From a virus, in IMG/VR virus record IMGVR_UViG_3300020430_000007: a stretch of 64,000 bases of DNA; one strand, 5' to 3'. Positions 1 through 64,000 of this stretch are shown here, one piece after another. Within the stretch, counting starts at the first letter, position 1; each line of letters opens with the position of its first letter. The notes beneath the pieces were generated by a model, which was given only the letters and a program-made list of their open reading frames with translations, was not told the origin of the DNA and did not search any database. The position numbers and the translations under genes were made by a program.

Positions 1-55
1 TATGCGAACGTGTAGATCAATTTTATCGAGGTAATTCAATTAAAAAACTTTCATA

Positions 56-82
56 AAAAGACTCCGTAAGGGGTCTTTTTTA
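56..82 (+). terminator. Rho-independent terminator
   Basis: AAAAAGACTCC-GTAA-GGGGTCTTTTTT stem-loop with T-tract. Confidence 0.75.
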
Positions 83-111
83 TTTCTAAATACTAGGTAC
101 TCCGCTAAAAT

Positions 112-255
112 ATGTTGAAAGATAAAAAAGCAGCAAAGAAACTTATAAAGAGAGCAAAAAAAAACCCTGATTTATACACGACAGATGACGTAAAGTATGC
201 TAAAATGTTGAGGAAATATATTAAAATAAATGAAACCAAGGCAAAAGAAGAGTAG
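112..255 (+). CDS. small basic hypothetical protein (47 aa, MLKDKKAAKKLIKRAKKNPDLY...)
   Basis: Translated by hand; below ORF-track cutoff; CTAAATA late-promoter-like site at 86-92. Confidence 0.6.
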   Translation: MLKDKKAAKKLIKRAKKNPDLYTTDDVKYAKMLRKYIKINETKAKEE

Positions 256-409
256 AACTTATTATTATTTTTGGGGGATTGCAACTGCATCTGTGGTTTT
301 AGGTCAAATTTATGTCGGCACAGGTTATCGTCTTATGTCAGAGTCATTTCACAGAGTCCTAGATACTATTGTAATTGAACTTACAGAACCAGAAGTCTAC
401 CCTTACTAA
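230..409 (+). CDS. small membrane hypothetical protein (59 aa, MKPRQKKSRTYYYFWGIATASVVLGQIYVG...)
   Basis: Hand translation; one hydrophobic segment; packs between neighbours. Confidence 0.6.
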   Translation: MKPRQKKSRTYYYFWGIATASVVLGQIYVGTGYRLMSESFHRVLDTIVIELTEPEVYPY

Positions 410-410
410 A

Positions 411-647
411 ATGAGAGCAGTAGTATACTCCAAAGACAATTGTCAGTGGTGTGATAGAGTCAAACAACTTTTCAATGCTACGGACATATCAATAACAGAA
501 TATAAATTCGGTGAACATTTTGATAAAAAAGCATTCTATGAAGAATTTGGTGAGGGTGCAACCTTTCCGCAAGTACAAATTGACGCAAAACACATAGGTG
601 GATGCAAGGAAACACTACAATACCTCCAGAGAAAAAAGTTGATTTAG
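411..647 (+). CDS. nrdC: glutaredoxin (NrdC-like)
   Basis: YSKDNCQWC CxxC motif, TFPQV and HIGG motifs; ATG at 411. Confidence 0.9.
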   Translation: MRAVVYSKDNCQWCDRVKQLFNATDISITEYKFGEHFDKKAFYEEFGEGATFPQVQIDAKHIGGCKETLQYLQRKKLI

Positions 648-730
648 GTGATCTAAATAAAGGTGCCGAACTTTTGATGAGGAACCCTAAAACTGGAGAG
701 CAACTCAAGTACAAACAATGGAGATCTAAA

Positions 731-943
731 ATGCAACAAGCAATCATCGCACTATCAATTTCAGTGGGTATTCTCACACTAGGTTTAGGTCTTGTGATAG
801 GTTATCTTGTTCGAGCATATATACAAGACACAACTATACAATATTCCCATCCAGAAATGTTTGATGCTAATGGGAATCCATTACCCGATGAACTTCTTGC
901 TATAAGATTCGAGGGTGATATAAAAGAAAATGATGATGATTAA
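731..943 (+). CDS. DUF2973-like membrane protein
   Basis: TM helix then HPEMFDANGNPLPDELLAIRFE; GGAG before ATG 731; the frame is open from 602 so the start is uncertain. Confidence 0.65.
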   Translation: MQQAIIALSISVGILTLGLGLVIGYLVRAYIQDTTIQYSHPEMFDANGNPLPDELLAIRFEGDIKENDDD

Positions 944-945
944 TT

Positions 946-1395
946 ATGGCTAAATTACCAAAAGATCCCTTGGTATCTGAAATTTTTAAAGCAGTACATG
1001 GGAAGAAAACAGTTGCACAAAAAGTTGAACTGTTATCAAAATACAAACGTGACGATGTAAAAGCAATTCTTATTTGGAATTTTGACAAAGGGATTGACAG
1101 TGCAGTGCCTGAGGGTGATGTTCCTTACAAACGTAATGATGCTCCTGCTGGAGTGGGGCACACTAGATTAGTGCACGAGTGGAGAACTTTATATAATTAC
1201 GTTAGAGGAGGAAATGATAAACTCTCTAACATGAGAAGAGAAACTTTATTTCTTCAACTCCTAGAGGGACTCCATGCTGATGAGGCAGAAGTAATATGTC
1301 TTGCAAAAGATGGTGACCTTCAAAGTAAGTATAAAATAACACGTAGTGTGGTAGAGCAAGCGTTTGGTGACGAAATAAAATGGAGAGACAGATAA
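946..1395 (+). CDS. conserved T4-like phage hypothetical protein
   Basis: 149 aa; PEGDVPY and RRETLFLQLLEGLHADEAE motifs. Confidence 0.7.
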   Translation: MAKLPKDPLVSEIFKAVHGKKTVAQKVELLSKYKRDDVKAILIWNFDKGIDSAVPEGDVPYKRNDAPAGVGHTRLVHEWRTLYNYVRGGNDKLSNMRRETLFLQLLEGLHADEAEVICLAKDGDLQSKYKITRSVVEQAFGDEIKWRDR

Positions 1396-1396
1396 C

Positions 1397-1425
1397 TTGA
1401 CTATATAATATGAATGTGTTATAAT
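1397..1425 (+). promoter_or_regulatory. sigma70-type promoter
   Basis: TTGACT-17nt-TATAAT. Confidence 0.8.
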
Positions 1426-1433
1426 CAACACAT

Positions 1434-1520
1434 ACGTTCATCCTGTAAAGGACGCAAGTAAGCCGACTCGGAACGGATCGTTCATCCCAATGGGACGCAC
1501 AAGTTGACTGAAGGAACGGG
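1434..1520 (+). ncRNA. tandem glutamine riboswitch-like aptamers (glnA motif)
   Basis: Two units CGTTCATCC..GGACGCA..GACT(C/GAA)GGAACG (1435-1475, 1479-1518) between promoter and DUF4278 gene. Confidence 0.75.
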
Positions 1521-1549
1521 TATTCACCCTACTACTTTGGAGAAAACCA

Positions 1550-1693
1550 ATGGCAAAAGTCACTTATCGTGGTGTCGAGTATGACACTGAAGAGTACAAC
1601 GCAAAAATTCTTGAAGAGAATGTAAAGCGTCAACGTCATGATCTAATGTATCGTGGCATCAAAGTCAAGAGCAAGGCAAGTCCTTGTAGTTGA
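1550..1693 (+). CDS. DUF4278 family protein (47 aa)
   Basis: MAKVTYRGVEYDT...LMYRGIKV with duplicated YRG motif; GGAG RBS; hand translated. Confidence 0.85.
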   Translation: MAKVTYRGVEYDTEEYNAKILEENVKRQRHDLMYRGIKVKSKASPCS

Positions 1694-1699
1694 TTCATA

Positions 1700-1724
1700 G
1701 GAGGTGTCATGCACCTCCTTTTTT
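1700..1724 (+). terminator. Rho-independent terminator
   Basis: GGAGGTG-TCATG-CACCTCC-TTTTTT. Confidence 0.8.
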
Positions 1725-1731
1725 ACTTCTA

Positions 1732-1878
1732 ATGATTAAAATTATTACTCACCCCCTAACAATATGTAACATCATGTTAGTGGGGTTTTTTATTCTTGTT
1801 GAGTTACTGCATATAAATTATCATAATAAAGAGTTGATGAACTGTGATAAGCATGCCAATAACGAACAATTATACTGA
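1732..1878 (+). CDS. small membrane hypothetical protein
   Basis: MIKIITHPLTICNIMLVGFFILVELLH...; ATG 1732 follows the terminator. Confidence 0.5.
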   Translation: MIKIITHPLTICNIMLVGFFILVELLHINYHNKELMNCDKHANNEQLY

Positions 1879-1892
1879 TAGGTCTCACTAAC

Positions 1893-2906
1893 ATGAAACC
1901 AAAAATGTTATTATTTTGTGGTTGGGGTCACTCTGCAACCTCTCCTCTTATTTACACTCTTCAGCGTAACCTTAAGTACGCTCACTTTGGTTACACCAAA
2001 ATTTTTAAGATCCTATCAAGACCTAAATGGAAAAATAATGAGTTGATTTATACAAATGCGTCTTATAATAATGCTGATAAAATTTATAAAAAGCACTCTC
2101 AAGGCACTTGGGAAAACTACAAATCTTATCAACCATCAACCCATAGAATGAATCTTAGAGTTGATCTTGAACCTCTTGATGATTTCTCCAATAATCACCT
2201 TGCTAAACTTGTCACTGGTAATCCATCAATCTCAAAGTACATGGATTTTTTTCATGCACTTCATGATCATGTTATTACCAAAGGTTACAAGTCTGTAGGT
2301 GATGCTTACATGGGTCGTTGTGTAAGACTAGATGATTATAGAAAAAAAGAAACTAAACCTCTTAAAAATAAAATTGAATCAATTAAGCGATATACAAAGA
2401 CACTCAAATCCGAATTTGATGTCAAGGTTCTATGCATCGCTAGAGATCCTATACGTCGTGCTTTCGCAAATTATCTTTATAGATTTCAAAAGATACAGGA
2501 TGCAAATATTCATAAAAATGAGGGACATATATTACCTCTTTCATTACGCATGGATGACTATGTGTATGATATAAACACGATTCGTAAATTATTTAAGGAT
2601 AATTTCTATTGCATTGTCATGGAGGAATTATGGGAAGGAGACGGTGTGACGGTTTTATCTGAATTTTTAGAACACCCCATCAAAAAATCAGACTTGTGGA
2701 AAAACCTGTATGCACCAGACAAAGGTCACTTTGTAAAGTTTGACAAAGATGTTCCCTGTCAAGCGTATGCACAAGACTTACTAAAACTTACCCCAGACAT
2801 ATATTGGTACTACAGAAAAAAATATAATTTTGTTTATGAAAAGTGGAAGGAAACTTTTGGAAGTTTGCCACTGCACTGGGGAGAACCAATTGAATATAAA
2901 GCTTGA
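1893..2906 (+). CDS. sulfotransferase-like P-loop protein
   Basis: GWGHSATSPL (5'-PSB-like) and IARDPIRRAF (3'-PB-like) motifs; paralogue of 11693..12541. Confidence 0.6.
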   Translation: MKPKMLLFCGWGHSATSPLIYTLQRNLKYAHFGYTKIFKILSRPKWKNNELIYTNASYNNADKIYKKHSQGTWENYKSYQPSTHRMNLRVDLEPLDDFSNNHLAKLVTGNPSISKYMDFFHALHDHVITKGYKSVGDAYMGRCVRLDDYRKKETKPLKNKIESIKRYTKTLKSEFDVKVLCIARDPIRRAFANYLYRFQKIQDANIHKNEGHILPLSLRMDDYVYDINTIRKLFKDNFYCIVMEELWEGDGVTVLSEFLEHPIKKSDLWKNLYAPDKGHFVKFDKDVPCQAYAQDLLKLTPDIYWYYRKKYNFVYEKWKETFGSLPLHWGEPIEYKA

Positions 2907-2930
2907 CAATATATTTGCATGTGCTATAAT
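2903..2930 (+). promoter_or_regulatory. sigma70-type promoter
   Basis: TTGACA-16nt-TATAAT with TG upstream of -10. Confidence 0.75.
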
Positions 2931-2951
2931 AAATGAGTAACGACGGTTACG

Positions 2952-3118
2952 TGGGAGTGACTGAATAATCTTTCTGGCAAACGCTGGATAAGGTGATGAG
3001 ACACAGGTGGTGCTGCACCGTTCGGTGAATCGACTTACCAGTCGGGTCTCAGGCAAGAACGTTTTTTACTCTGTAGTAATGCCCGTTCTTTGTTGGTATA
3101 CAGAAATCCAACCTCCCC
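2952..3118 (+). ncRNA. manA-like structured RNA motif
   Basis: GC-enriched intergenic; helices GGGAG/CTCCC (2953/3113), GAGAC/GTCTC (2998/3046), CACC/GGTG, AAGAACG/CGTTCTT, GTTGG/CCAAC; family name from recall of the cyanophage manA motif. Confidence 0.7.
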
Positions 3119-3131
3119 TACATTATTTTTT

Positions 3132-3269
3132 ATGGACAGAGATAAACTAAAAATTATTGTAAATGATCTTGAGATACTACTCGGTGCGTTGAAAGCAGAG
3201 GTATTTTCAGACGAAAAATCATATAGATATGATGATATTGAACCAATTGAATTTGATGAGGAACTCTGA
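3132..3269 (+). CDS. small acidic hypothetical protein (45 aa, MDRDKLKIIVNDLEILLGALKAEVFSD...)
   Basis: Hand translation; stop overlaps next start (TGATG). Confidence 0.7.
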   Translation: MDRDKLKIIVNDLEILLGALKAEVFSDEKSYRYDDIEPIEFDEEL

Positions 3270-3673
3270 TGCATAATCTACGTGGAGTTCATGGATGTAT
3301 CGTCAGTGCCTACGGTGACTGGAGGTTATCAGAACATGAGCAGGTATTGAAACTAAAACATATAGAACACCTATTGACAGATGATAGGTTGCAAGACGTA
3401 TTGTTTGATGATATTGCATGGAAGGGTATGCATTTACCTATGGAGCAGAGAAGAGATAAATGTATTTGTTGTTATGGAGTAAGGTATCATAATTGTAACA
3501 TAAATTACCCTCCTATTTTGTGCATAGATACACCTAATCCATTCAATAAAAAATATAGACTACTTGATGGCAAGCATCGATTAGAAAAAATGTTAGCACA
3601 ACATAAAAATAAATCAAAATTTTATGTGCTAGAATATGACGACATCAAGAAGTTTTTAATTCAAAAAACATGA
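3269..3673 (+). CDS. ParB/sulfiredoxin-like domain protein
   Basis: YPPIL...YRLLDGKHRLEK (DGxHR motif). Confidence 0.55.
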   Translation: MHNLRGVHGCIVSAYGDWRLSEHEQVLKLKHIEHLLTDDRLQDVLFDDIAWKGMHLPMEQRRDKCICCYGVRYHNCNINYPPILCIDTPNPFNKKYRLLDGKHRLEKMLAQHKNKSKFYVLEYDDIKKFLIQKT

Positions 3674-4317
3674 CAGTAAAATTAGTAAGCATCACTCCTG
3701 ACGCTGAACAGACGATGGCATACATTGCCAGAGTATCTAATCCTTCTAATCAAGAGAACGAAAAATATGCTGGACTATTAAAGTATTGCATTAAGCACAA
3801 CCATTGGTCTGTGTTTGAGCAATCTACCATGACGGTAGAAATTGAGACCACCCGTGCAATCGCAGCACAAATATTACGACACAGATCATTTACTTTTCAA
3901 GAATTTAGTCAAAGGTATGCTGACACTAAATTGCTTGAGGCAGTTGCATTACCAGAATTGAGAAGACAAGATACAAAAAATCGACAGAACTCTATTGATG
4001 ATTTAGATCCTGAGATTGTAGATAAATTGAATAAGCAAATGAAAACTTTATTCAGTTCTTCCTCTGCATTATATAATCAGATGCTTGAGTGTGGTGTTGC
4101 AAAAGAGTGTGCTAGAATGGTGTTACCACTTTGTACGCCAACTAAAATTTATATGACAGGATCATGTCGTTCTTGGATACACTATATAAATTTAAGATCT
4201 GCACATGGCACTCAGAAAGAGCACATGATGATTGCTAAAGCAGTTAAGGATGTATTTGTTGAGCAGTTTCCTGCTGTTAGTGAGGCATTGGAATGGGAAA
4301 AAGAATCGCAGGAATAA
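3670..4317 (+). CDS. thyX: FAD-dependent thymidylate synthase
   Basis: HWSVFE, RHRSFTFQEFSQRY signature. Confidence 0.97.
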   Translation: MTVKLVSITPDAEQTMAYIARVSNPSNQENEKYAGLLKYCIKHNHWSVFEQSTMTVEIETTRAIAAQILRHRSFTFQEFSQRYADTKLLEAVALPELRRQDTKNRQNSIDDLDPEIVDKLNKQMKTLFSSSSALYNQMLECGVAKECARMVLPLCTPTKIYMTGSCRSWIHYINLRSAHGTQKEHMMIAKAVKDVFVEQFPAVSEALEWEKESQE

Positions 4318-5330
4318 ATCTTGCAAAAAATGGTTCGCTTGTTATATTAAATGATGGTGAGATAGAATTTTACTTAGAGGAGGAACGTGTCACAAGATCT
4401 AAAAGAGATGTCAGTGCGAAAACTCTTACCAATAAGTATATTGATTCTAGCATTGATGCTCTTGCCATATGTGATAGTTTTACAAGAAATAATAAAAAAA
4501 GATACCTTGAAAGAACTAAAGCAAAAAACGAAATCTGTAAAATTGCAAAGTCAAAAGGGTGTTTATCTATTATAGATTATAGACAAAGGCATCATGAGTG
4601 CCATGCTGCAAATGCATTTTATAATTCTGGATTCGATGATGCAGTGTGTGTAGTGATGGATGGTAAGGGATCCTACTACACAGATGATAGTGTGTCAAGA
4701 GTATCAGGGTTTGGTGATGTAGGTGTTTCTCTTAAGTATGCAGAGATAGAAAGCATCTATGATTATTCTGGTAAGTTTACACCCTTATTCAAACATTACT
4801 CTACCTTTTGGAGTGAGGATGAGACAGACTTAATGGATGAACCATATTGGTATAAAGGTAATCTTTACAGTAATAGGGTCAGTGTTGGTGAGGCGTTTAG
4901 AAATGTTTCACGTTATTGTGGTTTTGAAGAGATAGAGGCAGGTAAAACCATGGGTCTATCTGCCTACGGTCATTCCGCAGTCCCTGCTGACATATTTAAT
5001 GAAGAGTATGATCATAGTTTGTGTAGCACTATGTTCAAACCAGATGGCAACACAACAAAATACACAGGTGCTGAGCTTAGATGGGAGGACTTAGCGTATA
5101 GATTACAGAAATCGGCAGAAAAACATGCAATTTTTATGGTGAGAAAAGCAATAGAATTGAGTGGAAAGAGTAATGTTGTCTTGAGTGGTGGATTTTTCTT
5201 GAATTGTGCAGCAAATCAAAGTATAATAAAAGAGTTAGACATAAATTTATACGTCGATCCAATTGCGTACGATGGTGGCACCGCAATAGGATCTGCTTTA
5301 CTACATCATTATGATACACATCTTATTTGA
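4293..5330 (+). CDS. carbamoyltransferase N-terminal (Kae1-like) domain, NodU/CmcH family
   Basis: EEERVTRSK, HHECHAANAF, VMDGKG, AGKTMGLSAYG, SGGFFLNC, DGGTAIG. Confidence 0.88.
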   Translation: MGKRIAGINLAKNGSLVILNDGEIEFYLEEERVTRSKRDVSAKTLTNKYIDSSIDALAICDSFTRNNKKRYLERTKAKNEICKIAKSKGCLSIIDYRQRHHECHAANAFYNSGFDDAVCVVMDGKGSYYTDDSVSRVSGFGDVGVSLKYAEIESIYDYSGKFTPLFKHYSTFWSEDETDLMDEPYWYKGNLYSNRVSVGEAFRNVSRYCGFEEIEAGKTMGLSAYGHSAVPADIFNEEYDHSLCSTMFKPDGNTTKYTGAELRWEDLAYRLQKSAEKHAIFMVRKAIELSGKSNVVLSGGFFLNCAANQSIIKELDINLYVDPIAYDGGTAIGSALLHHYDTHLI

Positions 5331-5661
5331 CCTTATAGATTGCCCCTATGACCTTCTTAATGAGGAGGAATTTATAAAGGATAGTCTTATAAATGCATCG
5401 GTAATTGCTAAATCACCTTACATAAGAATTGATACAAATAAGTTTGACCCACAAGGTGTTACAGGTTATGCTTTGCTTGAAGAGAGTCATATAAGCATAC
5501 ATACATGGCCTGAAAATAGTATTGCAAAGTGTGACATTTTTTGTTGTGGTGATGCTGCAGAACCAAGAAAGGCAGTAGAATATTTACATCGTAGATTTAA
5601 ATCACAAGAAGTCAGAAAATGGATTTGCGATAGATCTAGTAGAATTATAACTGTATTATGA
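5311..5661 (+). CDS. speD: S-adenosylmethionine decarboxylase proenzyme (class 1B)
   Basis: PQGVTGYALLEESHISIHTWPE, CDIFCCG. Confidence 0.9.
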   Translation: MIHILFDLIDCPYDLLNEEEFIKDSLINASVIAKSPYIRIDTNKFDPQGVTGYALLEESHISIHTWPENSIAKCDIFCCGDAAEPRKAVEYLHRRFKSQEVRKWICDRSSRIITVL

Positions 5662-5945
5662 CACAAACAGAGTTTAGGTTTACCGTTGATGGTAATAAGT
5701 ATAATATTGATTTACATAAGAAACCTACTGAAAATTTAGAGGCACTTATGAAAGAACTTACCAAGAGATTGGAAGAAGAAAGTCCAGAAAATAAAGAAAC
5801 AATAGCATACCTTTTAGGTTGTAGAGATGTTGTTGATTATCTGGCAACAGGAAAACTTCCGAGTGAAAAGGATCACGATCCTATAAGATCAGATCCCGCA
5901 TTACAATTTAAGGACAAGGTAAACTTCACTCCAAGATACATCTGA
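5658..5945 (+). CDS. hypothetical protein
   Basis: 95 aa ORF with ATGA overlap to speD. Confidence 0.6.
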   Translation: MTQTEFRFTVDGNKYNIDLHKKPTENLEALMKELTKRLEEESPENKETIAYLLGCRDVVDYLATGKLPSEKDHDPIRSDPALQFKDKVNFTPRYI

Positions 5946-5956
5946 TACAAAAAACT

Positions 5957-6418
5957 ATGAAGGAATTTAATTATGACCTCGATTATAGTAGGATTGACTT
6001 TTCACTTGAAGAAAATCGCAAACTTTATCGCATTGGAAGGGGAGAACAAGGAGTGCTATTGGTTCGCCCTTATACTCACGATATATGCCCTTATTGGAGA
6101 TTCAAGACTCCAGAACTTGCAGTAAAATCTTCCAATCATATCTACGGTATGTATAAAGACTACCAAGATAAAAAAGATTTTATTGGTATGGATATGTGTC
6201 GTAAGTTTTTAGAGATGGGTTTTACGAGGTCAAGGAGATATGCCAATCATAAGACAGGCAAGAAATATGATGCCGAAGGAAAAGTAAGACCCCAAGATCC
6301 AGATCATGCTACAAATAAGTATGCTAAGTCCGCACAAATATTTAAGAAAGTTAGGGATTTAGTTGCAAAAAATGAGACATATGTTAGCATGAGAAAACAA
6401 TGGAGATCAAATGAATGA
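5957..6418 (+). CDS. DUF4385 family protein
   Basis: YRIGRGEQGVLLVRPY, GMDMCRKFLEMGFTRSRRYANHK. Confidence 0.85.
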   Translation: MKEFNYDLDYSRIDFSLEENRKLYRIGRGEQGVLLVRPYTHDICPYWRFKTPELAVKSSNHIYGMYKDYQDKKDFIGMDMCRKFLEMGFTRSRRYANHKTGKKYDAEGKVRPQDPDHATNKYAKSAQIFKKVRDLVAKNETYVSMRKQWRSNE

Positions 6419-6927
6419 ATATATTTGTCACCGATCCTTCACCCTATGTCTCTGCTCAGGTACTACCTGACAAACATGTCGTCAAGATGCCATTAGAGAC
6501 TTGTCAGATGCTATCTATTGTTTGCTCTGATAAGTGGGGACATAGTTATGGTCAGTTACATCGAATCAATGGCGAACCATACAAGACAGAGAAAGGTGCA
6601 TTTCGTAATCATCCTTGTACAGTTTGGGCAAATCAATCTCTCATCAATACATGGTGGTTAGTTGCTCATGGTATAGGATTGTGTCAAGAATATACACATA
6701 GATATAATAAGGTGCATAGTTGTCAAAAAACTATCGAGGAAGCACAAAGTATAATACCTTATGGTTACTATAAAACACCATCAACATTTACTTTTGCAGG
6801 TCCTGATCAGTTCAAGCATGATAAAACTATTGACATCTTCACTGCCTACAAAAGATATATTGCATCTAAACCTTGGGTCTCTAATAACTATCTACGTGAC
6901 CCTTCTAGAAAACCTTGTTGGTTATGA
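6415..6927 (+). CDS. denV: pyrimidine-dimer DNA glycosylase / endonuclease V family protein
   Basis: MNIFVTD...DKHVVKMPLETCQMLS, NHPCTVW, EYTHRYNKVH. Confidence 0.8.
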   Translation: MNIFVTDPSPYVSAQVLPDKHVVKMPLETCQMLSIVCSDKWGHSYGQLHRINGEPYKTEKGAFRNHPCTVWANQSLINTWWLVAHGIGLCQEYTHRYNKVHSCQKTIEEAQSIIPYGYYKTPSTFTFAGPDQFKHDKTIDIFTAYKRYIASKPWVSNNYLRDPSRKPCWL

Positions 6928-7571
6928 AAACAATTTACCTAGGACCTGAATATGATTTGTCTGATATTGATGGTGACACTATCAATCCTAGACAAGTAGC
7001 ATCTTTGTTAGCTTTCGGTGAGAGAGATGTAGACATTGACTCAGGTAAATTTTATTCAATGGAGCATCGAAAGGTCATAGCAATTTTTCAAGGTAGATCA
7101 GAGGCAGGACCTAGAGCATTAGGTAATCGTTCTATACTTTATGATCCAAGAGATCCAGCAGGTAGAGATAAGATCAATACTATCAAGCATAGAGAAGGGT
7201 TCAGACCCTTTGCAGGCACAGTTTTAAAGGAACATGCAGATAAATATTTTGACATGGCAGGGTTGGATGAGTCACCTTACATGACCTTTGCTGTTGACGT
7301 GAGAGAAGAGTGGGTGGACAATATACCTGCGATAAATCATGTTGATAACACATGTAGAGTACAAACTGTTACAAGAGAACAGAACCAACACTTCTATGAT
7401 TTGATAGTAGAGTTTGAAAAACTCACATCAATTCCTATACTATTAAACACATCGTTTAATCTAGCAGGTGAACCTATGGTTGAGACACCAGAGGATGCTA
7501 TCAGAACACTAGAGGGTAGCGACATTGATTACATTTACTTCCCAGAGATCGGTAAACTCAGGGGAAAATGA
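6924..7571 (+). CDS. carbamoyltransferase C-terminal (YrdC-like) domain
   Basis: QGRSEAGPRALGNRSIL, KHREGFRPFA, HVDNTCRVQTV, LLNTSFN. Confidence 0.92.
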   Translation: MKTIYLGPEYDLSDIDGDTINPRQVASLLAFGERDVDIDSGKFYSMEHRKVIAIFQGRSEAGPRALGNRSILYDPRDPAGRDKINTIKHREGFRPFAGTVLKEHADKYFDMAGLDESPYMTFAVDVREEWVDNIPAINHVDNTCRVQTVTREQNQHFYDLIVEFEKLTSIPILLNTSFNLAGEPMVETPEDAIRTLEGSDIDYIYFPEIGKLRGK

Positions 7572-7632
7572 CTTTTTATTTTCAAATATTTGGGAAAAAA
7601 AATTCGGGAAATTTTTTGACCCTTAAGTTTTT
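7563..7632. repeat. A/T-tract intergenic element, copy 1
   Basis: AAAATGACTTTTT..TTTCAAA..GAAAAAAAATTCGGG..TTTTTTG..GTTTTTA; similar to 15239-15307. Confidence 0.65.
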
Positions 7633-8394
7633 ATGAATATATTAGGAGTAAACTTATCTAACAACGCATCCATCTGCATCATGAAAAATGGTGTGATAGA
7701 TTTGTATGTTGAATCAGAGAGAATTAATAGAAAAAAATACAGCAATTCAATTAAATCACTATTACACCTCATAACATGTGATATAGACGTTATAGCAGTA
7801 GCAGACGCTTACTGGGATAAACCTTCAAAAGAATTACAATCTGTAATTGAGTTGAGAAAGGTGATAAAAATGTTTCCTAACGCTAGAGTTTGTGATTACA
7901 GACATCTACATCATAAATGCCATGCTGCGTGTGCATGGTATAGGTCTGGTTTTGATAGTGCCGTTGCTATTGTGGTGGATGCAAATGGTTCTAAGAATGA
8001 TAAAATAGAGACAGAAACCATATTTGATTTACCATCATGGGATATAGTACATAAAAAATATTTTGATGAAGATGATGTAGGTATTGGCAAGGAGTTTGAA
8101 TTATGTTGTATTAGACATGGTTGGCATCACATGGACGCTGGAAAGGTGATGGGAAAGGCATCTTATGGACTTAGTGATTGTTATAGAGTGCAAAAAAAGT
8201 GGGAAACAAGAGCACTTGAGCTGGCAAATCTATCGGAAAAGAACTTGATACTTGTTGGTGGTTGCTTCTTGAATTGTACTGTCAACTACATGCTAAAGAA
8301 AAAACTTGGTCGAAAAATTTATGCTGAACCCATCTCAACTGATGGAGGCACTAGCATAGGAGCTGCTTATCTTGCCCAAGCTGAGCATTCTTGA
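7633..8394 (+). CDS. second carbamoyltransferase N-terminal domain (compact)
   Basis: MNILGVN, ESERINRKK, HHKCHAACAW, AGKVMGKASYG, GGCFLNC, DGGTSIG. Confidence 0.85.
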   Translation: MNILGVNLSNNASICIMKNGVIDLYVESERINRKKYSNSIKSLLHLITCDIDVIAVADAYWDKPSKELQSVIELRKVIKMFPNARVCDYRHLHHKCHAACAWYRSGFDSAVAIVVDANGSKNDKIETETIFDLPSWDIVHKKYFDEDDVGIGKEFELCCIRHGWHHMDAGKVMGKASYGLSDCYRVQKKWETRALELANLSEKNLILVGGCFLNCTVNYMLKKKLGRKIYAEPISTDGGTSIGAAYLAQAEHS

Positions 8395-9196
8395 CATAAG
8401 CACCACCATAGGTTGTAATTTGTCATGCAAAGGTTGCAACCACTTCAGTAATTATTTCTCTGCTGCAAGTAAGTTGGACACCGATGCATTATTAAAAGAT
8501 ATAAGAATTATCTTACCAAGATTGGAGATAGATAGGATATCTATTATAGGTGGCGAACCTTTACTCAACCCTAGATGTGAGGAAATATTATATGAGTGCA
8601 GATTACACACAAAAAATGCTGTCTATCTATACACTAACGGTTTACTTCTGTTACAAAATGAATCTTGGATTAAAAGAGCATTAGATGATCCTCAAATATA
8701 CTTGAGAGTGAGTGTGCATTTACCAGAGGTGGTGGACATAATAAAAAAATTTAATCACCCTAAAGTGTTGGTGACCGAACACCACACAGGGAAGGATAGA
8801 TGGTTTGATTCAATAAAAAAACGAGGCGGTAAGGTGTACCCCTATAATCATAATAATATCAGTAAAAGTTACAAAGTTTGTTCCTGTCCTAATTCTCAGT
8901 TATACAATGGTTATCTTTGGAAATGTCCAAATACCGCATTTTTGAGAGAATTATTGACCGTGACTGAACAAAAGGACTCTAATGAGTGGCAAGAATATAT
9001 TATGGATGGAGTTCCTGTTGATTGTAATGATGATGAATTGACAAAATTCTGTGCTAATAGTAGAATACCAGAGAAGGTATGCAACATGTGTACCGCTAAA
9101 CCACTACATTTTAGTGCTGCTATTCAGGACTCAATAAATAAATCACTCGCAATAACACATGCCAACATACCCAATAAAAAACCTAAAAACAGGTGA
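8372..9196 (+). CDS. radical SAM protein
   Basis: CNLSCKGC (CxxxCxxC), GGEPLL, YTNG, C-terminal Cys cluster; TTG start with GGAG 9 nt upstream. Confidence 0.88.
   Translation: MPKLSILDISTTIGCNLSCKGCNHFSNYFSAASKLDTDALLKDIRIILPRLEIDRISIIGGEPLLNPRCEEILYECRLHTKNAVYLYTNGLLLLQNESWIKRALDDPQIYLRVSVHLPEVVDIIKKFNHPKVLVTEHHTGKDRWFDSIKKRGGKVYPYNHNNISKSYKVCSCPNSQLYNGYLWKCPNTAFLRELLTVTEQKDSNEWQEYIMDGVPVDCNDDELTKFCANSRIPEKVCNMCTAKPLHFSAAIQDSINKSLAITHANIPNKKPKNR
9038..9066 (+). promoter_or_regulatory. internal sigma70-type promoter for FmdB-like/phoH genes
   Basis: TTGACA-17nt-TAGAAT inside the radical SAM gene. Confidence 0.5.
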
Positions 9197-9410
9197 GACA
9201 AAAGAATTGTCTATGACAATGAAAGAGTATGAAGAGTGGAGAAAAGACAACCCTGATTGGGACAAAGACTGGTCAAAAGGATCAGGAGGAGTGGTGAGTG
9301 GCACAGGAGATGTGTACTCAAGAACTGATGGCGGATGGAATGAAGTTCTGTCTAAGGTATCACAAATACCAGGCTCAAATGTAAAACCTCAGAAAACTAC
9401 TCACTTCTAA
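9159..9410 (+). CDS. FmdB-like small protein
   Basis: MPTY start, GWNEVLSKV..PGSNVK; usual neighbour of cyanophage phoH. Confidence 0.7.
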   Translation: MPTYPIKNLKTGETKELSMTMKEYEEWRKDNPDWDKDWSKGSGGVVSGTGDVYSRTDGGWNEVLSKVSQIPGSNVKPQKTTHF

Positions 9411-10165
9411 TGCCAGCAAGAAAAAAGAAAATGGCTACCAGCGTTGGTGCTGGTATGACAATTAAACAAATGAAGCGAAAGAAACCATATAATGTAGACA
9501 TGATGGTTCCTATTGAACCTATAACTACGAATCAAAAACTTGCTTTTGAAGCATATAAAGAGGGTAAGAACTTATTTCTTTATGGTGCTGCAGGCACGGG
9601 AAAAACTTTTATAACCTTGTATAACGCACTGAGGGATGTGTTGGATCCCATAACTCCATACACCAAAGTAGTATTGGTAAGATCCCTTGTATCAACAAGG
9701 GAGATAGGGTTTTTACCTGGCGATCATGAGGATAAATCATTTTTATATCAAATACCATATAAAAATATGGTAAAATATATGTTTGAGTTACCCACTGATC
9801 AAGAATTTGAGATGTTATGGGGTAATCTAAAAACACAGGAGAGCGTAACCTTTTGGTCAACCTCTTTCATACGTGGAACAACACTTGATGATTCAATTAT
9901 CATCGTAGATGAGTCTCAAAACTTGAATTTTCATGAGTTAGATAGTATAATGACAAGGTGCGGAGAGAACTGCAAAATCATGTTCTGTGGTGACGCAGCA
10001 CAAACGGATCTCGTAAAGACCAATGAAAAAAATGGCATCTTAGATTTTCAAAAAATCATTCAACGCATGCCTGAATTTGACTTGGTTGAGTTCAATATCA
10101 ATGACATCGTAAGGTCAGGTCTTGTTAAAAGTTATCTTGTAAGTAAAATTGAGTTAGGTATGTGA
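9410..10165 (+). CDS. phoH: PhoH-like ATPase
   Basis: GAAGTGKT, IGFLPG, FIRGTT, DESQN, GDAAQTD, DIVRSGLV. Confidence 0.96.
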   Translation: MPARKKKMATSVGAGMTIKQMKRKKPYNVDMMVPIEPITTNQKLAFEAYKEGKNLFLYGAAGTGKTFITLYNALRDVLDPITPYTKVVLVRSLVSTREIGFLPGDHEDKSFLYQIPYKNMVKYMFELPTDQEFEMLWGNLKTQESVTFWSTSFIRGTTLDDSIIIVDESQNLNFHELDSIMTRCGENCKIMFCGDAAQTDLVKTNEKNGILDFQKIIQRMPEFDLVEFNINDIVRSGLVKSYLVSKIELGM

Positions 10166-10824
10166 TGTTCAATCATGTGGAATGTGATCTTCCCTCTTTG
10201 AGTAGGAAGACTATTGATGGAGTGAGATACTACACAGTGGAGGGTAGACCAATGGTGTCTATCACCTCTGTGACCTCACATTTCAATAAACAAATTTTTG
10301 TTGATTGGAGAAAGAGGGTTGGTAATGAAGAGGCAGATAGGATAACTAAAAGATCCACAAGTCGTGGCACCAAAGTACACACTCTAATAGAAAGTCACTT
10401 ACTAAACAAGGACGTAGATCCTGATACACCTGGTTCAAAAATGTTATTTTTGCAGGCAAAAGAATCTTTAGAAAAGATAAATAACATTTACGCTCTTGAA
10501 AAAAGTCTCTATTCTACCGAGTTGGGTGTTGCAGGCACGGTAGATTGTATTGCAGAGTATGATGGTGAGTTGTCAATAATAGATTTCAAAACAGCAGCTA
10601 AACCTAAACCAAAGGATTGGATTCAAAACTATTTTGTACAGGCAGCAGCATATGCCTGTATGTTTTATGAAAGGACTGGTATTCCTGTAAAGAAACTTGT
10701 CATACTCATGACATGTGAAAATGGAGAGGTGACAGTTTATCAAGAGTATGATAAACTTAAGTATATGAGACTTCTTGTAGAGTACATCAACAAATTTGTA
10801 GAGGATAAACTCAATGGCAACTAA
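10162..10824 (+). CDS. PD-(D/E)XK exonuclease
   Basis: SITSV, RGTKVH, AGTVDC, IIDFKT, QAAAYA. Confidence 0.88.
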   Translation: MMFNHVECDLPSLSRKTIDGVRYYTVEGRPMVSITSVTSHFNKQIFVDWRKRVGNEEADRITKRSTSRGTKVHTLIESHLLNKDVDPDTPGSKMLFLQAKESLEKINNIYALEKSLYSTELGVAGTVDCIAEYDGELSIIDFKTAAKPKPKDWIQNYFVQAAAYACMFYERTGIPVKKLVILMTCENGEVTVYQEYDKLKYMRLLVEYINKFVEDKLNGN

Positions 10825-11080
10825 AGCGGAGATGAGATCAGTATTAAAAAATAAATTTCTATGCCAAGATAAGTTCACTAATGACATTGAGAACCTTGTC
10901 CAGAATAATAATGGTATGAATTACATAGAGGCAATTTGTCATTACTGTGAACAAAATAGTATTGAGATTGAATCTGTATCTAAACTTATTACTAAACCCA
11001 TGAAAGAAAAACTCAAGGGTAACGCTATGAATCTTAATTACTTAAAGAGAACTTCAAAAGCGAAGTTTCTTTCTATTTGA
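10814..11080 (+). CDS. gp33: late transcription coactivator gp33
   Basis: YIEAICHYCE...ITKPMKEKLK..AMNLNYLK; synteny with gp59-gp32. Confidence 0.88.
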   Translation: MATKAEMRSVLKNKFLCQDKFTNDIENLVQNNNGMNYIEAICHYCEQNSIEIESVSKLITKPMKEKLKGNAMNLNYLKRTSKAKFLSI

Positions 11081-11700
11081 GGAAAAATCCATTGCCTACA
11101 TTGACACCATTTGACACTTACAAAGAGTACCTTGCGTATAAAAATCACTTTACCAAGGAAAAGTATGACTACCAAAAATATGGAGGGAAATCAAGAGCAA
11201 AAATAGATTCCTTCTATAAAAGAAAAGATAGATATTTTTTTGAAAAAATGTCAAGAAAGTATAAGGATCCTGAGATAAGGAATTTCTTCCTTGCAAATTT
11301 TGTAAACACAGATGATCCACAAGGATTATGGATAGGAAATATCATCAGGTCTGGTGAAACCATTTACAAAGAGTGGCAAAAAAGGAATGAAAGTTTATTC
11401 TATCACTTCAAACAAAAGTCAGAAGAATTTTTAGATCAATATACCTACGATGAATTTTTTGATGCATCAAATGGTCATCCACCTATTCTCAAGGAACATC
11501 TAGCAGGTAATATAAGTGCGGAGGAGATGTGTGTTTATGAAAAACTTTTTGGATACTGTAAAGATTATGATAGACAACTCAAAGATCCAGTGTGGAAGGT
11601 TGTTGGTATGAAAATTAGGAAGTACATACCATTTCTAAATATTGACAAAGATAAGTATCGAAATCACTTATTGAATTTGATAAAGGAGAGACATGAGTAA
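11077..11700 (+). CDS. gp59: helicase loader gp59
   Basis: YLAYKNHF..YDYQKY, FYKRKDRYFFEK; only TTG starts available (11077/11092/11101). Confidence 0.9.
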   Translation: MRKNPLPTLTPFDTYKEYLAYKNHFTKEKYDYQKYGGKSRAKIDSFYKRKDRYFFEKMSRKYKDPEIRNFFLANFVNTDDPQGLWIGNIIRSGETIYKEWQKRNESLFYHFKQKSEEFLDQYTYDEFFDASNGHPPILKEHLAGNISAEEMCVYEKLFGYCKDYDRQLKDPVWKVVGMKIRKYIPFLNIDKDKYRNHLLNLIKERHE

Positions 11701-12541
11701 AATAAAATTTCTAATGAATGTAGGAACTCACTTCTCTGCTACAAACCCACTATGGTTTTCTTTATCTCATGATAATAAGTATGTACATACAGGTCATAAA
11801 AAAGAGATGAGATTTCTTTTATTTCTTCAAAATAATATAGTTACTAAGATTCAAACTAATCCAAGTGAAATCAAGGTCAAAATGTTTCCTCACTTATTCT
11901 CATCACATCCAAATGATTATTTTACAAACTCGATTGAAGATTACATTAACTATTATAAAAACCATTGGGAACATATTAAGGATGAGTATCAATCTGTAGG
12001 TGATTTTACAAATCATTATGCAGGTTTGACATCAAAGTTTGTAGCATCCATTGCGGATAAATTGAACAATGCTTTTGACATGAAAGTGACTATGATATTT
12101 CGTGACCCAATACGTAGGTTGTTCTCGACAGTGGGGACAAACAAAAAATTTCAAGATAGACTGAGTGGCATTGAGAGGAAAGATAAACCACAGATGTGGA
12201 TCGACAAAGGAATTAAATATGCACAGTATGATAGAATATATAATACCTTTGCACCACACTTCAACACTCACGTGATTATCATGGAAAAACTGTGGAAAGA
12301 CCATAGCAGTCTCTCTAAATTTCTTAATTATAATATTAAGAAACTTCATTATAATGTTTACACTCCTGACTTAGGACCTGATCATCCTAACGAACCTTTA
12401 TACCTAAGAGATCAATATCAATCAGACACAGAACATATTACACAAGAGTCAATGGACATGGGAAAGGATAAATTAGGATATGTGTACGAAAATTTTGAGA
12501 AAACCTTTGGTTACATACCAGAAGAGTGGGAGATGTCATGA
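11693..12541 (+). CDS. sulfotransferase-like P-loop protein
   Basis: GTHFSATNPL, YQSVGD, IFRDPIRRLFS; paralogue of 1893..2906. Confidence 0.6.
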   Translation: MSKIKFLMNVGTHFSATNPLWFSLSHDNKYVHTGHKKEMRFLLFLQNNIVTKIQTNPSEIKVKMFPHLFSSHPNDYFTNSIEDYINYYKNHWEHIKDEYQSVGDFTNHYAGLTSKFVASIADKLNNAFDMKVTMIFRDPIRRLFSTVGTNKKFQDRLSGIERKDKPQMWIDKGIKYAQYDRIYNTFAPHFNTHVIIMEKLWKDHSSLSKFLNYNIKKLHYNVYTPDLGPDHPNEPLYLRDQYQSDTEHITQESMDMGKDKLGYVYENFEKTFGYIPEEWEMS

Positions 12542-12867
12542 GTAAATTTTTTGAGTCAGAAACAGTTCGTAATGAGATGGAGGATATAACAGATCTTCAA
12601 AGAGAATTGTACAAAGTCATAGCAAAATTTCCAATGATGAGTGACGATGCAAAGTGGCATCACATAGAGACAGTCAAAGAATTGTTAGAAAAACAACAGG
12701 TAATGTGGACAAGATTGACATTATCTGATGACCCTCAAGCAAAAATAATGAAAAAAAATTTAGAGAGAGGGTCTAAAGAAATGGGGTTCGGAGATGCAGA
12801 TTTAGGTACAATTTTTAAAAATATGAAAATCACACTAGACACATTACAATCATCGCTTAAACACTGA
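12538..12867 (+). CDS. DUF1825 family protein
   Basis: FFESETVRNE...RLTLSDDPQAK. Confidence 0.75.
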   Translation: MSKFFESETVRNEMEDITDLQRELYKVIAKFPMMSDDAKWHHIETVKELLEKQQVMWTRLTLSDDPQAKIMKKNLERGSKEMGFGDADLGTIFKNMKITLDTLQSSLKH

Positions 12868-13508
12868 TGTCATTTTTAGTACACAATCTACCACCTTACT
12901 CGGTGCACGTGAGAAAAGAGTTTTTGTATGACCATAAAAAAGGTCACGGTGAGACCACACCTGGCACATGGATATCGGTCAAGAGTGTACAACACAAGGC
13001 GTTATATTTTGAGACATTGTTGTATGAGTATGGTGCATTGTTTGACAAGTTACCTATCAGTGCTTTTGTGTGGAAAACAGATTATGATCCAGACAAGTTA
13101 CTGCCTTTAGATCACCTTCAAATATGGGATTGCTTCGATTACAGTTTGACTGTTATTGAAAAACCATTATTAAATAGATGCGAGTTTTTTGGAAAGGATA
13201 AGCAAATGCATAAGGGTCAATATTGTTTTACAATAGATAATTGTCACGCTGAGTCATCTACACTCAACACAAATTATAGTCAGGATGATCCAGAACACAA
13301 ATCATTCAATTGCATAGCGTTAGATAACGGACAGTTTGCATTGCAACCCAATAATAGAATTATATGGAAAGATCAGAGTTTAATTTCTGAAGATACAATG
13401 CAACCTGATTTTGAGGTTTGCTCTCAAAATTATATGGTAGAGAACTCAGATAAATGGAGTGTAGGACATACTACAGAGTGGGCATACAAATCAAAAGATG
13501 AGACTTAA
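12867..13508 (+). CDS. conserved phage hypothetical protein
   Basis: GALFDKLPISAF, LQIWDCF, EHKS, DNGQFALQPNNR motifs. Confidence 0.75.
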   Translation: MSFLVHNLPPYSVHVRKEFLYDHKKGHGETTPGTWISVKSVQHKALYFETLLYEYGALFDKLPISAFVWKTDYDPDKLLPLDHLQIWDCFDYSLTVIEKPLLNRCEFFGKDKQMHKGQYCFTIDNCHAESSTLNTNYSQDDPEHKSFNCIALDNGQFALQPNNRIIWKDQSLISEDTMQPDFEVCSQNYMVENSDKWSVGHTTEWAYKSKDET

Positions 13509-13722
13509 TACTATAAAATGGTGTAGTGCAACAATAATACCTATCGCTATGATTTATCATGTGATGGGATGGACTCCGTGGAATAGTTTTCTACAAATGT
13601 TAGGTGCTGCAGGATGGATATATGTGGGAGTAAAGAGTGGTGAACGTGCTCTTGTTCTAAATTTTCTTCCTCAGTTTTTTATAATTATACCTGGTCTTTT
13701 TATATTGTGGTACACAAAATGA
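13498..13722 (+). CDS. small membrane protein
   Basis: 74 aa with three hydrophobic segments. Confidence 0.6.
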   Translation: MRLNTIKWCSATIIPIAMIYHVMGWTPWNSFLQMLGAAGWIYVGVKSGERALVLNFLPQFFIIIPGLFILWYTK

Positions 13723-14267
13723 AAATTTATTTTGACGGTTGCTCATTTACAGCAGGGTGTGAGCTTATTGATAGAAAAAAAACGAGATTTAGTAGACTTA
13801 TTTGTAACGAATTGAGTGCAATAGAGTGTAATTTTGCGAAAGCTGGAGGTAGCAATAGGAGAATAGTCAGAAACCTAATTGAAAAAGACTTGTCATCATA
13901 TGACATGTTCATAATACAATTTACAAAAAATAATAGGACGGAATATTATGATGGAATTGACTGGGTTAGGATAAAATATCCTTTAAGATATAAGTTTACA
14001 AATGGTAGAAAAATTAAGGGAGAATTTAAGGAGGGAATGGATGAATTTTGGGAAAAATATTATGAGACATATTATCATGACATATATGGTATGATGGATA
14101 GAGAGATATTTAATAATGCAGTTATAAACTTGATACGTAGAAAAAAATATTTTTTATTTGATATAAATCAATGCAAAAAAGTGATGGGAAATAACAAAGC
14201 AAAGTATGGTCATCCCAATGAAAAAGGTCATGAACTCATCGCAAAATACATACTTGACAACATATAA
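13719..14267 (+). CDS. SGNH/GDSL hydrolase-like protein
   Basis: FDGCSFT block I, GGSN, GHPNEKGH block V. Confidence 0.65.
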   Translation: MKIYFDGCSFTAGCELIDRKKTRFSRLICNELSAIECNFAKAGGSNRRIVRNLIEKDLSSYDMFIIQFTKNNRTEYYDGIDWVRIKYPLRYKFTNGRKIKGEFKEGMDEFWEKYYETYYHDIYGMMDREIFNNAVINLIRRKKYFLFDINQCKKVMGNNKAKYGHPNEKGHELIAKYILDNI

Positions 14268-14282
14268 ATAGTAGTTTATACT
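14254..14282 (+). promoter_or_regulatory. dual gp32 promoter: sigma70 promoter with a T4 late promoter in its spacer
   Basis: TTGACA-17nt-TATACT containing TATAAATA at 14263-14270. Confidence 0.75.
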
Positions 14283-14349
14283 AAACTTGCGTATGCAAGG
14301 TGTTAATCCACCAATCTATTCAATACGACGAATACTACGAGTCAAATTC

Positions 14350-15228
14350 ATGACATTTGCAAATCTAAAAAAACAATCTCGGTTAGGAAGTCTTACCTCT
14401 AAACTAACCACAGAGATAGAAAAAATGAACAAAGGAGGCACTGGCGGTGCCGACGAAAGACTATGGAAATTGGAGGTAGATAAAGCAGGTAATGGTTATG
14501 CCATTATCCGATTTTTACCTGCTCCAGAAGGAGAGGAGCTGCCTTGGGCAAAGGTGTGGTCACATGCTTTTCAAGGACCAGGCGGTTGGTACATTGAAAA
14601 CAGTCTCACCACCTTAGGTCAAAAAGACCCTGTTTCAGAATACAATCGTTTGCTTTGGAACAGTGGCAACGATGCTGATAAAGATCTCGCACGTAAACAG
14701 AAACGTAAGTTATCTTACATCAGTAACATTTACGTTGTAAAAGATCCAACTAATCCACATAATGAGGGTAAAGTATTTTTATACAAGTTTGGTAAAAAAA
14801 TCTTTGATAAGATTACTGCAGCAATGCAACCTGAGTTTGAGGATGAATCAGCGATTGACCCATTTGATTTTTGGGCAGGTGCAAATTTTAAACTAAAAGC
14901 AAAAAATGTGGCGGGATATCGGAATTACGATAGCAGTGAATTTGCTGCTACTGGTGCTCTTTTGGAAGATGATGATGCATTAGAGGCATTATGGAAGAAG
15001 CAATACTCACTCTCTGAGTTTACTGCTCCTGATCAGTTCAAGACGTTTGATGACCTACAAAAACGTTTGGACCAAGTGTTGAACTCTACTCGACCAAACA
15101 TCGCACCAGAGGTTGTTGATGATGAAGAAGAGATAGTCACCGCAAAACCAGAACCAACTACAGTTGCTGCCTCTAGTGTAAGCGATGATGATGCACTATC
15201 ATACTTTCAACGTTTAGCTGAAGAGTAA
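14350..15228 (+). CDS. gp32: single-stranded DNA-binding protein gp32
   Basis: DKAGNGYAIIRFLPA, WYIENSLTT, NYDSSEF, acidic tail; ATG at 14350. Confidence 0.97.
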   Translation: MTFANLKKQSRLGSLTSKLTTEIEKMNKGGTGGADERLWKLEVDKAGNGYAIIRFLPAPEGEELPWAKVWSHAFQGPGGWYIENSLTTLGQKDPVSEYNRLLWNSGNDADKDLARKQKRKLSYISNIYVVKDPTNPHNEGKVFLYKFGKKIFDKITAAMQPEFEDESAIDPFDFWAGANFKLKAKNVAGYRNYDSSEFAATGALLEDDDALEALWKKQYSLSEFTAPDQFKTFDDLQKRLDQVLNSTRPNIAPEVVDDEEEIVTAKPEPTTVAASSVSDDDALSYFQRLAEE

Positions 15229-15236
15229 TATATACA

Positions 15237-15307
15237 GGCAAAATCGACTTTTTGTTTCAAAAAACCCCGAAAAAAAATTCGGGGTATTTTTTTGCCTATA
15301 GGTTTTT
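15237..15307. terminator. bidirectional terminator / A/T-tract element copy 2 between convergent gp32 and gp53
   Basis: AAAAAACCCCG-AAAAAAAATT-CGGGGTATTTTTTT. Confidence 0.7.
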
Positions 15308-15959
15308 ATATTCTTATATTATCACCTTGTTTTACTCTACTATTGATAAATTGTGAACTATTTTTATATGTCATGATATTTCTTAAATCCTCCATAATCA
15401 TGTCAAGATAATTAGACCTCAGAATGAAGATATCTCTTTTTCTGTCATTTTTATCAGTTTCATGTTGAAAAACAGTAAATGACTCAAGAATTTGAGATCC
15501 TGATAGACTGATATTTACACCATCTTGAGTATAATTGAATGTAAAGTTTGCATCGACAGTTAATCCTTTTTCTAATAGTAATATGCCATCGTCATCTCTC
15601 ACCTCTTTTGTTTTATAATGATGTATGGATGTCAATTGTTCTGGATCATATTTGTTGTTTAAATATCTTTGAAAATCATATTGACTCATAGGCCATTCAT
15701 CCCTAACATTGATGATGTTATTAGATATCAATACGACCCAATCTAACTCAGAGTCTCCATATACATCATCTGCAACATTGTCAGGTCTATCATCACCTGT
15801 TATTAAGTATTTTTGAAAAGCAACAGCATTATTGAAAAAATCTTCTCTTATTTTACCCCTTTTGAAAAGATTTTTTGTAAGGTAAGAGTCACCACTTGAA
15901 TTTCTATTCTGAGAAAATGATGGTAAAACAAGATTGGGGTGATTGTCGAAGTATGCCAT
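15306..15959 (-). CDS. gp53: baseplate wedge gp53
   Basis: DRPDNVA..VYGDSELDWVVLISNNI, EWP, IHHY. Confidence 0.9.
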   Translation of the reverse strand: MAYFDNHPNLVLPSFSQNRNSSGDSYLTKNLFKRGKIREDFFNNAVAFQKYLITGDDRPDNVADDVYGDSELDWVVLISNNIINVRDEWPMSQYDFQRYLNNKYDPEQLTSIHHYKTKEVRDDDGILLLEKGLTVDANFTFNYTQDGVNISLSGSQILESFTVFQHETDKNDRKRDIFILRSNYLDMIMEDLRNIMTYKNSSQFINSRVKQGDNIRI

Positions 15960-15960
15960 T

Positions 15961-17568
15961 TTAGAATCCTATGTCGTCCTCTGTAATTTTGTTTTTCCCT
16001 AATATGTTTGGTTTTATGTCTTCTAAACTTGGATCGTCAAAATTAGGATCATCATAATCATTGGCAAATATTGGTGTAAGTTCTGTAAATGTTAGACTCA
16101 TAAAACTTCTAACTGGCATTGACACTGCTTTTTCATCCTCGTATGCCTGATAAACGTTTTCTGGTGTGAAATTAATTTCACATGATGTCAAAGCACAAAT
16201 TTTGAAAATATTTAAACCTTTTATTCTTCTACCATTATTTCTGTAACATAATCTGTACACATTTGGTGATCCAAGGTATAATTTTGCTCCTGCATCCCCT
16301 CCACTTGAATTAGTTGGTAACATGCCCTGTTTGAAAAATCTTTGTATTTTTCTTACCATAGTCGCCTCATCTTCATCATCAGGGGCAAATTGAAATACGA
16401 AAGTAAATGTTCTAAGTTTCGGTGATGAAAATAACAACTCTAAATTGGGATTTATTGCCATACCAGTTGATCTTGCAATAAATTGTGAGGGATCAACATT
16501 AATATTTAACTGTGCTAGAGCAGTTCTTGCAAGAACTGATGATAACAATTGTCCAGACTGTCCTTGTCCTATTTCTGGTAAATCTTTAAGAAGATTTTGC
16601 AGCTCTCCAACTCCTGATCCGATCAAACCACCAATATTTTTTTTACCTCCAAGAACATTTGATATTGCACTTTGAGTGTTTAAAAAAGCACCTGCCTCCA
16701 AAGCGTTTGCTCTACCTTCGCCCCAGTCAACACCATTACTTGACTTTATCGAATTAGGTATGGGCAATCTCACGGTTCCTATGATATCCTTTTGTTGTCC
16801 TCCTACATTATTACCTCTTTGTAAACCAGAAGTAATAGTGTTGGTAAAACCAAATTTTTCTTGTGTTTCTGTATCACGAGCATCTACATTCTTATATTTT
16901 TTTATCTTACTCCTCTCTTTAGCATTCGTAAAAGGATATGCTCTTACTCTATTTGGAACTTGTACCTGTTTATTTTGTCTCAAAGAACTCTGTTGAGGTG
17001 CCTTATACTCAAATGCCTCTATGTAAATATAATCTTGTTTTTTTGACATGTCTTTTGGATATATCAATACTGTAGTAACCTTTTTTTTATCATTGGTGGT
17101 ACCTGCAGGGGTAGTTTCATCAACACCACCTTCTTCTGTTGTAATATCTTTTTTAACATTTTCTTTCTCTGGAAAAGGTGTTCCTATGTGTGATTCTTTA
17201 CCTGTTGCAATTTCAAACATCCCAGATTCACGTAAAGCATTATCATGAGCAACTACATTACTCAATGCTTGTTTTTTTGATAAATTTCTTACTTTATCTA
17301 TGGTATTTCTATAAGCATTACCCCTTGCACCATCTTCATCTTCTAAGATCGCTTTACCTACATCACTTTTTGAATTTACTTCTAACCATTTTTGTCTCCC
17401 TAGACCTCCAGTTTTGTAAACTATTTTAGATGTTTTACCGTAATTACCATTTTGAACATCTAAAATTATGCTTTCTCTTACCACTACGTTTCTTCCATTA
17501 ACTGTGACGCTAAATTGAGAGTCTTGAGTCATTCTACCACTGTCAAGAATTGATATTTTATCAGACAT
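15961..17568 (-). CDS. gp48: baseplate tail-tube cap gp48-like
   Basis: YP, LPIP, INPNLELLFSSPKLRTFTFVFQFAP, LTFTELTPI. Confidence 0.85.
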   Translation of the reverse strand: MSDKISILDSGRMTQDSQFSVTVNGRNVVVRESIILDVQNGNYGKTSKIVYKTGGLGRQKWLEVNSKSDVGKAILEDEDGARGNAYRNTIDKVRNLSKKQALSNVVAHDNALRESGMFEIATGKESHIGTPFPEKENVKKDITTEEGGVDETTPAGTTNDKKKVTTVLIYPKDMSKKQDYIYIEAFEYKAPQQSSLRQNKQVQVPNRVRAYPFTNAKERSKIKKYKNVDARDTETQEKFGFTNTITSGLQRGNNVGGQQKDIIGTVRLPIPNSIKSSNGVDWGEGRANALEAGAFLNTQSAISNVLGGKKNIGGLIGSGVGELQNLLKDLPEIGQGQSGQLLSSVLARTALAQLNINVDPSQFIARSTGMAINPNLELLFSSPKLRTFTFVFQFAPDDEDEATMVRKIQRFFKQGMLPTNSSGGDAGAKLYLGSPNVYRLCYRNNGRRIKGLNIFKICALTSCEINFTPENVYQAYEDEKAVSMPVRSFMSLTFTELTPIFANDYDDPNFDDPSLEDIKPNILGKNKITEDDIGF

Positions 17569-17969
17569 TATTGAATCCTCTCTTTGCTAACGGGCACCTT
17601 AATGCTACCGAGATCTCTTACGAACTCTTCAATAGGTAGATTAAAAGCAGTTTCCCATTCTTCCATTGCTATGTCTAAAAATAATGTATCCACATATGAT
17701 TTTAGGTATTTATGGTATCCTTTAGGTAATTCAGATGGATTTGCTTCATCAATCCACTCCATTATCATCTCTCGCTCGTCAGGAGCATAATAATGCAAAT
17801 TGACACCCCAAAATACATTTCCTTGACTCGCTATAATGTAACATAATGGATTTCTGTCATAATATCTCAATTTTTCTGCAGTTTTCGCACCATATTGAAA
17901 CAACATCAAATGACCTGGCATTGGTGTCCCCGTCGTTGTTGATTTAGGAAACGTGTTCTTAAATTCCAA
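17568..17969 (-). CDS. gp2: DNA end protector gp2-like
   Basis: FQYGAK, YYDRNPL, WGVNLHY. Confidence 0.8.
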   Translation of the reverse strand: MEFKNTFPKSTTTGTPMPGHLMLFQYGAKTAEKLRYYDRNPLCYIIASQGNVFWGVNLHYYAPDEREMIMEWIDEANPSELPKGYHKYLKSYVDTLFLDIAMEEWETAFNLPIEEFVRDLGSIKVPVSKERIQ

Positions 17970-18393
17970 GCTCTTTCTCCGTCAATATTTGAAACTCCCA
18001 CCTTCTATCTTTACAAAAATCTTTTGCTGCCTCCCACTTTGCTTGATTTACAGCATACTTCATAACTTCAGTGACGTATTTTTTGGTTCTTACTTTTTGC
18101 ATTTTAGGTTCCTTGACTTCTTTAGCTGGTTTGACTTCAATTATTTTTTCAAGTATTTTACCTTTTTTATCTCTGTATTTAATGTAAAAATCAGGAAAAT
18201 ATCTATGAGACCTATTATCAACTGGAGATCTGTATGGTATGACTATTTCTTCGGAAGACCAATGCAATATATTTTTATTTTTATCACAATATCTCATAAA
18301 TTTAAGTTCCCATAGTGATCTGTAAACGATGTCTAATGCATCGCCCTTGTATTTTTTACGATTGCTTGGACGAAACTTGCCTTTATATGACAT
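17959..18393 (-). CDS. gp4: head completion nuclease gp4
   Basis: KYKGD..IVYRSLWE, HRYFPDF, EVKP, NQAKWEAA; ATG 18393. Confidence 0.92.
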   Translation of the reverse strand: MSYKGKFRPSNRKKYKGDALDIVYRSLWELKFMRYCDKNKNILHWSSEEIVIPYRSPVDNRSHRYFPDFYIKYRDKKGKILEKIIEVKPAKEVKEPKMQKVRTKKYVTEVMKYAVNQAKWEAAKDFCKDRRWEFQILTEKELGI

Positions 18394-18430
18394 ACATAGT
18401 ATATAAGTAAGCACTTTATATTTAGAGGGT

Positions 18431-19192
18431 ATGTCAAATGCTATAAAATCAGGAAGATTTTATTTACCAACTGAGGAGTTGATAAGGACACCTCATAAAT
18501 TTGATAGTAATGTTCCTGCCTTCAACAATACTTACGATGTGTTTATAAATTTTGATGCATCAGCAAACTTAAAGAATTTTATCGAAAAACGAATTAAGCA
18601 CTTCAATACACCGATAGGACCGACCCTTGCTTTGTTTTGTTCTGAGGCATTACTGCCTGGCACTAGTCTTGACACATCAACAGTTGATGGACTAAGACAA
18701 GGCATGTCTCAACAATATGCAACTTTTAGGAGATTTCCAGACATAACCCTAACATGGTACACTCAACAAAACTATATGACAAATGATGTATTCAATTCTT
18801 GGGTTGAATTTATCTCTCCAAACAAAGAAAAAGGTAAAAATAATTCTTTTAGAAAAATGAGATATCCCAATGAATATAAATGCCCCATTGAGATAACTGC
18901 TTTTGGTAGAGATCAATTCAATGATTTTGATAGACTGAAAAGAAAAGGTATAGTAGAAGATCCGAGCACCATAACTTATTTCATTGAACAAGCATTCCCT
19001 GTATCCATAATTGCGTCTCCTCTTGCATATGGAACGGCACAATTAATAAAGACATCTGTTACTTTCAAATACGAAAACTATACAATAGAACGCACTTCTC
19101 TAAACTCAAACTTAGGTCAATTAGATACTGATGATCCTGAATTTGGCAACTTTGGTCTCACCAGTGTAAATGGTGTGGAAAGAGGTGACTAA
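18431..19192 (+). CDS. tail tube / baseplate tube initiator (gp19/gp54-like)
   Basis: CSEALLPG, FPVSI...L..VTFKYE tube-fold motifs; divergent from gp4. Confidence 0.7.
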   Translation: MSNAIKSGRFYLPTEELIRTPHKFDSNVPAFNNTYDVFINFDASANLKNFIEKRIKHFNTPIGPTLALFCSEALLPGTSLDTSTVDGLRQGMSQQYATFRRFPDITLTWYTQQNYMTNDVFNSWVEFISPNKEKGKNNSFRKMRYPNEYKCPIEITAFGRDQFNDFDRLKRKGIVEDPSTITYFIEQAFPVSIIASPLAYGTAQLIKTSVTFKYENYTIERTSLNSNLGQLDTDDPEFGNFGLTSVNGVERGD

Positions 19193-19214
19193 ATAAAGTA
19201 CTGAAGTGAATACT

Positions 19215-19940
19215 ATGCCATTACCTAAGGTCGTAGCACCTACATTTGAACTAAAACTTATTTCAACATCAAAGACAATAAAATACCGACCTTTTCTTGT
19301 CAAGGAAGAGAAGGCACTTTTGATCGCCATGGAGAGTGGTAATGAAAAAGACATTGCTGCAACAATAAAGGAGGTTTTAAAGTCATGTATTTTATCTCGT
19401 GGTATCAAAGTTGACGATTTACCTAGTTTTGAATTGGAGTATTTGTTTTTGAATATAAGAGGAAAATCAGTTGGTGAGTCGGTTGAATTATTAGCAACCT
19501 GTCAAGATGATGGAGAAACAAAAGTTCCACTTACAATAGCGTTGACAGACATCAAATTAAATGTTTCTGATGATCATACAGACATTATTGATTTGGGTAG
19601 TGGAATCTCTATAAAAATGAAATATCCATCTATGCAACAATTCTTGGATTCAAATTTTTCTATTACTGGCACTGATGAAAATAGAATTGATGAGGCGTTC
19701 AAGGCAGTCGCTGACTCAATTGACCAGATTTTTACAGAAGAGGAGTCATGGTCTGCAAGTGATTGCACTAAAAAAGAAATAGTGGCATTTATAGAACAGT
19801 TGAGTTCAGGTCAATTCTCAAAAATAGAACAATTTTTTGCAACTATGCCCAAATTACAGTATAAGGGTAAAATAACAAATCCAAATACAAATGTAGAGTC
19901 AGAGGTTGTAGTTGAGGGATTGGCAAATTTTTTCGCATAA
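19215..19940 (+). CDS. gp26: baseplate hub subunit gp26
   Basis: MPLPK, YRPFLVKEEK, LFLNIRGKSVGE, FF.TMPKL. Confidence 0.9.
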   Translation: MPLPKVVAPTFELKLISTSKTIKYRPFLVKEEKALLIAMESGNEKDIAATIKEVLKSCILSRGIKVDDLPSFELEYLFLNIRGKSVGESVELLATCQDDGETKVPLTIALTDIKLNVSDDHTDIIDLGSGISIKMKYPSMQQFLDSNFSITGTDENRIDEAFKAVADSIDQIFTEEESWSASDCTKKEIVAFIEQLSSGQFSKIEQFFATMPKLQYKGKITNPNTNVESEVVVEGLANFFA

Positions 19941-20134
19941 TGTTATATCATACCAGTATTGATGCAATGATGGAAGCAAATTTTGCCCTGATGCAACATC
20001 ATAACTGGAGTTTAAGTGATATTGAGTCGATGATACCTTGGGAGAGAGAAATTTATGTTGGATATCTTATCAAATTCCTAGAGAAACAAAAATTAGAGGC
20101 ACAACAAGCACAACAAAATGCAAACTCCTTCTAG
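19940..20134 (+). CDS. gp51: baseplate hub assembly catalyst gp51
   Basis: NFALMQHHNWSLSDIESMIPWEREIY. Confidence 0.88.
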   Translation: MLYHTSIDAMMEANFALMQHHNWSLSDIESMIPWEREIYVGYLIKFLEKQKLEAQQAQQNANSF

Positions 20135-21986
20135 AACAGTAGAACCTCAAACACCTATGGTTCCTTTAGAACGTAGGATGGATGCTGCCTATGAAAGAGA
20201 ACTGATAAGAGCACAGGAAGGTGTTCGACCAGAAAGACCTCAAATAACAGGGTTGGGTAGAGTTGTTCTTGAAATGGAGCAACTCAATAAAAATATAAGG
20301 AGTATACAAAATGAAATACAGAGTGATATAAGAGCAAGACGTAAGTTTTTTGAAAAGGAACAAAAGTTACTGAAGAAGGATATTGATAATCAAAAAAGTT
20401 TTCAAGCTGCTGCTCTTTTTGATCTACGAAAAATTATAGGACTAGCATCATTTGGAATTGCTGCGAATGAACTTGCACAAGGAGATATAGGTGGTGCAGC
20501 ACAGGGTATAGGGTTAGGGACTGCTGCATTCTTACCAGAGATAGCACAAGGTGTCATAGGGATATTAGCTGCGAAAGGACTTATAGGTGCAGGAGCAAAA
20601 GGAAGTGGAGTCCTTGCAGGAGGATTAGGGTTGTTAGGAGGTGGTAAAGCGAAGGGTATACTTGCACTCGCAGCTCTAGGAGGATTATTATTGACTGGAG
20701 GTGCTCTAGCATCTAATAATTCAGACAGAACAAGGAGGCAAGAAATATTAGAAGAAAGAAGAGGGCAGAGCACAATAAACTCACCTGATGTTGTAAGATT
20801 TAGATCACAACTTACGAGAGCAGATTCTATATTATTAGATATAAAGGATGCAAAAAAAGATAAGAAAACTACAAAAATTGAAATTGATCCAAAAGACATA
20901 AAAAAAGTAAAAAGTAAAAATATTGCAAGAGAAGAACAGGAGAAAAAAGTATCACAGTCATCAACAGGTACAGGAGATAAAGGAGAGGAAGATAAAGAGT
21001 CTTTAGTTGGGTCTCGAAATTTTTTTCCTAAGTCATCTGAGACTGCTGATCTTTACAAATTTGTAACAGGTGAAGACCTTAATGAAAAAGTTGCACAATC
21101 TGAAAATAATCCTTCATTATTAGGTAAATTATTTAACTTCTTTACTGGCACTCAAAGTGCTGCTGCAGACACTCTGGAAGCTAATAAACAGTTTATACCA
21201 AAAAATGATGATTTTGAAATTGAAGATCCTGAACTCAAGACTGCAGTACAAACAATAAGAGAGTTTGAGGGCACTGACTCAGAAGAAACAGGATTTAGTA
21301 TGTTTTTTGGAGATAGACCAGGTGAAATGAAGTATGGTGATATTACTAATAAGACAATCTCAGAGGTTGACGATTTACAAACAGAATTTTTAAAGGATCC
21401 TCAATCAAAATTTATTGACAGAGAAGGCAATGAGAAAAAATCTGCTGCTGTTGGAGCAGGTCAATTCGTATTCTTAAAAAGTGATGCTGAAAGATTATTA
21501 GGTGTAGATCCTGATAAACAAAAATTTACACCAGAATTTCAAATTGATTTGATACAGGCGAAGGCAAAAGAGAGGGGTGTAGATCTTACAGAGAGATTAG
21601 ATAAAGATGATATGAAAGTATTGGGTGGAATATTTGCTAGTATTACGCCACAATACAAACAAACCACGAATACTGCGGAGAATAGTCTCAATAGATATAA
21701 TGAGTTATTGAAAATCAATCTTGAAAGTAAAGGAGAAATCTTTTACAGGATACCTGAAGGTGGAGTAGGTCCTTTAATACGTGTAGATCCTACAAAAAAT
21801 AATGTTGAGACGAAGAATAATAATCCAATTATAATAAATGGTGATAATAATGTTCAAGAAATACCACCTCTTCCAGAAGTTCCTGATAATGCCACAGGCA
21901 ATGTGAATGTATCTACAATATTCAATGGATCGATTGATAAACTCGAATCTGCTTTTGCTCTAGATTCATATGCTGCCTTTGTATAA
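20118..21986 (+). CDS. virion protein with coiled-coil/Gly-rich segments and a lambda-type lysozyme-like domain
   Basis: EFEGT...SAAVGAGQF...FTPEFQ resembles GH104 motifs. Confidence 0.55.
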   Translation: MQTPSRTVEPQTPMVPLERRMDAAYERELIRAQEGVRPERPQITGLGRVVLEMEQLNKNIRSIQNEIQSDIRARRKFFEKEQKLLKKDIDNQKSFQAAALFDLRKIIGLASFGIAANELAQGDIGGAAQGIGLGTAAFLPEIAQGVIGILAAKGLIGAGAKGSGVLAGGLGLLGGGKAKGILALAALGGLLLTGGALASNNSDRTRRQEILEERRGQSTINSPDVVRFRSQLTRADSILLDIKDAKKDKKTTKIEIDPKDIKKVKSKNIAREEQEKKVSQSSTGTGDKGEEDKESLVGSRNFFPKSSETADLYKFVTGEDLNEKVAQSENNPSLLGKLFNFFTGTQSAAADTLEANKQFIPKNDDFEIEDPELKTAVQTIREFEGTDSEETGFSMFFGDRPGEMKYGDITNKTISEVDDLQTEFLKDPQSKFIDREGNEKKSAAVGAGQFVFLKSDAERLLGVDPDKQKFTPEFQIDLIQAKAKERGVDLTERLDKDDMKVLGGIFASITPQYKQTTNTAENSLNRYNELLKINLESKGEIFYRIPEGGVGPLIRVDPTKNNVETKNNNPIIINGDNNVQEIPPLPEVPDNATGNVNVSTIFNGSIDKLESAFALDSYAAFV

Positions 21987-23984
21987 ATGAACATAACACC
22001 GATATTCATAAAATCTAAAAGGACATCTAATGCTTTATTGAGAGATATAAGAAGAAGGTCTTCTCTTAATAGAAAATATGAGAAAAGAACTTTAGAGTTG
22101 TTGAAAAAATCAATAGAAGAGAGAAGTAGAACATACAGTGCATTATCAAAGAGAGATAAGGAGGGAGGTGGTATTTTTGGAAATCTTTTTGGAGGTTCTC
22201 TTCTTTTAAACAGACTCAGAGGTCGTGGTAAAGGAGGGTCAGGTGGTATGGGGTTTTCTGGTAGAGGACCTAGAAAACCTTTACTTCCTAAAGGAGGGGG
22301 AGGAATTGGAAGAAATTTGGGAAGACTTGGTAAATTTGGTAAATTTGGTAGAGTAGGACCTTTAGCAATTCTAGGCACAGGATTAGATTTTTCTGGTAGA
22401 TTGGGAAGTGGACAAAATATAGCACAAGCAACTATTGGTGCTGGTGGAGGATTGGCAGGTGCCTTAGCTGGTGGTGCAAAAGGTGCTGCCATAGGAACAG
22501 CATTTGGTGGTCCTTTAGGAACATTAATTGGTGGTATCATTGGAAGTGGAGTTGGTGCTTTTGCTGGTGGGAGTATCGCAGACTTACTCACAGGAGTAAA
22601 TGCAGATAGACAAAGAGAATCACAAATTTTTATTGATAAAAAAAGAAGAGAGAAAACTTTGTTTTCAGGTGCTTTAGATCAATTTGACGACACTCTCAAA
22701 ACTTTTGAGGAAGATACTGCCCCGACTCTAATAGCATTTAAGAAACAAGTAGATGAAGATGATCAAACAGTAAAAATTCCATCATCAATAATTAAACCTT
22801 CCACACCCTTTTTTCAAAGACCTGCAGTAAGAGCAATAGGACTTACATTACTTGCAGCAGGTCTTATAACTGCTGCTGTGGTTTCACGAGGAAAGAGTGT
22901 TCCTGCAAGTCAAAAAATCATAGAAAAAATATTGTTAAAGAGTCCTAATTTAAGGGGTTTAGGTCAAACGGAACAATTAGTGGCAATTGGAAAATTATTA
23001 GAGAGAACACTAAGTAAATCTGCACAACAAAAAATTAGAATGAGGACATCACCTTTTATTAATAAAAGGGGAACTGTTGTGCCTGATCAGAAGGGAGCAC
23101 CAGGTAAAATCAAAAACAAAACTAATATTGTAAAAAGAAATATAAAGAAAAAAGAGCAAAAGGAACTTGAAATAAAACAAGAAGAACTTGTAGATAAATT
23201 ATTTTCAAAAACACCAGAAGGTCAATTGCAAAATATATTACAAAAAACTGGTCTTAGAGACCCCGTTAAGATGTTTAGAAAGATGAAGAGTGGTTTTGAG
23301 CAAAATGCAGAGGATGTTCTAAATTTATTCGGAAGAGGAAAAATATCTAAGGTGCAAAAAGATAACGCACTGAATCTCTTGAAAGCTAACAAACGGATAA
23401 GAGAACGACAATTAAAACAATATATAAGGGAATTAAGAAAATTTAATAGAGAAAATCCTAACATAGATTTGACAAAACAGGCAGATAGACAAAAATTTAA
23501 TGAATTTTTCAAAAAATTAGATATATTTAAACCAGATAATTTACCTAAATTTGATGCTGATAAATTGAGAATGAAAAATGTAGATGTTGAAATTCAAAGA
23601 ACATTGGAGAATATACTTAATAATCGACCTTTGAGAGATTTTATTGAAGATCCAGGTCAAAAAATAAAGGGGGTAGATTTATTTGGTTCAAATGATTTAG
23701 AACCACCAGATTCTACAAATATTGCCATGTCGGATTTGATGTTGAAGGATAACAATATAGATCAACAAATTCAAACAATCACAAATGAAAGTGATAATCT
23801 TGCAATGGCACCCATAATAAATGAGGAATCTAATCTTACTAACAATTTAATTGTTATGAACAATCCCACCACGATTAGACCAATGAGTTTAGGAGGGAGT
23901 GGGCAAAGAACTGTAGTTATAAAAGATGAATCATTTGATGCTGTTGCTAAATACGCACAGATGACAGGATTACTAACTGTATAA
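21987..23984 (+). CDS. tape-measure-like virion protein
   Basis: Gly/Ala glycine-zipper segments plus long charged helical region; in baseplate hub operon. Confidence 0.5.
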   Translation: MNITPIFIKSKRTSNALLRDIRRRSSLNRKYEKRTLELLKKSIEERSRTYSALSKRDKEGGGIFGNLFGGSLLLNRLRGRGKGGSGGMGFSGRGPRKPLLPKGGGGIGRNLGRLGKFGKFGRVGPLAILGTGLDFSGRLGSGQNIAQATIGAGGGLAGALAGGAKGAAIGTAFGGPLGTLIGGIIGSGVGAFAGGSIADLLTGVNADRQRESQIFIDKKRREKTLFSGALDQFDDTLKTFEEDTAPTLIAFKKQVDEDDQTVKIPSSIIKPSTPFFQRPAVRAIGLTLLAAGLITAAVVSRGKSVPASQKIIEKILLKSPNLRGLGQTEQLVAIGKLLERTLSKSAQQKIRMRTSPFINKRGTVVPDQKGAPGKIKNKTNIVKRNIKKKEQKELEIKQEELVDKLFSKTPEGQLQNILQKTGLRDPVKMFRKMKSGFEQNAEDVLNLFGRGKISKVQKDNALNLLKANKRIRERQLKQYIRELRKFNRENPNIDLTKQADRQKFNEFFKKLDIFKPDNLPKFDADKLRMKNVDVEIQRTLENILNNRPLRDFIEDPGQKIKGVDLFGSNDLEPPDSTNIAMSDLMLKDNNIDQQIQTITNESDNLAMAPIINEESNLTNNLIVMNNPTTIRPMSLGGSGQRTVVIKDESFDAVAKYAQMTGLLTV

Positions 23985-25273
23985 TGAAAGCTTCATCTTG
24001 GACAAAAAGTCATAAGTTAAAAAAATTTGACATTATACCTGCAGGCGGTGGAGTTCCAAAAAATTTGATGGGTCAACTGGCAGGAGTTAAGTATCATGAG
24101 GATGTAATTGATCCAAGTATTCATATTGTATTGTCATGTTATGACACTTATGGGTTCTTAAATGAAATGCCAATAAGAAGTGGTATGAATGTGCATCTTC
24201 AATATGATCATCCAAGTCAAAAAGAAGGTTTTAGATGGGATGAGTCAACAGAACCTTTAGTTATTACAAATATTAACTCAAATACTTCAGACACAAAAAG
24301 AGAGGTATTTAATTTGACATTAGCAACACGACATGCAATATCAAATCACACTACTAGGGTTTGGGAAAAATACACCGATAAAATATCTGACACTGTATCA
24401 AAAATATTAAAGGATAAACTAGAGGCAAAAGAAGAAAGACTATTCATAGATGAGACATCTAACAAATATGAGTTCACTGGAAATTACAGAAGACCTCTTT
24501 TTATGATAAGTTCTTTATGTAAAAAATCAATTCCATCAGGATCAGATGGATATAGTCAAACAAAAGGGAGTTCAGGTTTTTTATTTTATGAGACACAGGA
24601 TGGTTATAGTTTCCTAGATGTTAATAAAACTTTTGGAGATGCAGAGGGTAACAAATCAATTATAAAATATCAGTATGCATCAGACAAAAATACATTAGAT
24701 GATAATAATTTTTATTTTTCATCACCTCCTGAATGGGTGGAAAATCATGATATCATCAAAAAACTTAGAAGTGGACAATACAAAGCAGCAAATTACTACT
24801 ATGATGTACTAAGAAAGAAACCGATGTTCGAGGAGTATAGTTTAAAGGAAAGTCTAAGGACTTACCTTAAACTATCAAATGAAGAAGAACTTATCCCTGC
24901 AGTTTACGCTGATGCTTATTCAAGAATAACATTTGGATTTGTTGATGAAGGAACTATGACTCCTGCAATAGAGGGTCAGTCTGCAGAAACACCTCAAGAC
25001 AAAATTAATTATGAGGCACAATCAAGTGCAAGATACTCAGCATTATTCTCTCAAATGCTAAATGTGACTATTCCTATGAACTTAAGTCTTAGAGCAGGAC
25101 AGGTAATTTTCTGTGAGTTTGCTAAGCTAAATATTGAGAAACCAACAAGAAAGGGTAAAAACCCTGCTTCTGGACTCTATATGATAGCAAGATTGTCACA
25201 TGAGTTTGGTGACAAATCATACAGTGGACTTACTCTTGTGAGAGACTCATTCCAAAATAACACAAAGTCATGA
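23984..25273 (+). CDS. baseplate hub (gp27-like) tail protein
   Basis: FLFYETQDGYSF, SGLYMIARLSH, LVRDS; upstream of gp5. Confidence 0.7.
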   Translation: MKASSWTKSHKLKKFDIIPAGGGVPKNLMGQLAGVKYHEDVIDPSIHIVLSCYDTYGFLNEMPIRSGMNVHLQYDHPSQKEGFRWDESTEPLVITNINSNTSDTKREVFNLTLATRHAISNHTTRVWEKYTDKISDTVSKILKDKLEAKEERLFIDETSNKYEFTGNYRRPLFMISSLCKKSIPSGSDGYSQTKGSSGFLFYETQDGYSFLDVNKTFGDAEGNKSIIKYQYASDKNTLDDNNFYFSSPPEWVENHDIIKKLRSGQYKAANYYYDVLRKKPMFEEYSLKESLRTYLKLSNEEELIPAVYADAYSRITFGFVDEGTMTPAIEGQSAETPQDKINYEAQSSARYSALFSQMLNVTIPMNLSLRAGQVIFCEFAKLNIEKPTRKGKNPASGLYMIARLSHEFGDKSYSGLTLVRDSFQNNTKS

Positions 25274-25497
25274 AAACAATCGAAGACCACATGGAGCACG
25301 ATAAGAAAATTATCGATGATCCACAAGCAAACCCCGCAGCAAGAAGACATGCAAAAGAAGAGTTGCATGAACTTGAGGAGTATGCAGAACATCATAAGGA
25401 AGAAATCGCAGCAGGTGATCATCATGATCCAAATGCTTTAGAATTATTCTGTGATAATCACCCAGATGAACCAGAGTGTCTTGTTTATGATGACTAA
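25270..25497 (+). CDS. cp12: phage CP12 (Calvin cycle inhibitor)
   Basis: C-terminal LELFCDNHPDEPECLVYDD. Confidence 0.92.
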   Translation: MKTIEDHMEHDKKIIDDPQANPAARRHAKEELHELEEYAEHHKEEIAAGDHHDPNALELFCDNHPDEPECLVYDD

Positions 25498-27842
25498 TGC
25501 TTGAATCAAATAGAATTGGTATAAATTTTGCAGGTAAAGACGGTTTCCACTGGTTTATTGGACAGGTTACCGCAGATTACGCTTGGCGTGATAAAAATAA
25601 TCAAAACGTTGAGGCAGGATTTAGGGCAAAAGTAAGAATTTTAGGTCATCATCCACCCGAATCAAAAGCAGAGGGAGGTATAGACGACTTCGACCTACCT
25701 TGGGCACATTTTCTCGTGTCACCTCAGTTTGGTGCTGGACATAATAGAGGTGGCACTAGTTTTGCTTTACAAGGTGGCGAAACTGTTTTTGGATTTTTTC
25801 TTGACGGTGAAGAAGGACAACAACCAGTCATTCTTGGTTGTTTTTATGCAAACTCTGGTGCTGAAGTATTTGACTCATGGGAGGATGTAAAAGGAAAAGC
25901 AAGTTCAGGATTTTTTCCTTTTGAAAATGATAAAAGCTTAGAAGTAGGCAAGCATTTAACCCTTACACATGGAGAAAAAAATATAACTCATGGTGGTATA
26001 ACCAATAGTAACGATGAAATTGCCAAGAAAAAGGAGAATGGTAAGAAAGAATTTAAGGATGTCTTTGGGGGGACCATTAATAAGTATATTAACAATGAAA
26101 CAGTTAACGTTGAGATTGCACAAAAATGTAATACACCAGGTGGTGCATTAGGAGAAGCATCAAAAGTTCTACAATCTTTTATTGATGAGGTAAGTGGATT
26201 AGAAAAATTTCAAGATAAACACATAGATCCAGTTCTTAATAGAATAGTGGACATGGACAAATTGATATTAAAAGCATCTAATAAAATTGCAGGTAAGTTT
26301 TCTGCAACAATTAGGCAAGCAAGAAAAGAGATGTTGAAAGAGGTTGATGAGCAAGTAAGTAAAGCAATAAGTTTTTTAGACCCTGCACATCTTATAAAAA
26401 ATTTAGAGATAAGAAAACAAACTGATCAGGTCTACTGCTTGATTGAGAATGTTTTGAATGGTTTACAAAGTTTTGTGGGTGATTTCTTGAAGGGATTGGT
26501 GGGTAATTTATTACAATTTCCACTTTGTGCAGCAGAACAATTTTTTGGAGGTCTTATATCTGGCATTAGTGATAAAATTCAAGGTCTCATAGGACCCTCC
26601 ATAAGTTCAATACAAAGTGTGGCAGGTGGCATATCCTTACCTCCATTTGCAAGCATGATGGATAAAGCAGTCAAAATTGCTCAAGCAGGTCTTGCTCTTC
26701 TAGAATGTGAGGGAAATGAGTGTGAACCAGAACCTTTAGATTGGAAGATCAATGTAGGAGCAGATCCTAAAAAGAAATTAGATTTTGGTAGAATAATAAA
26801 TCTTGCAAGTGGATTAAGTGCCTTTGGAGGATTGGGCGATGCTATAAATGACCCTATAGGTGCTCTCAGTGGTATGTTTCCTGGCATTGAGGGTGTCACT
26901 GGTGCATTTAGTGAGCTAAAAGGCGTTACGGGAGATCTTCTTACCTTAAAACAAGGTGTGTCGGGTGGCATACCCACTAATATGAAAAGTTTAATTGGTG
27001 GATGTGACCCATTTACAAAGAGGTGTGGTCCTCCTAAACTATCTATTTTTGGTGGAGGAGGTTCTGGTGCTGTTGGAAAAGCAGTTGTAAACTCAATAGG
27101 AAAGGTTGTTGGTGTAAATATGAGCGATTTTGGATCTGGTTTTACATCTCCTCCTTTTGTTACCATAACAGATAATTGTAATAATGGTAAAGGTGCCACT
27201 GCAACTGCTGAGGTTGATTTAGATGAGAATTCTCCTACATTTGGTCAAATAAAAGATATCGTTATTACAAATTCTGGCGGTGGATATGTAGGACCTGGTG
27301 TTATTGATACTATAATTAACGTAGACACTGGCGAAGAGGTAGTAACTCCTACAGGAACAACTACATTACCTAACGGGACTGTAGTTCCAATTTCAAGACC
27401 AAGCGTAGGAACAACAACATTACCTGATGGAACGGTAGTTCCTATCACCGACACGGTGACGGGCACTAGTGCGGGCACAGCAGGAGTAGGAGCAGGAACT
27501 GGAACGGCAGATGATGAGGGTATTGATGTGATTGGAGAGGTGAGTGGTGTTCAGGTGATATCACCAGGCATAGGGTTCAAGTCAGGTGACACAATCACCA
27601 CACCAAGTGGCGGTGTCATAGTGCCTATCTTAGATGAGAAAGGTAGAATTTTAGGCGTGGATCCAAACACAAAAGTTGATGTTGGTCTCGTTGACATACC
27701 AAAACTTACTGTCAATACAAATACAGGATTTGGTGCTGTGCTCAGACCCATAACTAGATTTACAAAAGTTCAGGATTATGAGGATCCAATAGTCCCAGAT
27801 GCTAAACTTATCAGAGTTATTGATTGTCCTAGAGGTTTCTAA
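25497..27842 (+). CDS. gp5: baseplate hub/spike gp5-like protein
   Basis: WFIGQV, KVRILGHH, DLPWA, VFGFFLDGEEGQQPVILG OB-fold motifs. Confidence 0.85.
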   Translation: MLESNRIGINFAGKDGFHWFIGQVTADYAWRDKNNQNVEAGFRAKVRILGHHPPESKAEGGIDDFDLPWAHFLVSPQFGAGHNRGGTSFALQGGETVFGFFLDGEEGQQPVILGCFYANSGAEVFDSWEDVKGKASSGFFPFENDKSLEVGKHLTLTHGEKNITHGGITNSNDEIAKKKENGKKEFKDVFGGTINKYINNETVNVEIAQKCNTPGGALGEASKVLQSFIDEVSGLEKFQDKHIDPVLNRIVDMDKLILKASNKIAGKFSATIRQARKEMLKEVDEQVSKAISFLDPAHLIKNLEIRKQTDQVYCLIENVLNGLQSFVGDFLKGLVGNLLQFPLCAAEQFFGGLISGISDKIQGLIGPSISSIQSVAGGISLPPFASMMDKAVKIAQAGLALLECEGNECEPEPLDWKINVGADPKKKLDFGRIINLASGLSAFGGLGDAINDPIGALSGMFPGIEGVTGAFSELKGVTGDLLTLKQGVSGGIPTNMKSLIGGCDPFTKRCGPPKLSIFGGGGSGAVGKAVVNSIGKVVGVNMSDFGSGFTSPPFVTITDNCNNGKGATATAEVDLDENSPTFGQIKDIVITNSGGGYVGPGVIDTIINVDTGEEVVTPTGTTTLPNGTVVPISRPSVGTTTLPDGTVVPITDTVTGTSAGTAGVGAGTGTADDEGIDVIGEVSGVQVISPGIGFKSGDTITTPSGGVIVPILDEKGRILGVDPNTKVDVGLVDIPKLTVNTNTGFGAVLRPITRFTKVQDYEDPIVPDAKLIRVIDCPRGF
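27354..27446 (+). repeat. tandem peptide repeat in gp5
   Basis: GTTTLPNGTVVPI / GTTTLPDGTVVPI at 27354 and 27408. Confidence 0.8.
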
Positions 27843-28399
27843 TGGCGAACGTACCACCAATTATAATAAATCATCCTGAGGATGGTAACTTTACTATAGG
27901 AAGAGAAAGAGATGATGATGTAACTAGAATACGTGATATTGGACTTCATGGATCATCTAGTGCAGGGATGCGTATATTTCATGATGGTGGATTTGAAATA
28001 AGATCAAGTGATGATGCCACTGCCAGACAAGGATCTCAAATATGGCAGAAATGTGATGGGGCACCATTAACTCTTAAGTCTGCAGGAGATATACTTATTG
28101 AATGTGATGGCAGATTTTCTGTTGTGGCAAATGACATAAGAATGGAGGCAATAAATGCTAAAGAGGGTGACATCACTCTTGACGCAAAACATGACATCAA
28201 TATAGACGCAGACAATCGCATAATAGCACAATCAGAAAACGTTATATTAGATGCAACAGATAAAGTCATTTCTTTTTCTGAGGGATGGAATGCTATAATA
28301 GGTAAGGTAGTTCGCATACATGAACCAGTATCTCAACTTGTTCCACCTATATTAGGTGACTATCTAAAAGAACAAACAAAAACACTCTTAAGCGAATGA
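27842..28399 (+). CDS. gp5 C-terminal beta-helix-like protein
   Basis: Repeating GDI.I/L.A pattern; coupled to gp5. Confidence 0.55.
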   Translation: MANVPPIIINHPEDGNFTIGRERDDDVTRIRDIGLHGSSSAGMRIFHDGGFEIRSSDDATARQGSQIWQKCDGAPLTLKSAGDILIECDGRFSVVANDIRMEAINAKEGDITLDAKHDINIDADNRIIAQSENVILDATDKVISFSEGWNAIIGKVVRIHEPVSQLVPPILGDYLKEQTKTLLSE

Positions 28400-29160
28400 C
28401 AGGTATTAGAGACATTGAATCTGGAAAGATTTACATTGGTGTTGAAGAACCAGCAAAATTAGATCAGGCAGTAGAAACTTTGAATGGTGACAAACCTTAT
28501 GATGGCACTTTAGTTGCTACAGGACCATCATTTTTAGGTGCACATAAAGGTGGTTTTGCGAAAGCAACTCTGAATGTAGGAACTGCACTTGGAGATTGGA
28601 GTCCTGGCGTAAGTGGTAGGGCAGTTCAAGTGGAGGGTGATGTAGAAATAATTGGTGAAAGGGCAGCGAATGCAGTATTTGTTGATGGTAACAGTCATGT
28701 CACAGGAAATATTAGCACAGGTGGTGATTTATCCGTTGGTGGATTTGCTTCTTGGTCAGGATCTATTGTTGCAACAACCAAGTTATTTGATATCTCCCAT
28801 CCAAATAAAGAGGGACATCGTTTATCTCATGCTTGTTTAGAAGGACCAGAATTAGCGATATATTATAGAGGTAGACTAAAATCTGGCACAGAAATCACAT
28901 TACCAGATTATTGGAAAAATCTGGTGTATGAAGATAGTATAACAGTGCAAATTACACCCATAGGAAAACAAGAGAACATATATGTTTCATCATTTAATAG
29001 TGAGAAAGTGGTGTTAGAATCTGATTCTGATATTGATTGCTTCTATATTATAATGGGTGAAAGAAATGATATAAATCCACTCACTGTGGAGTATGAGGGT
29101 GAGACTTATAAAGATTATCCTAAGCATAATAGTGGTCAAAATACTAAGACTGTGTTATAA
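28396..29160 (+). CDS. tail/baseplate-associated protein
   Basis: KLFDISHP...HACLEGPE..YYRG, LPDYW, ITVQITPIG, GER.D. Confidence 0.65.
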   Translation: MTGIRDIESGKIYIGVEEPAKLDQAVETLNGDKPYDGTLVATGPSFLGAHKGGFAKATLNVGTALGDWSPGVSGRAVQVEGDVEIIGERAANAVFVDGNSHVTGNISTGGDLSVGGFASWSGSIVATTKLFDISHPNKEGHRLSHACLEGPELAIYYRGRLKSGTEITLPDYWKNLVYEDSITVQITPIGKQENIYVSSFNSEKVVLESDSDIDCFYIIMGERNDINPLTVEYEGETYKDYPKHNSGQNTKTVL

Positions 29161-29179
29161 TATAAAAAACTATAAAGTT

Positions 29180-29437
29180 ATGGAAGTACGTGGCACAGTG
29201 AGTGTTGATGGTATTATTGAGTTACCTCCAACATGGTTAGGAAATGTCAAATCAGAAACTATCAATGTTCAACTTACTCCAATTGGAGTATATCAAGAAT
29301 TGTTTGTCAGCACAATACATTATGGTGCAAAAATTATTGTTCGTAATAATGCTGGCGGACCTATAAAGGCATATTATGAGGTGACTGTTGAGTCCAAAGA
29401 TCCGACTGTCGTACATGATGCAACTTGCGATGTTTGA
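29180..29437 (+). CDS. small paralogue of the preceding C-terminal module
   Basis: RG...IELPPTW...INVQLTPIG. Confidence 0.6.
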   Translation: MEVRGTVSVDGIIELPPTWLGNVKSETINVQLTPIGVYQELFVSTIHYGAKIIVRNNAGGPIKAYYEVTVESKDPTVVHDATCDV

Positions 29438-29453
29438 ACATATGTGCTATAAT
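29425..29453 (+). promoter_or_regulatory. sigma70-type promoter
   Basis: TTGCGA-17nt-TATAAT. Confidence 0.55.
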
Positions 29454-29474
29454 AGGCGTACTTTATAAAACATC

Positions 29475-29669
29475 ATGGCACATTTGGATTTAGAGGAGTT
29501 TGTAGATGAGATTCGAGTCAATCTCACCTCTAGAAAATTTGAGATTTTCGGTTCTCTTGGTAACTATCAATGTATTGATTGCAAAACAACAAATGAGTTT
29601 ATGTCAGTGTTAGAACTTGTAAGAACTGCTGATGGGATTGATGAAGAGCTAGATATAATATACGTATGA
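29475..29669 (+). CDS. hypothetical protein
   Basis: 64 aa ORF after promoter. Confidence 0.65.
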   Translation: MAHLDLEEFVDEIRVNLTSRKFEIFGSLGNYQCIDCKTTNEFMSVLELVRTADGIDEELDIIYV

Positions 29670-30007
29670 CATACATGCCTAAGTTCCCACTATCGGACAT
29701 AAAATTTCACGAAATCCCTGTTTTAGGAGGGTTTTACACTAAAAAAGAGGTGGATGCACTTATTGCTGACGCTCTTGCTAAAGCAAAAGCGATTGATGAT
29801 GCATCTATGGCAAAACATAATCGTGACGCTACAATCATAAGTATGATACTTGGTTTTACCTGTTTAGCATTATTTGTAGATGGATTACTTCGCATACTTG
29901 GTATCGTTCCACCATTTGCAGGTCTTGACGTTAATGTCATCGATCAAATTGTGGATAAAGTTGAGACAGATATATATCCATTAGTTCAAAGAATACCAAA
30001 AATATAG
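29666..30007 (+). CDS. membrane hypothetical protein
   Basis: KHNRDATIISMILGF..LFVDGLLRILGIVPPF. Confidence 0.7.
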   Translation: MTYMPKFPLSDIKFHEIPVLGGFYTKKEVDALIADALAKAKAIDDASMAKHNRDATIISMILGFTCLALFVDGLLRILGIVPPFAGLDVNVIDQIVDKVETDIYPLVQRIPKI

Positions 30008-30057
30008 CGATTGCAATCATTAGTGTTGGAGTAGAATAAGTCAGGGATTTAGTAGGG

Positions 30058-30065
30058 TATAAATA
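30058..30065 (+). promoter_or_regulatory. T4 late promoter
   Basis: TATAAATA. Confidence 0.85.
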
Positions 30066-30097
30066 GGTTGAAGGAATGGTGTCAGGATTTATAAGTA

Positions 30098-33000
30098 ATG
30101 CCACTAAGCAGACTTGAAAATTTTTTAAAAAATGTACAGGGAAATGTAATCTACGTAAACCCTGAAGAACTTGATGCAACGGATGATATCAGTAACACTG
30201 GTAATTCAAGAACTCGTCCGTTTAAAACAATTCAAAGAGCATTAATTGAGTCTGCTCGTTTTTCGTATCAATTAGGAAAAGACAACGATAAATTTGATAA
30301 GACAACTATAATAGTATCGCCAGGTGTTCATTACATTGACAATAGACCTGGTTTTCAAATTGATAATGATGGAAATATAACTGATGTAAATGGAACAACT
30401 CAAAGTATAACAGAGTTTGGCATTGGAACAAATTTTGACGTACAAAATGTTGATAATGTATTATACCACTATAATTCTATTCACGGTGGTGTAATCTTAC
30501 CAAGAGGAACATCTATTGTTGGACAAGATCTTAGAAAAACTAAAATAAGACCAAAATATATTCCCGATCCACTTAATAATGACATACCTACCTCTGCGAT
30601 ATTCAGAGTAACAGGTGCTTGTTTCTTCTTTGGTTTTAGTATTTTTGACGGGGAGGGATCTGATAGGACATTCAAAGATTTTACTGAAAATGTTTATGCA
30701 CCTAATTTTTCACATCATAAACTAACTGTATTTGAATATGCGGACGGTAACAATACAGTAGCAGGCAAAGGTAACACAGATCTTGACATGTATTACGCAA
30801 AGTTAACGCTTGCGTATGGAACAAATAGTGGAAGAGCACTGCCATCGTATCCAACAAATGATGATTTTGAGAAATTAATTGATGAGAATAGAATTGTAGG
30901 TGCTATATCTGAGTTAGGTGATGTTGAGATTGATGATATTTTTTCTGGTATAGATCCGTCATCGACAACAGCAACATCAATTGTAACGGTAAAAACAAAG
31001 ACAACACACAGACTTGCAGTAGGAACACCAATATTGATATTTGGTGTCAATAATGCAGAGTATGATGGTAGTCATGTTGTGTCTCAAGTAGTAAGTGACA
31101 CACAATTCAGTTACACTGTAGCAAACACACCAACCAGCACTGCGAATCCAAGTCTTAGTGGACTAACACCCATAGTCACAATAGAGAGTGACACAGTAAC
31201 ATCATCTTCACCTTACATATTCAACTGCTCTATTAGATCAGTTTTTGGATTGTGTGGTTTACATTGTGATGGTGATAAAGCAACTGGATTCAAGTCAATG
31301 TTGGTTGCTCAATTTACTGGAATATCATTACAAAAAGATGACAATGCTTTTGTAAAATATAACTCTACCTCAGGTGCATGGGAAGATCAAGCAACATTAG
31401 GAACCACGACGACACTTCATACTGATAGTTTAGCAAGATATAAACCAGAATTTGAGTCCTATCATGTAAAGTCATCTAACAACTCCGTAATGCAGTTGGT
31501 GTCTGTATTTGCCATAGGATATGGTCATCACTTTAAGGCAGTGGCAGGGGGGGATATGTCTATCACCAACTCTAACTCCAATTTTGGATCAAAAGCATTA
31601 GAGTCTGATGGATTTAGGAAAGAGGCATTTATAAAAGATAACAAGGCGTTTATAACAAGTATTGTACCACCCAAGAAAAATTTTGCTAATGTTGATGATA
31701 TAAACTGGCAATCTATTGATGTAGAAAAAACAGTTGGTGTGTCTACAGACACTAAACTCTTTATATTTGGCAACTCGCAGAAGGATAAAGTTCCAAATAA
31801 AACTGCAAGTGGTTTCACTATTGGTAACAAAATAAATGATAAGTTATTCTGCACTATAGAAAATACAACATTCGGTGCTGACATATTAATGCCAGGTCCT
31901 GGCACAAACACTGATCTCTATGCGTCTGGTAAGAAAGAGATTTTTGTTGGTAGTAATTCTGGTATAAACTCTATAACAAGCAACATATTTACATTAGAGG
32001 AGACACATAAGTTTTTGCCAGGTGAAAATATAAGAATATTTTCTGAGACAGGAGATTTACCTGATGGTATAGAATATAATAGAGATTATTTTGTTGTAAC
32101 TGATGGTGTAAATACAAATCAAATCAAGGTTGCTACAACTTTCAATAACGCTATAGCAGGTAGTAATCTCATAGGTATAAACAACCTTGGTGGTAAGTTA
32201 CGAATAGTTTCTACAGTTGAATCCAAAGATCCTGGCGATCCTGGTCACCCAATGCAGTATGAGGATGGAACTGGATGGTTCATCACAGTAGGTGCTGGTA
32301 ACTCTCTTAGATCTGCAATAGTAACTAATCAATCTAAAATTACACCCAGAACAGTCAATACATTTGTCCAAAGAAGTTCTGACAATAGAAAAGATTTAGA
32401 AAAAATTTATAGAGTAAGGTATGTGGTGCCTGATGATTCTACTTTAGCATCACCACCCACTAATGGTTTTTCTATTGCTGAATCTGGATCATTCCCTGAT
32501 GATGTTAGCTACAAAAATGACTCTACAGTCATATCATCTACATCTAACCTAAGAATTGATAGTTTAATTGTTGATGCTAGTTGGAGTTCTGGATCTAATG
32601 CAGGTATCATTACATCACAATTCCCACACAGATTATCTGTAGGACAGGGTGTAGAGATAAGAAGATTAAGAAGCACAAATAATACAGACGGAGTTGCAAA
32701 CAATGGATATAATGGTTTATTTGATGTCTTAGCAATAGATGACGCTAGAACTTTTAGAATTGGAATTAATACAAATCCTGGCGGAATATCAACTATAACA
32801 ACCAATGTTCCATACACTCTCCATGATCAATCAATTGTTGGATCAGGAAGAACTTTTGCTCCATTCTTCAACAAACGTGATTTTGGAACAGCATACCAAA
32901 TTTATACAAATGAAGAGATACAAGAATACAAAAGGAACATTCAGGATGGTATATATGACATAACTTTATTATCATATCTAGCAAGACCTACAATATCACC

Positions 33001-35779
33001 GTTTTCAACTGCTTCAAATCTTTTCCCACAGAATGTAAACGACTTACGACCTAAGGTAAGTGTGGACAATCCTGTCGTTGATCCCAAATCAGCAGTGTCA
33101 TTTGCAAGAAGAGATGACATAGGTATTGTTCAGACAAATGATCCTGCTAATAGTATATCAAAAGAGGGTATAGAGTCATTCTTAGATAAGAGTAATCTTG
33201 GTATCGGCATAACAGGTGCAAGTGTCTCTGGTTCCGCACTTATATTGGATGGTGCAGTTGAACATGGATTCAATGCAATCTTAACTGTAACCGATCTCAA
33301 TGGTGGATCAAATTACACTCCGTCTACATCTTGGTTCAACGTAGATTTGATTGGTGGCACAGGTAAAGGTGCCACTGCTGATGTTACCGTTAATTCAGGC
33401 GGTGTCATAACGAGTATTGATATAAACAACCACGGTTCAGGTTACAGTGTCAATGATGTTGTGACTGTTAGAGGAGTGCCTTTTGCATCTTCAGGATCTG
33501 ATGCGACTGTTAGGATAGATGCTATCAACAATAATATTGGTGACGCTATTCAAGTTATCGGTGTTGGCAGTGACTCTTATAATGGTGTCTATAGAATAAC
33601 TGGTGTGGATGAGGCACAAAGAGTTTCTTATACTGGAAGTGCAAGTGATAGTAGTAGTGGCGGATTTATATACCACGTGGGTGTGTCCACTGCCATCAAC
33701 AATATAGAATATGACATAACAAGTGGTATTGCAACTGTCACTTTACACTCAGATATAGGTTTGAGAAGAGGTGATCAGATTGTTATCAATAATGCGAACA
33801 CAGAATTCAATGGCACATTCTTTATCACAGATAGAATTGGTTATGGATCTTCAGTAAATGTCAGCATGGGTGCTCTTGGTAGCACTCCTACGTTTAGTGG
33901 TGCCACTGCTTTTGCACATGGTGCTGGCATATCAGCAAGAGGTAATAATCAAACGATTCCAATATACGGTGGAGTCACCACACCTCTTACAACAGGTCTC
34001 ACCACAACCACATCCTCCATATCACTTCAAGAGAAGAGTTTACTCCGTAGAGGAGATTACTTACAAATTGAAGATGAAATTGTAAGAATATCAAATAAAG
34101 ATTGTAATTCAATTATAAGAGGTGTACTAGGCACAAATGCAACCAATCATGATAAGAATGTTGCAGCACAAAGAATAAAAATATTACCAGTTGAGTCTAG
34201 AAGATACTCTATTTTACGTGCATCTGGACACACTTTTGAGTATGTTGGGTTCGGACCTGGCAATTATTCAACTGCAATGCCATCTGCACAGGATAGGATA
34301 TTAACTGATGAGCAACAGTTAATCGCACAATCTGTTCAAACTAGGGGTGGATTGGTTGTCTATACAGGAATGAATGACAGGGGTGAATTTTATGTTGGAC
34401 GCAATAGAACTGATGCCGTAACTGGTGAGAGTAATAGCACAATAGATGAATTTGACACTGCACCCACAGGATCTTCACTCCCTAAATCTCTTCTACTCAA
34501 TTCTCTAACAACTGATGATTTAGCAATAAATGAAAACCTTTATAGTAATGGTAATACCGATGTTGTTGATCTAAAACTAAGAGGTAATAGAGAGGGAACA
34601 CAGGGAGTCGTATTCCTAGGTGTTCAATCATCAGAACCTATACAAACACAAGCACAGGATAACATATTATTTGCCACAAATCATACGCCAGGCGGATATA
34701 TTGGGTGGGTCAGAACCTCAGGAGTGGGAACTAACAGGTGGCAACAGTTCGGACCTATCTCTACTGAAAGTGGGGTTGAGGCGTACGCTTTTGAGAAGTT
34801 AGCGGTGGGTCAATCCTCTGTCGATTCAGGTGAGGTTCTAAGTGTCACTGGTAACGCAAGTGTAGATAGCATAAAAATTGACGATCTCACATCTGGTCGT
34901 TTAGTTCTTGTTGGCACTGATGGTGAATTGCAGGACAGTTCAAGTTTTACATGGTCAGGTTCTACACTTACTGCTCATACATTGTCAGTAACAAACGATA
35001 TCACAGTTGGTGGAGCAAGTTCGGTAACAGGTAATTCTTTTGTAGGTGGATCAATTACAGCAGAGGGCAATGTAAAATCATCTGGCGTATGCACCGCTAC
35101 AGCATTTGTAGGTAATGGTGTCATACCCATAGGTGGTATCATCATGTGGTCTGGAACTGATGGTAATATACCAGCAAACTGGCAATTATGTAATGGTACA
35201 AATGGAACACCGAATCTTATTGATAGATTTATAGTTGGTCGTGGTAATGCATATGCAGCAGACACAACTGGTGGTCAGACCGATTCGACTTTAGTAACAC
35301 ACGAGCATACAGTAAGCACGTTTATTAGTGATACAGGTCACTCTCATACCAATACATTAAGTGGAGGGGTTCACACTCACTCTAATACACTTGGAGGTGG
35401 AGATCACTCACACAGTGTAACGAGTTCTGCACACGATCACGGTATGAGTCATACTCATGCCTACAGTGCATCTGACGGGAATGAAAGTGTTACTACTTCA
35501 GGTGGTGCATCTAATGTTGGTAACGATGTGCAATCAGGAACAACAGGGGGGTCGAGCACATCATCCACTGATGAAACAACTGTCAGTTCTTTTGCTAACA
35601 CAAACAATGCAGATGTTACTATCACAAACGCTTCTGCTGATGCGGGTGTAAGCATAACAAATGTTTCCAATACAACTGGAATCGGTGTTACTGCTTCAAC
35701 TGATAGTCAGGGTTCTTCTGCAACAAATAAGAACCTACCTCCATATTATGCAATTGCGTATATTATGCGTATCAGTTGA
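30098..35779 (+). CDS. large virion/tail fibre protein with C-terminal collar and HxH repeats
   Basis: 1893 aa; MPLSRLENFLKN start; PIGGIIMWSG..WQLCNGTNGTPNL..RFIVG collar; NLPPYYAIAYIMR end. Confidence 0.85.
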   Translation: MPLSRLENFLKNVQGNVIYVNPEELDATDDISNTGNSRTRPFKTIQRALIESARFSYQLGKDNDKFDKTTIIVSPGVHYIDNRPGFQIDNDGNITDVNGTTQSITEFGIGTNFDVQNVDNVLYHYNSIHGGVILPRGTSIVGQDLRKTKIRPKYIPDPLNNDIPTSAIFRVTGACFFFGFSIFDGEGSDRTFKDFTENVYAPNFSHHKLTVFEYADGNNTVAGKGNTDLDMYYAKLTLAYGTNSGRALPSYPTNDDFEKLIDENRIVGAISELGDVEIDDIFSGIDPSSTTATSIVTVKTKTTHRLAVGTPILIFGVNNAEYDGSHVVSQVVSDTQFSYTVANTPTSTANPSLSGLTPIVTIESDTVTSSSPYIFNCSIRSVFGLCGLHCDGDKATGFKSMLVAQFTGISLQKDDNAFVKYNSTSGAWEDQATLGTTTTLHTDSLARYKPEFESYHVKSSNNSVMQLVSVFAIGYGHHFKAVAGGDMSITNSNSNFGSKALESDGFRKEAFIKDNKAFITSIVPPKKNFANVDDINWQSIDVEKTVGVSTDTKLFIFGNSQKDKVPNKTASGFTIGNKINDKLFCTIENTTFGADILMPGPGTNTDLYASGKKEIFVGSNSGINSITSNIFTLEETHKFLPGENIRIFSETGDLPDGIEYNRDYFVVTDGVNTNQIKVATTFNNAIAGSNLIGINNLGGKLRIVSTVESKDPGDPGHPMQYEDGTGWFITVGAGNSLRSAIVTNQSKITPRTVNTFVQRSSDNRKDLEKIYRVRYVVPDDSTLASPPTNGFSIAESGSFPDDVSYKNDSTVISSTSNLRIDSLIVDASWSSGSNAGIITSQFPHRLSVGQGVEIRRLRSTNNTDGVANNGYNGLFDVLAIDDARTFRIGINTNPGGISTITTNVPYTLHDQSIVGSGRTFAPFFNKRDFGTAYQIYTNEEIQEYKRNIQDGIYDITLLSYLARPTISPFSTASNLFPQNVNDLRPKVSVDNPVVDPKSAVSFARRDDIGIVQTNDPANSISKEGIESFLDKSNLGIGITGASVSGSALILDGAVEHGFNAILTVTDLNGGSNYTPSTSWFNVDLIGGTGKGATADVTVNSGGVITSIDINNHGSGYSVNDVVTVRGVPFASSGSDATVRIDAINNNIGDAIQVIGVGSDSYNGVYRITGVDEAQRVSYTGSASDSSSGGFIYHVGVSTAINNIEYDITSGIATVTLHSDIGLRRGDQIVINNANTEFNGTFFITDRIGYGSSVNVSMGALGSTPTFSGATAFAHGAGISARGNNQTIPIYGGVTTPLTTGLTTTTSSISLQEKSLLRRGDYLQIEDEIVRISNKDCNSIIRGVLGTNATNHDKNVAAQRIKILPVESRRYSILRASGHTFEYVGFGPGNYSTAMPSAQDRILTDEQQLIAQSVQTRGGLVVYTGMNDRGEFYVGRNRTDAVTGESNSTIDEFDTAPTGSSLPKSLLLNSLTTDDLAINENLYSNGNTDVVDLKLRGNREGTQGVVFLGVQSSEPIQTQAQDNILFATNHTPGGYIGWVRTSGVGTNRWQQFGPISTESGVEAYAFEKLAVGQSSVDSGEVLSVTGNASVDSIKIDDLTSGRLVLVGTDGELQDSSSFTWSGSTLTAHTLSVTNDITVGGASSVTGNSFVGGSITAEGNVKSSGVCTATAFVGNGVIPIGGIIMWSGTDGNIPANWQLCNGTNGTPNLIDRFIVGRGNAYAADTTGGQTDSTLVTHEHTVSTFISDTGHSHTNTLSGGVHTHSNTLGGGDHSHSVTSSAHDHGMSHTHAYSASDGNESVTTSGGASNVGNDVQSGTTGGSSTSSTDETTVSSFANTNNADVTITNASADAGVSITNVSNTTGIGVTASTDSQGSSATNKNLPPYYAIAYIMRIS

Positions 35780-35809
35780 TAAATACACATACGACGGAGA
35801 AGTTAGTAG

Positions 35810-37831
35810 ATGTCCTCAGTAAATAAAAAGTTTGCTGTAGAAAAAGGTTTAGAGGTCGGTGATCAGGCTCTGATTGTCGATGCCGATAATAATCTCACAG
35901 GTATTGGTAAGACAGATGCCAAATTTGGTCTTGATGTCGCAACGACTGCCAATTTTGATGGTATTGTTGCAGCAGGTCAGGTAGGTATTGGCAGTACTCA
36001 ACCCCAAAGAAACTTAGATGTCATTGGTGCTGCCAGAGTTACGGGTCAACTTTATGACACAAACAATGCTGCTGGTAATAATCAAAACGTTCTAATATCT
36101 GTCGGCACAGGTATATCTTGGACAGACAACTTCCAAACTGCTGCTGATGGAACAGACTCCATACAATTTAAAAAATCAAATGCTAGGTTTGGTGGTGCAT
36201 CTAATTTTGTATTTGATCCTACAAATAAACGAGTAGGTATTGGTAGCACACTTCCAGAATACTTATTGCAAGTTGTACGTAACGGTAGTGATAGTGCAAA
36301 TGGTTTTGTTCAGATAGGTGGTACGTTCTTAGATAGCAATGCAACGATTGGTGTTGCAGCATCGATTCTTGCTGCTGATGCAAGTGGTGAGCTTATATGG
36401 GTAAGGAACACTGGTTCTCAAGTAAATAATATTTTATATGTAAGTGAAGAGGGTCATGACAGTAATGACGGATTGACTGAGGGTGCAGCAAAAAGAACTA
36501 TTGAGGGTGCTACAGCGATTGCAGTTGCAGGCAATGTGATAAGGGTATCTAGTGGTATATACACAGAAAATAATCCTGTAACAGTGCCAGCAAATGTCAC
36601 AATTGACGGGGATGAACTTAACAATACTCAGGTAGTGCCATCTAATGCAGGGGCAGACTTATTTGAGATGAACAATGGTTCAATGATACAGAACTTATCA
36701 TTTATTGGTGCTGCAAGCACTGGTTCAATGGTTTGCTTTGCCCCATCTGGAGTAGGAATAGTAACTCAATCTCCACTTATTAGAAATTGCACAAATTATG
36801 TTCCGAATAGTGTTGGGTTGAAGGTGGATGGTGATCACGCAGAGGGAGAGAAATCCATAACTGCTGATTCATATACAATGTACAATCAGGGTGGTATTGG
36901 TGTCACTGTCTCTAATGATGGTCATGCACAACTAAATTCAGTATACAGCATTTGTAATCAATCTGCTATCACTTGTGTTGCAGGAGCAACTGCAGATGTT
37001 CACAGTTCTGAGGCATCCTTTGGCACCTTTGGTCTTATTGCTTCTGGAGTGGGAACTGTTCATCAATCAGGCATTCTCACTGCTACCGTAACAACTAACA
37101 ACAATATTGTCAATGTTGCTAACTTAACTCAGAGACCTTTTGCTGGTCAGGTATTATATTTGGGCGAATTATTTAATGAAGTAACAAGTATTTCTATAAC
37201 TTCTGCTGGATCAGGGTATACTGCGACGAATCCACCAACTGTAACTTTTGGTGATCCGTCAGGAACAAATGGTATAACTGCTGAAGGTAGTGCTGTTATA
37301 AGCGGGTTTGGTTCTATTACCTCGATAAAAATTACGGGTAAAGGATCACAATATCGGTCTGCACCAGCTGTGACTATTTCAGCTCCTTCGTCGGGAGTCA
37401 CAGCTACTGCAACCGCTTCATTATCTCCTACCTATCATACTATAAATAGTGCGACCCCCGTCGTATCTGGTATTTCTACAATTACTTTAGATAAGTCTGT
37501 GCCTGCAACGGTGGGAGTAGGATCAACAGTTCCATTTGCTAAACAATCATTTATCAACGCTTCATCATATATTTTTGAGCATGTTGGTTCAGGTTTAGCG
37601 ATTGACTCTGCCCGACCTATAAAAGGAGGTGTCTCTGTTCCTGAAAACCAAACTAAATCAGAATTAGGAGGTAAAATTATTTACTCATCGACTGATGAGA
37701 AAGGTAATTTAAAATTAGGAGACAATTTTGTTATCAACCAACAAACAGGAAAAATTACTGGTGACACTTTTGACAAGAATGTACAGTCAACACTTACACC
37801 ACTACTAATAGCATTAGGAGGAAATTTATAA
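35810..37831 (+). CDS. virion structural protein (beta-helix, fibre-like)
   Basis: 673 aa; VGIGST motifs, YVSEEGHDSNDG..AKRTI, FEHVGSG. Confidence 0.7.
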   Translation: MSSVNKKFAVEKGLEVGDQALIVDADNNLTGIGKTDAKFGLDVATTANFDGIVAAGQVGIGSTQPQRNLDVIGAARVTGQLYDTNNAAGNNQNVLISVGTGISWTDNFQTAADGTDSIQFKKSNARFGGASNFVFDPTNKRVGIGSTLPEYLLQVVRNGSDSANGFVQIGGTFLDSNATIGVAASILAADASGELIWVRNTGSQVNNILYVSEEGHDSNDGLTEGAAKRTIEGATAIAVAGNVIRVSSGIYTENNPVTVPANVTIDGDELNNTQVVPSNAGADLFEMNNGSMIQNLSFIGAASTGSMVCFAPSGVGIVTQSPLIRNCTNYVPNSVGLKVDGDHAEGEKSITADSYTMYNQGGIGVTVSNDGHAQLNSVYSICNQSAITCVAGATADVHSSEASFGTFGLIASGVGTVHQSGILTATVTTNNNIVNVANLTQRPFAGQVLYLGELFNEVTSISITSAGSGYTATNPPTVTFGDPSGTNGITAEGSAVISGFGSITSIKITGKGSQYRSAPAVTISAPSSGVTATATASLSPTYHTINSATPVVSGISTITLDKSVPATVGVGSTVPFAKQSFINASSYIFEHVGSGLAIDSARPIKGGVSVPENQTKSELGGKIIYSSTDEKGNLKLGDNFVINQQTGKITGDTFDKNVQSTLTPLLIALGGNL

Positions 37832-37832
37832 A

Positions 37833-38171
37833 ATGACAGCAACTCCAACAAATCAATTCAAGACTGTCACACACACTGTAACCACCAGTGCGGTTGGAAT
37901 CTATACATGTCCTGCGGGAATTTCTGCATTGGTCATTTATGGTAATGTAGCAAATGTCGGCACATCATCCTCAGTAACTGCTTTTACTGCAACTCTAAGT
38001 AGAGATTCAGTTGACACTCCCATAGTTCAACTAGCAAGGATTCCACACCAAGACTCAATGACATTTATTGAGGGTAGACTAGCACTTGAATCTGGCGATA
38101 TCCTAAAAATTCAGGGTGATTTTGATAATACACAGAAATGCATAGTTAGTATACTGGAGAACGCTAAGTAA
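37833..38171 (+). CDS. small virion protein
   Basis: IYTCP...LALESGDIL...SILE. Confidence 0.65.
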   Translation: MTATPTNQFKTVTHTVTTSAVGIYTCPAGISALVIYGNVANVGTSSSVTAFTATLSRDSVDTPIVQLARIPHQDSMTFIEGRLALESGDILKIQGDFDNTQKCIVSILENAK

Positions 38172-39994
38172 TGGGAAGACTTCTTTCAGGCAGAGTTGGT
38201 GTTACCAGCTACTCAGGTTTATCTACGTTTAGAAAACAGACAGATGGTTTTCCATCATTTCTTGGTCTGGAAGAGACTGAACCTAATTTAGGGTTACCAG
38301 GTAATAATGACTATATGTTGATGGGTGACATCGACGGTACTCGTCGTTGGGAAGAAAAATATTTTACTGGAATTGGTACTATAAATGGTTTAGATGTTCA
38401 GGTTGAGGGTGTTACTCCAACTGGATTTGCTGGATCAATTACTAAGTTTAACTTTACAGGTAATCAAGTACACGTTGAACAAACAAAACAAACATTTAGT
38501 GGAAATGAGATAGGTGTTGCTACTATAACTCTGAATAGAACACCATTTGATTTTCAAGATAAGGCAGGATTCACGCCAATAACAGGTGTTACAACAATAA
38601 GAGTTGGTTTAGGATTATCATTTAGAGAATTACCAGTAGGTGACACAAACTCAGGTATTGTATCAATATTTGCAGAAACCTCTGGTAAAATTCAGACCCA
38701 AGATAGTTCTGGTAATGTAGCGTTTTCGGAAGTAGATACATTACGTATTGGTGCTGGTCTTACAATCTCCCAACCCTCTGCTGGAGTTGCATCAATAAGT
38801 CCGACAGGAGACTTCTCATACGTAAACGTAAGTATAGCAAGCACACTTGGTGCTGCTGAGGGCGTGTTTACAGGACCTTTGACTGGAAATGTCACTGGTA
38901 ACCTTACTGGTGATGTAACTGGTAATGTCACAGGTGATGTGACAGGAGATCTTACAGGTAACTCATCAGGAACTCACACTGGGGCAGTTGTGGGTGATGT
39001 GACTGGTAATCTATCAGGTAATGTAACTGGAGATACTTTGAACATGAGTGGTATTGCAACAGCGATATCATTCAAAGGATCGTTGCATTCATCTGGGATA
39101 TCAACTGCCATTATTCTAAAAAGTGATAATGTTGATGCCACTGGTATTATAACTGCTGCAGGTGGTTTTGTTGGTAATATTAATGGCGATGTTACTGGTA
39201 AAGTGACGGGCGATTTATACTCTGTAGGATTCTCAACTGCATCAATTTTTGACGCAGTTAGAATAGTCGTTAGCGATCAAATAGATTGCGATGGACTAAA
39301 ATCTACTGGTATTATAACCGCCACAAGTTTTGATGGTGCATTTGCTGGAGCAGCAAGCAGTATAACAGTCTCAACTGAAAATTCTGACACTACAAACTAT
39401 GTCGTTTTTGTCAACGATGTAAACGGTGACTATGTAGCAAAGGTTAATACGGCACTTAGATATGATGCTCAAAATAGCACATTACATGCCACAGAGTTTT
39501 CAGGGTCTGGTTTGTCACTAACTGATATTCCTGGCAGTGCCATAACAGGGGCATTGAATGCTACAACTATTACTCTTACTGCAACAAATACCACCAATGC
39601 ATCTCATTTTATTACCTTTACTGACTCTGCTACAGGTGATGAAGTAATAAGAACAGACACCTCCCTTACTTATAATCCAAGCTCAAATACACTAACTGCT
39701 GCCACGTTTGCAGGTGACGCAACAGGATTAACTGGCACTCCGTCTATATCAGTTGGTGCTATTACTGCTGCTGGTAATATAATTCCATCAGCTCACTCAA
39801 CATATAATCTTGGGTCAAACTCTGTAAGATGGAATAACATATATACCATGGACATGCATTTTTCTAATGAAGGAAGTAAAAATGATGTAGATGGAACTTG
39901 GGGAGATTGGACACTACAAGAGGGTGATGAGAATATATTCATGAAAAATAATCGGACAGGTAAGAGATACAAGATAAACCTAACAGAAGTATAA
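38171..39994 (+). CDS. tail fibre-like protein
   Basis: G(N/D)(V/L)T repeats; C-terminal NIYT.D..SNE..VDGTWG domain. Confidence 0.8.
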   Translation: MGRLLSGRVGVTSYSGLSTFRKQTDGFPSFLGLEETEPNLGLPGNNDYMLMGDIDGTRRWEEKYFTGIGTINGLDVQVEGVTPTGFAGSITKFNFTGNQVHVEQTKQTFSGNEIGVATITLNRTPFDFQDKAGFTPITGVTTIRVGLGLSFRELPVGDTNSGIVSIFAETSGKIQTQDSSGNVAFSEVDTLRIGAGLTISQPSAGVASISPTGDFSYVNVSIASTLGAAEGVFTGPLTGNVTGNLTGDVTGNVTGDVTGDLTGNSSGTHTGAVVGDVTGNLSGNVTGDTLNMSGIATAISFKGSLHSSGISTAIILKSDNVDATGIITAAGGFVGNINGDVTGKVTGDLYSVGFSTASIFDAVRIVVSDQIDCDGLKSTGIITATSFDGAFAGAASSITVSTENSDTTNYVVFVNDVNGDYVAKVNTALRYDAQNSTLHATEFSGSGLSLTDIPGSAITGALNATTITLTATNTTNASHFITFTDSATGDEVIRTDTSLTYNPSSNTLTAATFAGDATGLTGTPSISVGAITAAGNIIPSAHSTYNLGSNSVRWNNIYTMDMHFSNEGSKNDVDGTWGDWTLQEGDENIFMKNNRTGKRYKINLTEV

Positions 39995-39997
39995 ATA
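39990..39997 (+). promoter_or_regulatory. T4 late promoter overlapping stop codon
   Basis: TATAAATA. Confidence 0.8.
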
Positions 39998-40029
39998 CCA
40001 AAGATAGGAATTTCTAATAGTGTAGCGTT

Positions 40030-42999
40030 ATGTCAAGAGCTAGAGAGTTAGCCAAGGTTGGTGGACTACAACAAACAATATCTGGAGTTAGTACTCACGT
40101 TGGTATCTCTACCTTTGCTTCCGATGTCTTCATACTAGGTAAGTTAGATATTACAGGTGATCTCGGATTTGACGAGATGACTGCGGTAAACTCTAAAATA
40201 ACTGGAGTATCAACAGCACAGGATTTAGTTGTCAGTAGAAACTTAAGTGTTTCAGGACTGTCCACATTTAGTGGACTGTTGAAGGTGGACGGTGCAGCAA
40301 TAGAGGCAGCATCTGCCAAGATAAGTGATCTAACAAATAATAGAGTTGTCATAGCAGGGACATCTGGAGAATTAGAAGATGATGCAAATCTTACATTTGA
40401 CAGTGCTGTTCTAACCGTCACTGGGTCAACCAACACAACTGTAAGGTCAACTACATTAGATCTTGACGTAACAAGAAATGTGGATATAGCAGGTATAGCA
40501 ACAATAACAGGCAATATAGATGCCAATGGTGCGTTGGATGTTGACGGTCAGACAGATCTAGATGTGCTCAATGTTTCTGACGTTTCTGCATTTACTGGTG
40601 CCATCACAGCAAATGGTGGTGTTGTTGGTGATTTGACTGGTAACACCGCAGGATCACACACTGGGGCAGTTGATCTTAATGGTGGCGTTCTTACGCTGGA
40701 CGCTGACGCTGACACTACCATAACTGCTGACACAGACGATCAAATAGACATTGCTTTTGGTGGTAATGATAGAATCACGCTGGCAACTGGTTTGATTGAT
40801 CTAAAAAATGACGGATCTCAGTCAGCACTAAGGTTATATTGTGAGAGTTCTAACGCACATTATGCTGCACTTCAAGCACCTGCACACTCTGCTTTTTCAG
40901 GTAACGTAACAGTAACATTACCAGCGACTACAGATACATTGGTTGGTAGAGATACAACTGACACTCTTACAAATAAAACTCTAACATCTCCCACAATCAC
41001 AGGAACAGGGGCGATTGCAGGAACATTTACTGGTAACCTGACAGGTAATGCGTCGGGGTCATCAGGTTCTTGTACTGGTAACTCTGCCACTGCAACTGAG
41101 GCAACTAACATTACTGTCACTGCTAATAATAGCACAGATGAGACAGTGTATCCATTGTTTGTAGATGGTGCAACTGGAACTCAAGGTGCAGAGACAGACA
41201 CAGGTCTATCATACAATCCTTCAAGTGGTGTCTTATCAGCAACCACGTTCAGTGGAGCATTGAGTGGTGCACTTACAGGTAATGTCACAGGTAATATAAG
41301 TGGTAATCAATCAGGTGGTACAGTTTCTGCAACATCTGCTGCTATCGCTGACTTAACTGCACAAAGAGTTGTCATCGCTGGCACATCTGGAGAACTAGAG
41401 GATTCTTCAAATCTAACATTCAATGGATCTTTATTGAATGTAATTGGTGCCATAACTGCTAGTGGAGCAATCACAGGTGATCTTACTGGTGATGTGACAG
41501 GTAACGTAACGGGTAATGTTACAGGTGCAGCGTCTAAGATCACAGTCGCTGACGAATCCACTGACACCACTTGTTTCCCAGTATTTGTAACCGCAGCTAC
41601 TGGTAATAGAAGTCCAGCAACAGGTAGTAACCTCACATTTAACTCTAATGATGGTACGTTATCTACCACTAACCTGACTCTAACAGGTAACTTAACTGTA
41701 CAAGGTTCTACCACAACGGTTGAATCTAGCACCATGACCGTTACTGATAAGAACATAACGATTGCTAGATCTGCTGCTAACGATGCTGCTGCTGACGGTG
41801 CTGGAATTACAGTTGACTCTGCAGAGGGTGCAAAGACATGGAATTGGGTAGATGCCTCTGATTCATGGACATCATCTGAACACATAGACCTAGCAAATGG
41901 TAAGGTTCTAAAGCATAATACCGCAACTATTCTATCAGAGACTACACTTGGATCAAGTGTTGTAAACAGTTCACTAACCTCTGTTGGAACCATAGCAACT
42001 GGTACATGGCAAGGTACAGCAATCAATGACAGCTACATTGGTACAATCAACAATGCTGACAAGGTAGCACTAAGTGCTCTTGACATTGACGGTGGCACAG
42101 ACATAAACGCTGCTATCACGGACGCAGATCTGTTTATTTGTGATGATGGTGGTGCTGGAACTAATAGAAAGGTAGCTGCGTCCAGATTAAAGACTTACTT
42201 GGGAATTGGTGCTGGTGCGTCAGATATTGATAACCTTGATATTGACGGTGGTACTGACATTGGTGCTAACCTCGCTGACGCTGATCTATTCATTGTTGAT
42301 GATGGTGCTGGTGGCACAAATAGAAAACTCGCAGCATCTAGAATCAAAACTTATGTTGCTGACATAACACTAACAACTGCAGCACAAACCGCAATCACGA
42401 GTGTTGGTACATTGGCATCACTTGACATCAGTGGTGCATTAGATGTGGATGGTGCTACCACCTTAGACGGATTGACTGTCTCTGAGGCATCTACTTTCAC
42501 TGGTGAGATAACTGCGAATGGTGGACTCGCTGGTAACGTGACTGGTAATGTATCTGGTTCATCTGGATCATGTACTGGTACTGCAGCGATAGCAACAAGT
42601 GTTACTGCGACTGCCAACAACTCAACCGATGAGACAGTATATCTTACTTTTGTTGATGGGGCGACTGGAACACAAGGAGTTGAGACAGACACAGGTCTAT
42701 CATATAATCCAAGTTCAGGAACCATAACAACCACAGCGATTGGTGCTCACAGTGTTACAGGAACATTGACAACTCAGGCAATTATCCCTGATGGTGATGG
42801 TACAAGAGACCTTGGTGCATCTGGCACTAGATTTGCTAATATCTACAGTTCTGACGTAGATTTGAGCAATGAAGCTAGAGGTGGTAACACAGTTGATGGC
42901 ACATGGGGTTCTTATCTTATAGAAGAGGGTGAGAACGATTTGTTCTTGAAAAATAGAAGAACTGGTAAGCAATACAAGTTCTGTCTTCAAGAAGTATAA
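40030..42999 (+). CDS. long tail fibre-like protein with internal module duplications
   Basis: 989 aa, MSRARELA start, GNVT repeats, same C-terminal domain as 38171..39994. Confidence 0.85.
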   Translation: MSRARELAKVGGLQQTISGVSTHVGISTFASDVFILGKLDITGDLGFDEMTAVNSKITGVSTAQDLVVSRNLSVSGLSTFSGLLKVDGAAIEAASAKISDLTNNRVVIAGTSGELEDDANLTFDSAVLTVTGSTNTTVRSTTLDLDVTRNVDIAGIATITGNIDANGALDVDGQTDLDVLNVSDVSAFTGAITANGGVVGDLTGNTAGSHTGAVDLNGGVLTLDADADTTITADTDDQIDIAFGGNDRITLATGLIDLKNDGSQSALRLYCESSNAHYAALQAPAHSAFSGNVTVTLPATTDTLVGRDTTDTLTNKTLTSPTITGTGAIAGTFTGNLTGNASGSSGSCTGNSATATEATNITVTANNSTDETVYPLFVDGATGTQGAETDTGLSYNPSSGVLSATTFSGALSGALTGNVTGNISGNQSGGTVSATSAAIADLTAQRVVIAGTSGELEDSSNLTFNGSLLNVIGAITASGAITGDLTGDVTGNVTGNVTGAASKITVADESTDTTCFPVFVTAATGNRSPATGSNLTFNSNDGTLSTTNLTLTGNLTVQGSTTTVESSTMTVTDKNITIARSAANDAAADGAGITVDSAEGAKTWNWVDASDSWTSSEHIDLANGKVLKHNTATILSETTLGSSVVNSSLTSVGTIATGTWQGTAINDSYIGTINNADKVALSALDIDGGTDINAAITDADLFICDDGGAGTNRKVAASRLKTYLGIGAGASDIDNLDIDGGTDIGANLADADLFIVDDGAGGTNRKLAASRIKTYVADITLTTAAQTAITSVGTLASLDISGALDVDGATTLDGLTVSEASTFTGEITANGGLAGNVTGNVSGSSGSCTGTAAIATSVTATANNSTDETVYLTFVDGATGTQGVETDTGLSYNPSSGTITTTAIGAHSVTGTLTTQAIIPDGDGTRDLGASGTRFANIYSSDVDLSNEARGGNTVDGTWGSYLIEEGENDLFLKNRRTGKQYKFCLQEV

Positions 43000-43002
43000 A
43001 TA
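42995..43002 (+). promoter_or_regulatory. T4 late promoter overlapping stop codon
   Basis: TATAAATA. Confidence 0.8.
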
Positions 43003-43025
43003 ACAAAGTAGGAGACTAAGACGAA

Positions 43026-43736
43026 ATGGCTTTATACGGTACTGGTTCTAACGTAAACCAAACCACTGATGTAAGTGCAGGTAATTATGGTTCTGGTAAT
43101 GCTATACCAGTAATCACAGTTGACTCTGATAAGAGAATTAGTGCTATCAATACATCGTCAGTTACTTATGCAACGTTGAACGCTAATGCAAACGTTGGTA
43201 CAGTCGGTAGTTATGCCTTTATGCAACAGGCATCTGGTAATACACAGTATGCACCAGGTGACACTTTGGCAGGGTCGGATCTGAGATACTCTGATGCAAC
43301 TGGTCGTGTTCACACAGATACTCCAGCAGGTAATTGGAGATGTATGGGTTATGACTCAGGGGCAGCATTGACAAACTCAGGAACTGTTGGTGGATCTGCC
43401 ACTGGAACTGGTACCCTACAAGGTGGTAATGTAGAACAGGATTCAATCACACTGTCTGGTGCCACCGCTTCTTCATCAGCAGTGACCAGCGTTTCTACAA
43501 ATACTAACGTCAACACCTCTGGTAACATACAGGGTGGTAAGGGTAACCTAAGTCTTAGCTCAAATGCATCTTCTAGCTCAAATGCATCTACGAGTGTTAC
43601 AACAAACGTTGGTGGTAATGTTGACACAAGCAACATAAATGTTGCAGGTAACACATCTGTAAACGTTAACCTAGCATCTATAACGGTGAATACAACAGTT
43701 GCATACTCAGCAACACTCTGGTTACGCTACGCATAG
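43026..43736 (+). CDS. fibre tip/adhesin-like protein
   Basis: AGNYGS..IPVITVD..RIS, VGSYAF, GNWRCMG...LWLRYA. Confidence 0.6.
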   Translation: MALYGTGSNVNQTTDVSAGNYGSGNAIPVITVDSDKRISAINTSSVTYATLNANANVGTVGSYAFMQQASGNTQYAPGDTLAGSDLRYSDATGRVHTDTPAGNWRCMGYDSGAALTNSGTVGGSATGTGTLQGGNVEQDSITLSGATASSSAVTSVSTNTNVNTSGNIQGGKGNLSLSSNASSSSNASTSVTTNVGGNVDTSNINVAGNTSVNVNLASITVNTTVAYSATLWLRYA

Positions 43737-43745
43737 GAATTAAAC

Positions 43746-44165
43746 ATGTCAAATCAAACAAGTTACGAGGTCGTAAGAGCAAGAAATCCAAAGTGGGCAA
43801 ATCTTGAACATAATATGATCAACCTAGAGGTTGATTTTGCACCACTAGATGAGGAGTGGTTGCCATATACATGTGCTCCTAATGACACAGAGACAGAGCA
43901 CTCACGTTATCTTTACAGCAAGGCAGTCAACGGAGATTATGGTGAGATAGCAGATTATGAGCATTGGTCTTTATGGACACCATGGTTCCAAGATAAGGTA
44001 GAGGTGGCAACTGAAGGTTTAGTGCAATTACTATTAGAAAAAGGTATATTGACAGATGATGAGGTTGATACTATATTGATAGAGAAGTCTGAATTTCAAG
44101 GATTTTCTAGACCCGCCACTGATCCAGAAACTCACAATGGAGGAGCTAACTGGGGAGCAACATAG
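43746..44165 (+). CDS. tail fibre assembly chaperone-like protein
   Basis: NPKWAN..MINLEV..WLPYTC.PND..GDYGEIADY. Confidence 0.65.
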   Translation: MSNQTSYEVVRARNPKWANLEHNMINLEVDFAPLDEEWLPYTCAPNDTETEHSRYLYSKAVNGDYGEIADYEHWSLWTPWFQDKVEVATEGLVQLLLEKGILTDDEVDTILIEKSEFQGFSRPATDPETHNGGANWGAT

Positions 44166-44183
44166 ATTATAATATTTTTTATT

Positions 44184-45173
44184 ATGTACGCTGACAAATC
44201 TGATAAATGGCATCACACAATGGCGAGGTATCTCGGTTTATCTGAGCATACCTCTTTTTTATTTGGTATACTACCAGGTGTATGTCGTGAGGCAATAGGT
44301 CGATACGACTACATGTACACCAAGTTTGAGTGCTTCAATAGCAATAAAACTTATGCTTGGTCATATCATCATGCTAATAAAATAAACAATGGAAGATTTA
44401 GTAATCAAATTGCTTATTACGGCACTGCTCCATTTTTGTGGGAACTCGGTAGAGTCGCAACACAAGGAGATATGCCAGAACCTAAGGGAAGTTTGTTCTT
44501 CTTACCAAGAGACGATCAAGTCACAATAAGAGATAGTGAATACGAAAGCGTACAAAAATTAATTGAATCTGCACCTAGACCAATTACTTTCCTACTGCCT
44601 TGGCGTAAATGTGACATATGGAAAAACTGGGATAAATTGATATTGGGTGGTGATTGTAAAATCATTCAAATGAAAGACCCTGTAACCAGACAAAATACAT
44701 TGTCAAAAACATTTTTAGAGCATGAGCATGTGTATGTGCCTTGGCCTGGCACAGACATTTACTATGCAGAGTTTTTAGATAAAAAAGTGCATGTTTATGA
44801 TAAGTTAGAACAATATCGCACAAAAACTATGGAGGAGATGGAAAGAGAGAACAACATTGTAATACATTATTTAAAATGGGGATATAATTGGTTGACCGAA
44901 GATCAGAGAGTATTTTTTGAGTGGACAAGAAAATGGAATGATATAGATAAAGACATAAGAAAATATCTAACAGAAAAAATGTTAGGACTTGATGTCCTCA
45001 AATCACCATCAGAGTTACACGAAGATCTTATGAATAATAATTTTTTAGAATTTGGTCAACAATTTGTTTATAACTCTGAATATCAAAAATCATATGAGTG
45101 GTTAAAATTTAGGATTCAGGAAAGAAGTCCTCGTCACTCATACCACGATCATCCACATATACAACTGCTCTAG
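44184..45173 (+). CDS. hypothetical protein (possibly glycan-related)
   Basis: 329 aa ORF; no motif I can name; overlaps the convergent HAD gene by 65 nt. Confidence 0.55.
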   Translation: MYADKSDKWHHTMARYLGLSEHTSFLFGILPGVCREAIGRYDYMYTKFECFNSNKTYAWSYHHANKINNGRFSNQIAYYGTAPFLWELGRVATQGDMPEPKGSLFFLPRDDQVTIRDSEYESVQKLIESAPRPITFLLPWRKCDIWKNWDKLILGGDCKIIQMKDPVTRQNTLSKTFLEHEHVYVPWPGTDIYYAEFLDKKVHVYDKLEQYRTKTMEEMERENNIVIHYLKWGYNWLTEDQRVFFEWTRKWNDIDKDIRKYLTEKMLGLDVLKSPSELHEDLMNNNFLEFGQQFVYNSEYQKSYEWLKFRIQERSPRHSYHDHPHIQLL

Positions 45174-45513
45174 GTTTACCAAAATATAATTTGTGATATT
45201 TTACTCCCCACTCCTTGAGTTGTGCTTCAGTCCTTTGTCTACAATAATCATCTGCTTCTTTTTGTGCTGCCAATATATCGTCTTCATGTATACAAATGCT
45301 TCGTATAAATCCACGTGCTGTCATAAGATATATTGTAGCACCCTCATCATATAATTCATTTACATATGCTATGCGTTTTGGTCTTGGTACTGCCTCCCAT
45401 GGTGTACCCTGATGAGGTTCAGTAAGTGTGCCATCAATGTCAATACAATAGATATTCGTGACATGATCTGTGATATCATTGAATTTTTCAACCAAAGGAG
45501 TAATCTTTTTCAT
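45109..45513 (-). CDS. HAD-superfamily phosphatase (capsule-biosynthesis type)
   Basis: DIDGTL, TARG, FGKP, YVDDR. Confidence 0.85.
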   Translation of the reverse strand: MKKITPLVEKFNDITDHVTNIYCIDIDGTLTEPHQGTPWEAVPRPKRIAYVNELYDEGATIYLMTARGFIRSICIHEDDILAAQKEADDYCRQRTEAQLKEWGVKYHKLYFGKPRAVVYVDDRGMSDEDFFPES

Positions 45514-45965
45514 TTTATGTGAGGTAATTGAGGAAGGTCAACGCCTATGGATTCCATAAGCATGTATATTTGCCATAGGACATTACATTCAAATTCATGA
45601 TATGTCTTAGCAGGTATTATTATAGTGTAAAGTTCTTGGTGTTGTTCTGGAGCAAACAATATAGTGTCTGATTTATCTCTTACACTCAACAATGCATCAG
45701 ATACACCAGCATTAATTCTACATGATATACCTATGACAAGATCAGCGTGTTGTGCATATTGCATCCAAGGCACTTTCCAATCGTTTTTATCTGCTAAGGC
45801 ACTCGTGTTGATGGAATCAGGTGCATAACAAAATTTACCAGTATGTCTGAATATATCAGATGCCATGTGTTGTGCCACTGCCATATTACCACCATTGCCA
45901 AATAGAGCAACAGTTTTTGCTTTCCTTAATTTCTCAGGTGCATCTCGTAAATCTACAGTGAGCAT
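45510..45965 (-). CDS. SIS-domain sugar-phosphate isomerase (GmhA-like)
   Basis: GNGGNMAVAQHMASD, SALAD, IGIS, YHEFE. Confidence 0.7.
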   Translation of the reverse strand: MLTVDLRDAPEKLRKAKTVALFGNGGNMAVAQHMASDIFRHTGKFCYAPDSINTSALADKNDWKVPWMQYAQHADLVIGISCRINAGVSDALLSVRDKSDTILFAPEQHQELYTIIIPAKTYHEFECNVLWQIYMLMESIGVDLPQLPHIK

Positions 45966-46867
45966 AGTACTTGATCTATTAGTTGAGGTAATTTGAGTTG
46001 ACGTTTCAATGGCATGTGATTATCTAATGTAGTATTGTGATCACGTATACATTTATCCATCGGTAACCAGTCATCTAATTCAAAAAAATCTTGATAGTTA
46101 TCTCTATCAAGATTAAATGGTGTGAAAGGTATACCATAATATTCTAGCATACGAGTGATCAAACCATAAGTTTTCCTATGGTTTTTCAACTTACGCACAC
46201 ATTCTGATACAAAATAATCCTGACCACGTTTCCAATGAGCATCACCCACACAACCACGTAAGAATCCTTCAACCAATGATTCAAGATCTTCTTTATATGG
46301 TACTATATTATACCTTAATTTGAACTGGTTGACAATGTATTTTAGGTCAGCAGGAGGATGAGGAGGGTCTAGATCTTCCATATTTTTAGTTATAGTATCT
46401 TCAGCACCAAGAGATCCATTATATCCAAACATAACGTGTGGATTATTCATTGAGTCATGTTCAAGCAGGTGTTCTGCACAGTCATAGAATGTTGTAGGTA
46501 TATCATCTATGTTACCATCTAGTTTTCCCCAGTCTTTCATACTATATCTACCACGAGATGATATGAATGGTGATTCATAAAACCATTGATGTTGTGGTAT
46601 CTCGTTAGGAAACCACTCAGGAAAACAAATGTCTATAGTTTTATTATATGTACTAAAATCTTGTACTGCATACCATGTCTTTAGTTTTCCATTTTGTTGC
46701 CAGTACCATTGTTTTATATAATATCCATTCTCTGCAGGTCTCCATGTTGAAGTGAATATAGGTGTAGAGTGATGGTTGCAACAATATGTTTTCTTATTAT
46801 GAAAGAAGTTTATTACTACTTGCCATCCACCAGTCTTAACATAATTCCAATAACTATATTTTTTCAT
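45953..46867 (-). CDS. paralogous family protein, copy 5
   Basis: NP..MFGY, NIVPYKEDL, GIPF..FNLDRDNY. Confidence 0.7.
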   Translation of the reverse strand: MKKYSYWNYVKTGGWQVVINFFHNKKTYCCNHHSTPIFTSTWRPAENGYYIKQWYWQQNGKLKTWYAVQDFSTYNKTIDICFPEWFPNEIPQHQWFYESPFISSRGRYSMKDWGKLDGNIDDIPTTFYDCAEHLLEHDSMNNPHVMFGYNGSLGAEDTITKNMEDLDPPHPPADLKYIVNQFKLRYNIVPYKEDLESLVEGFLRGCVGDAHWKRGQDYFVSECVRKLKNHRKTYGLITRMLEYYGIPFTPFNLDRDNYQDFFELDDWLPMDKCIRDHNTTLDNHMPLKRQLKLPQLIDQVLCSL

Positions 46868-47681
46868 AATCTCTTATATAATCATCAACTAATTTCTTTA
46901 CATTTTGTTTCCATGGATTATATGTAAACAATTTATCGTGACTATCTCTTGGTAATACTTTATCTAAGTCAAATGTCTTAGCATAGTCACCACTGTCTAA
47001 TGAAAACATTTCGTATGGAATGTCAAGTCTAGATAAAAATTTTGGTATATATTTTTGAAATTTTCTTATAGTATTAATTAAGATAGTGGTTTCCTCTACT
47101 GATTCGGGTCGCCCAGTACCTGCAAACACATTATATGCTAAGTGTTTTATATCTTCTTTGTACACTACTATATTCTTACGTTTTCTTAGTTCTTCTATTA
47201 TGTGTGATGGTGGGTTGAGATTTGGTCTGTCCTGCTCCATATTTCTCATTTGTTTCTCTGATCCTAGTAATCCAGTGTATCCTAGTAAACCAAATGGATT
47301 TGTTATAAGATCTCTACTCATTATATTATCCACACACTCATAAAAATTTTGATGTGTTGTCCACTCCTTCCTAGGTACAGTTTCGTAACCACGATAATCT
47401 GGAATAGGATACCACATCTCATCATAATGTGCTGATGATAATTTATCTCTTGTGTCAAGATAGTAGTGGTGTGTATTTAATTGCTTTGTCTCTTTGTCAC
47501 ACCAATACCATTCTAGTTCATCTATTGGTATATCAGTCTCAACAAGATCTATTGGTCTACTAAGAACACACCACAGTGGCTTTGATTGTGATAAAAATGC
47601 ACAACTTTTTCTATTATACCAAAATTGACTACGGATGAGACACTTACCAGATTTTATAGATGAAAAATAAGTGTATTTCAT
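46854..47681 (-). CDS. paralogous family protein, copy 4
   Basis: SSIKSGK, NPFGLLGY, KNIVVYKEDI, IPYEMFSLDSGDY. Confidence 0.7.
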   Translation of the reverse strand: MKYTYFSSIKSGKCLIRSQFWYNRKSCAFLSQSKPLWCVLSRPIDLVETDIPIDELEWYWCDKETKQLNTHHYYLDTRDKLSSAHYDEMWYPIPDYRGYETVPRKEWTTHQNFYECVDNIMSRDLITNPFGLLGYTGLLGSEKQMRNMEQDRPNLNPPSHIIEELRKRKNIVVYKEDIKHLAYNVFAGTGRPESVEETTILINTIRKFQKYIPKFLSRLDIPYEMFSLDSGDYAKTFDLDKVLPRDSHDKLFTYNPWKQNVKKLVDDYIRDYEKI

Positions 47682-48541
47682 GGATTGTTCCTCACATAAT
47701 CATCAATCCATCCCTCTACGACATCAATAGGTTCAATATAATCATGTAACTTATGGTGGGGATCATCTTCTCTATCAAAAACTTTATCTAAATTAAAACA
47801 TAGTTTATAACTATCTTTGTCTAGATTAAACCACTCATATTTTATATTATAATAATCTAATAAATTTGCGATATCTTGCTCAAGTTGACGATATAAATTG
47901 ATACGTTTGGTTACTTGTCTAATATATTTTTCTGTAGTATTTGTGAAGTGTACATCAGGATGTTTATATTGTAAATGACCTATTCCAATAAAAAAATTTT
48001 TTGCTAAATGTCTTAGATCTTCTTTGTGAGTTACTATATTCTTACGTTTATTAAGTTCATCAATTACATAATCTAATGGTATATTGATTAGATTGGGTTC
48101 ACGATTTACTACTGATTCTGCTAATTGTCTGCCGATACCAGAATAACCTAACATGACAAGAGGATTTACAACATAGTCACATTCCATTGCGATAGGAAAG
48201 ACTTTATGATAATCGCCTTTACCTGTATTGGACGTTTCTATTTCTGGTCTCTTGAGATACTTTATAATATTATAATTTCCATTGGTGGGTATGTAAAAAA
48301 AATGTTCACTATAATGATAATTCAATAAAAAATCTTCATTTACTTTATATGATTTAGTGACTAATCTCCCATCAAGATCTTCCCAATACCAATAAAATTG
48401 TCCATTAGGTTTAACTGAGGTAGAGAATAATGTTTTTCTTTCTCCTAGATTAAAATTAAATGTGGTCTTATTATTGAGTAAGAACATGTCTCTCAACAAA
48501 TACTTACCCGATTTGCCAGGACTAAAATAATTATATTTCAT
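47678..48541 (-). CDS. paralogous family protein, copy 3
   Basis: SPGKSGK, NPLVMLGY, KNIVTHKEDL, IKYEWFNLDKDSY. Confidence 0.7.
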   Translation of the reverse strand: MKYNYFSPGKSGKYLLRDMFLLNNKTTFNFNLGERKTLFSTSVKPNGQFYWYWEDLDGRLVTKSYKVNEDFLLNYHYSEHFFYIPTNGNYNIIKYLKRPEIETSNTGKGDYHKVFPIAMECDYVVNPLVMLGYSGIGRQLAESVVNREPNLINIPLDYVIDELNKRKNIVTHKEDLRHLAKNFFIGIGHLQYKHPDVHFTNTTEKYIRQVTKRINLYRQLEQDIANLLDYYNIKYEWFNLDKDSYKLCFNLDKVFDREDDPHHKLHDYIEPIDVVEGWIDDYVRNNP

Positions 48542-49410
48542 GGATATTCACTCACATACCTATCTATCCAACCATCTACCATATATCTCAAATTATCAGG
48601 TAATAATGGTCCTGTTCCCTCAGTCTCATATCTACTAAACTCCTTTGTCACCTCAAATGTTTTGGAATAGTCTCCAGTATCAAGACTCCATCGTTCATAA
48701 GGTATATTATGTCTTTCCATCATAACTCTACAACAGTGATGATATTTTCGTGCTTCATTTAAACGAGTAGATACTATATTATAAAATCTCTCATAGTTAT
48801 CGTCAAATATTTGAGCACCACCAAGAAACCATGATCTTGCCCAATGTCTCAAATCTTCTTTGTATACTATTATATTTTTTCGTCTTCTCATTTGTTCAAT
48901 GGAGTAGTCTAAATCAACATTTAGTTTTCTTATACCTTTTTCAAGTCCTTCATTTAAATGTAATCCTGATATATTATCCTTCACATATCCATAGTATCCT
49001 AACAATACCTCAGGATGTAATATAAAATCACACTCAAAACATTTATCAAATATTTTGTATAAGTTATCAGGATGATACACTGAGGTGTTTTTTAGTTCGT
49101 CTGGAGTATACCTAGCATAGTCTATCGCTAACCAATTAGTAGATGCTAGATTGTCTCTAATTCTTACTTTATGGTCATTTATTGTAGATATAAAATCTAT
49201 GTTATCATATCGTCTAAACTCAGTTGTGCTTCTAATCTTTCCTTCTTTATCTTCCCAATACCATGTTCGTGTGTTATTTTTAGGGTTATATATTATTACA
49301 TGTAAAGGACCATATCCCTTTAGTTTTGCTACGCTCTTACCATTTAGTAATCCTATATTTTGATATTGTAATCTACCACCTCTATCTGTTGAGAAATAAG
49401 AGTTCTTCAT
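48538..49410 (-). CDS. paralogous family protein, copy 2
   Basis: STDRGGR, HPEVLLGY, KNIIVYKEDL, IPYERWSLDTGDY. Confidence 0.7.
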   Translation of the reverse strand: MKNSYFSTDRGGRLQYQNIGLLNGKSVAKLKGYGPLHVIIYNPKNNTRTWYWEDKEGKIRSTTEFRRYDNIDFISTINDHKVRIRDNLASTNWLAIDYARYTPDELKNTSVYHPDNLYKIFDKCFECDFILHPEVLLGYYGYVKDNISGLHLNEGLEKGIRKLNVDLDYSIEQMRRRKNIIVYKEDLRHWARSWFLGGAQIFDDNYERFYNIVSTRLNEARKYHHCCRVMMERHNIPYERWSLDTGDYSKTFEVTKEFSRYETEGTGPLLPDNLRYMVDGWIDRYVSEYP

Positions 49411-50123
49411 TTAGCATTTAAGGCATCTTCTACTATTTGTATATGGTGTGGTCTATCAACACCTTGTGATCTATCTTTATCAGGGAGTAAAAGGGCATCA
49501 ACATGATACTTACCACAAAAACCAATGGTGTCTAATCCTTTCCAGTGTTTGACAAATGTCATGTCAAGATTAGGAAAATCAGCAATGACTGATCTCTTAT
49601 AAAAATACATTCCAAGTTGAGGGACAACATTGTCAGTCGCAATGTCAGGTGTTCTCATGAGATATAATACTCTACCATTGTTTATAGCCATTTGAACCAC
49701 ATCAGGATCCTCATAATCACCATCTAAAGTTTTTCTATATGGTTGAACCATGTCACTACAGTTATCAATTCCATATCTCACAATATAATCTATCTCTTTT
49801 GGATCTGCTAACGGTTCGTCTCCTTGTAAATTGAACACATAATCCACTCCCTGTAAATTTCGTGCTACCTCAGCAACTCTATGAGTACATGTATAATGTG
49901 ATTTAGTCATTATCGCTTCAAATCCCCATTGTTCAACAGTGTCTTTTATAATCTCATCCTCTGTAGCAACAATAATGCGATCAAAATATTTACATTGTTT
50001 TGGTATATCTGCTACTCGTAAGACTAATTCTCTCCCGTTTATTTTTACCAATGGTTTACCAGGAAATCTAGATGATGACATTCGTGCAGGCACAATGCAA
50101 GCGATGTTTTTTTCTCTGTACAT
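49407..50123 (-). CDS. kdsB: CMP-Kdo synthetase-like cytidylyltransferase
   Basis: IVPARMSSSRFPGKPL, IVATED, NLQGDEPL, GVDRP. Confidence 0.85.
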   Translation of the reverse strand: MYREKNIACIVPARMSSSRFPGKPLVKINGRELVLRVADIPKQCKYFDRIIVATEDEIIKDTVEQWGFEAIMTKSHYTCTHRVAEVARNLQGVDYVFNLQGDEPLADPKEIDYIVRYGIDNCSDMVQPYRKTLDGDYEDPDVVQMAINNGRVLYLMRTPDIATDNVVPQLGMYFYKRSVIADFPNLDMTFVKHWKGLDTIGFCGKYHVDALLLPDKDRSQGVDRPHHIQIVEDALNAK

Positions 50124-50128
50124 AATGT

Positions 50129-51034
50129 TTAGATGTTATCTTGTAGTCTACCAGACAATCTCATATCTGTCAAGTTTCGTTTTTGAAGATACTCTTTTGC
50201 CATAGTAGTTGCTAATTTATATCTATCACTTTCTTTATCGTATGGAAACATAGTATATTGTTTAGGGATTTTATTTTCACAAAAAATTTTATAATCATGG
50301 TTATCCAAATCAAGATAATCATATTCAATTTTATTATCTCTAAGTGTTTGTTCTACATTTCTATTGTTTCTAGTGAAATCGTCTAAATGTTTGAACACTA
50401 ATTCTTTATCAAGATACCATGCATCTTCTACATTTTTTACATTTACATTGAATGTTTTATTAGTAGCAGCAGATACAAATAGATTTATTCTAGCAATAGT
50501 AATATCTAATAAATTCTCTTTGTAGGGTATTATATTATTACATGTTCTAAAGTGTTTTGTAAATGGTTTATAGAATATTTGTGGATGTGGTTGAGGTAAA
50601 AATAGGTCACATGTGCATAAATCATTGAAGAAATGGTCATGCCATTTTCTACCATGATCTTCGTATATTGGATAAAGTTTTCTATTATTTTCTTTCCATG
50701 TTCCTACCTTGAATTTCGTTTTTGGTGGATTATTCTTGCCATATCCTAGATAATCTTCATATACAAAGTATTCTATCTTTATACCTGTATCTGTATAATG
50801 ATGTAGCAATTGCTCACTACTAAGACTATCAACTTTTATTACTGGAGTTATTGTGTCTGAGTCATCATATCTTTTATATTTTATATGGTGTTGATCTAAA
50901 TCATGATACTCCCATTTATGTGATACATACTTACCACCAATTTGCATTTGAGTGACAGTTTTTCTATTGTATCTAAATAAACCATTGAAATATGCTTTAC
51001 CATAGTGCCTAGCACCCCAGATGACAAATTTCAT
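50129..51034 (-). CDS. paralogous family protein, copy 1 (most diverged)
   Basis: GARHYGK, NIIPYKENL, IEYDYLDLDNHDY. Confidence 0.65.
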   Translation of the reverse strand: MKFVIWGARHYGKAYFNGLFRYNRKTVTQMQIGGKYVSHKWEYHDLDQHHIKYKRYDDSDTITPVIKVDSLSSEQLLHHYTDTGIKIEYFVYEDYLGYGKNNPPKTKFKVGTWKENNRKLYPIYEDHGRKWHDHFFNDLCTCDLFLPQPHPQIFYKPFTKHFRTCNNIIPYKENLLDITIARINLFVSAATNKTFNVNVKNVEDAWYLDKELVFKHLDDFTRNNRNVEQTLRDNKIEYDYLDLDNHDYKIFCENKIPKQYTMFPYDKESDRYKLATTMAKEYLQKRNLTDMRLSGRLQDNI

Positions 51035-51069
51035 ATCATGCTGTATAATGATCTTACTATAATATATCT

Positions 51070-51456
51070 ATGAAAAAAACACTACCACCCAACTACGGAT
51101 TTGACTTCCCTATACAATGGAAAAATGGTGATTTCAAAGTTGGTGATGCGGTAGTATGTGGTATGCAGAATCTAGACTATGGTATTGTATCATTTATAAG
51201 TAATGAATACTTGACAGTGTGCACCGCTTGTGGAACTGGCACAGATGAGTTACCACATAGAGATATAAAAGTGGTAGTATCTAAAGTAGTACCAATTAGA
51301 AAATTAGAAAAACATGAATATACCAAACTGGCAACATCACTCAAAAAAGGGTGCCAAACGGAGACTGCGACCTCAAAAATTGAGACAGGCAAGGAAAAGA
51401 CGCTCGCAATTTCTCACACGCTTAGAAAAAGAGTCGAAGAGAAACCAGTTGAATAA
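51070..51456 (+). CDS. hypothetical protein, probably leaderless
   Basis: TATAAT 51058-51063 lies 6 nt before ATG; FKVGD.V...GIVSFISNEYLTVC. Confidence 0.55.
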   Translation: MKKTLPPNYGFDFPIQWKNGDFKVGDAVVCGMQNLDYGIVSFISNEYLTVCTACGTGTDELPHRDIKVVVSKVVPIRKLEKHEYTKLATSLKKGCQTETATSKIETGKEKTLAISHTLRKRVEEKPVE

Positions 51457-51532
51457 GTGTCACAATCGCCCACACAAGGGTGATTTTTTTATGTATAATA
51501 TTAGTATATCAAACAAAACAACATGCCTGTAA
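51314..51532 (+). CDS. small basic hypothetical protein (MNIPNWQHHSKK...)
   Basis: Very basic peptide of a type I recall from cyanophages; overlaps the previous ORF by 143 nt. Confidence 0.55.
   Translation: MNIPNWQHHSKKGAKRRLRPQKLRQARKRRSQFLTRLEKESKRNQLNKCHNRPHKGDFFMYNISISNKTTCL
51443..51499 (+). promoter_or_regulatory. palindrome + TATAAT early promoter element, copy 1
   Basis: ACCAGTT-gaat-AAGTGTCAC-30nt-TATAAT. Confidence 0.75.
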
Positions 51533-53727
51533 ACATAGAAATCAAAGGTAACTTAGCAAGACTACTTGCCACTGAGAACCTTATTGTTGAGCACAAAAAA
51601 GTAGAGACTGCTCAATTCAACACACAAACAAGAGTTTTGACTCTACCCATATGGAATACATCAAGTAATTTTGTTTATGATATGCTCGTAGCACACGAGG
51701 TAGGTCATGCATTATTTACTCCATGCGTTGATTGGAAACAAGATAAGTACAAATCTGTACCTCACTCATATGTCAATATTGTAGAGGATGCACGTATTGA
51801 GAGACTCATGAAAAACAAATTTGCAGGTCTAAACAGAGATTTCTACAAAGGATATGAAGAGTTGAACTCAAGTGACTTTTTTGAATTGAGTGACAAAAAT
51901 GTCAATAAAATGAAATTTATCGATAAAATCAATCTATACTTCAAACTAGGTGCCTTTCTATGTCTTGAGTTCAATGATATTGAAAATCAATTCATCACTG
52001 AAATATCACAATCAGAAACATTTGAACAAGTTCTTGACATTTCACTTAGAGTTTATCAGTATTCTAAAGAGCAACAACAAGCAAGACAAAAAATGCTTGA
52101 CTTAGCACAAACAAGTGAAGATAAAAACAACAATGATGATGAGGATCTTCAATCACCATCATATCAAAGAGATTATCAATCAGAAAGTGATGATGAGATT
52201 GATGACTCTGCAGATATTGATGATCCTGATTTTGAACCATCAGATGAAGTTGACGATGATGATGAAATTGACGGTGGTAGCACTGCAGGCAATCATGCGG
52301 GTGATTGGAATAACATTGATGAGAGTGATACTCAAGATGCATTTGACAATAACAGTGAGAAACTCAGAGATACTGATAGTAAAGAAACCACTTATATCAA
52401 TCTACCAGAGGTAAGACTTGACAAAGTTGTTGTACCATTTGATGTTATCAATGAATACCTAACAGATCACTTTCTTACTGAGAAAACAAGTCAGCAAGAT
52501 AATCATACAAACTACGTTGGTAATGCGATTCTCAAAGACACAAATGATTTCAGACAGTACAAAAAGTCAGCATCTAAAGATGTCAATCACCTTGTAAAAG
52601 AGTTTGAAATGAAGAAATCAGCAGATTCATACGCTAGACAGGCAACTGCTAGGACAGGTGTTCTTGATACATCTAAATTGCATACTTATATGTTCAATGA
52701 AGATATATTCAAAAAGATAACTGTTATTCCAGAGGGTAAAAATCATGGTCTTGTGTTTTTACTTGATTGGTCTGGTTCAATGTCTAACATACTTGAGAAT
52801 ACTTTGAAGCAATTATTCAATCTAGTATGGTTTTGTAGAAAAGTCAATATACCTTTTGAGGTTTATGCCTTTACAAATGATTCATGGTCATTATGGGGTG
52901 ATTACAACGAGGAAACAAGATATTATGAACTTGATGGATCTAAACTTGTAAAGTCATACAATACAAATGATTTACATATTGAGGGTGGTTTCAGAATGGT
53001 AAACATTCTCACTAGCACTGCAAAATCTAAAGATATTGACAATATGATGCTAAATCTATGGTTACAAACAAGAGCGATGAACTTTCGCATGTATAATTGG
53101 GGTCGCAAGTTTACTTTATCAGGAACACCACTCAATGAAGCAATTGTGTGTGTAGGACAACTCACTAAGCAATTTATCAAAAATGCTAAGTTGCAAAAAT
53201 CTCATGTTATTATATTGACTGACGGTGATGGTTATCACCCATCATACAACCATAACTTTATATCCTCTCATACTGGTAAAGAGAGACAATGTGTAAATTC
53301 AGTGCCAACGTGGTCTAGCACAATTAGAGTGGGTAGTAGATCATTTATCTGCACCACTGGTGATGTTGATTTTACAAACAAAATGGTTGAAGCAGTAAAA
53401 AGCACATTACCAAACACAAGTTTTATTGGAATACGTATTCTTGATAGCAGATCATATTCATGTTTCTATAATAAGTTTGGTAGATTATCATTTGATTATT
53501 TTGAAGACATGAAGAGTGAACTAAGGAAAAACGGTGCGGTGTTCTTCAAAAACAAATCATTTGATTTATGGTGTGGAGTGGTTCAAAAATCATTACATAC
53601 AGATGCAGATCTAGAGGTAGATCAAGGTGCTGCAAAAAGACAAATCACTGCTGCGTTCAAAAAAATGAACAAGGGTAAGAAATCCAACAAATTCATGGTC
53701 AAAGAGTTCATAAAACAAATTGCTTGA
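51523..53727 (+). CDS. CobT-like HEXXH / von Willebrand A domain protein
   Basis: HEVGH, NIVEDARIE, acidic linker, LLDWSGSM (MIDAS), GTPLNE, LTDG. Confidence 0.85.
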   Translation: MPVNIEIKGNLARLLATENLIVEHKKVETAQFNTQTRVLTLPIWNTSSNFVYDMLVAHEVGHALFTPCVDWKQDKYKSVPHSYVNIVEDARIERLMKNKFAGLNRDFYKGYEELNSSDFFELSDKNVNKMKFIDKINLYFKLGAFLCLEFNDIENQFITEISQSETFEQVLDISLRVYQYSKEQQQARQKMLDLAQTSEDKNNNDDEDLQSPSYQRDYQSESDDEIDDSADIDDPDFEPSDEVDDDDEIDGGSTAGNHAGDWNNIDESDTQDAFDNNSEKLRDTDSKETTYINLPEVRLDKVVVPFDVINEYLTDHFLTEKTSQQDNHTNYVGNAILKDTNDFRQYKKSASKDVNHLVKEFEMKKSADSYARQATARTGVLDTSKLHTYMFNEDIFKKITVIPEGKNHGLVFLLDWSGSMSNILENTLKQLFNLVWFCRKVNIPFEVYAFTNDSWSLWGDYNEETRYYELDGSKLVKSYNTNDLHIEGGFRMVNILTSTAKSKDIDNMMLNLWLQTRAMNFRMYNWGRKFTLSGTPLNEAIVCVGQLTKQFIKNAKLQKSHVIILTDGDGYHPSYNHNFISSHTGKERQCVNSVPTWSSTIRVGSRSFICTTGDVDFTNKMVEAVKSTLPNTSFIGIRILDSRSYSCFYNKFGRLSFDYFEDMKSELRKNGAVFFKNKSFDLWCGVVQKSLHTDADLEVDQGAAKRQITAAFKKMNKGKKSNKFMVKEFIKQIA

Positions 53728-53782
53728 CCAGTTTACAAAGTGGTACATCATCGGTTGATTTACCACTTTTATCAATTATAAT
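53726..53782 (+). promoter_or_regulatory. early promoter element, copy 2
   Basis: GACCAGTT-taca-AAGTGGTAC-30nt-TATAAT. Confidence 0.75.
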
Positions 53783-53807
53783 ACTATTATACAAACAAAT
53801 CTTTATT

Positions 53808-54938
53808 ATGACACTTATTCCTCACAAATATACAGACGTTGAATTGTTTGACTTACTCAAAAAGTATGATGACTCAGCAATCACATCAAAAGACTTACAA
53901 GAGATTGCAGATCACTTTGATGTAAAAGTATCTTCACTACGTAGAAGAATGAAGAGAAAAGGTTTTGAGTACAATGCTAAGAAAAAAACATATGCATTGA
54001 CTAAAACTCAACTCAAATCTGCAAAAAAACAACTTGAGACACAATTTGAGAAACCTCATGTTTTTGCTACTGAGCAAAAAGAGAATCTTGTGCCTACTAT
54101 AGACGACACATTTATCAAGTTTGGTGCATTTCCTGATCTCAAGAAAATTATACAATCAAGATTGTTTTATCCTATCTTCATCACTGGTATGTCAGGCAAC
54201 GGAAAAACTTTCGGTGTTGAACAAGCATGCTCTCAAACTAAGAGAGAGCTTATCAGAGTAAACATCACTGTTGAGACTGATGAAGATGATCTTATCGGTG
54301 GTTTCAGACTTGTCAACGGTGAGACTGTATGGCATAACGGTCCAGTTATTGAAGCATTAGAGCGTGGTGCTATATTATTATTAGATGAAGTTGATCTTGC
54401 ATCTAACAAGATATTATGTTTACAATCTATTCTAGAGGGTAAAGGTGTATTTCTCAAAAAGATTGGTAAGTTTGTCAAACCTAATGAGGGTTTCAATATT
54501 GTAGCAACTGCCAATACAAAAGGTAAAGGCAGTGATGACGGTAGGTTTATTGGCACAAATGTTCTCAATGAAGCATTTCTTGAGCGTTTTCCTATTACCA
54601 TTGAGCAAGACTACCCCACTGTAGGTGTAGAGTCAAAAATATTGACTAAAGTTGCAGAGTCATTGAATATTCCTATGATAAGTGAGCACAAAAACTTCAT
54701 TACACACTTGTGCAACTGGGCAGAGATTGTTCGTAAGACTTTCAATGATGGTGGTGTTGATGAGATCATATCAACACGTAGATTGACTCACATCATGCGA
54801 GCATATTCTATCTTCGGTGATAAGATGAAGTCTGTTCAAATGTGTCTCAACAGATTTGATGATGAGACTAAGGAGTCATTTATTCAATTATACACTAAAT
54901 TGGATGATACTGTAAATGTTTCAGAGTCAACACAATAG
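53808..54938 (+). CDS. cobS: MoxR/CobS-like AAA+ ATPase
   Basis: GMSGNGKT, LLLDEVD, ATANTKGKG, LNEAFLERF, STRRL; ATG 53808. Confidence 0.9.
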   Translation: MTLIPHKYTDVELFDLLKKYDDSAITSKDLQEIADHFDVKVSSLRRRMKRKGFEYNAKKKTYALTKTQLKSAKKQLETQFEKPHVFATEQKENLVPTIDDTFIKFGAFPDLKKIIQSRLFYPIFITGMSGNGKTFGVEQACSQTKRELIRVNITVETDEDDLIGGFRLVNGETVWHNGPVIEALERGAILLLDEVDLASNKILCLQSILEGKGVFLKKIGKFVKPNEGFNIVATANTKGKGSDDGRFIGTNVLNEAFLERFPITIEQDYPTVGVESKILTKVAESLNIPMISEHKNFITHLCNWAEIVRKTFNDGGVDEIISTRRLTHIMRAYSIFGDKMKSVQMCLNRFDDETKESFIQLYTKLDDTVNVSESTQ

Positions 54939-54939
54939 G

Positions 54940-54967
54940 TTGACTCTTGATCTCAATCTGCTATAAT
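54940..54967 (+). promoter_or_regulatory. sigma70-type promoter
   Basis: TTGACT-16nt-TATAAT. Confidence 0.7.
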
Positions 54968-54974
54968 AAGAATG

Positions 54975-55165
54975 TAAGCGAGGTTGGTTGAGTAGGTTTT
55001 TTGTAGAAGGTTTGACTACTCTTCTGTAAAATGTATCCTCGCACGATTTTTGGGCATTGATATGGCAAGGGTGATCTCATTCCGACATGCTATGTAAGGA
55101 TTCTAAACGGTAGTCGGTGGAAAAGGTCTTCAAATCGAACCTCATGTCATGTAAGTCCCGATTTC
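54975..55165 (+). ncRNA. candidate structured ncRNA (two hairpin domains)
   Basis: Lies between two promoters with only ~10-codon ORFs; GCGAGG/CCTCGC and TTTTGTAGAAG/CTTCTGTAAAA stems, then GGG..ATATGGCA/TGTCATGT..CCC, GATCT/AGGTC, CCGAC/GTCGG. Confidence 0.5.
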
Positions 55166-55174
55166 AACACATTG

Positions 55175-55203
55175 TTGACAAACAGTCTTGTACATGCTAT
55201 AAT
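55175..55203 (+). promoter_or_regulatory. consensus sigma70 promoter
   Basis: TTGACA-17nt-TATAAT. Confidence 0.85.
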
Positions 55204-55254
55204 ATGTACATACAGACCTGAGAAGTCTCTAAACTCATTCATTGTCCCTTTATT

Positions 55255-55479
55255 ATGTTATTCATGAAAATCACTGGTTCATCTGCTATTGCTGCTGTAA
55301 ACTTTGGCGAGAACAATGCAGTAGGTGTGACATTTACCAGTAATGATACCGAGTACGGTTTTGTTGCTAAGGATGCTGCACTTGTTCGCACTGGTCTTGA
55401 GTCTGCCCTCTCAAAGGGTGAGTCCATCGGCAAGTTGATCTCAAACTATCGTACAACTGGACAACTAAAGGCAGTCTAG
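55255..55479 (+). CDS. hypothetical protein
   Basis: SSAIAAV...ESIGKLI; own promoter and terminator. Confidence 0.7.
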   Translation: MLFMKITGSSAIAAVNFGENNAVGVTFTSNDTEYGFVAKDAALVRTGLESALSKGESIGKLISNYRTTGQLKAV

Positions 55480-55514
55480 TTCATAACCACAACTGAATAC
55501 ATTGATTTATTTTT

Positions 55515-55538
55515 ACCCCTGATTGAGTCAGGGGTTTG
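55515..55538 (+). terminator. terminator hairpin
   Basis: ACCCCTGA-TTGAG-TCAGGGGT-TT. Confidence 0.7.
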
Positions 55539-55564
55539 CATTTTAAATTACATTGGAGATTATT

Positions 55565-55936
55565 ATGTCACTAAACTATGAGAAAGTATGGGAGGTAATG
55601 AATGATCTTGATGAGGTCGTTCAAAAGACAAAGATTATCTCTGAAATGTGTAATAAACTGAGAAAAACAGTTTATGATTGGACTGATGCTGATGAGGTAT
55701 TGGACGAGGTTGATGCACTAAAAGGATTTTCAACATATATCCTACAAGAATTAGACAATGCATCAATAAGAGCATGGAATAATACTGTTATTCCATTGAA
55801 TCCAAATAGAGAAAAGATAAGATTAGGAAAAGATCTTGATTCATTAGATAATGTCAAAATAGATACAGATCAATTCAAGATTGATTTGAATCAATTTAGA
55901 GATTATAACATAAGATCGGAGGATATGAAGGCATGA
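55565..55936 (+). CDS. hypothetical protein
   Basis: GGAG RBS, ATG 55565. Confidence 0.7.
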   Translation: MSLNYEKVWEVMNDLDEVVQKTKIISEMCNKLRKTVYDWTDADEVLDEVDALKGFSTYILQELDNASIRAWNNTVIPLNPNREKIRLGKDLDSLDNVKIDTDQFKIDLNQFRDYNIRSEDMKA

Positions 55937-56018
55937 TTTATACAATGCTATCAATCATAACCATAGGTGTTATAATGGTGATATATACATTATACAAATA
56001 TAATCCACATTGATCATC

Positions 56019-56261
56019 ATGGCACTATCATCACAAGTTGAGGAATCACTAAGGGATGCACAAAGTCATTTACGAAATGCTTTAGCATTTTCAGCAAGGA
56101 GTGAGAAAACTTATGTAAGTAAACATGTTGCTGACATGTTACATAGAATAGATAATTTGATAGATGTTACTGATGTAATGGAGAGGTTAGAGTCAAGAAA
56201 ACAAGGTGATAAAGGTACGTGGGGTCCTTTTATTGATGACCATTTAGACGAAGATTGTTAG
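56019..56261 (+). CDS. hypothetical protein
   Basis: MALSSQVEESLRDAQSHLRNALAFSARSEK. Confidence 0.7.
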   Translation: MALSSQVEESLRDAQSHLRNALAFSARSEKTYVSKHVADMLHRIDNLIDVTDVMERLESRKQGDKGTWGPFIDDHLDEDC

Positions 56262-57485
56262 ATGACAACTAAAGAGAATCCACAAAAGGATAACCATGTT
56301 ATATGTGGTTATCCTTTTTATGCTATTAGAAATGGTCCGAGTATAAACTATGCTCCATGTTGTTGGGCAAGGACAAAAAGCGTGTGTGGACCTCAAAACA
56401 CCCCTGCTATTGATTATTTCAAAGGCAATATATTCAATGAAATGAGGAGAGATATGTTGAGAGGTGTAAAGAGTGATTTGTTATTGGACACTTGCTCTTT
56501 ATGTTATAAAAATGAGGAGAATAACGGTTCATCTGCTAGACTTCAATCCGAGGTAGATTGGAGTGTGCTTGATAATTTTGATAGTGATGGTAAAATGATT
56601 GATAATAATAACAGATTTATAAAATTAGAACTCAATGCTTTTGGCAATCATTGTAACTTAGAATGTTATGAATGTCAACCAGACAACTCAAGTAGAAGGG
56701 AAGAGCGTTTGAAGAAGATGGGCACAAAGTGGCAAGCGATATTGGGTAAGTATTCATTTGTTGATAGGGATGTAAAAAAGAAAAATAAAGTGTTATGGAG
56801 AGAGTTTGTCAATGATTTAGTGCAACATAGTAGGAATATAAAAATGTTATCTTTTTGTGGTGGTGAACCAATGTCAATGGTATCACATTTTGATATATTG
56901 GATGCACTCATTGACAGTGGTGATTCTAAAGAGATAGAATTATATTATGTCTCAAATATGACAATGTTTACATTACCTAAAATGAGAAGATACATTGACA
57001 AATTCAAGTGGATGAACATACAATGGAGTGTGGATGGCATAGGTGAGAGAAATTATTGGTTGAGATATCCAACAAATTGGAACAATACTGTAAAAAATGT
57101 ATTAGACGTGCAACAATATCTTTATTATACTAAACCATGGAAAATAGGAAAGATTGAAGCAACAATAACACCATCATTATTAGGTGTACTCAAGTTGAGA
57201 GAGACAGTAGATTGGATGAATAAACATGATCTAATGCAAGATAATCCTATGATAAACAGAATTGATGAACCAAAAATATGTCAAACAAGACATTTACCAG
57301 ATGAGATAAAACAAAAGATAGGTGATGATGTCAAATCAGTGTCCGAGTATCATTATAATGATATGATGGAGAAGAGAGACCCTTATTATTTTGGGTTGGC
57401 AATAAAGTATTTTGATGCACTTGATAAATCAAGGGGCACTGACTGGAGAGCAACGTTTCCTGAGTTAGCATGTTATACCAACTAA
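56262..57485 (+). CDS. radical SAM protein with N-terminal twitch/SPASM-like Cys motifs
   Basis: PCC, C..CYKNE, CNLECYEC, GGEP, SVDGIG. Confidence 0.85.
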   Translation: MTTKENPQKDNHVICGYPFYAIRNGPSINYAPCCWARTKSVCGPQNTPAIDYFKGNIFNEMRRDMLRGVKSDLLLDTCSLCYKNEENNGSSARLQSEVDWSVLDNFDSDGKMIDNNNRFIKLELNAFGNHCNLECYECQPDNSSRREERLKKMGTKWQAILGKYSFVDRDVKKKNKVLWREFVNDLVQHSRNIKMLSFCGGEPMSMVSHFDILDALIDSGDSKEIELYYVSNMTMFTLPKMRRYIDKFKWMNIQWSVDGIGERNYWLRYPTNWNNTVKNVLDVQQYLYYTKPWKIGKIEATITPSLLGVLKLRETVDWMNKHDLMQDNPMINRIDEPKICQTRHLPDEIKQKIGDDVKSVSEYHYNDMMEKRDPYYFGLAIKYFDALDKSRGTDWRATFPELACYTN

Positions 57486-58300
57486 TTGACGTTAGATTTA
57501 CACCAGAATGTAAAGAACTTCATGAACTATTGACCGATAATTGTTTTGAGTTTGAGTCCTCTGATGATATTGTTAGTTCATTAGAAGAACATTATAACAT
57601 CAAGATTGAAAGTCTAGCATGGTGTAATGTGATCGACCAGATTGATAGTGATGGTAAAGTAACTGTCACATTGAATAACCAATGTGTTATAATACCTGCT
57701 ATAATGAATACAAGATTAGTTGGGATACCACCTAATTTTAGATATGATCCTAAAAGAAAACTTATTGGAGGTTTCAACATGATATTGGCAGAGTGGATAC
57801 ACAATTATAAATGCCATGATGATGCTGTAAATAATAGAGATATTGATCCCTATAACGGCTCACCATTTCAAATCTACAAAGATATGAGCAGTAAACGTAA
57901 GGGTAAGTTTTTTGAAATGATAGTTGCTGAGTATTGTGAAAATTTAGGATGTCTTGTAGAAAGAGCAACAAACTCTGAACATGATAGAATAATAAGTAAG
58001 CAGAAAGCAGAAATCAAGGGATCAACTTTATGGGAAGGTCACGATGAGTTGTTTAGATGGCAACAAATACGACCAAATCAAGATTATGACATTATGATAT
58101 TTCTTGCAATGTATCCTGATAGAGTTGATCTTTTTGCAAGTAAAAAGAAAGATGTAGTTGACTACGTTACAAAACAAGATGAGGATGGTAACTTTATCCA
58201 TAATCAACATGGTGGAAAGAGCGTTGATAGTGGTACATATTTCATACAAGGTAAACCATCTGATTTTCCATTTTTTAGACCCATACAAAGCGTAATATGA
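57470..58300 (+). CDS. PD-(D/E)XK restriction-endonuclease-like protein (likely internal start 57779), in frame with an upstream mini-gene
   Basis: KGKFFE...HDRII..AEIKGS, WQQIRP.QDYD; GGAGG RBS at 57767-57771; adjacent to two MTases. Confidence 0.65.
   Translation: MLYQLIDVRFTPECKELHELLTDNCFEFESSDDIVSSLEEHYNIKIESLAWCNVIDQIDSDGKVTVTLNNQCVIIPAIMNTRLVGIPPNFRYDPKRKLIGGFNMILAEWIHNYKCHDDAVNNRDIDPYNGSPFQIYKDMSSKRKGKFFEMIVAEYCENLGCLVERATNSEHDRIISKQKAEIKGSTLWEGHDELFRWQQIRPNQDYDIMIFLAMYPDRVDLFASKKKDVVDYVTKQDEDGNFIHNQHGGKSVDSGTYFIQGKPSDFPFFRPIQSVI
57650..57705 (+). promoter_or_regulatory. early promoter element, copy 3 (inside ORF)
   Basis: GATGGT-aaagt-AACTGTCAC-30nt-TATAAT. Confidence 0.65.
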
Positions 58301-59091
58301 AACTCAATGAAATACAGGAAAGAGATTGTATCGAGTATTTGAACACACTTGATGACAACTCAGTTGATCTTATCATTACTGATCCACCGTACAACATATC
58401 ATTTGATGGTGGCAAGGGATGGGATTCACAATGGAAAACTGAAGAGGATTATCTAAAATGGTGTGATACATGGACTACAGAGTTGGTACGTGTGCTAAAA
58501 CCTAATCGCATGATGATAGTGTGGGGTACTCTCAAAACAGATACATTTCTAAAATATAAACTATTGTTGAGTTCATATAATCAATTAGTATCACAAAATG
58601 AGATAGTGTGGAGTTATAATTGGGGTGGACGCACTAAGGATAATTTTGCACGTAAACATGAATATGCATGGTGTTATTCAAAAGGTGATAAGTTTCTATT
58701 CAATCGTGATGATGTAAGAGTTGAGCGTAAAGTGAAAAGAAATCTAAGAACTGGTGAGAATTATAGTCAGGGAACTATACCTACATGTGTATGGGAAAAG
58801 AATAATCATACAGCAAGTAAGGAACACTGCGGGTGGCACCCTACAACCAAAAACTTAGATGTGATATCAAGAATGGTAAGAGCATATTCAAACGAGGGTG
58901 ATACTGTTTTAGATATATTCATGGGTAGTGGATCAACTGCTATTGCATCTATGATGAATAAACGTAATTATGTTGGATGTGAACTTGATCCTAATTATAA
59001 TGAATTGATGAAAGAAAGAATATCATCTTATGCCACTAATACTATTGGCACAATACAACAACCAAATCCCATATTATCTACTATTGCATGA
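58297..59091 (+). CDS. beta-class DNA amino-methyltransferase (DPPY, probably m6A)
   Basis: TDPPY, HPTTK, DIFMGSGST, GCE. Confidence 0.92.
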   Translation: MKLNEIQERDCIEYLNTLDDNSVDLIITDPPYNISFDGGKGWDSQWKTEEDYLKWCDTWTTELVRVLKPNRMMIVWGTLKTDTFLKYKLLLSSYNQLVSQNEIVWSYNWGGRTKDNFARKHEYAWCYSKGDKFLFNRDDVRVERKVKRNLRTGENYSQGTIPTCVWEKNNHTASKEHCGWHPTTKNLDVISRMVRAYSNEGDTVLDIFMGSGSTAIASMMNKRNYVGCELDPNYNELMKERISSYATNTIGTIQQPNPILSTIA

Positions 59092-59957
59092 TGAAAGACA
59101 CAATCTTATATGGAGACTGTCGTGATACACTCAATAATGTAATAAATTCGTCAGTGCAGATGTGTGTTACATCCCCCCCTTATTATGGTCTTAGAGACTA
59201 TGGTGGTGAGGATTCACAAATTGGACAAGAGCAAACACCTGAGGAGTATATCAAACAATTAGTTGACTTGTTTAGTGTAGTAAGAGACAAACTAAAAGAT
59301 GATGGTGTATTATGGGTGAATATTGGTGATAGTTATTATAACTATAGGAGTGGTAAAGGTCAAGCATTACCAAAACAAACAGTGAGCAAAACTAATCAAG
59401 ACTTACCCACTAAATGCAATCGTAGAGCAAATAAACTAAAAGGATATAAAGAAAAAGATTTGATGGGCATACCATGGATGTTAGCATTTGCACTACGTGC
59501 AGATGGATGGTATCTTCGTCAGGATATCATATGGCACAAACCTAATCCAATGCCTGAGTCAGTGCGTGATAGATGTACAAAATCACATGAATATATTTTC
59601 CTATTGAGTAAGAATAGAAATTATTATTTTGATGTTGATGCCATCAAAGAACCAACAAGAAGAAAGAGGAGTGTGTGGAATGTGACAAAGAGACCATATA
59701 AGGGTGCACATTTTGCAGTATTCCCACCTGATTTGATTGAACCATGTATATTGGCAGGCAGTGACAAGGGTGATATCATATTAGATCCGTTTATGGGTAG
59801 TGGTACAACTGCACTGGTAGCAAAATCCTTAGAAAGACATTTTATTGGATGCGAATTGCATCAACAATATGATAACCTAATAAAAGAGAGATTGAGCAAT
59901 GTGACAATCAAGAAACCTGCACAGTCTACACCAAATCCATTAGAACTACTGCTATAA
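59088..59957 (+). CDS. beta-class N4-cytosine methyltransferase (M.SmaI/Cfr9I-like)
   Basis: TSPPYYGLRDY, GIPWMLAFAL..DGWYLRQDIIWHKPNPMPES, HFAVFP, DPFMGSGTT. Confidence 0.92.
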   Translation: MMKDTILYGDCRDTLNNVINSSVQMCVTSPPYYGLRDYGGEDSQIGQEQTPEEYIKQLVDLFSVVRDKLKDDGVLWVNIGDSYYNYRSGKGQALPKQTVSKTNQDLPTKCNRRANKLKGYKEKDLMGIPWMLAFALRADGWYLRQDIIWHKPNPMPESVRDRCTKSHEYIFLLSKNRNYYFDVDAIKEPTRRKRSVWNVTKRPYKGAHFAVFPPDLIEPCILAGSDKGDIILDPFMGSGTTALVAKSLERHFIGCELHQQYDNLIKERLSNVTIKKPAQSTPNPLELLL

Positions 59958-59958
59958 T
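59901..59958 (+). promoter_or_regulatory. early promoter element, copy 4
   Basis: GTGACAAT-caaga-AACCTGCAC-30nt-TATAAT. Confidence 0.65.
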
Positions 59959-59980
59959 ATTATTGTAAACAAAAAAACCA

Positions 59981-60130
59981 ATGAGTTCAGTTCAAACAGT
60001 TACTACCAAACATCACACTATACTGATTGATCGTGATGATTATCGTCAAATCAAAAATGAGTGTAAAAGACTTGATGTAACTATTGACTATTACTTTTTT
60101 GAGTTTCAATTCTATCAGGATGAAAACTAA
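59981..60130 (+). CDS. small hypothetical protein (49 aa)
   Basis: MSSVQTV...VTIDYYFFEF; hand translated. Confidence 0.6.
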   Translation: MSSVQTVTTKHHTILIDRDDYRQIKNECKRLDVTIDYYFFEFQFYQDEN

Positions 60131-60267
60131 TGAGAAAATATACAGTCTCAGCACTTGTAGAGGGTTATCGTATTGAGGATCAAATCGTTGCAGTCTCAAT
60201 ACATCAAGCAATCAAACTCATGCAAGCAAAATACAGCAACGCAAGCAACATTTACTGTCTACACTAA
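60130..60267 (+). CDS. small hypothetical protein (45 aa)
   Basis: MRKYTVSALVEGYRI...; TAATG coupling. Confidence 0.55.
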   Translation: MRKYTVSALVEGYRIEDQIVAVSIHQAIKLMQAKYSNASNIYCLH

Positions 60268-60272
60268 TTATT

Positions 60273-60410
60273 ATGAACATTCCAACATATGACTTTCCAC
60301 AGTCACCAATTTTGATTATTGGATTCTTCGGAATCTTTACAGCACTACTCGTGTTATACATTGCAAACAGGGATTATTTTTCTAGTCCATACAATCAAGA
60401 TAAGAGGTAA
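60273..60410 (+). CDS. small membrane protein (45 aa)
   Basis: MNIPTYDFPQSPILIIGFFGIFTALLVLYIANR. Confidence 0.55.
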   Translation: MNIPTYDFPQSPILIIGFFGIFTALLVLYIANRDYFSSPYNQDKR

Positions 60411-60411
60411 T

Positions 60412-60603
60412 ATGAAATACAATGTCACTTACGTTGAGTTTGACTTTGATGATGAAGTTATCTCAAAAGATGAAAGAATCGAAATCACTAATGACCACAT
60501 AGGTGTGTGGGATGCTATTGATGAAGATGACCTAATCGATGAAATTACAACCTCTTCAAATTGGTGCGTCAAAAATATTGATTATGTGTACCAGTTGAAA
60601 TAG
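60412..60603 (+). CDS. small hypothetical protein
   Basis: MKYNVTYVEFDF...DEDDLIDEIT...WCVK; GAGG RBS. Confidence 0.65.
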   Translation: MKYNVTYVEFDFDDEVISKDERIEITNDHIGVWDAIDEDDLIDEITTSSNWCVKNIDYVYQLK

Positions 60604-60645
60604 TGTCACATACACCCTAGCATTTTGTTTTGTACCGATTATAAT
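60588..60645 (+). promoter_or_regulatory. early promoter element, copy 5
   Basis: GTACCAGTT-gaaa-TAGTGTCAC-30nt-TATAAT. Confidence 0.75.
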
Positions 60646-60669
60646 AGGTACATAACAAACAAACACATT

Positions 60670-60918
60670 ATGCCAAACTTCTCAGATTTTCTAGACTACG
60701 TTTATATGTTCTACAATGACAACGATGGTCTATATCCCATTTCAAAACTCACAAAGGCAGAAATTGCACTTGCTACTCTTCGTTATCTTGATGAGATCAA
60801 TGAAAAAGATGATGACAATTTCACATGGGGTTATGGTGACACTATTGACAGAGAGCGTGTAAGAAATCACATTGTTATGAATCGTGAATCAGTCAAATCA
60901 CTAAACTGGAGTAAGTAA
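60670..60918 (+). CDS. hypothetical protein
   Basis: FLDYVYMFY..GLYP..DTIDRERVR. Confidence 0.7.
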   Translation: MPNFSDFLDYVYMFYNDNDGLYPISKLTKAEIALATLRYLDEINEKDDDNFTWGYGDTIDRERVRNHIVMNRESVKSLNWSK

Positions 60919-61073
60919 TGTTTGCAATATTCACTTCGCCCATCAAATTCTCAAAGTCATACAAAAATGCTTGTAAAATTGCAGATGACTATTACAACAA
61001 AACTGGTCAAGTTGTAGCAGTTGAGAGCATAAGCAAATCTAGTGTATGGCATTTACCCTCTTTAGCATCATGA
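60918..61073 (+). CDS. small hypothetical protein (51 aa)
   Basis: MFAIFTSPIKF...; hand translated, coupled at both ends. Confidence 0.5.
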   Translation: MFAIFTSPIKFSKSYKNACKIADDYYNKTGQVVAVESISKSSVWHLPSLAS

Positions 61074-61255
61074 ACAAAACTCAAAACGATCAATGCATCA
61101 ACTTTATGAGTTTAGCATTACAATACTTTTGTGAAGCAAATTCGTTACCATTTATGTCAGCAGATGATCTATTATATGGTCAGATAGTGACAACAACTAA
61201 ACAAAAGTTATGGTTACATAGTTATATGCAACTTTGGCAATCGTTAGACATATAA
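61070..61255 (+). CDS. small hypothetical protein
   Basis: LPFMSADDLL..QKLWL. Confidence 0.6.
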   Translation: MNKTQNDQCINFMSLALQYFCEANSLPFMSADDLLYGQIVTTTKQKLWLHSYMQLWQSLDI

Positions 61256-61305
61256 TAACATTATCTTGCAATTATTCTTTTATTCTTCACATTATTCGTT
61301 CTATT

Positions 61306-61461
61306 ATGTCCTCTAAAAAGTATCAACAATTACAGATCAATTTGACCGCAGTAAGTGATAAGCAAAGAGAGGCTAAACGCCATGAATTGTTGTCACTTAG
61401 TGAGCATAATTTAGTGAATAAACATCATAATAAACCATGGAGGACAATCAACAACTATTAG
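61306..61461 (+). CDS. small hypothetical protein
   Basis: MSSKKYQQLQI...KPWRTINNY. Confidence 0.5.
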   Translation: MSSKKYQQLQINLTAVSDKQREAKRHELLSLSEHNLVNKHHNKPWRTINNY

Positions 61462-61462
61462 T

Positions 61463-61519
61463 GTGACAGTAAACAAACTGTCCACATTTTCCCTATTCCT
61501 GATAATTGTTGACTATAAT
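61463..61519 (+). promoter_or_regulatory. early promoter element, copy 6
   Basis: GTGACAGT-aaaca-AACTGTCCA-29nt-TATAAT. Confidence 0.75.
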
Positions 61520-61599
61520 AAAGACATAACAAGGATGCTAACATTCACAAGTGCTTAGGGATACCATCCTTGTTATACAAGTTTTTTATCGTGTTTATT

Positions 61600-61818
61600 A
61601 TGATCCACTCATTACATTTTGGAAGAGCATTTTGGTTGAATCTTGATAATGAGCTCATGTCCGCACCATGGTTGAAAACTGGTGAGGTTTTAGACGGAAC
61701 TTATGGAACTGATGACCAATCTGACTACGTTTGTGAGTGGACTGATTTTGAAGGGGTTGATATAGCATTATTACTCAAAATTCACAAAGATTTATTACTT
61801 GCTGAGACAGTTCAATAA
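61600..61818 (+). CDS. hypothetical protein
   Basis: MIHSLHFGRAFWL... Confidence 0.6.
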   Translation: MIHSLHFGRAFWLNLDNELMSAPWLKTGEVLDGTYGTDDQSDYVCEWTDFEGVDIALLLKIHKDLLLAETVQ

Positions 61819-61861
61819 CTGTCACAGCATTGCCCCATAACTCTACAAGGGGCATTATAAT
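61804..61861 (+). promoter_or_regulatory. early promoter element, copy 7
   Basis: GAGACAGTT-caat-AACTGTCAC-30nt-TATAAT. Confidence 0.8.
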
Positions 61862-61883
61862 AAGAACATATACAGAAAAACTC

Positions 61884-62072
61884 ATGAACATTGCAACATC
61901 AAAATTTTTATATAGAATCTCAACACCTAATAAAATTGTAGGTGATGACATTTTTACAAATGATCTAAACTCAGCAACTCTATTTTGTTTAGAATGTGCT
62001 AGAGATTATGGATCTGCAGCAGTTTACAATCATCAGACAGGCAAACTCATACAGACTATAGGACAGTCATAG
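61884..62072 (+). CDS. hypothetical protein
   Basis: ATG 61884 after promoter element. Confidence 0.6.
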   Translation: MNIATSKFLYRISTPNKIVGDDIFTNDLNSATLFCLECARDYGSAAVYNHQTGKLIQTIGQS

Positions 62073-62117
62073 AACTGTCACAGTGACACGTGCAATATTA
62101 TCTCAATGCACTATAAT
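62061..62117 (+). promoter_or_regulatory. early promoter element, copy 8
   Basis: GGACAGT-catag-AACTGTCAC-30nt-TATAAT. Confidence 0.8.
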
Positions 62118-62143
62118 AAAATCATAACAGAAATTTACAAACT

Positions 62144-62326
62144 ATGTCAACATTACACCACGAATCACTCTTAGAAACATGCTACGATGAAGCATGGGAA
62201 GAATACAGAAAAGAGCACAATCTCACCTCAGATCAACTATATGCATTAGAGCAAAATTCAGAGCATGGTTATTTACCAGTCATCGCTGACAATGCTAGGA
62301 AAAAATTTGATGATTTATGCATGTAG
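62144..62326 (+). CDS. hypothetical protein
   Basis: MSTLHHESLLETCYDEAWE. Confidence 0.7.
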   Translation: MSTLHHESLLETCYDEAWEEYRKEHNLTSDQLYALEQNSEHGYLPVIADNARKKFDDLCM

Positions 62327-62327
62327 T

Positions 62328-62383
62328 GGACAGTTCACAAACTGTCTATTTTTTTACACATGCTCTATAATAGGCATTATAAT
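62328..62383 (+). promoter_or_regulatory. early promoter element, copy 9
   Basis: GGACAGTT-caca-AACTGTCTA-29nt-TATAAT. Confidence 0.8.
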
Positions 62384-62414
62384 AAGTACATAACAAACAA
62401 ACAATCCTTTCTAC

Positions 62415-62699
62415 ATGACAATCACAGAATACAAACAACTCATCAAAAATGATACTCTTATGATAGGTCTTGACGTATCTGAAGAGAAAACAAACAAAAT
62501 CATCAACAGAATACTAGAGGTTGATAATTTTCAAAACGTCGCATGCTATTGTGCAGACTTCTCAGAATTTGTAGAAGAGTTAGCAGAATGGGGAGTTGAC
62601 GGATGTGCAAAAGTTTACTTCGATGACCCAGATTTGAATATTGCTAAACTTGATGCATTTATCAAGGCAGAAAACGGTTACATCAGAGAGGGCAAATAA
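62415..62699 (+). CDS. hypothetical protein
   Basis: 94 aa ORF after promoter. Confidence 0.7.
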   Translation: MTITEYKQLIKNDTLMIGLDVSEEKTNKIINRILEVDNFQNVACYCADFSEFVEELAEWGVDGCAKVYFDDPDLNIAKLDAFIKAENGYIREGK

Positions 62700-62700
62700 T

Positions 62701-62979
62701 ATGCAATTACAATCTAAAACCTCAAAAGATGTACCATCACCAGTAACAGTAGATTATTATCAAATCAAGGGAACCGATCAAGTAAGATTGAGAGTAATTA
62801 CATTACTAGGCAAAACTCTCAATAAGACTTGCATCGAAGTACATGATATGGCAAGAGAGATTGATAATTTATTATTACATGAATTTGCAGTAACTGTCAA
62901 TACCAACCGACCTAGACAGATTGTGCCAGTCAAAGAAGTGGCACAATGTCTCACACATTACCATGCTCAGGCATTATAA
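62701..62979 (+). CDS. hypothetical protein
   Basis: MQLQSK...VDYY; GAGGG RBS. Confidence 0.6.
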   Translation: MQLQSKTSKDVPSPVTVDYYQIKGTDQVRLRVITLLGKTLNKTCIEVHDMAREIDNLLLHEFAVTVNTNRPRQIVPVKEVAQCLTHYHAQAL

Positions 62980-62980
62980 T
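62923..62980 (+). promoter_or_regulatory. early promoter element, copy 10
   Basis: GTGCCAGT-caaag-AAGTGGCAC-30nt-TATAAT. Confidence 0.8.
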
Positions 62981-63013
62981 AAGTACATAACAAACAAACA
63001 ATCCTTTCTACAT
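62969..63013 (+). repeat. 45-bp exact direct repeat of 62372-62416 (promoter -10 plus leader)
   Basis: AGGCATTATAATAAGTACATAACAAACAAACAATCCTTTCTACAT twice. Confidence 0.9.
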
Positions 63014-63014
63014 C

Positions 63015-63359
63015 ATGCGTAAAATCGAATCACAAATGAACAATGCAATCAAAAACAAAATTGCATGGTCTAAAGACAACACACTCACCACTTTTGACAA
63101 TACTCTTGAAAATTGCTTTGTTTACCTACATGGAAATCATATTGCAACTTACAATTATGAATCTCAAGAGTTATCCTTATTCGATGGCGGATGGCAGTCC
63201 AATACAACTAAATCTAGACTCAACGCACTTTGCTATGAGTTTGCAACTGGTTTTTCAGTATTTCAAAAAAACTGGAATTGGTTTGTAAGTGACTTTCAAG
63301 CAAAAACAATCAAGAATTTCACTGACGGCATTACAGTAAATTACAACGGATGTTTCTAA
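63015..63359 (+). CDS. conserved phage hypothetical protein
   Basis: MRKIESQMN, VYLHGNHIA, DGGWQSNTTKSRLNAL, VFQKNWNWF. Confidence 0.8.
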   Translation: MRKIESQMNNAIKNKIAWSKDNTLTTFDNTLENCFVYLHGNHIATYNYESQELSLFDGGWQSNTTKSRLNALCYEFATGFSVFQKNWNWFVSDFQAKTIKNFTDGITVNYNGCF

Positions 63360-63399
63360 TAACATCCTCTACAAATCACTCTACTAAGTAACAACTATC

Positions 63400-63573
63400 A
63401 TGAACAATTTCTACTCTTTTTCTTATCAACAATCAGACGATGATTATCAAGCAGATTTTAACTATAATTGTACACAATTTGTTGATGAAGATGATATTTT
63501 TTCTACTATAGATGCACCGTCTATATATGAAACAATAGACAAAGAAACACAGTCAATTCTTAACACTTTCTAG
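63400..63573 (+). CDS. small acidic hypothetical protein (57 aa)
   Basis: MNNFYSFSYQQSDDDY...; hand translated. Confidence 0.45.
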   Translation: MNNFYSFSYQQSDDDYQADFNYNCTQFVDEDDIFSTIDAPSIYETIDKETQSILNTF

Positions 63574-64000
63574 GTAACACGCATGAGACCCGCACTAACA
63601 ACAACTCAACCAAATTACACACGTAAAAGTATTACAAATACTAGTGTTATTCTCCCTGATAATGTATATAAATCGTTATTCAAAATGCATCCATCTGATG
63701 CTTACATATTCGGTATAGATTGTGAACCGCAAAATGTTATAAATGTATAAAAAAACATATGTTTGTTTTATATAAACTTTGTAAATGTTCTCACTAATTG
63801 TTACCTTAGCGAGCAACATAACAAAAGTCAAGTATAAGAATTGTGGAGTGACTTCGCCACTATCTAACACAAAAGACAGTCAATTTGTCCCTTATTCTTT
63901 ATAACAATTATGAGCAAATTGCAGGCACTATCTGAACTCGAAGCAGCAAGTACTTCAAGGACAGTTAGACACATTTTATACAAATATTACAGAGGTAACT

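What the first reader, a model, noticed from the sequence alone, without database searches (positions are those of the whole stretch)
49422..63457. 14-kb TTAA-free domain covering the early genes and a nuclease/methyltransferase cassette
Seen: reading line by line I find TTAA at 49418, once at 55543, then not again until 63458 and 63560. Elsewhere it is common (about 8 in 47.6-49.0 kb, about 9 in 23-24 kb), so roughly 80-120 would be expected in 14 kb. The zone is equally AT-rich, spans genes on both strands (kdsB and 50129..51034 on minus, early genes on plus) and shows synonymous escape (ATC AAA, TTC AAT, CTC AAA, GTC AAT); genes whose last codon ends in T use TGA/TAG (53725, 56259, 61459). 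Inference: strong local selection against a TTAA-cutting (MseI-like) nuclease. Either this DNA enters or is expressed first and must survive until the phage DPPY methyltransferase protects the rest of the genome, or the phage's own nuclease at 57779-58300 cuts TTAA (for example host or competitor DNA) and nearby DNA is exposed before methylation. Region-limited site avoidance is not expected in a circularly permuted T4-like genome.
Basis: partly seen in the sequence, partly recalled or inferred. Interest (0 to 1): 0.92.

Follow-up and report, generated by a model that had tools for sequence, protein, structure and literature searches.

The report
Restriction-site-free early-gene island in cyanophage
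A 14-kb block of early genes in this marine T4-like cyanophage, and the matching block in its relatives and in cultured phages such as P-RSM4, has lost TTAA and other restriction-type DNA words that are common elsewhere in the same genomes, which suggests this block must survive DNA-cutting enzymes without protection.

Summary
Between 49,422 and 63,457 there is one TTAA, against 44-85 expected (codon-shuffle null 81 +/- 5). Both edges are sharp: on the window's own scaffold TTAA returns to normal density after 63,458.

It is more than a TTAA effect. CCAAG, AGCT and CATCTC also drop out of the same stretch. Five related contigs each have a single 8.7-18.4 kb TTAA-free domain at the same position, despite saturated synonymous divergence. 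Several of them also lack GGATG, GGTGA, GGATC, CASTG, GCWGC, GGWCC, RGCY or CCGG there, on both strands. Cultured P-RSM4 has such an island that coincides with its small-ORF early block, and Syn9 has an AGCT-free one.

TTAA itself is very probably the target of the phage's own PD-(D/E)xK nuclease. Phages with this nuclease and no working MT1 methylase have no TTAA at all (S-ShM2: 0 against 586 expected).

My best reading is a restriction-proof early-gene island, analogous to the T5 first-step-transfer DNA and the T7 leading region. Why it is limited to one region of a T4-like genome is unresolved.

This scan has noted similar islands on other DNA; I found none in print for T4-like phages.

The parts
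49422..63457 (.). TTAA-free island (one TTAA at 55,543). Also nearly free of CCAAG/CTTGG (none from 49,612 to 64,405), AGCT (two copies between 44,144 and 64,125) and CATCTC/GAGATG (none from 47,415 to 65,575).
49407..50123 (-). KdsB-like cytidylyltransferase. Leftward gene at the left edge of the island; the last TTAA before the island (49,418) lies in its 3' end.
   Evidence: Pfam PF02348
50129..51034 (-). Leftward gene of 301 aa with no family match; lies inside the island.
51021..51049 (+). Sigma-70-type promoter-like site (11 of 12 matches) in the divergent intergenic region, at the head of the rightward block.
51523..53727 (+). Conserved cyanomyovirus 'peptidase' (phrog_459, T4-GC_146). 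It lies inside the TTAA-free domain in all six genomes.
53808..54938 (+). CobS-like AAA+ ATPase (AAA_5).
55175..55203 (+). Perfect sigma-70 consensus promoter-like site (12 of 12, with TG); a second good match lies at 54,940-54,967.
55515..55546 (+). Intrinsic terminator hairpin with its T-tract, which holds the only TTAA in the island (55,543).
56262..57485 (+). Twitch-domain radical SAM protein (NF033640), directly upstream of the nuclease.
57470..58300 (+). PD-(D/E)xK restriction-type nuclease of 276 aa. The conserved domain is 57,779-58,300; the N-terminal extension occurs only in the closest relatives. Inferred target: TTAA.
58297..59091 (+). MT1: beta-class DPPY (N6-adenine type) DNA methyltransferase. 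Inferred to be the TTAA methylase that protects against the nuclease.
59091..59957 (+). MT2: beta-class SPPY (N4-cytosine type) DNA methyltransferase. Not linked to TTAA: its orthologs sit in P-RSM4 and P-HM2, where TTAA is normal.
59981..63359 (+). Run of about 12 small co-oriented ORFs in phage families of unknown function, ending with a Kyano_Gp96 gene (63,015-63,359). This is the typical cyanomyovirus early block.
60640..62992 (+). Six copies of a promoter-like element (a TATAAT box followed by AAnnACATAACA), each in front of a small ORF. There is no good match elsewhere in the window.

Best explanation
The stretch is the early-gene block of a T4-like cyanophage. It is co-oriented, carries sigma-70-type promoters, and holds the 'peptidase', CobS, a nuclease/two-methylase operon and many small ORFs. 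Ongoing purifying selection keeps it free of the recognition words of sequence-specific DNA nucleases. TTAA is the most conspicuous word because a sub-family of phage-borne PD-(D/E)xK nucleases, including the one at 57,470-58,300, very probably cuts TTAA, with MT1 as its protecting methylase. With MT1 present the rest of the genome tolerates TTAA at reduced density, but the early block tolerates none. The same block is also cleared of other restriction-type words, in sets that differ between lineages. In function it resembles the first-step-transfer DNA of T5 and the leading region of T7-like phages: DNA that has to work while nucleases are still active, so it cannot rely on modification or on inhibitors made later. 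What is shown: the depletion, its limits, its conservation under saturated divergence, its action on both strands, its match to the early block in P-RSM4, and the link between nuclease, methylase and TTAA. What is inferred: that nucleases are the selecting agent for the other words, and that early exposure is the reason for the regional limit. How the rest of a supposedly circularly permuted genome escapes the same selection is not resolved. Candidate answers are staged or transcription-gated exposure of the DNA, or tolerance and repair of cuts outside the block.
For: (1) The depletion is extreme and survives Markov and codon-shuffle nulls. Edges are sharp on both sides. (2) The five relatives fetched as whole contigs each have a single outsized TTAA-free gap at the same position: 14.0, 11.7, 10.9, 8.7 and 18.4 kb, against next-largest gaps of 2.3-4.9 kb. 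Four-fold sites between these genomes are only 40-66% identical, so the absence is maintained and not inherited. (3) Other words are lost from the same stretch, in both orientations, while their O/E is about 1 elsewhere. Under strict criteria 0 of 52 same-length control tiles lose any word. Control palindromes GATC, CATG, GTAC, AATT and GANTC are not depleted. (4) In cultured P-RSM4 the gaps (GGTGA 40,382-52,922; GGATC 40,603-54,464) match the 44-ORF small-gene block PRSM4_056-099 (40,472-54,393), with 0 of 20 control tiles affected. Syn9 has a 24.9-kb AGCT-free stretch that includes its main small-ORF region. (5) The window's island carries sigma-70-type promoters and a repeated promoter-like element found nowhere else in the window. 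(6) TTAA and the nuclease: S-ShM2 has 0 TTAA against 586 expected; nine viral loci with the nuclease and no live MT1 have none and a tenth has 2 against 54 expected; four of them keep a methylase remnant that lacks the catalytic motif. The nuclease domain folds as a PD-(D/E)xK restriction-type enzyme (pLDDT 92). (7) Region-limited avoidance has published precedent: T5/BF23 (PMC10644984) and Autographiviridae (PMC12455610).
Against: T4-like phages are held to package by headful, giving circularly permuted ends, so no fixed leading end is expected. Logan contigs that bridge the left edge have the same k-mer depth as contigs wholly inside the island (32.1 against 32-36; 11.9 against 12.0), so there is no sign of a T5- or SPO1-like long terminal repeat. 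If the whole genome enters at once, the hundreds of unprotected sites outside the block should be cut as well, and a simple race model gives equal selection per site everywhere; some further, unknown asymmetry is therefore required. In G003 the domain covers the leftward glycan-type genes and not the small ORFs or the nuclease/MT1 pair. R-M systems are reported to be uncommon in marine picocyanobacteria (PMC6708340). No transcript data were available for this phage. P-HM2, S-PM2 and S-BM3 show no island.
Confidence: 0.55

Rival explanations
1. Self-inflicted, proximity-limited restriction. The phage's own TTAA nuclease, made next to its gene by coupled transcription and translation, meets nearby DNA before MT1 has acted, so only the neighbourhood of the cassette has to lack TTAA.
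For: The nuclease family does track TTAA loss. In the window, G002, G004 and G005 the cassette lies inside the TTAA-free domain.
Against: In G003 the nuclease and MT1 lie outside the domain, and MT1 contains TTAA. G001 has the domain but no nuclease in 122 kb, though that contig is only 66% complete. Nine other loci with both nuclease and MT1 carry TTAA at ordinary density around these genes, seven of them inside the genes themselves. The model does not explain the other lost words, or the P-RSM4 island, where I found no homolog of this nuclease.
Confidence: 0.1
2. Selfish rescue of the block. When a phage genome is shredded by host nucleases or by those of a resident phage, a variable early block with no internal target sites survives as one fragment. 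It can then recombine, through its conserved flanks, into a co-infecting relative. Selection would act on the block and not on the phage.
For: This needs no asymmetry in exposure and fits circular permutation. It explains the all-or-none clearing of a whole block bounded by conserved genes. A 270-bp island segment is 84% identical to P-RSM4 and S-TIM4, although the genomes are otherwise too diverged for nucleotide matches. Nuclease-bearing cyanophages are common.
Against: Island genes and flank genes give the same closest pairs (G001/G005, G002/G004, window/G003) for the peptidase, CobS, MT1 and KdsB, so there is no sign of block exchange at this scale. The conserved peptidase and CobS genes lie inside the island, although they could serve as homology arms. 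No direct evidence was obtained.
Confidence: 0.12
3. Avoidance of methylation and not of cutting. The lost words are targets of phage or host methyltransferases, and methylated bases in early DNA are harmful, for example to host RNA polymerase or through modification-dependent nucleases.
For: The islands of the window and of P-RSM4 each encode two DNA methyltransferases. The fold search also returned methyl-directed enzymes, NhoI and Eco15I.
Against: Up to ten or so words are lost against one or two methylases per phage. Phages with the nuclease and a dead methylase lose TTAA completely, which points to cutting. Modification-dependent nucleases would also strike the rest of the genome.
Confidence: 0.07
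4. A relic of history. The block was recently acquired from a phage lineage that lacks TTAA entirely, or is an assembly chimera with one, and has not yet regained the sites.
For: Entirely TTAA-free cyanophages exist, such as S-ShM2. Cyanophage genomes are mosaic.
Against: Six lineages with saturated synonymous divergence each keep zero TTAA in the same block. Island and flank relationships agree. GC content is flat and no repeats bracket the island. Contigs from independent runs cross the left junction without a mismatch. The isolate P-RSM4 shows the same kind of island.
Confidence: 0.04
5. No DNA-level selection. The pattern comes from codon usage, amino-acid composition, selection on mRNA, or is a generic property of small-ORF regions.
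For: The island differs mildly in composition from the structural genes (CAGG, ACCT and similar words).
Against: The codon-shuffle and local Markov nulls fail by more than 10 sd. Asymmetric words are lost in both orientations although the genes are co-oriented. Other small-ORF blocks in P-RSM4, Syn9, P-HM2, S-PM2 and S-BM3 lose no words.
Confidence: 0.01

Closest known systems
First-step-transfer (pre-early) DNA of phage T5 and BF23
   Same: A block of roughly 10 kb holding early takeover genes behind host-type promoters. T5 itself resists EcoRI and EcoRV (PMC10644984, which cites Davison & Brunel 1979); from my own recollection of that work, not checked here, the FST DNA lacks the EcoRI sites present elsewhere and new sites there make T5 sensitive. 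The size, as a share of the genome, is similar.
   Different: T5 has fixed ends, a long terminal repeat of about 10 kb and a demonstrated two-step DNA transfer. Here the phage is T4-like, with presumed headful packaging. Contig depth gives no sign of a terminal repeat, entry order is unknown, and many more words are purged.
Leading (first-injected) region of T7-like Autographiviridae
   Same: Only restriction motifs in the early-entering region decide sensitivity; the same motifs elsewhere are harmless (PMC12455610). That region is variable and rich in anti-defence genes.
   Different: That case concerns one Type I motif and a known transcription-driven entry from a fixed end. Here there are several short Type II/IIS-like words, and no leading end is known.
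Genome-wide restriction-site avoidance in phages
   Same: The same kind of words (4-5 bp palindromes and Type IIS sites) are removed by synonymous changes. The window also avoids CCGG, GCGC and CGCG throughout.
   Different: Classical avoidance covers the whole genome. Here most of the lost words are at normal frequency outside one block.
Virus-encoded Type II R-M systems (chlorovirus R-M systems; MseI-class TTAA systems)
   Same: A small PD-(D/E)xK nuclease translationally coupled to a beta-class amino-methyltransferase in a lytic virus. Comparative data point to TTAA as the target. That chloroviruses encode such systems and use them on host DNA is from my own knowledge.
   Different: No sequence comparison with R.MseI or M.MseI was possible, and specificity has not been tested biochemically. 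A second, SPPY-type methylase sits in the operon.

Membership tests
FST / leading-region type restriction-site-free early DNA (T5, BF23, T7-like) | Restriction-type words are absent from one region but present elsewhere in the same genome | tested here: met
   TTAA 1 against 44-85 expected. CCAAG 1 against 14-15 while its O/E outside is 1.08. Several words are lost in relatives and in P-RSM4.
FST / leading-region type restriction-site-free early DNA (T5, BF23, T7-like) | The region carries the first-expressed (pre-early or early) genes behind host-polymerase promoters | tested here: inconclusive
   Sigma-70 consensus sites and a repeated promoter-like element are present, and the P-RSM4 island matches the canonical small-ORF block. 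No transcript data were available for this phage.
FST / leading-region type restriction-site-free early DNA (T5, BF23, T7-like) | The region lies at a fixed genome end and enters the cell first | not testable with these tools
   Only assembled contigs of public runs were available, with no raw reads. No contig breaks fall at the island edges.
Long direct terminal repeat carrying takeover genes (T5, SPO1) | Twofold read depth over the repeat compared with its flanks | tested here: not met
   Contigs that bridge the edge and contigs inside the island have equal k-mer depth in two runs (32.1 against 32-36; 11.9 against 12.0). This is weak evidence: depth is per contig and the sample type is unknown.
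Type II restriction-modification system with target TTAA (MseI class) | A PD-(D/E)xK nuclease gene coupled to a DNA methyltransferase gene that has intact catalytic motifs | tested here: met
   The ORFs overlap (57,470-58,300 and 58,297-59,091). MT1 has DPPY and FMGSG. The nuclease model has pLDDT 92 and matches I-Ssp6803I, EcoRV, NhoI and PvuII.
Type II restriction-modification system with target TTAA (MseI class) | The recognition sequence is TTAA | tested here: inconclusive
   The comparative evidence is strong: phages with the nuclease and no live methylase have 0 TTAA (S-ShM2 0 of 586; nine loci with none and a tenth with 2 of 54), and MT1 tracks partial depletion. It remains indirect. 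No cleavage or protection assay exists, and more distant nuclease homologs (30-32% identical) sit in genomes with normal TTAA.
Type II restriction-modification system with target TTAA (MseI class) | Sequence homology to R.MseI or M.MseI | not testable with these tools
   No REBASE sequences are held. Pfam, NCBIfam and PHROGs give only generic N6_N4_Mtase matches and no family for the nuclease.
Mobile genomic island or inserted element | Flanking repeats, a shift in composition, or recombinase genes | tested here: not met
   No repeats bracket the island and GC content is flat. Pfam and PHROGs scans of the island's genes returned no recombinase family. Gene relationships agree between island and flank.

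The most novel reading that the evidence does not exclude
A clade of T4-like cyanophages, including the cultured generalists P-RSM4/S-TIM4 and perhaps Syn9, does not expose its whole chromosome to the cytoplasm at once. The early block would be exposed first, by polar or staged entry or by transcription-gated unmasking of otherwise shielded DNA, and would make broad anti-nuclease functions before the rest becomes accessible. This would be a T5-like two-step infection logic inside the T4 architecture.
Probability: 0.25. Interest if true: 0.9.

Novelty: new variant of a known kind. Interest (0 to 1): 0.8.

Why it matters
Region-limited restriction avoidance is the classic genomic mark of DNA that meets host defences before the phage can protect itself. 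Until now it has been tied to phages with fixed ends and staged entry, such as T5 and the T7-like phages. Finding it in T4-like cyanophages, sharply bounded, under active selection and covering several words, matters for three reasons.

First, it implies an unrecognised asymmetry in how these abundant ocean viruses begin infection. Because P-RSM4/S-TIM4 and Syn9 are cultured, this can be tested directly.

Second, the lost words give a sequence-only readout of which nuclease specificities each phage lineage faces.

Third, the work identifies a probable phage-borne TTAA restriction-modification system. Losing its methylase forces a genome to shed every TTAA. The system could also help explain how cyanophages without modified bases tell their own DNA from host DNA while degrading the host chromosome.

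Tried and rejected
- **Whole genome:** none is held for this window. The window's own scaffold was recovered through the nuclease protein instead.
- **Near-identity search of the phage collection:** found no close relative.
- **Terminal-repeat or genome-end test:** every public run holding this DNA is kept only as contigs. Read starts and true depth could not be measured. No joints or contig ends fall at the island edges.
- **Literature:** no paper on cyanophage TTAA avoidance was found. The Syn9 transcriptome paper is not held, so the overlap between the Syn9 AGCT-free stretch and measured early genes could not be checked.
- **Anti-restriction genes:** PHROGs and Pfam scans of the small ORFs gave only families of unknown function.
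- **MT1 specificity from cellular genomes:** the one close bacterial homolog (66% identical, in a Dehalococcoidia MAG) is an orphan methylase coupled to dnaE, in DNA with normal TTAA. This is uninformative on specificity.
- **Rejected readings:** codon usage or composition, selection on mRNA (both orientations are lost), a generic small-ORF effect, a mobile island and an assembly chimera.
- **S-BM3:** it has MT1 and a distant nuclease homolog. It shows 7-fold genome-wide TTAA depletion but no island, so the island is not an automatic result of carrying the methylase.
Full report
**1. The observation.** There are 179 TTAA up to 49,418, then only 55,543, 63,458 and 63,560. The expectation for 49,422-63,457 is:
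- 51 from the density in the rest of the window;
- 85 from a local maximal-order Markov model;
- 43.5 after correcting for the roughly 2-fold depletion seen outside the domain (p = 6e-18);
- 81.2 +/- 5.4 when synonymous codons are shuffled within the island genes, with 65 the lowest of 300 shuffles.

GC content is flat across the edges. Synonymous escape can be counted. None of 138 (F/L/I/V)(K/N) dipeptides in the island uses xTT|AAx, against 81 of 388 outside. One of 114 Leu-Axx pairs uses TTA|A, against 68 of 414 outside. TCAA/TTGA, one transition away from TTAA, is the most enriched 4-mer. The only internal TTAA sits in the T-tract of an intrinsic terminator. The nuclease protein led to the window's own scaffold (L109, 100% identical over the overlap). 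On it TTAA resumes at once after 63,458, with 17 sites in 4.8 kb, so the domain is bounded on both sides.

**2. It is not only TTAA.** An unbiased gap scan and a domain-versus-rest test show that CCAAG/CTTGG vanishes from 49,612 to 64,405. It occurs once against 14-15 expected, while its O/E outside is 1.08. AGCT occurs twice against 28 by codon shuffle (O/E outside 0.31). CATCTC occurs 0 times against 6.8. CCGG, GCGC and CGCG are absent from the whole window.

**3. Conservation.** The 'peptidase' gene retrieved 80 viral loci. The closest ones (47-59% amino-acid identity) all carry long TTAA-free stretches at the same position. I fetched the whole contigs of five relatives. Each has exactly one outsized gap:

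| Contig | TTAA-free gap (kb) | Next-largest gap (kb) |
|---|---|---|
| G001 | 14.0 | 3.9 |
| G002 | 11.7 | 2.3 |
| G003 | 10.9 | 4.9 |
| G004 | 8.7 | 3.1 |
| G005 | 18.4 | 2.5 |

Four-fold degenerate sites between these genomes are only 40-66% identical, which is at or near saturation. The absence is therefore maintained by selection in each lineage. The domain always contains the divergent intergenic region, the peptidase gene and cobS. In G001, G002, G005 and the window it runs through most or all of the co-oriented block of small ORFs and ends close to the next strand switch; in G004 it stops within that block. In G002 the block ends at 71,651, the first TTAA is at 71,787 and opposite-strand genes start at 71,887. 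G003 is the exception: its domain covers the leftward glycan-type genes, and the nuclease and MT1 lie outside it.

**4. An island that has lost several words.** In these relatives the same stretch has lost other words that are at normal frequency elsewhere, and it has lost them in both orientations.
- G001: CASTG 0 against 24, GGATG 0/21, GGTGA 1/33, GGATC 2/26, RGCY 0/18, CGATG 0/11.
- G002: GCWGC 0/18, GGATG 0/16, GGATC 1/20, and CCGG 0/15 although the contig holds 144 copies elsewhere.
- G005: CASTG 2/46, GGTGA 1/43, GGATC 1/34, RGCY 2/47.

Under strict criteria each island loses 1-6 words, and 0 of 52 same-length control tiles loses any. GATC, CATG, GTAC, AATT and GANTC are not depleted. 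Loss on both strands rules out selection on mRNA. The local Markov and codon-shuffle nulls rule out composition.

**5. Cultured phages.** P-RSM4 belongs to the same species as the generalist S-TIM4. It has an island with CGATG 0/13, GGATC 1/19, GGWCC 0/10 and GGTGA 2/14, and 0 of 20 control tiles is affected. Its edges match the block of 44 small ORFs, PRSM4_056-099, which lies between a 2OG-oxygenase cluster and the baseplate genes. Syn9 has a 24.9-kb AGCT-free stretch that includes its main small-ORF region (0 against 15; 0 of 9 control tiles). P-HM2, S-PM2 and S-BM3 lose no words, and neither do the second small-ORF blocks of P-RSM4 and Syn9. The pattern is therefore not a generic property of small-ORF regions. 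Syn9 and S-TIM4 are generalists whose early genes were transcribed in all 12 resistant-host interactions tested (PMC6708340). With so few genomes the link to host range is only suggestive.

**6. What selects against TTAA.** MT1 has DPPY ahead of FxGxG, which marks a beta-class N6-adenine methylase. MT2 has SPPY, the N4-cytosine type. TTAA depletion tracks MT1: 11 independent sequences with an ortholog have O/E 0.13-0.44, and 60 without one have 0.65-1.2 (p = 2e-7). The one exception is a 7-kb contig that lies wholly inside an island. MT2 orthologs occur in P-RSM4 and P-HM2, where TTAA is normal.

The nuclease domain folds confidently (pLDDT 92) as a PD-(D/E)xK restriction or homing endonuclease. 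Earlier notes of this scan suggested that a look-alike nuclease/methylase pair targets TTAA, so I tested the idea myself.
- S-ShM2 has a nuclease homolog and no MT1. It has 0 TTAA against 586 expected in 179.6 kb.
- Nine viral loci with the nuclease and no live MT1 have none, and a tenth has 2 against 54 expected. In four of them the adjacent 207-aa remnant lacks the catalytic motif.
- Phages with more distant nuclease homologs (30-32% identical) have normal TTAA.

I conclude that this nuclease sub-family very probably cuts TTAA and that MT1 is its protecting methylase. This rests on comparison, not on biochemistry.

**7. Why the R-M pair alone does not explain the island.** Nine loci that carry both the nuclease and MT1, outside the island clade, have TTAA at O/E 0.5-0.73 around these genes, and seven of them have TTAA inside the genes themselves. 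G003 has TTAA inside MT1. G001 has the island but no nuclease in 122 kb. The other lost words have no matching methylases. A model based on proximity to the nuclease gene is therefore not general.

**8. Mechanism.** The best reading is that the early block is kept intrinsically resistant to sequence-specific nucleases, whether they come from the host, from the phage itself or from rival phages. The published parallels are the T5/BF23 first-step-transfer DNA (PMC10644984) and the first-injected region of T7-like phages (PMC12455610). The difficulty is that the rest of the genome keeps hundreds of these sites. A simple race between cutting and counter-measures predicts equal selection on every site, so some asymmetry in exposure is required. 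Contig depth gives no sign of a long terminal repeat. Raw reads that could map genome ends were not available. The options that remain are staged or polar entry, transcription-gated unmasking of shielded DNA, tolerance of cuts outside the block, or selection on the block itself through rescue by recombination. Against that last option, island genes and flank genes give the same closest pairs. No repeats bracket the island and its composition does not shift, which argues against a mobile element.

**9. Novelty.** I found no published description of such islands in T4-like cyanophages. Other agents of this scan have noted restriction-word-free early regions in other marine phages. I treated those notes as leads and did not re-test them. 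I class the finding as a new variant of a known kind: site avoidance of the FST or leading-region type, in a phage architecture where it is not expected.

Noticed in passing
window 1-64000: CCGG, GCGC and CGCG are absent from the whole 64-kb window (about 35, 44 and 23 expected on both strands), and GGCC occurs 3 times. This avoidance covers the whole window and is separate from the island.
   Followed up: partly
NC_015281 (S-ShM2), loci L165-L173: The cultured Synechococcus phage S-ShM2 has no TTAA in 179,563 bp, against 586 expected. It carries a homolog of the nuclease next to its helicase gene and has no MT1.
   Followed up: yes
window 56262-57485: A twitch-domain radical SAM gene (NF033640, 241 bits) overlaps the start of the nuclease gene. 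The five related contigs gave no match to it.
   Followed up: no
window 57470-57778: The nuclease has an N-terminal extension of about 103 aa. It is conserved only in the closest relatives (276-aa forms, P0001-P0015); other homologs are 171-195 aa.
   Followed up: partly
L154 10001-10738 (Dehalococcoidia MAG): A 66%-identical MT1 homolog in a marine bacterial MAG is an orphan methylase whose start overlaps the end of dnaE. TTAA is not depleted around it.
   Followed up: partly
window 62413-62683: One small-ORF segment is 84% identical in nucleotides to P-RSM4 (51,303-51,573) and S-TIM4, although the genomes otherwise give no nucleotide-level match. This suggests recent exchange of an early gene.
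   Followed up: no
window 49422-63457: ATCAAG/CTTGAT is strongly enriched in the island (35 against 9 expected from the rest of the window). It is the product expected from both TTAA-to-TCAA and CCAAG-to-TCAAG changes.
   Followed up: no
window 46854-49410: Three tandem leftward genes of about 275-290 aa are paralogs (28-33% identical) with no family match. They belong to the glycan-type cluster that flanks the island.
   Followed up: no
NC_015284 (P-HM2) 123092-146727: P-HM2 has a 23.6-kb gap in AGCTG/CAGCT (161 copies elsewhere). The gap is not in its small-ORF block and no other word shows it.
   Followed up: no
window 40000-44000: A GC-richer stretch (0.43) inside the structural genes has long gaps in A-runs (AAAA absent from 40,975 to 42,324). 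This looks compositional.
   Followed up: no
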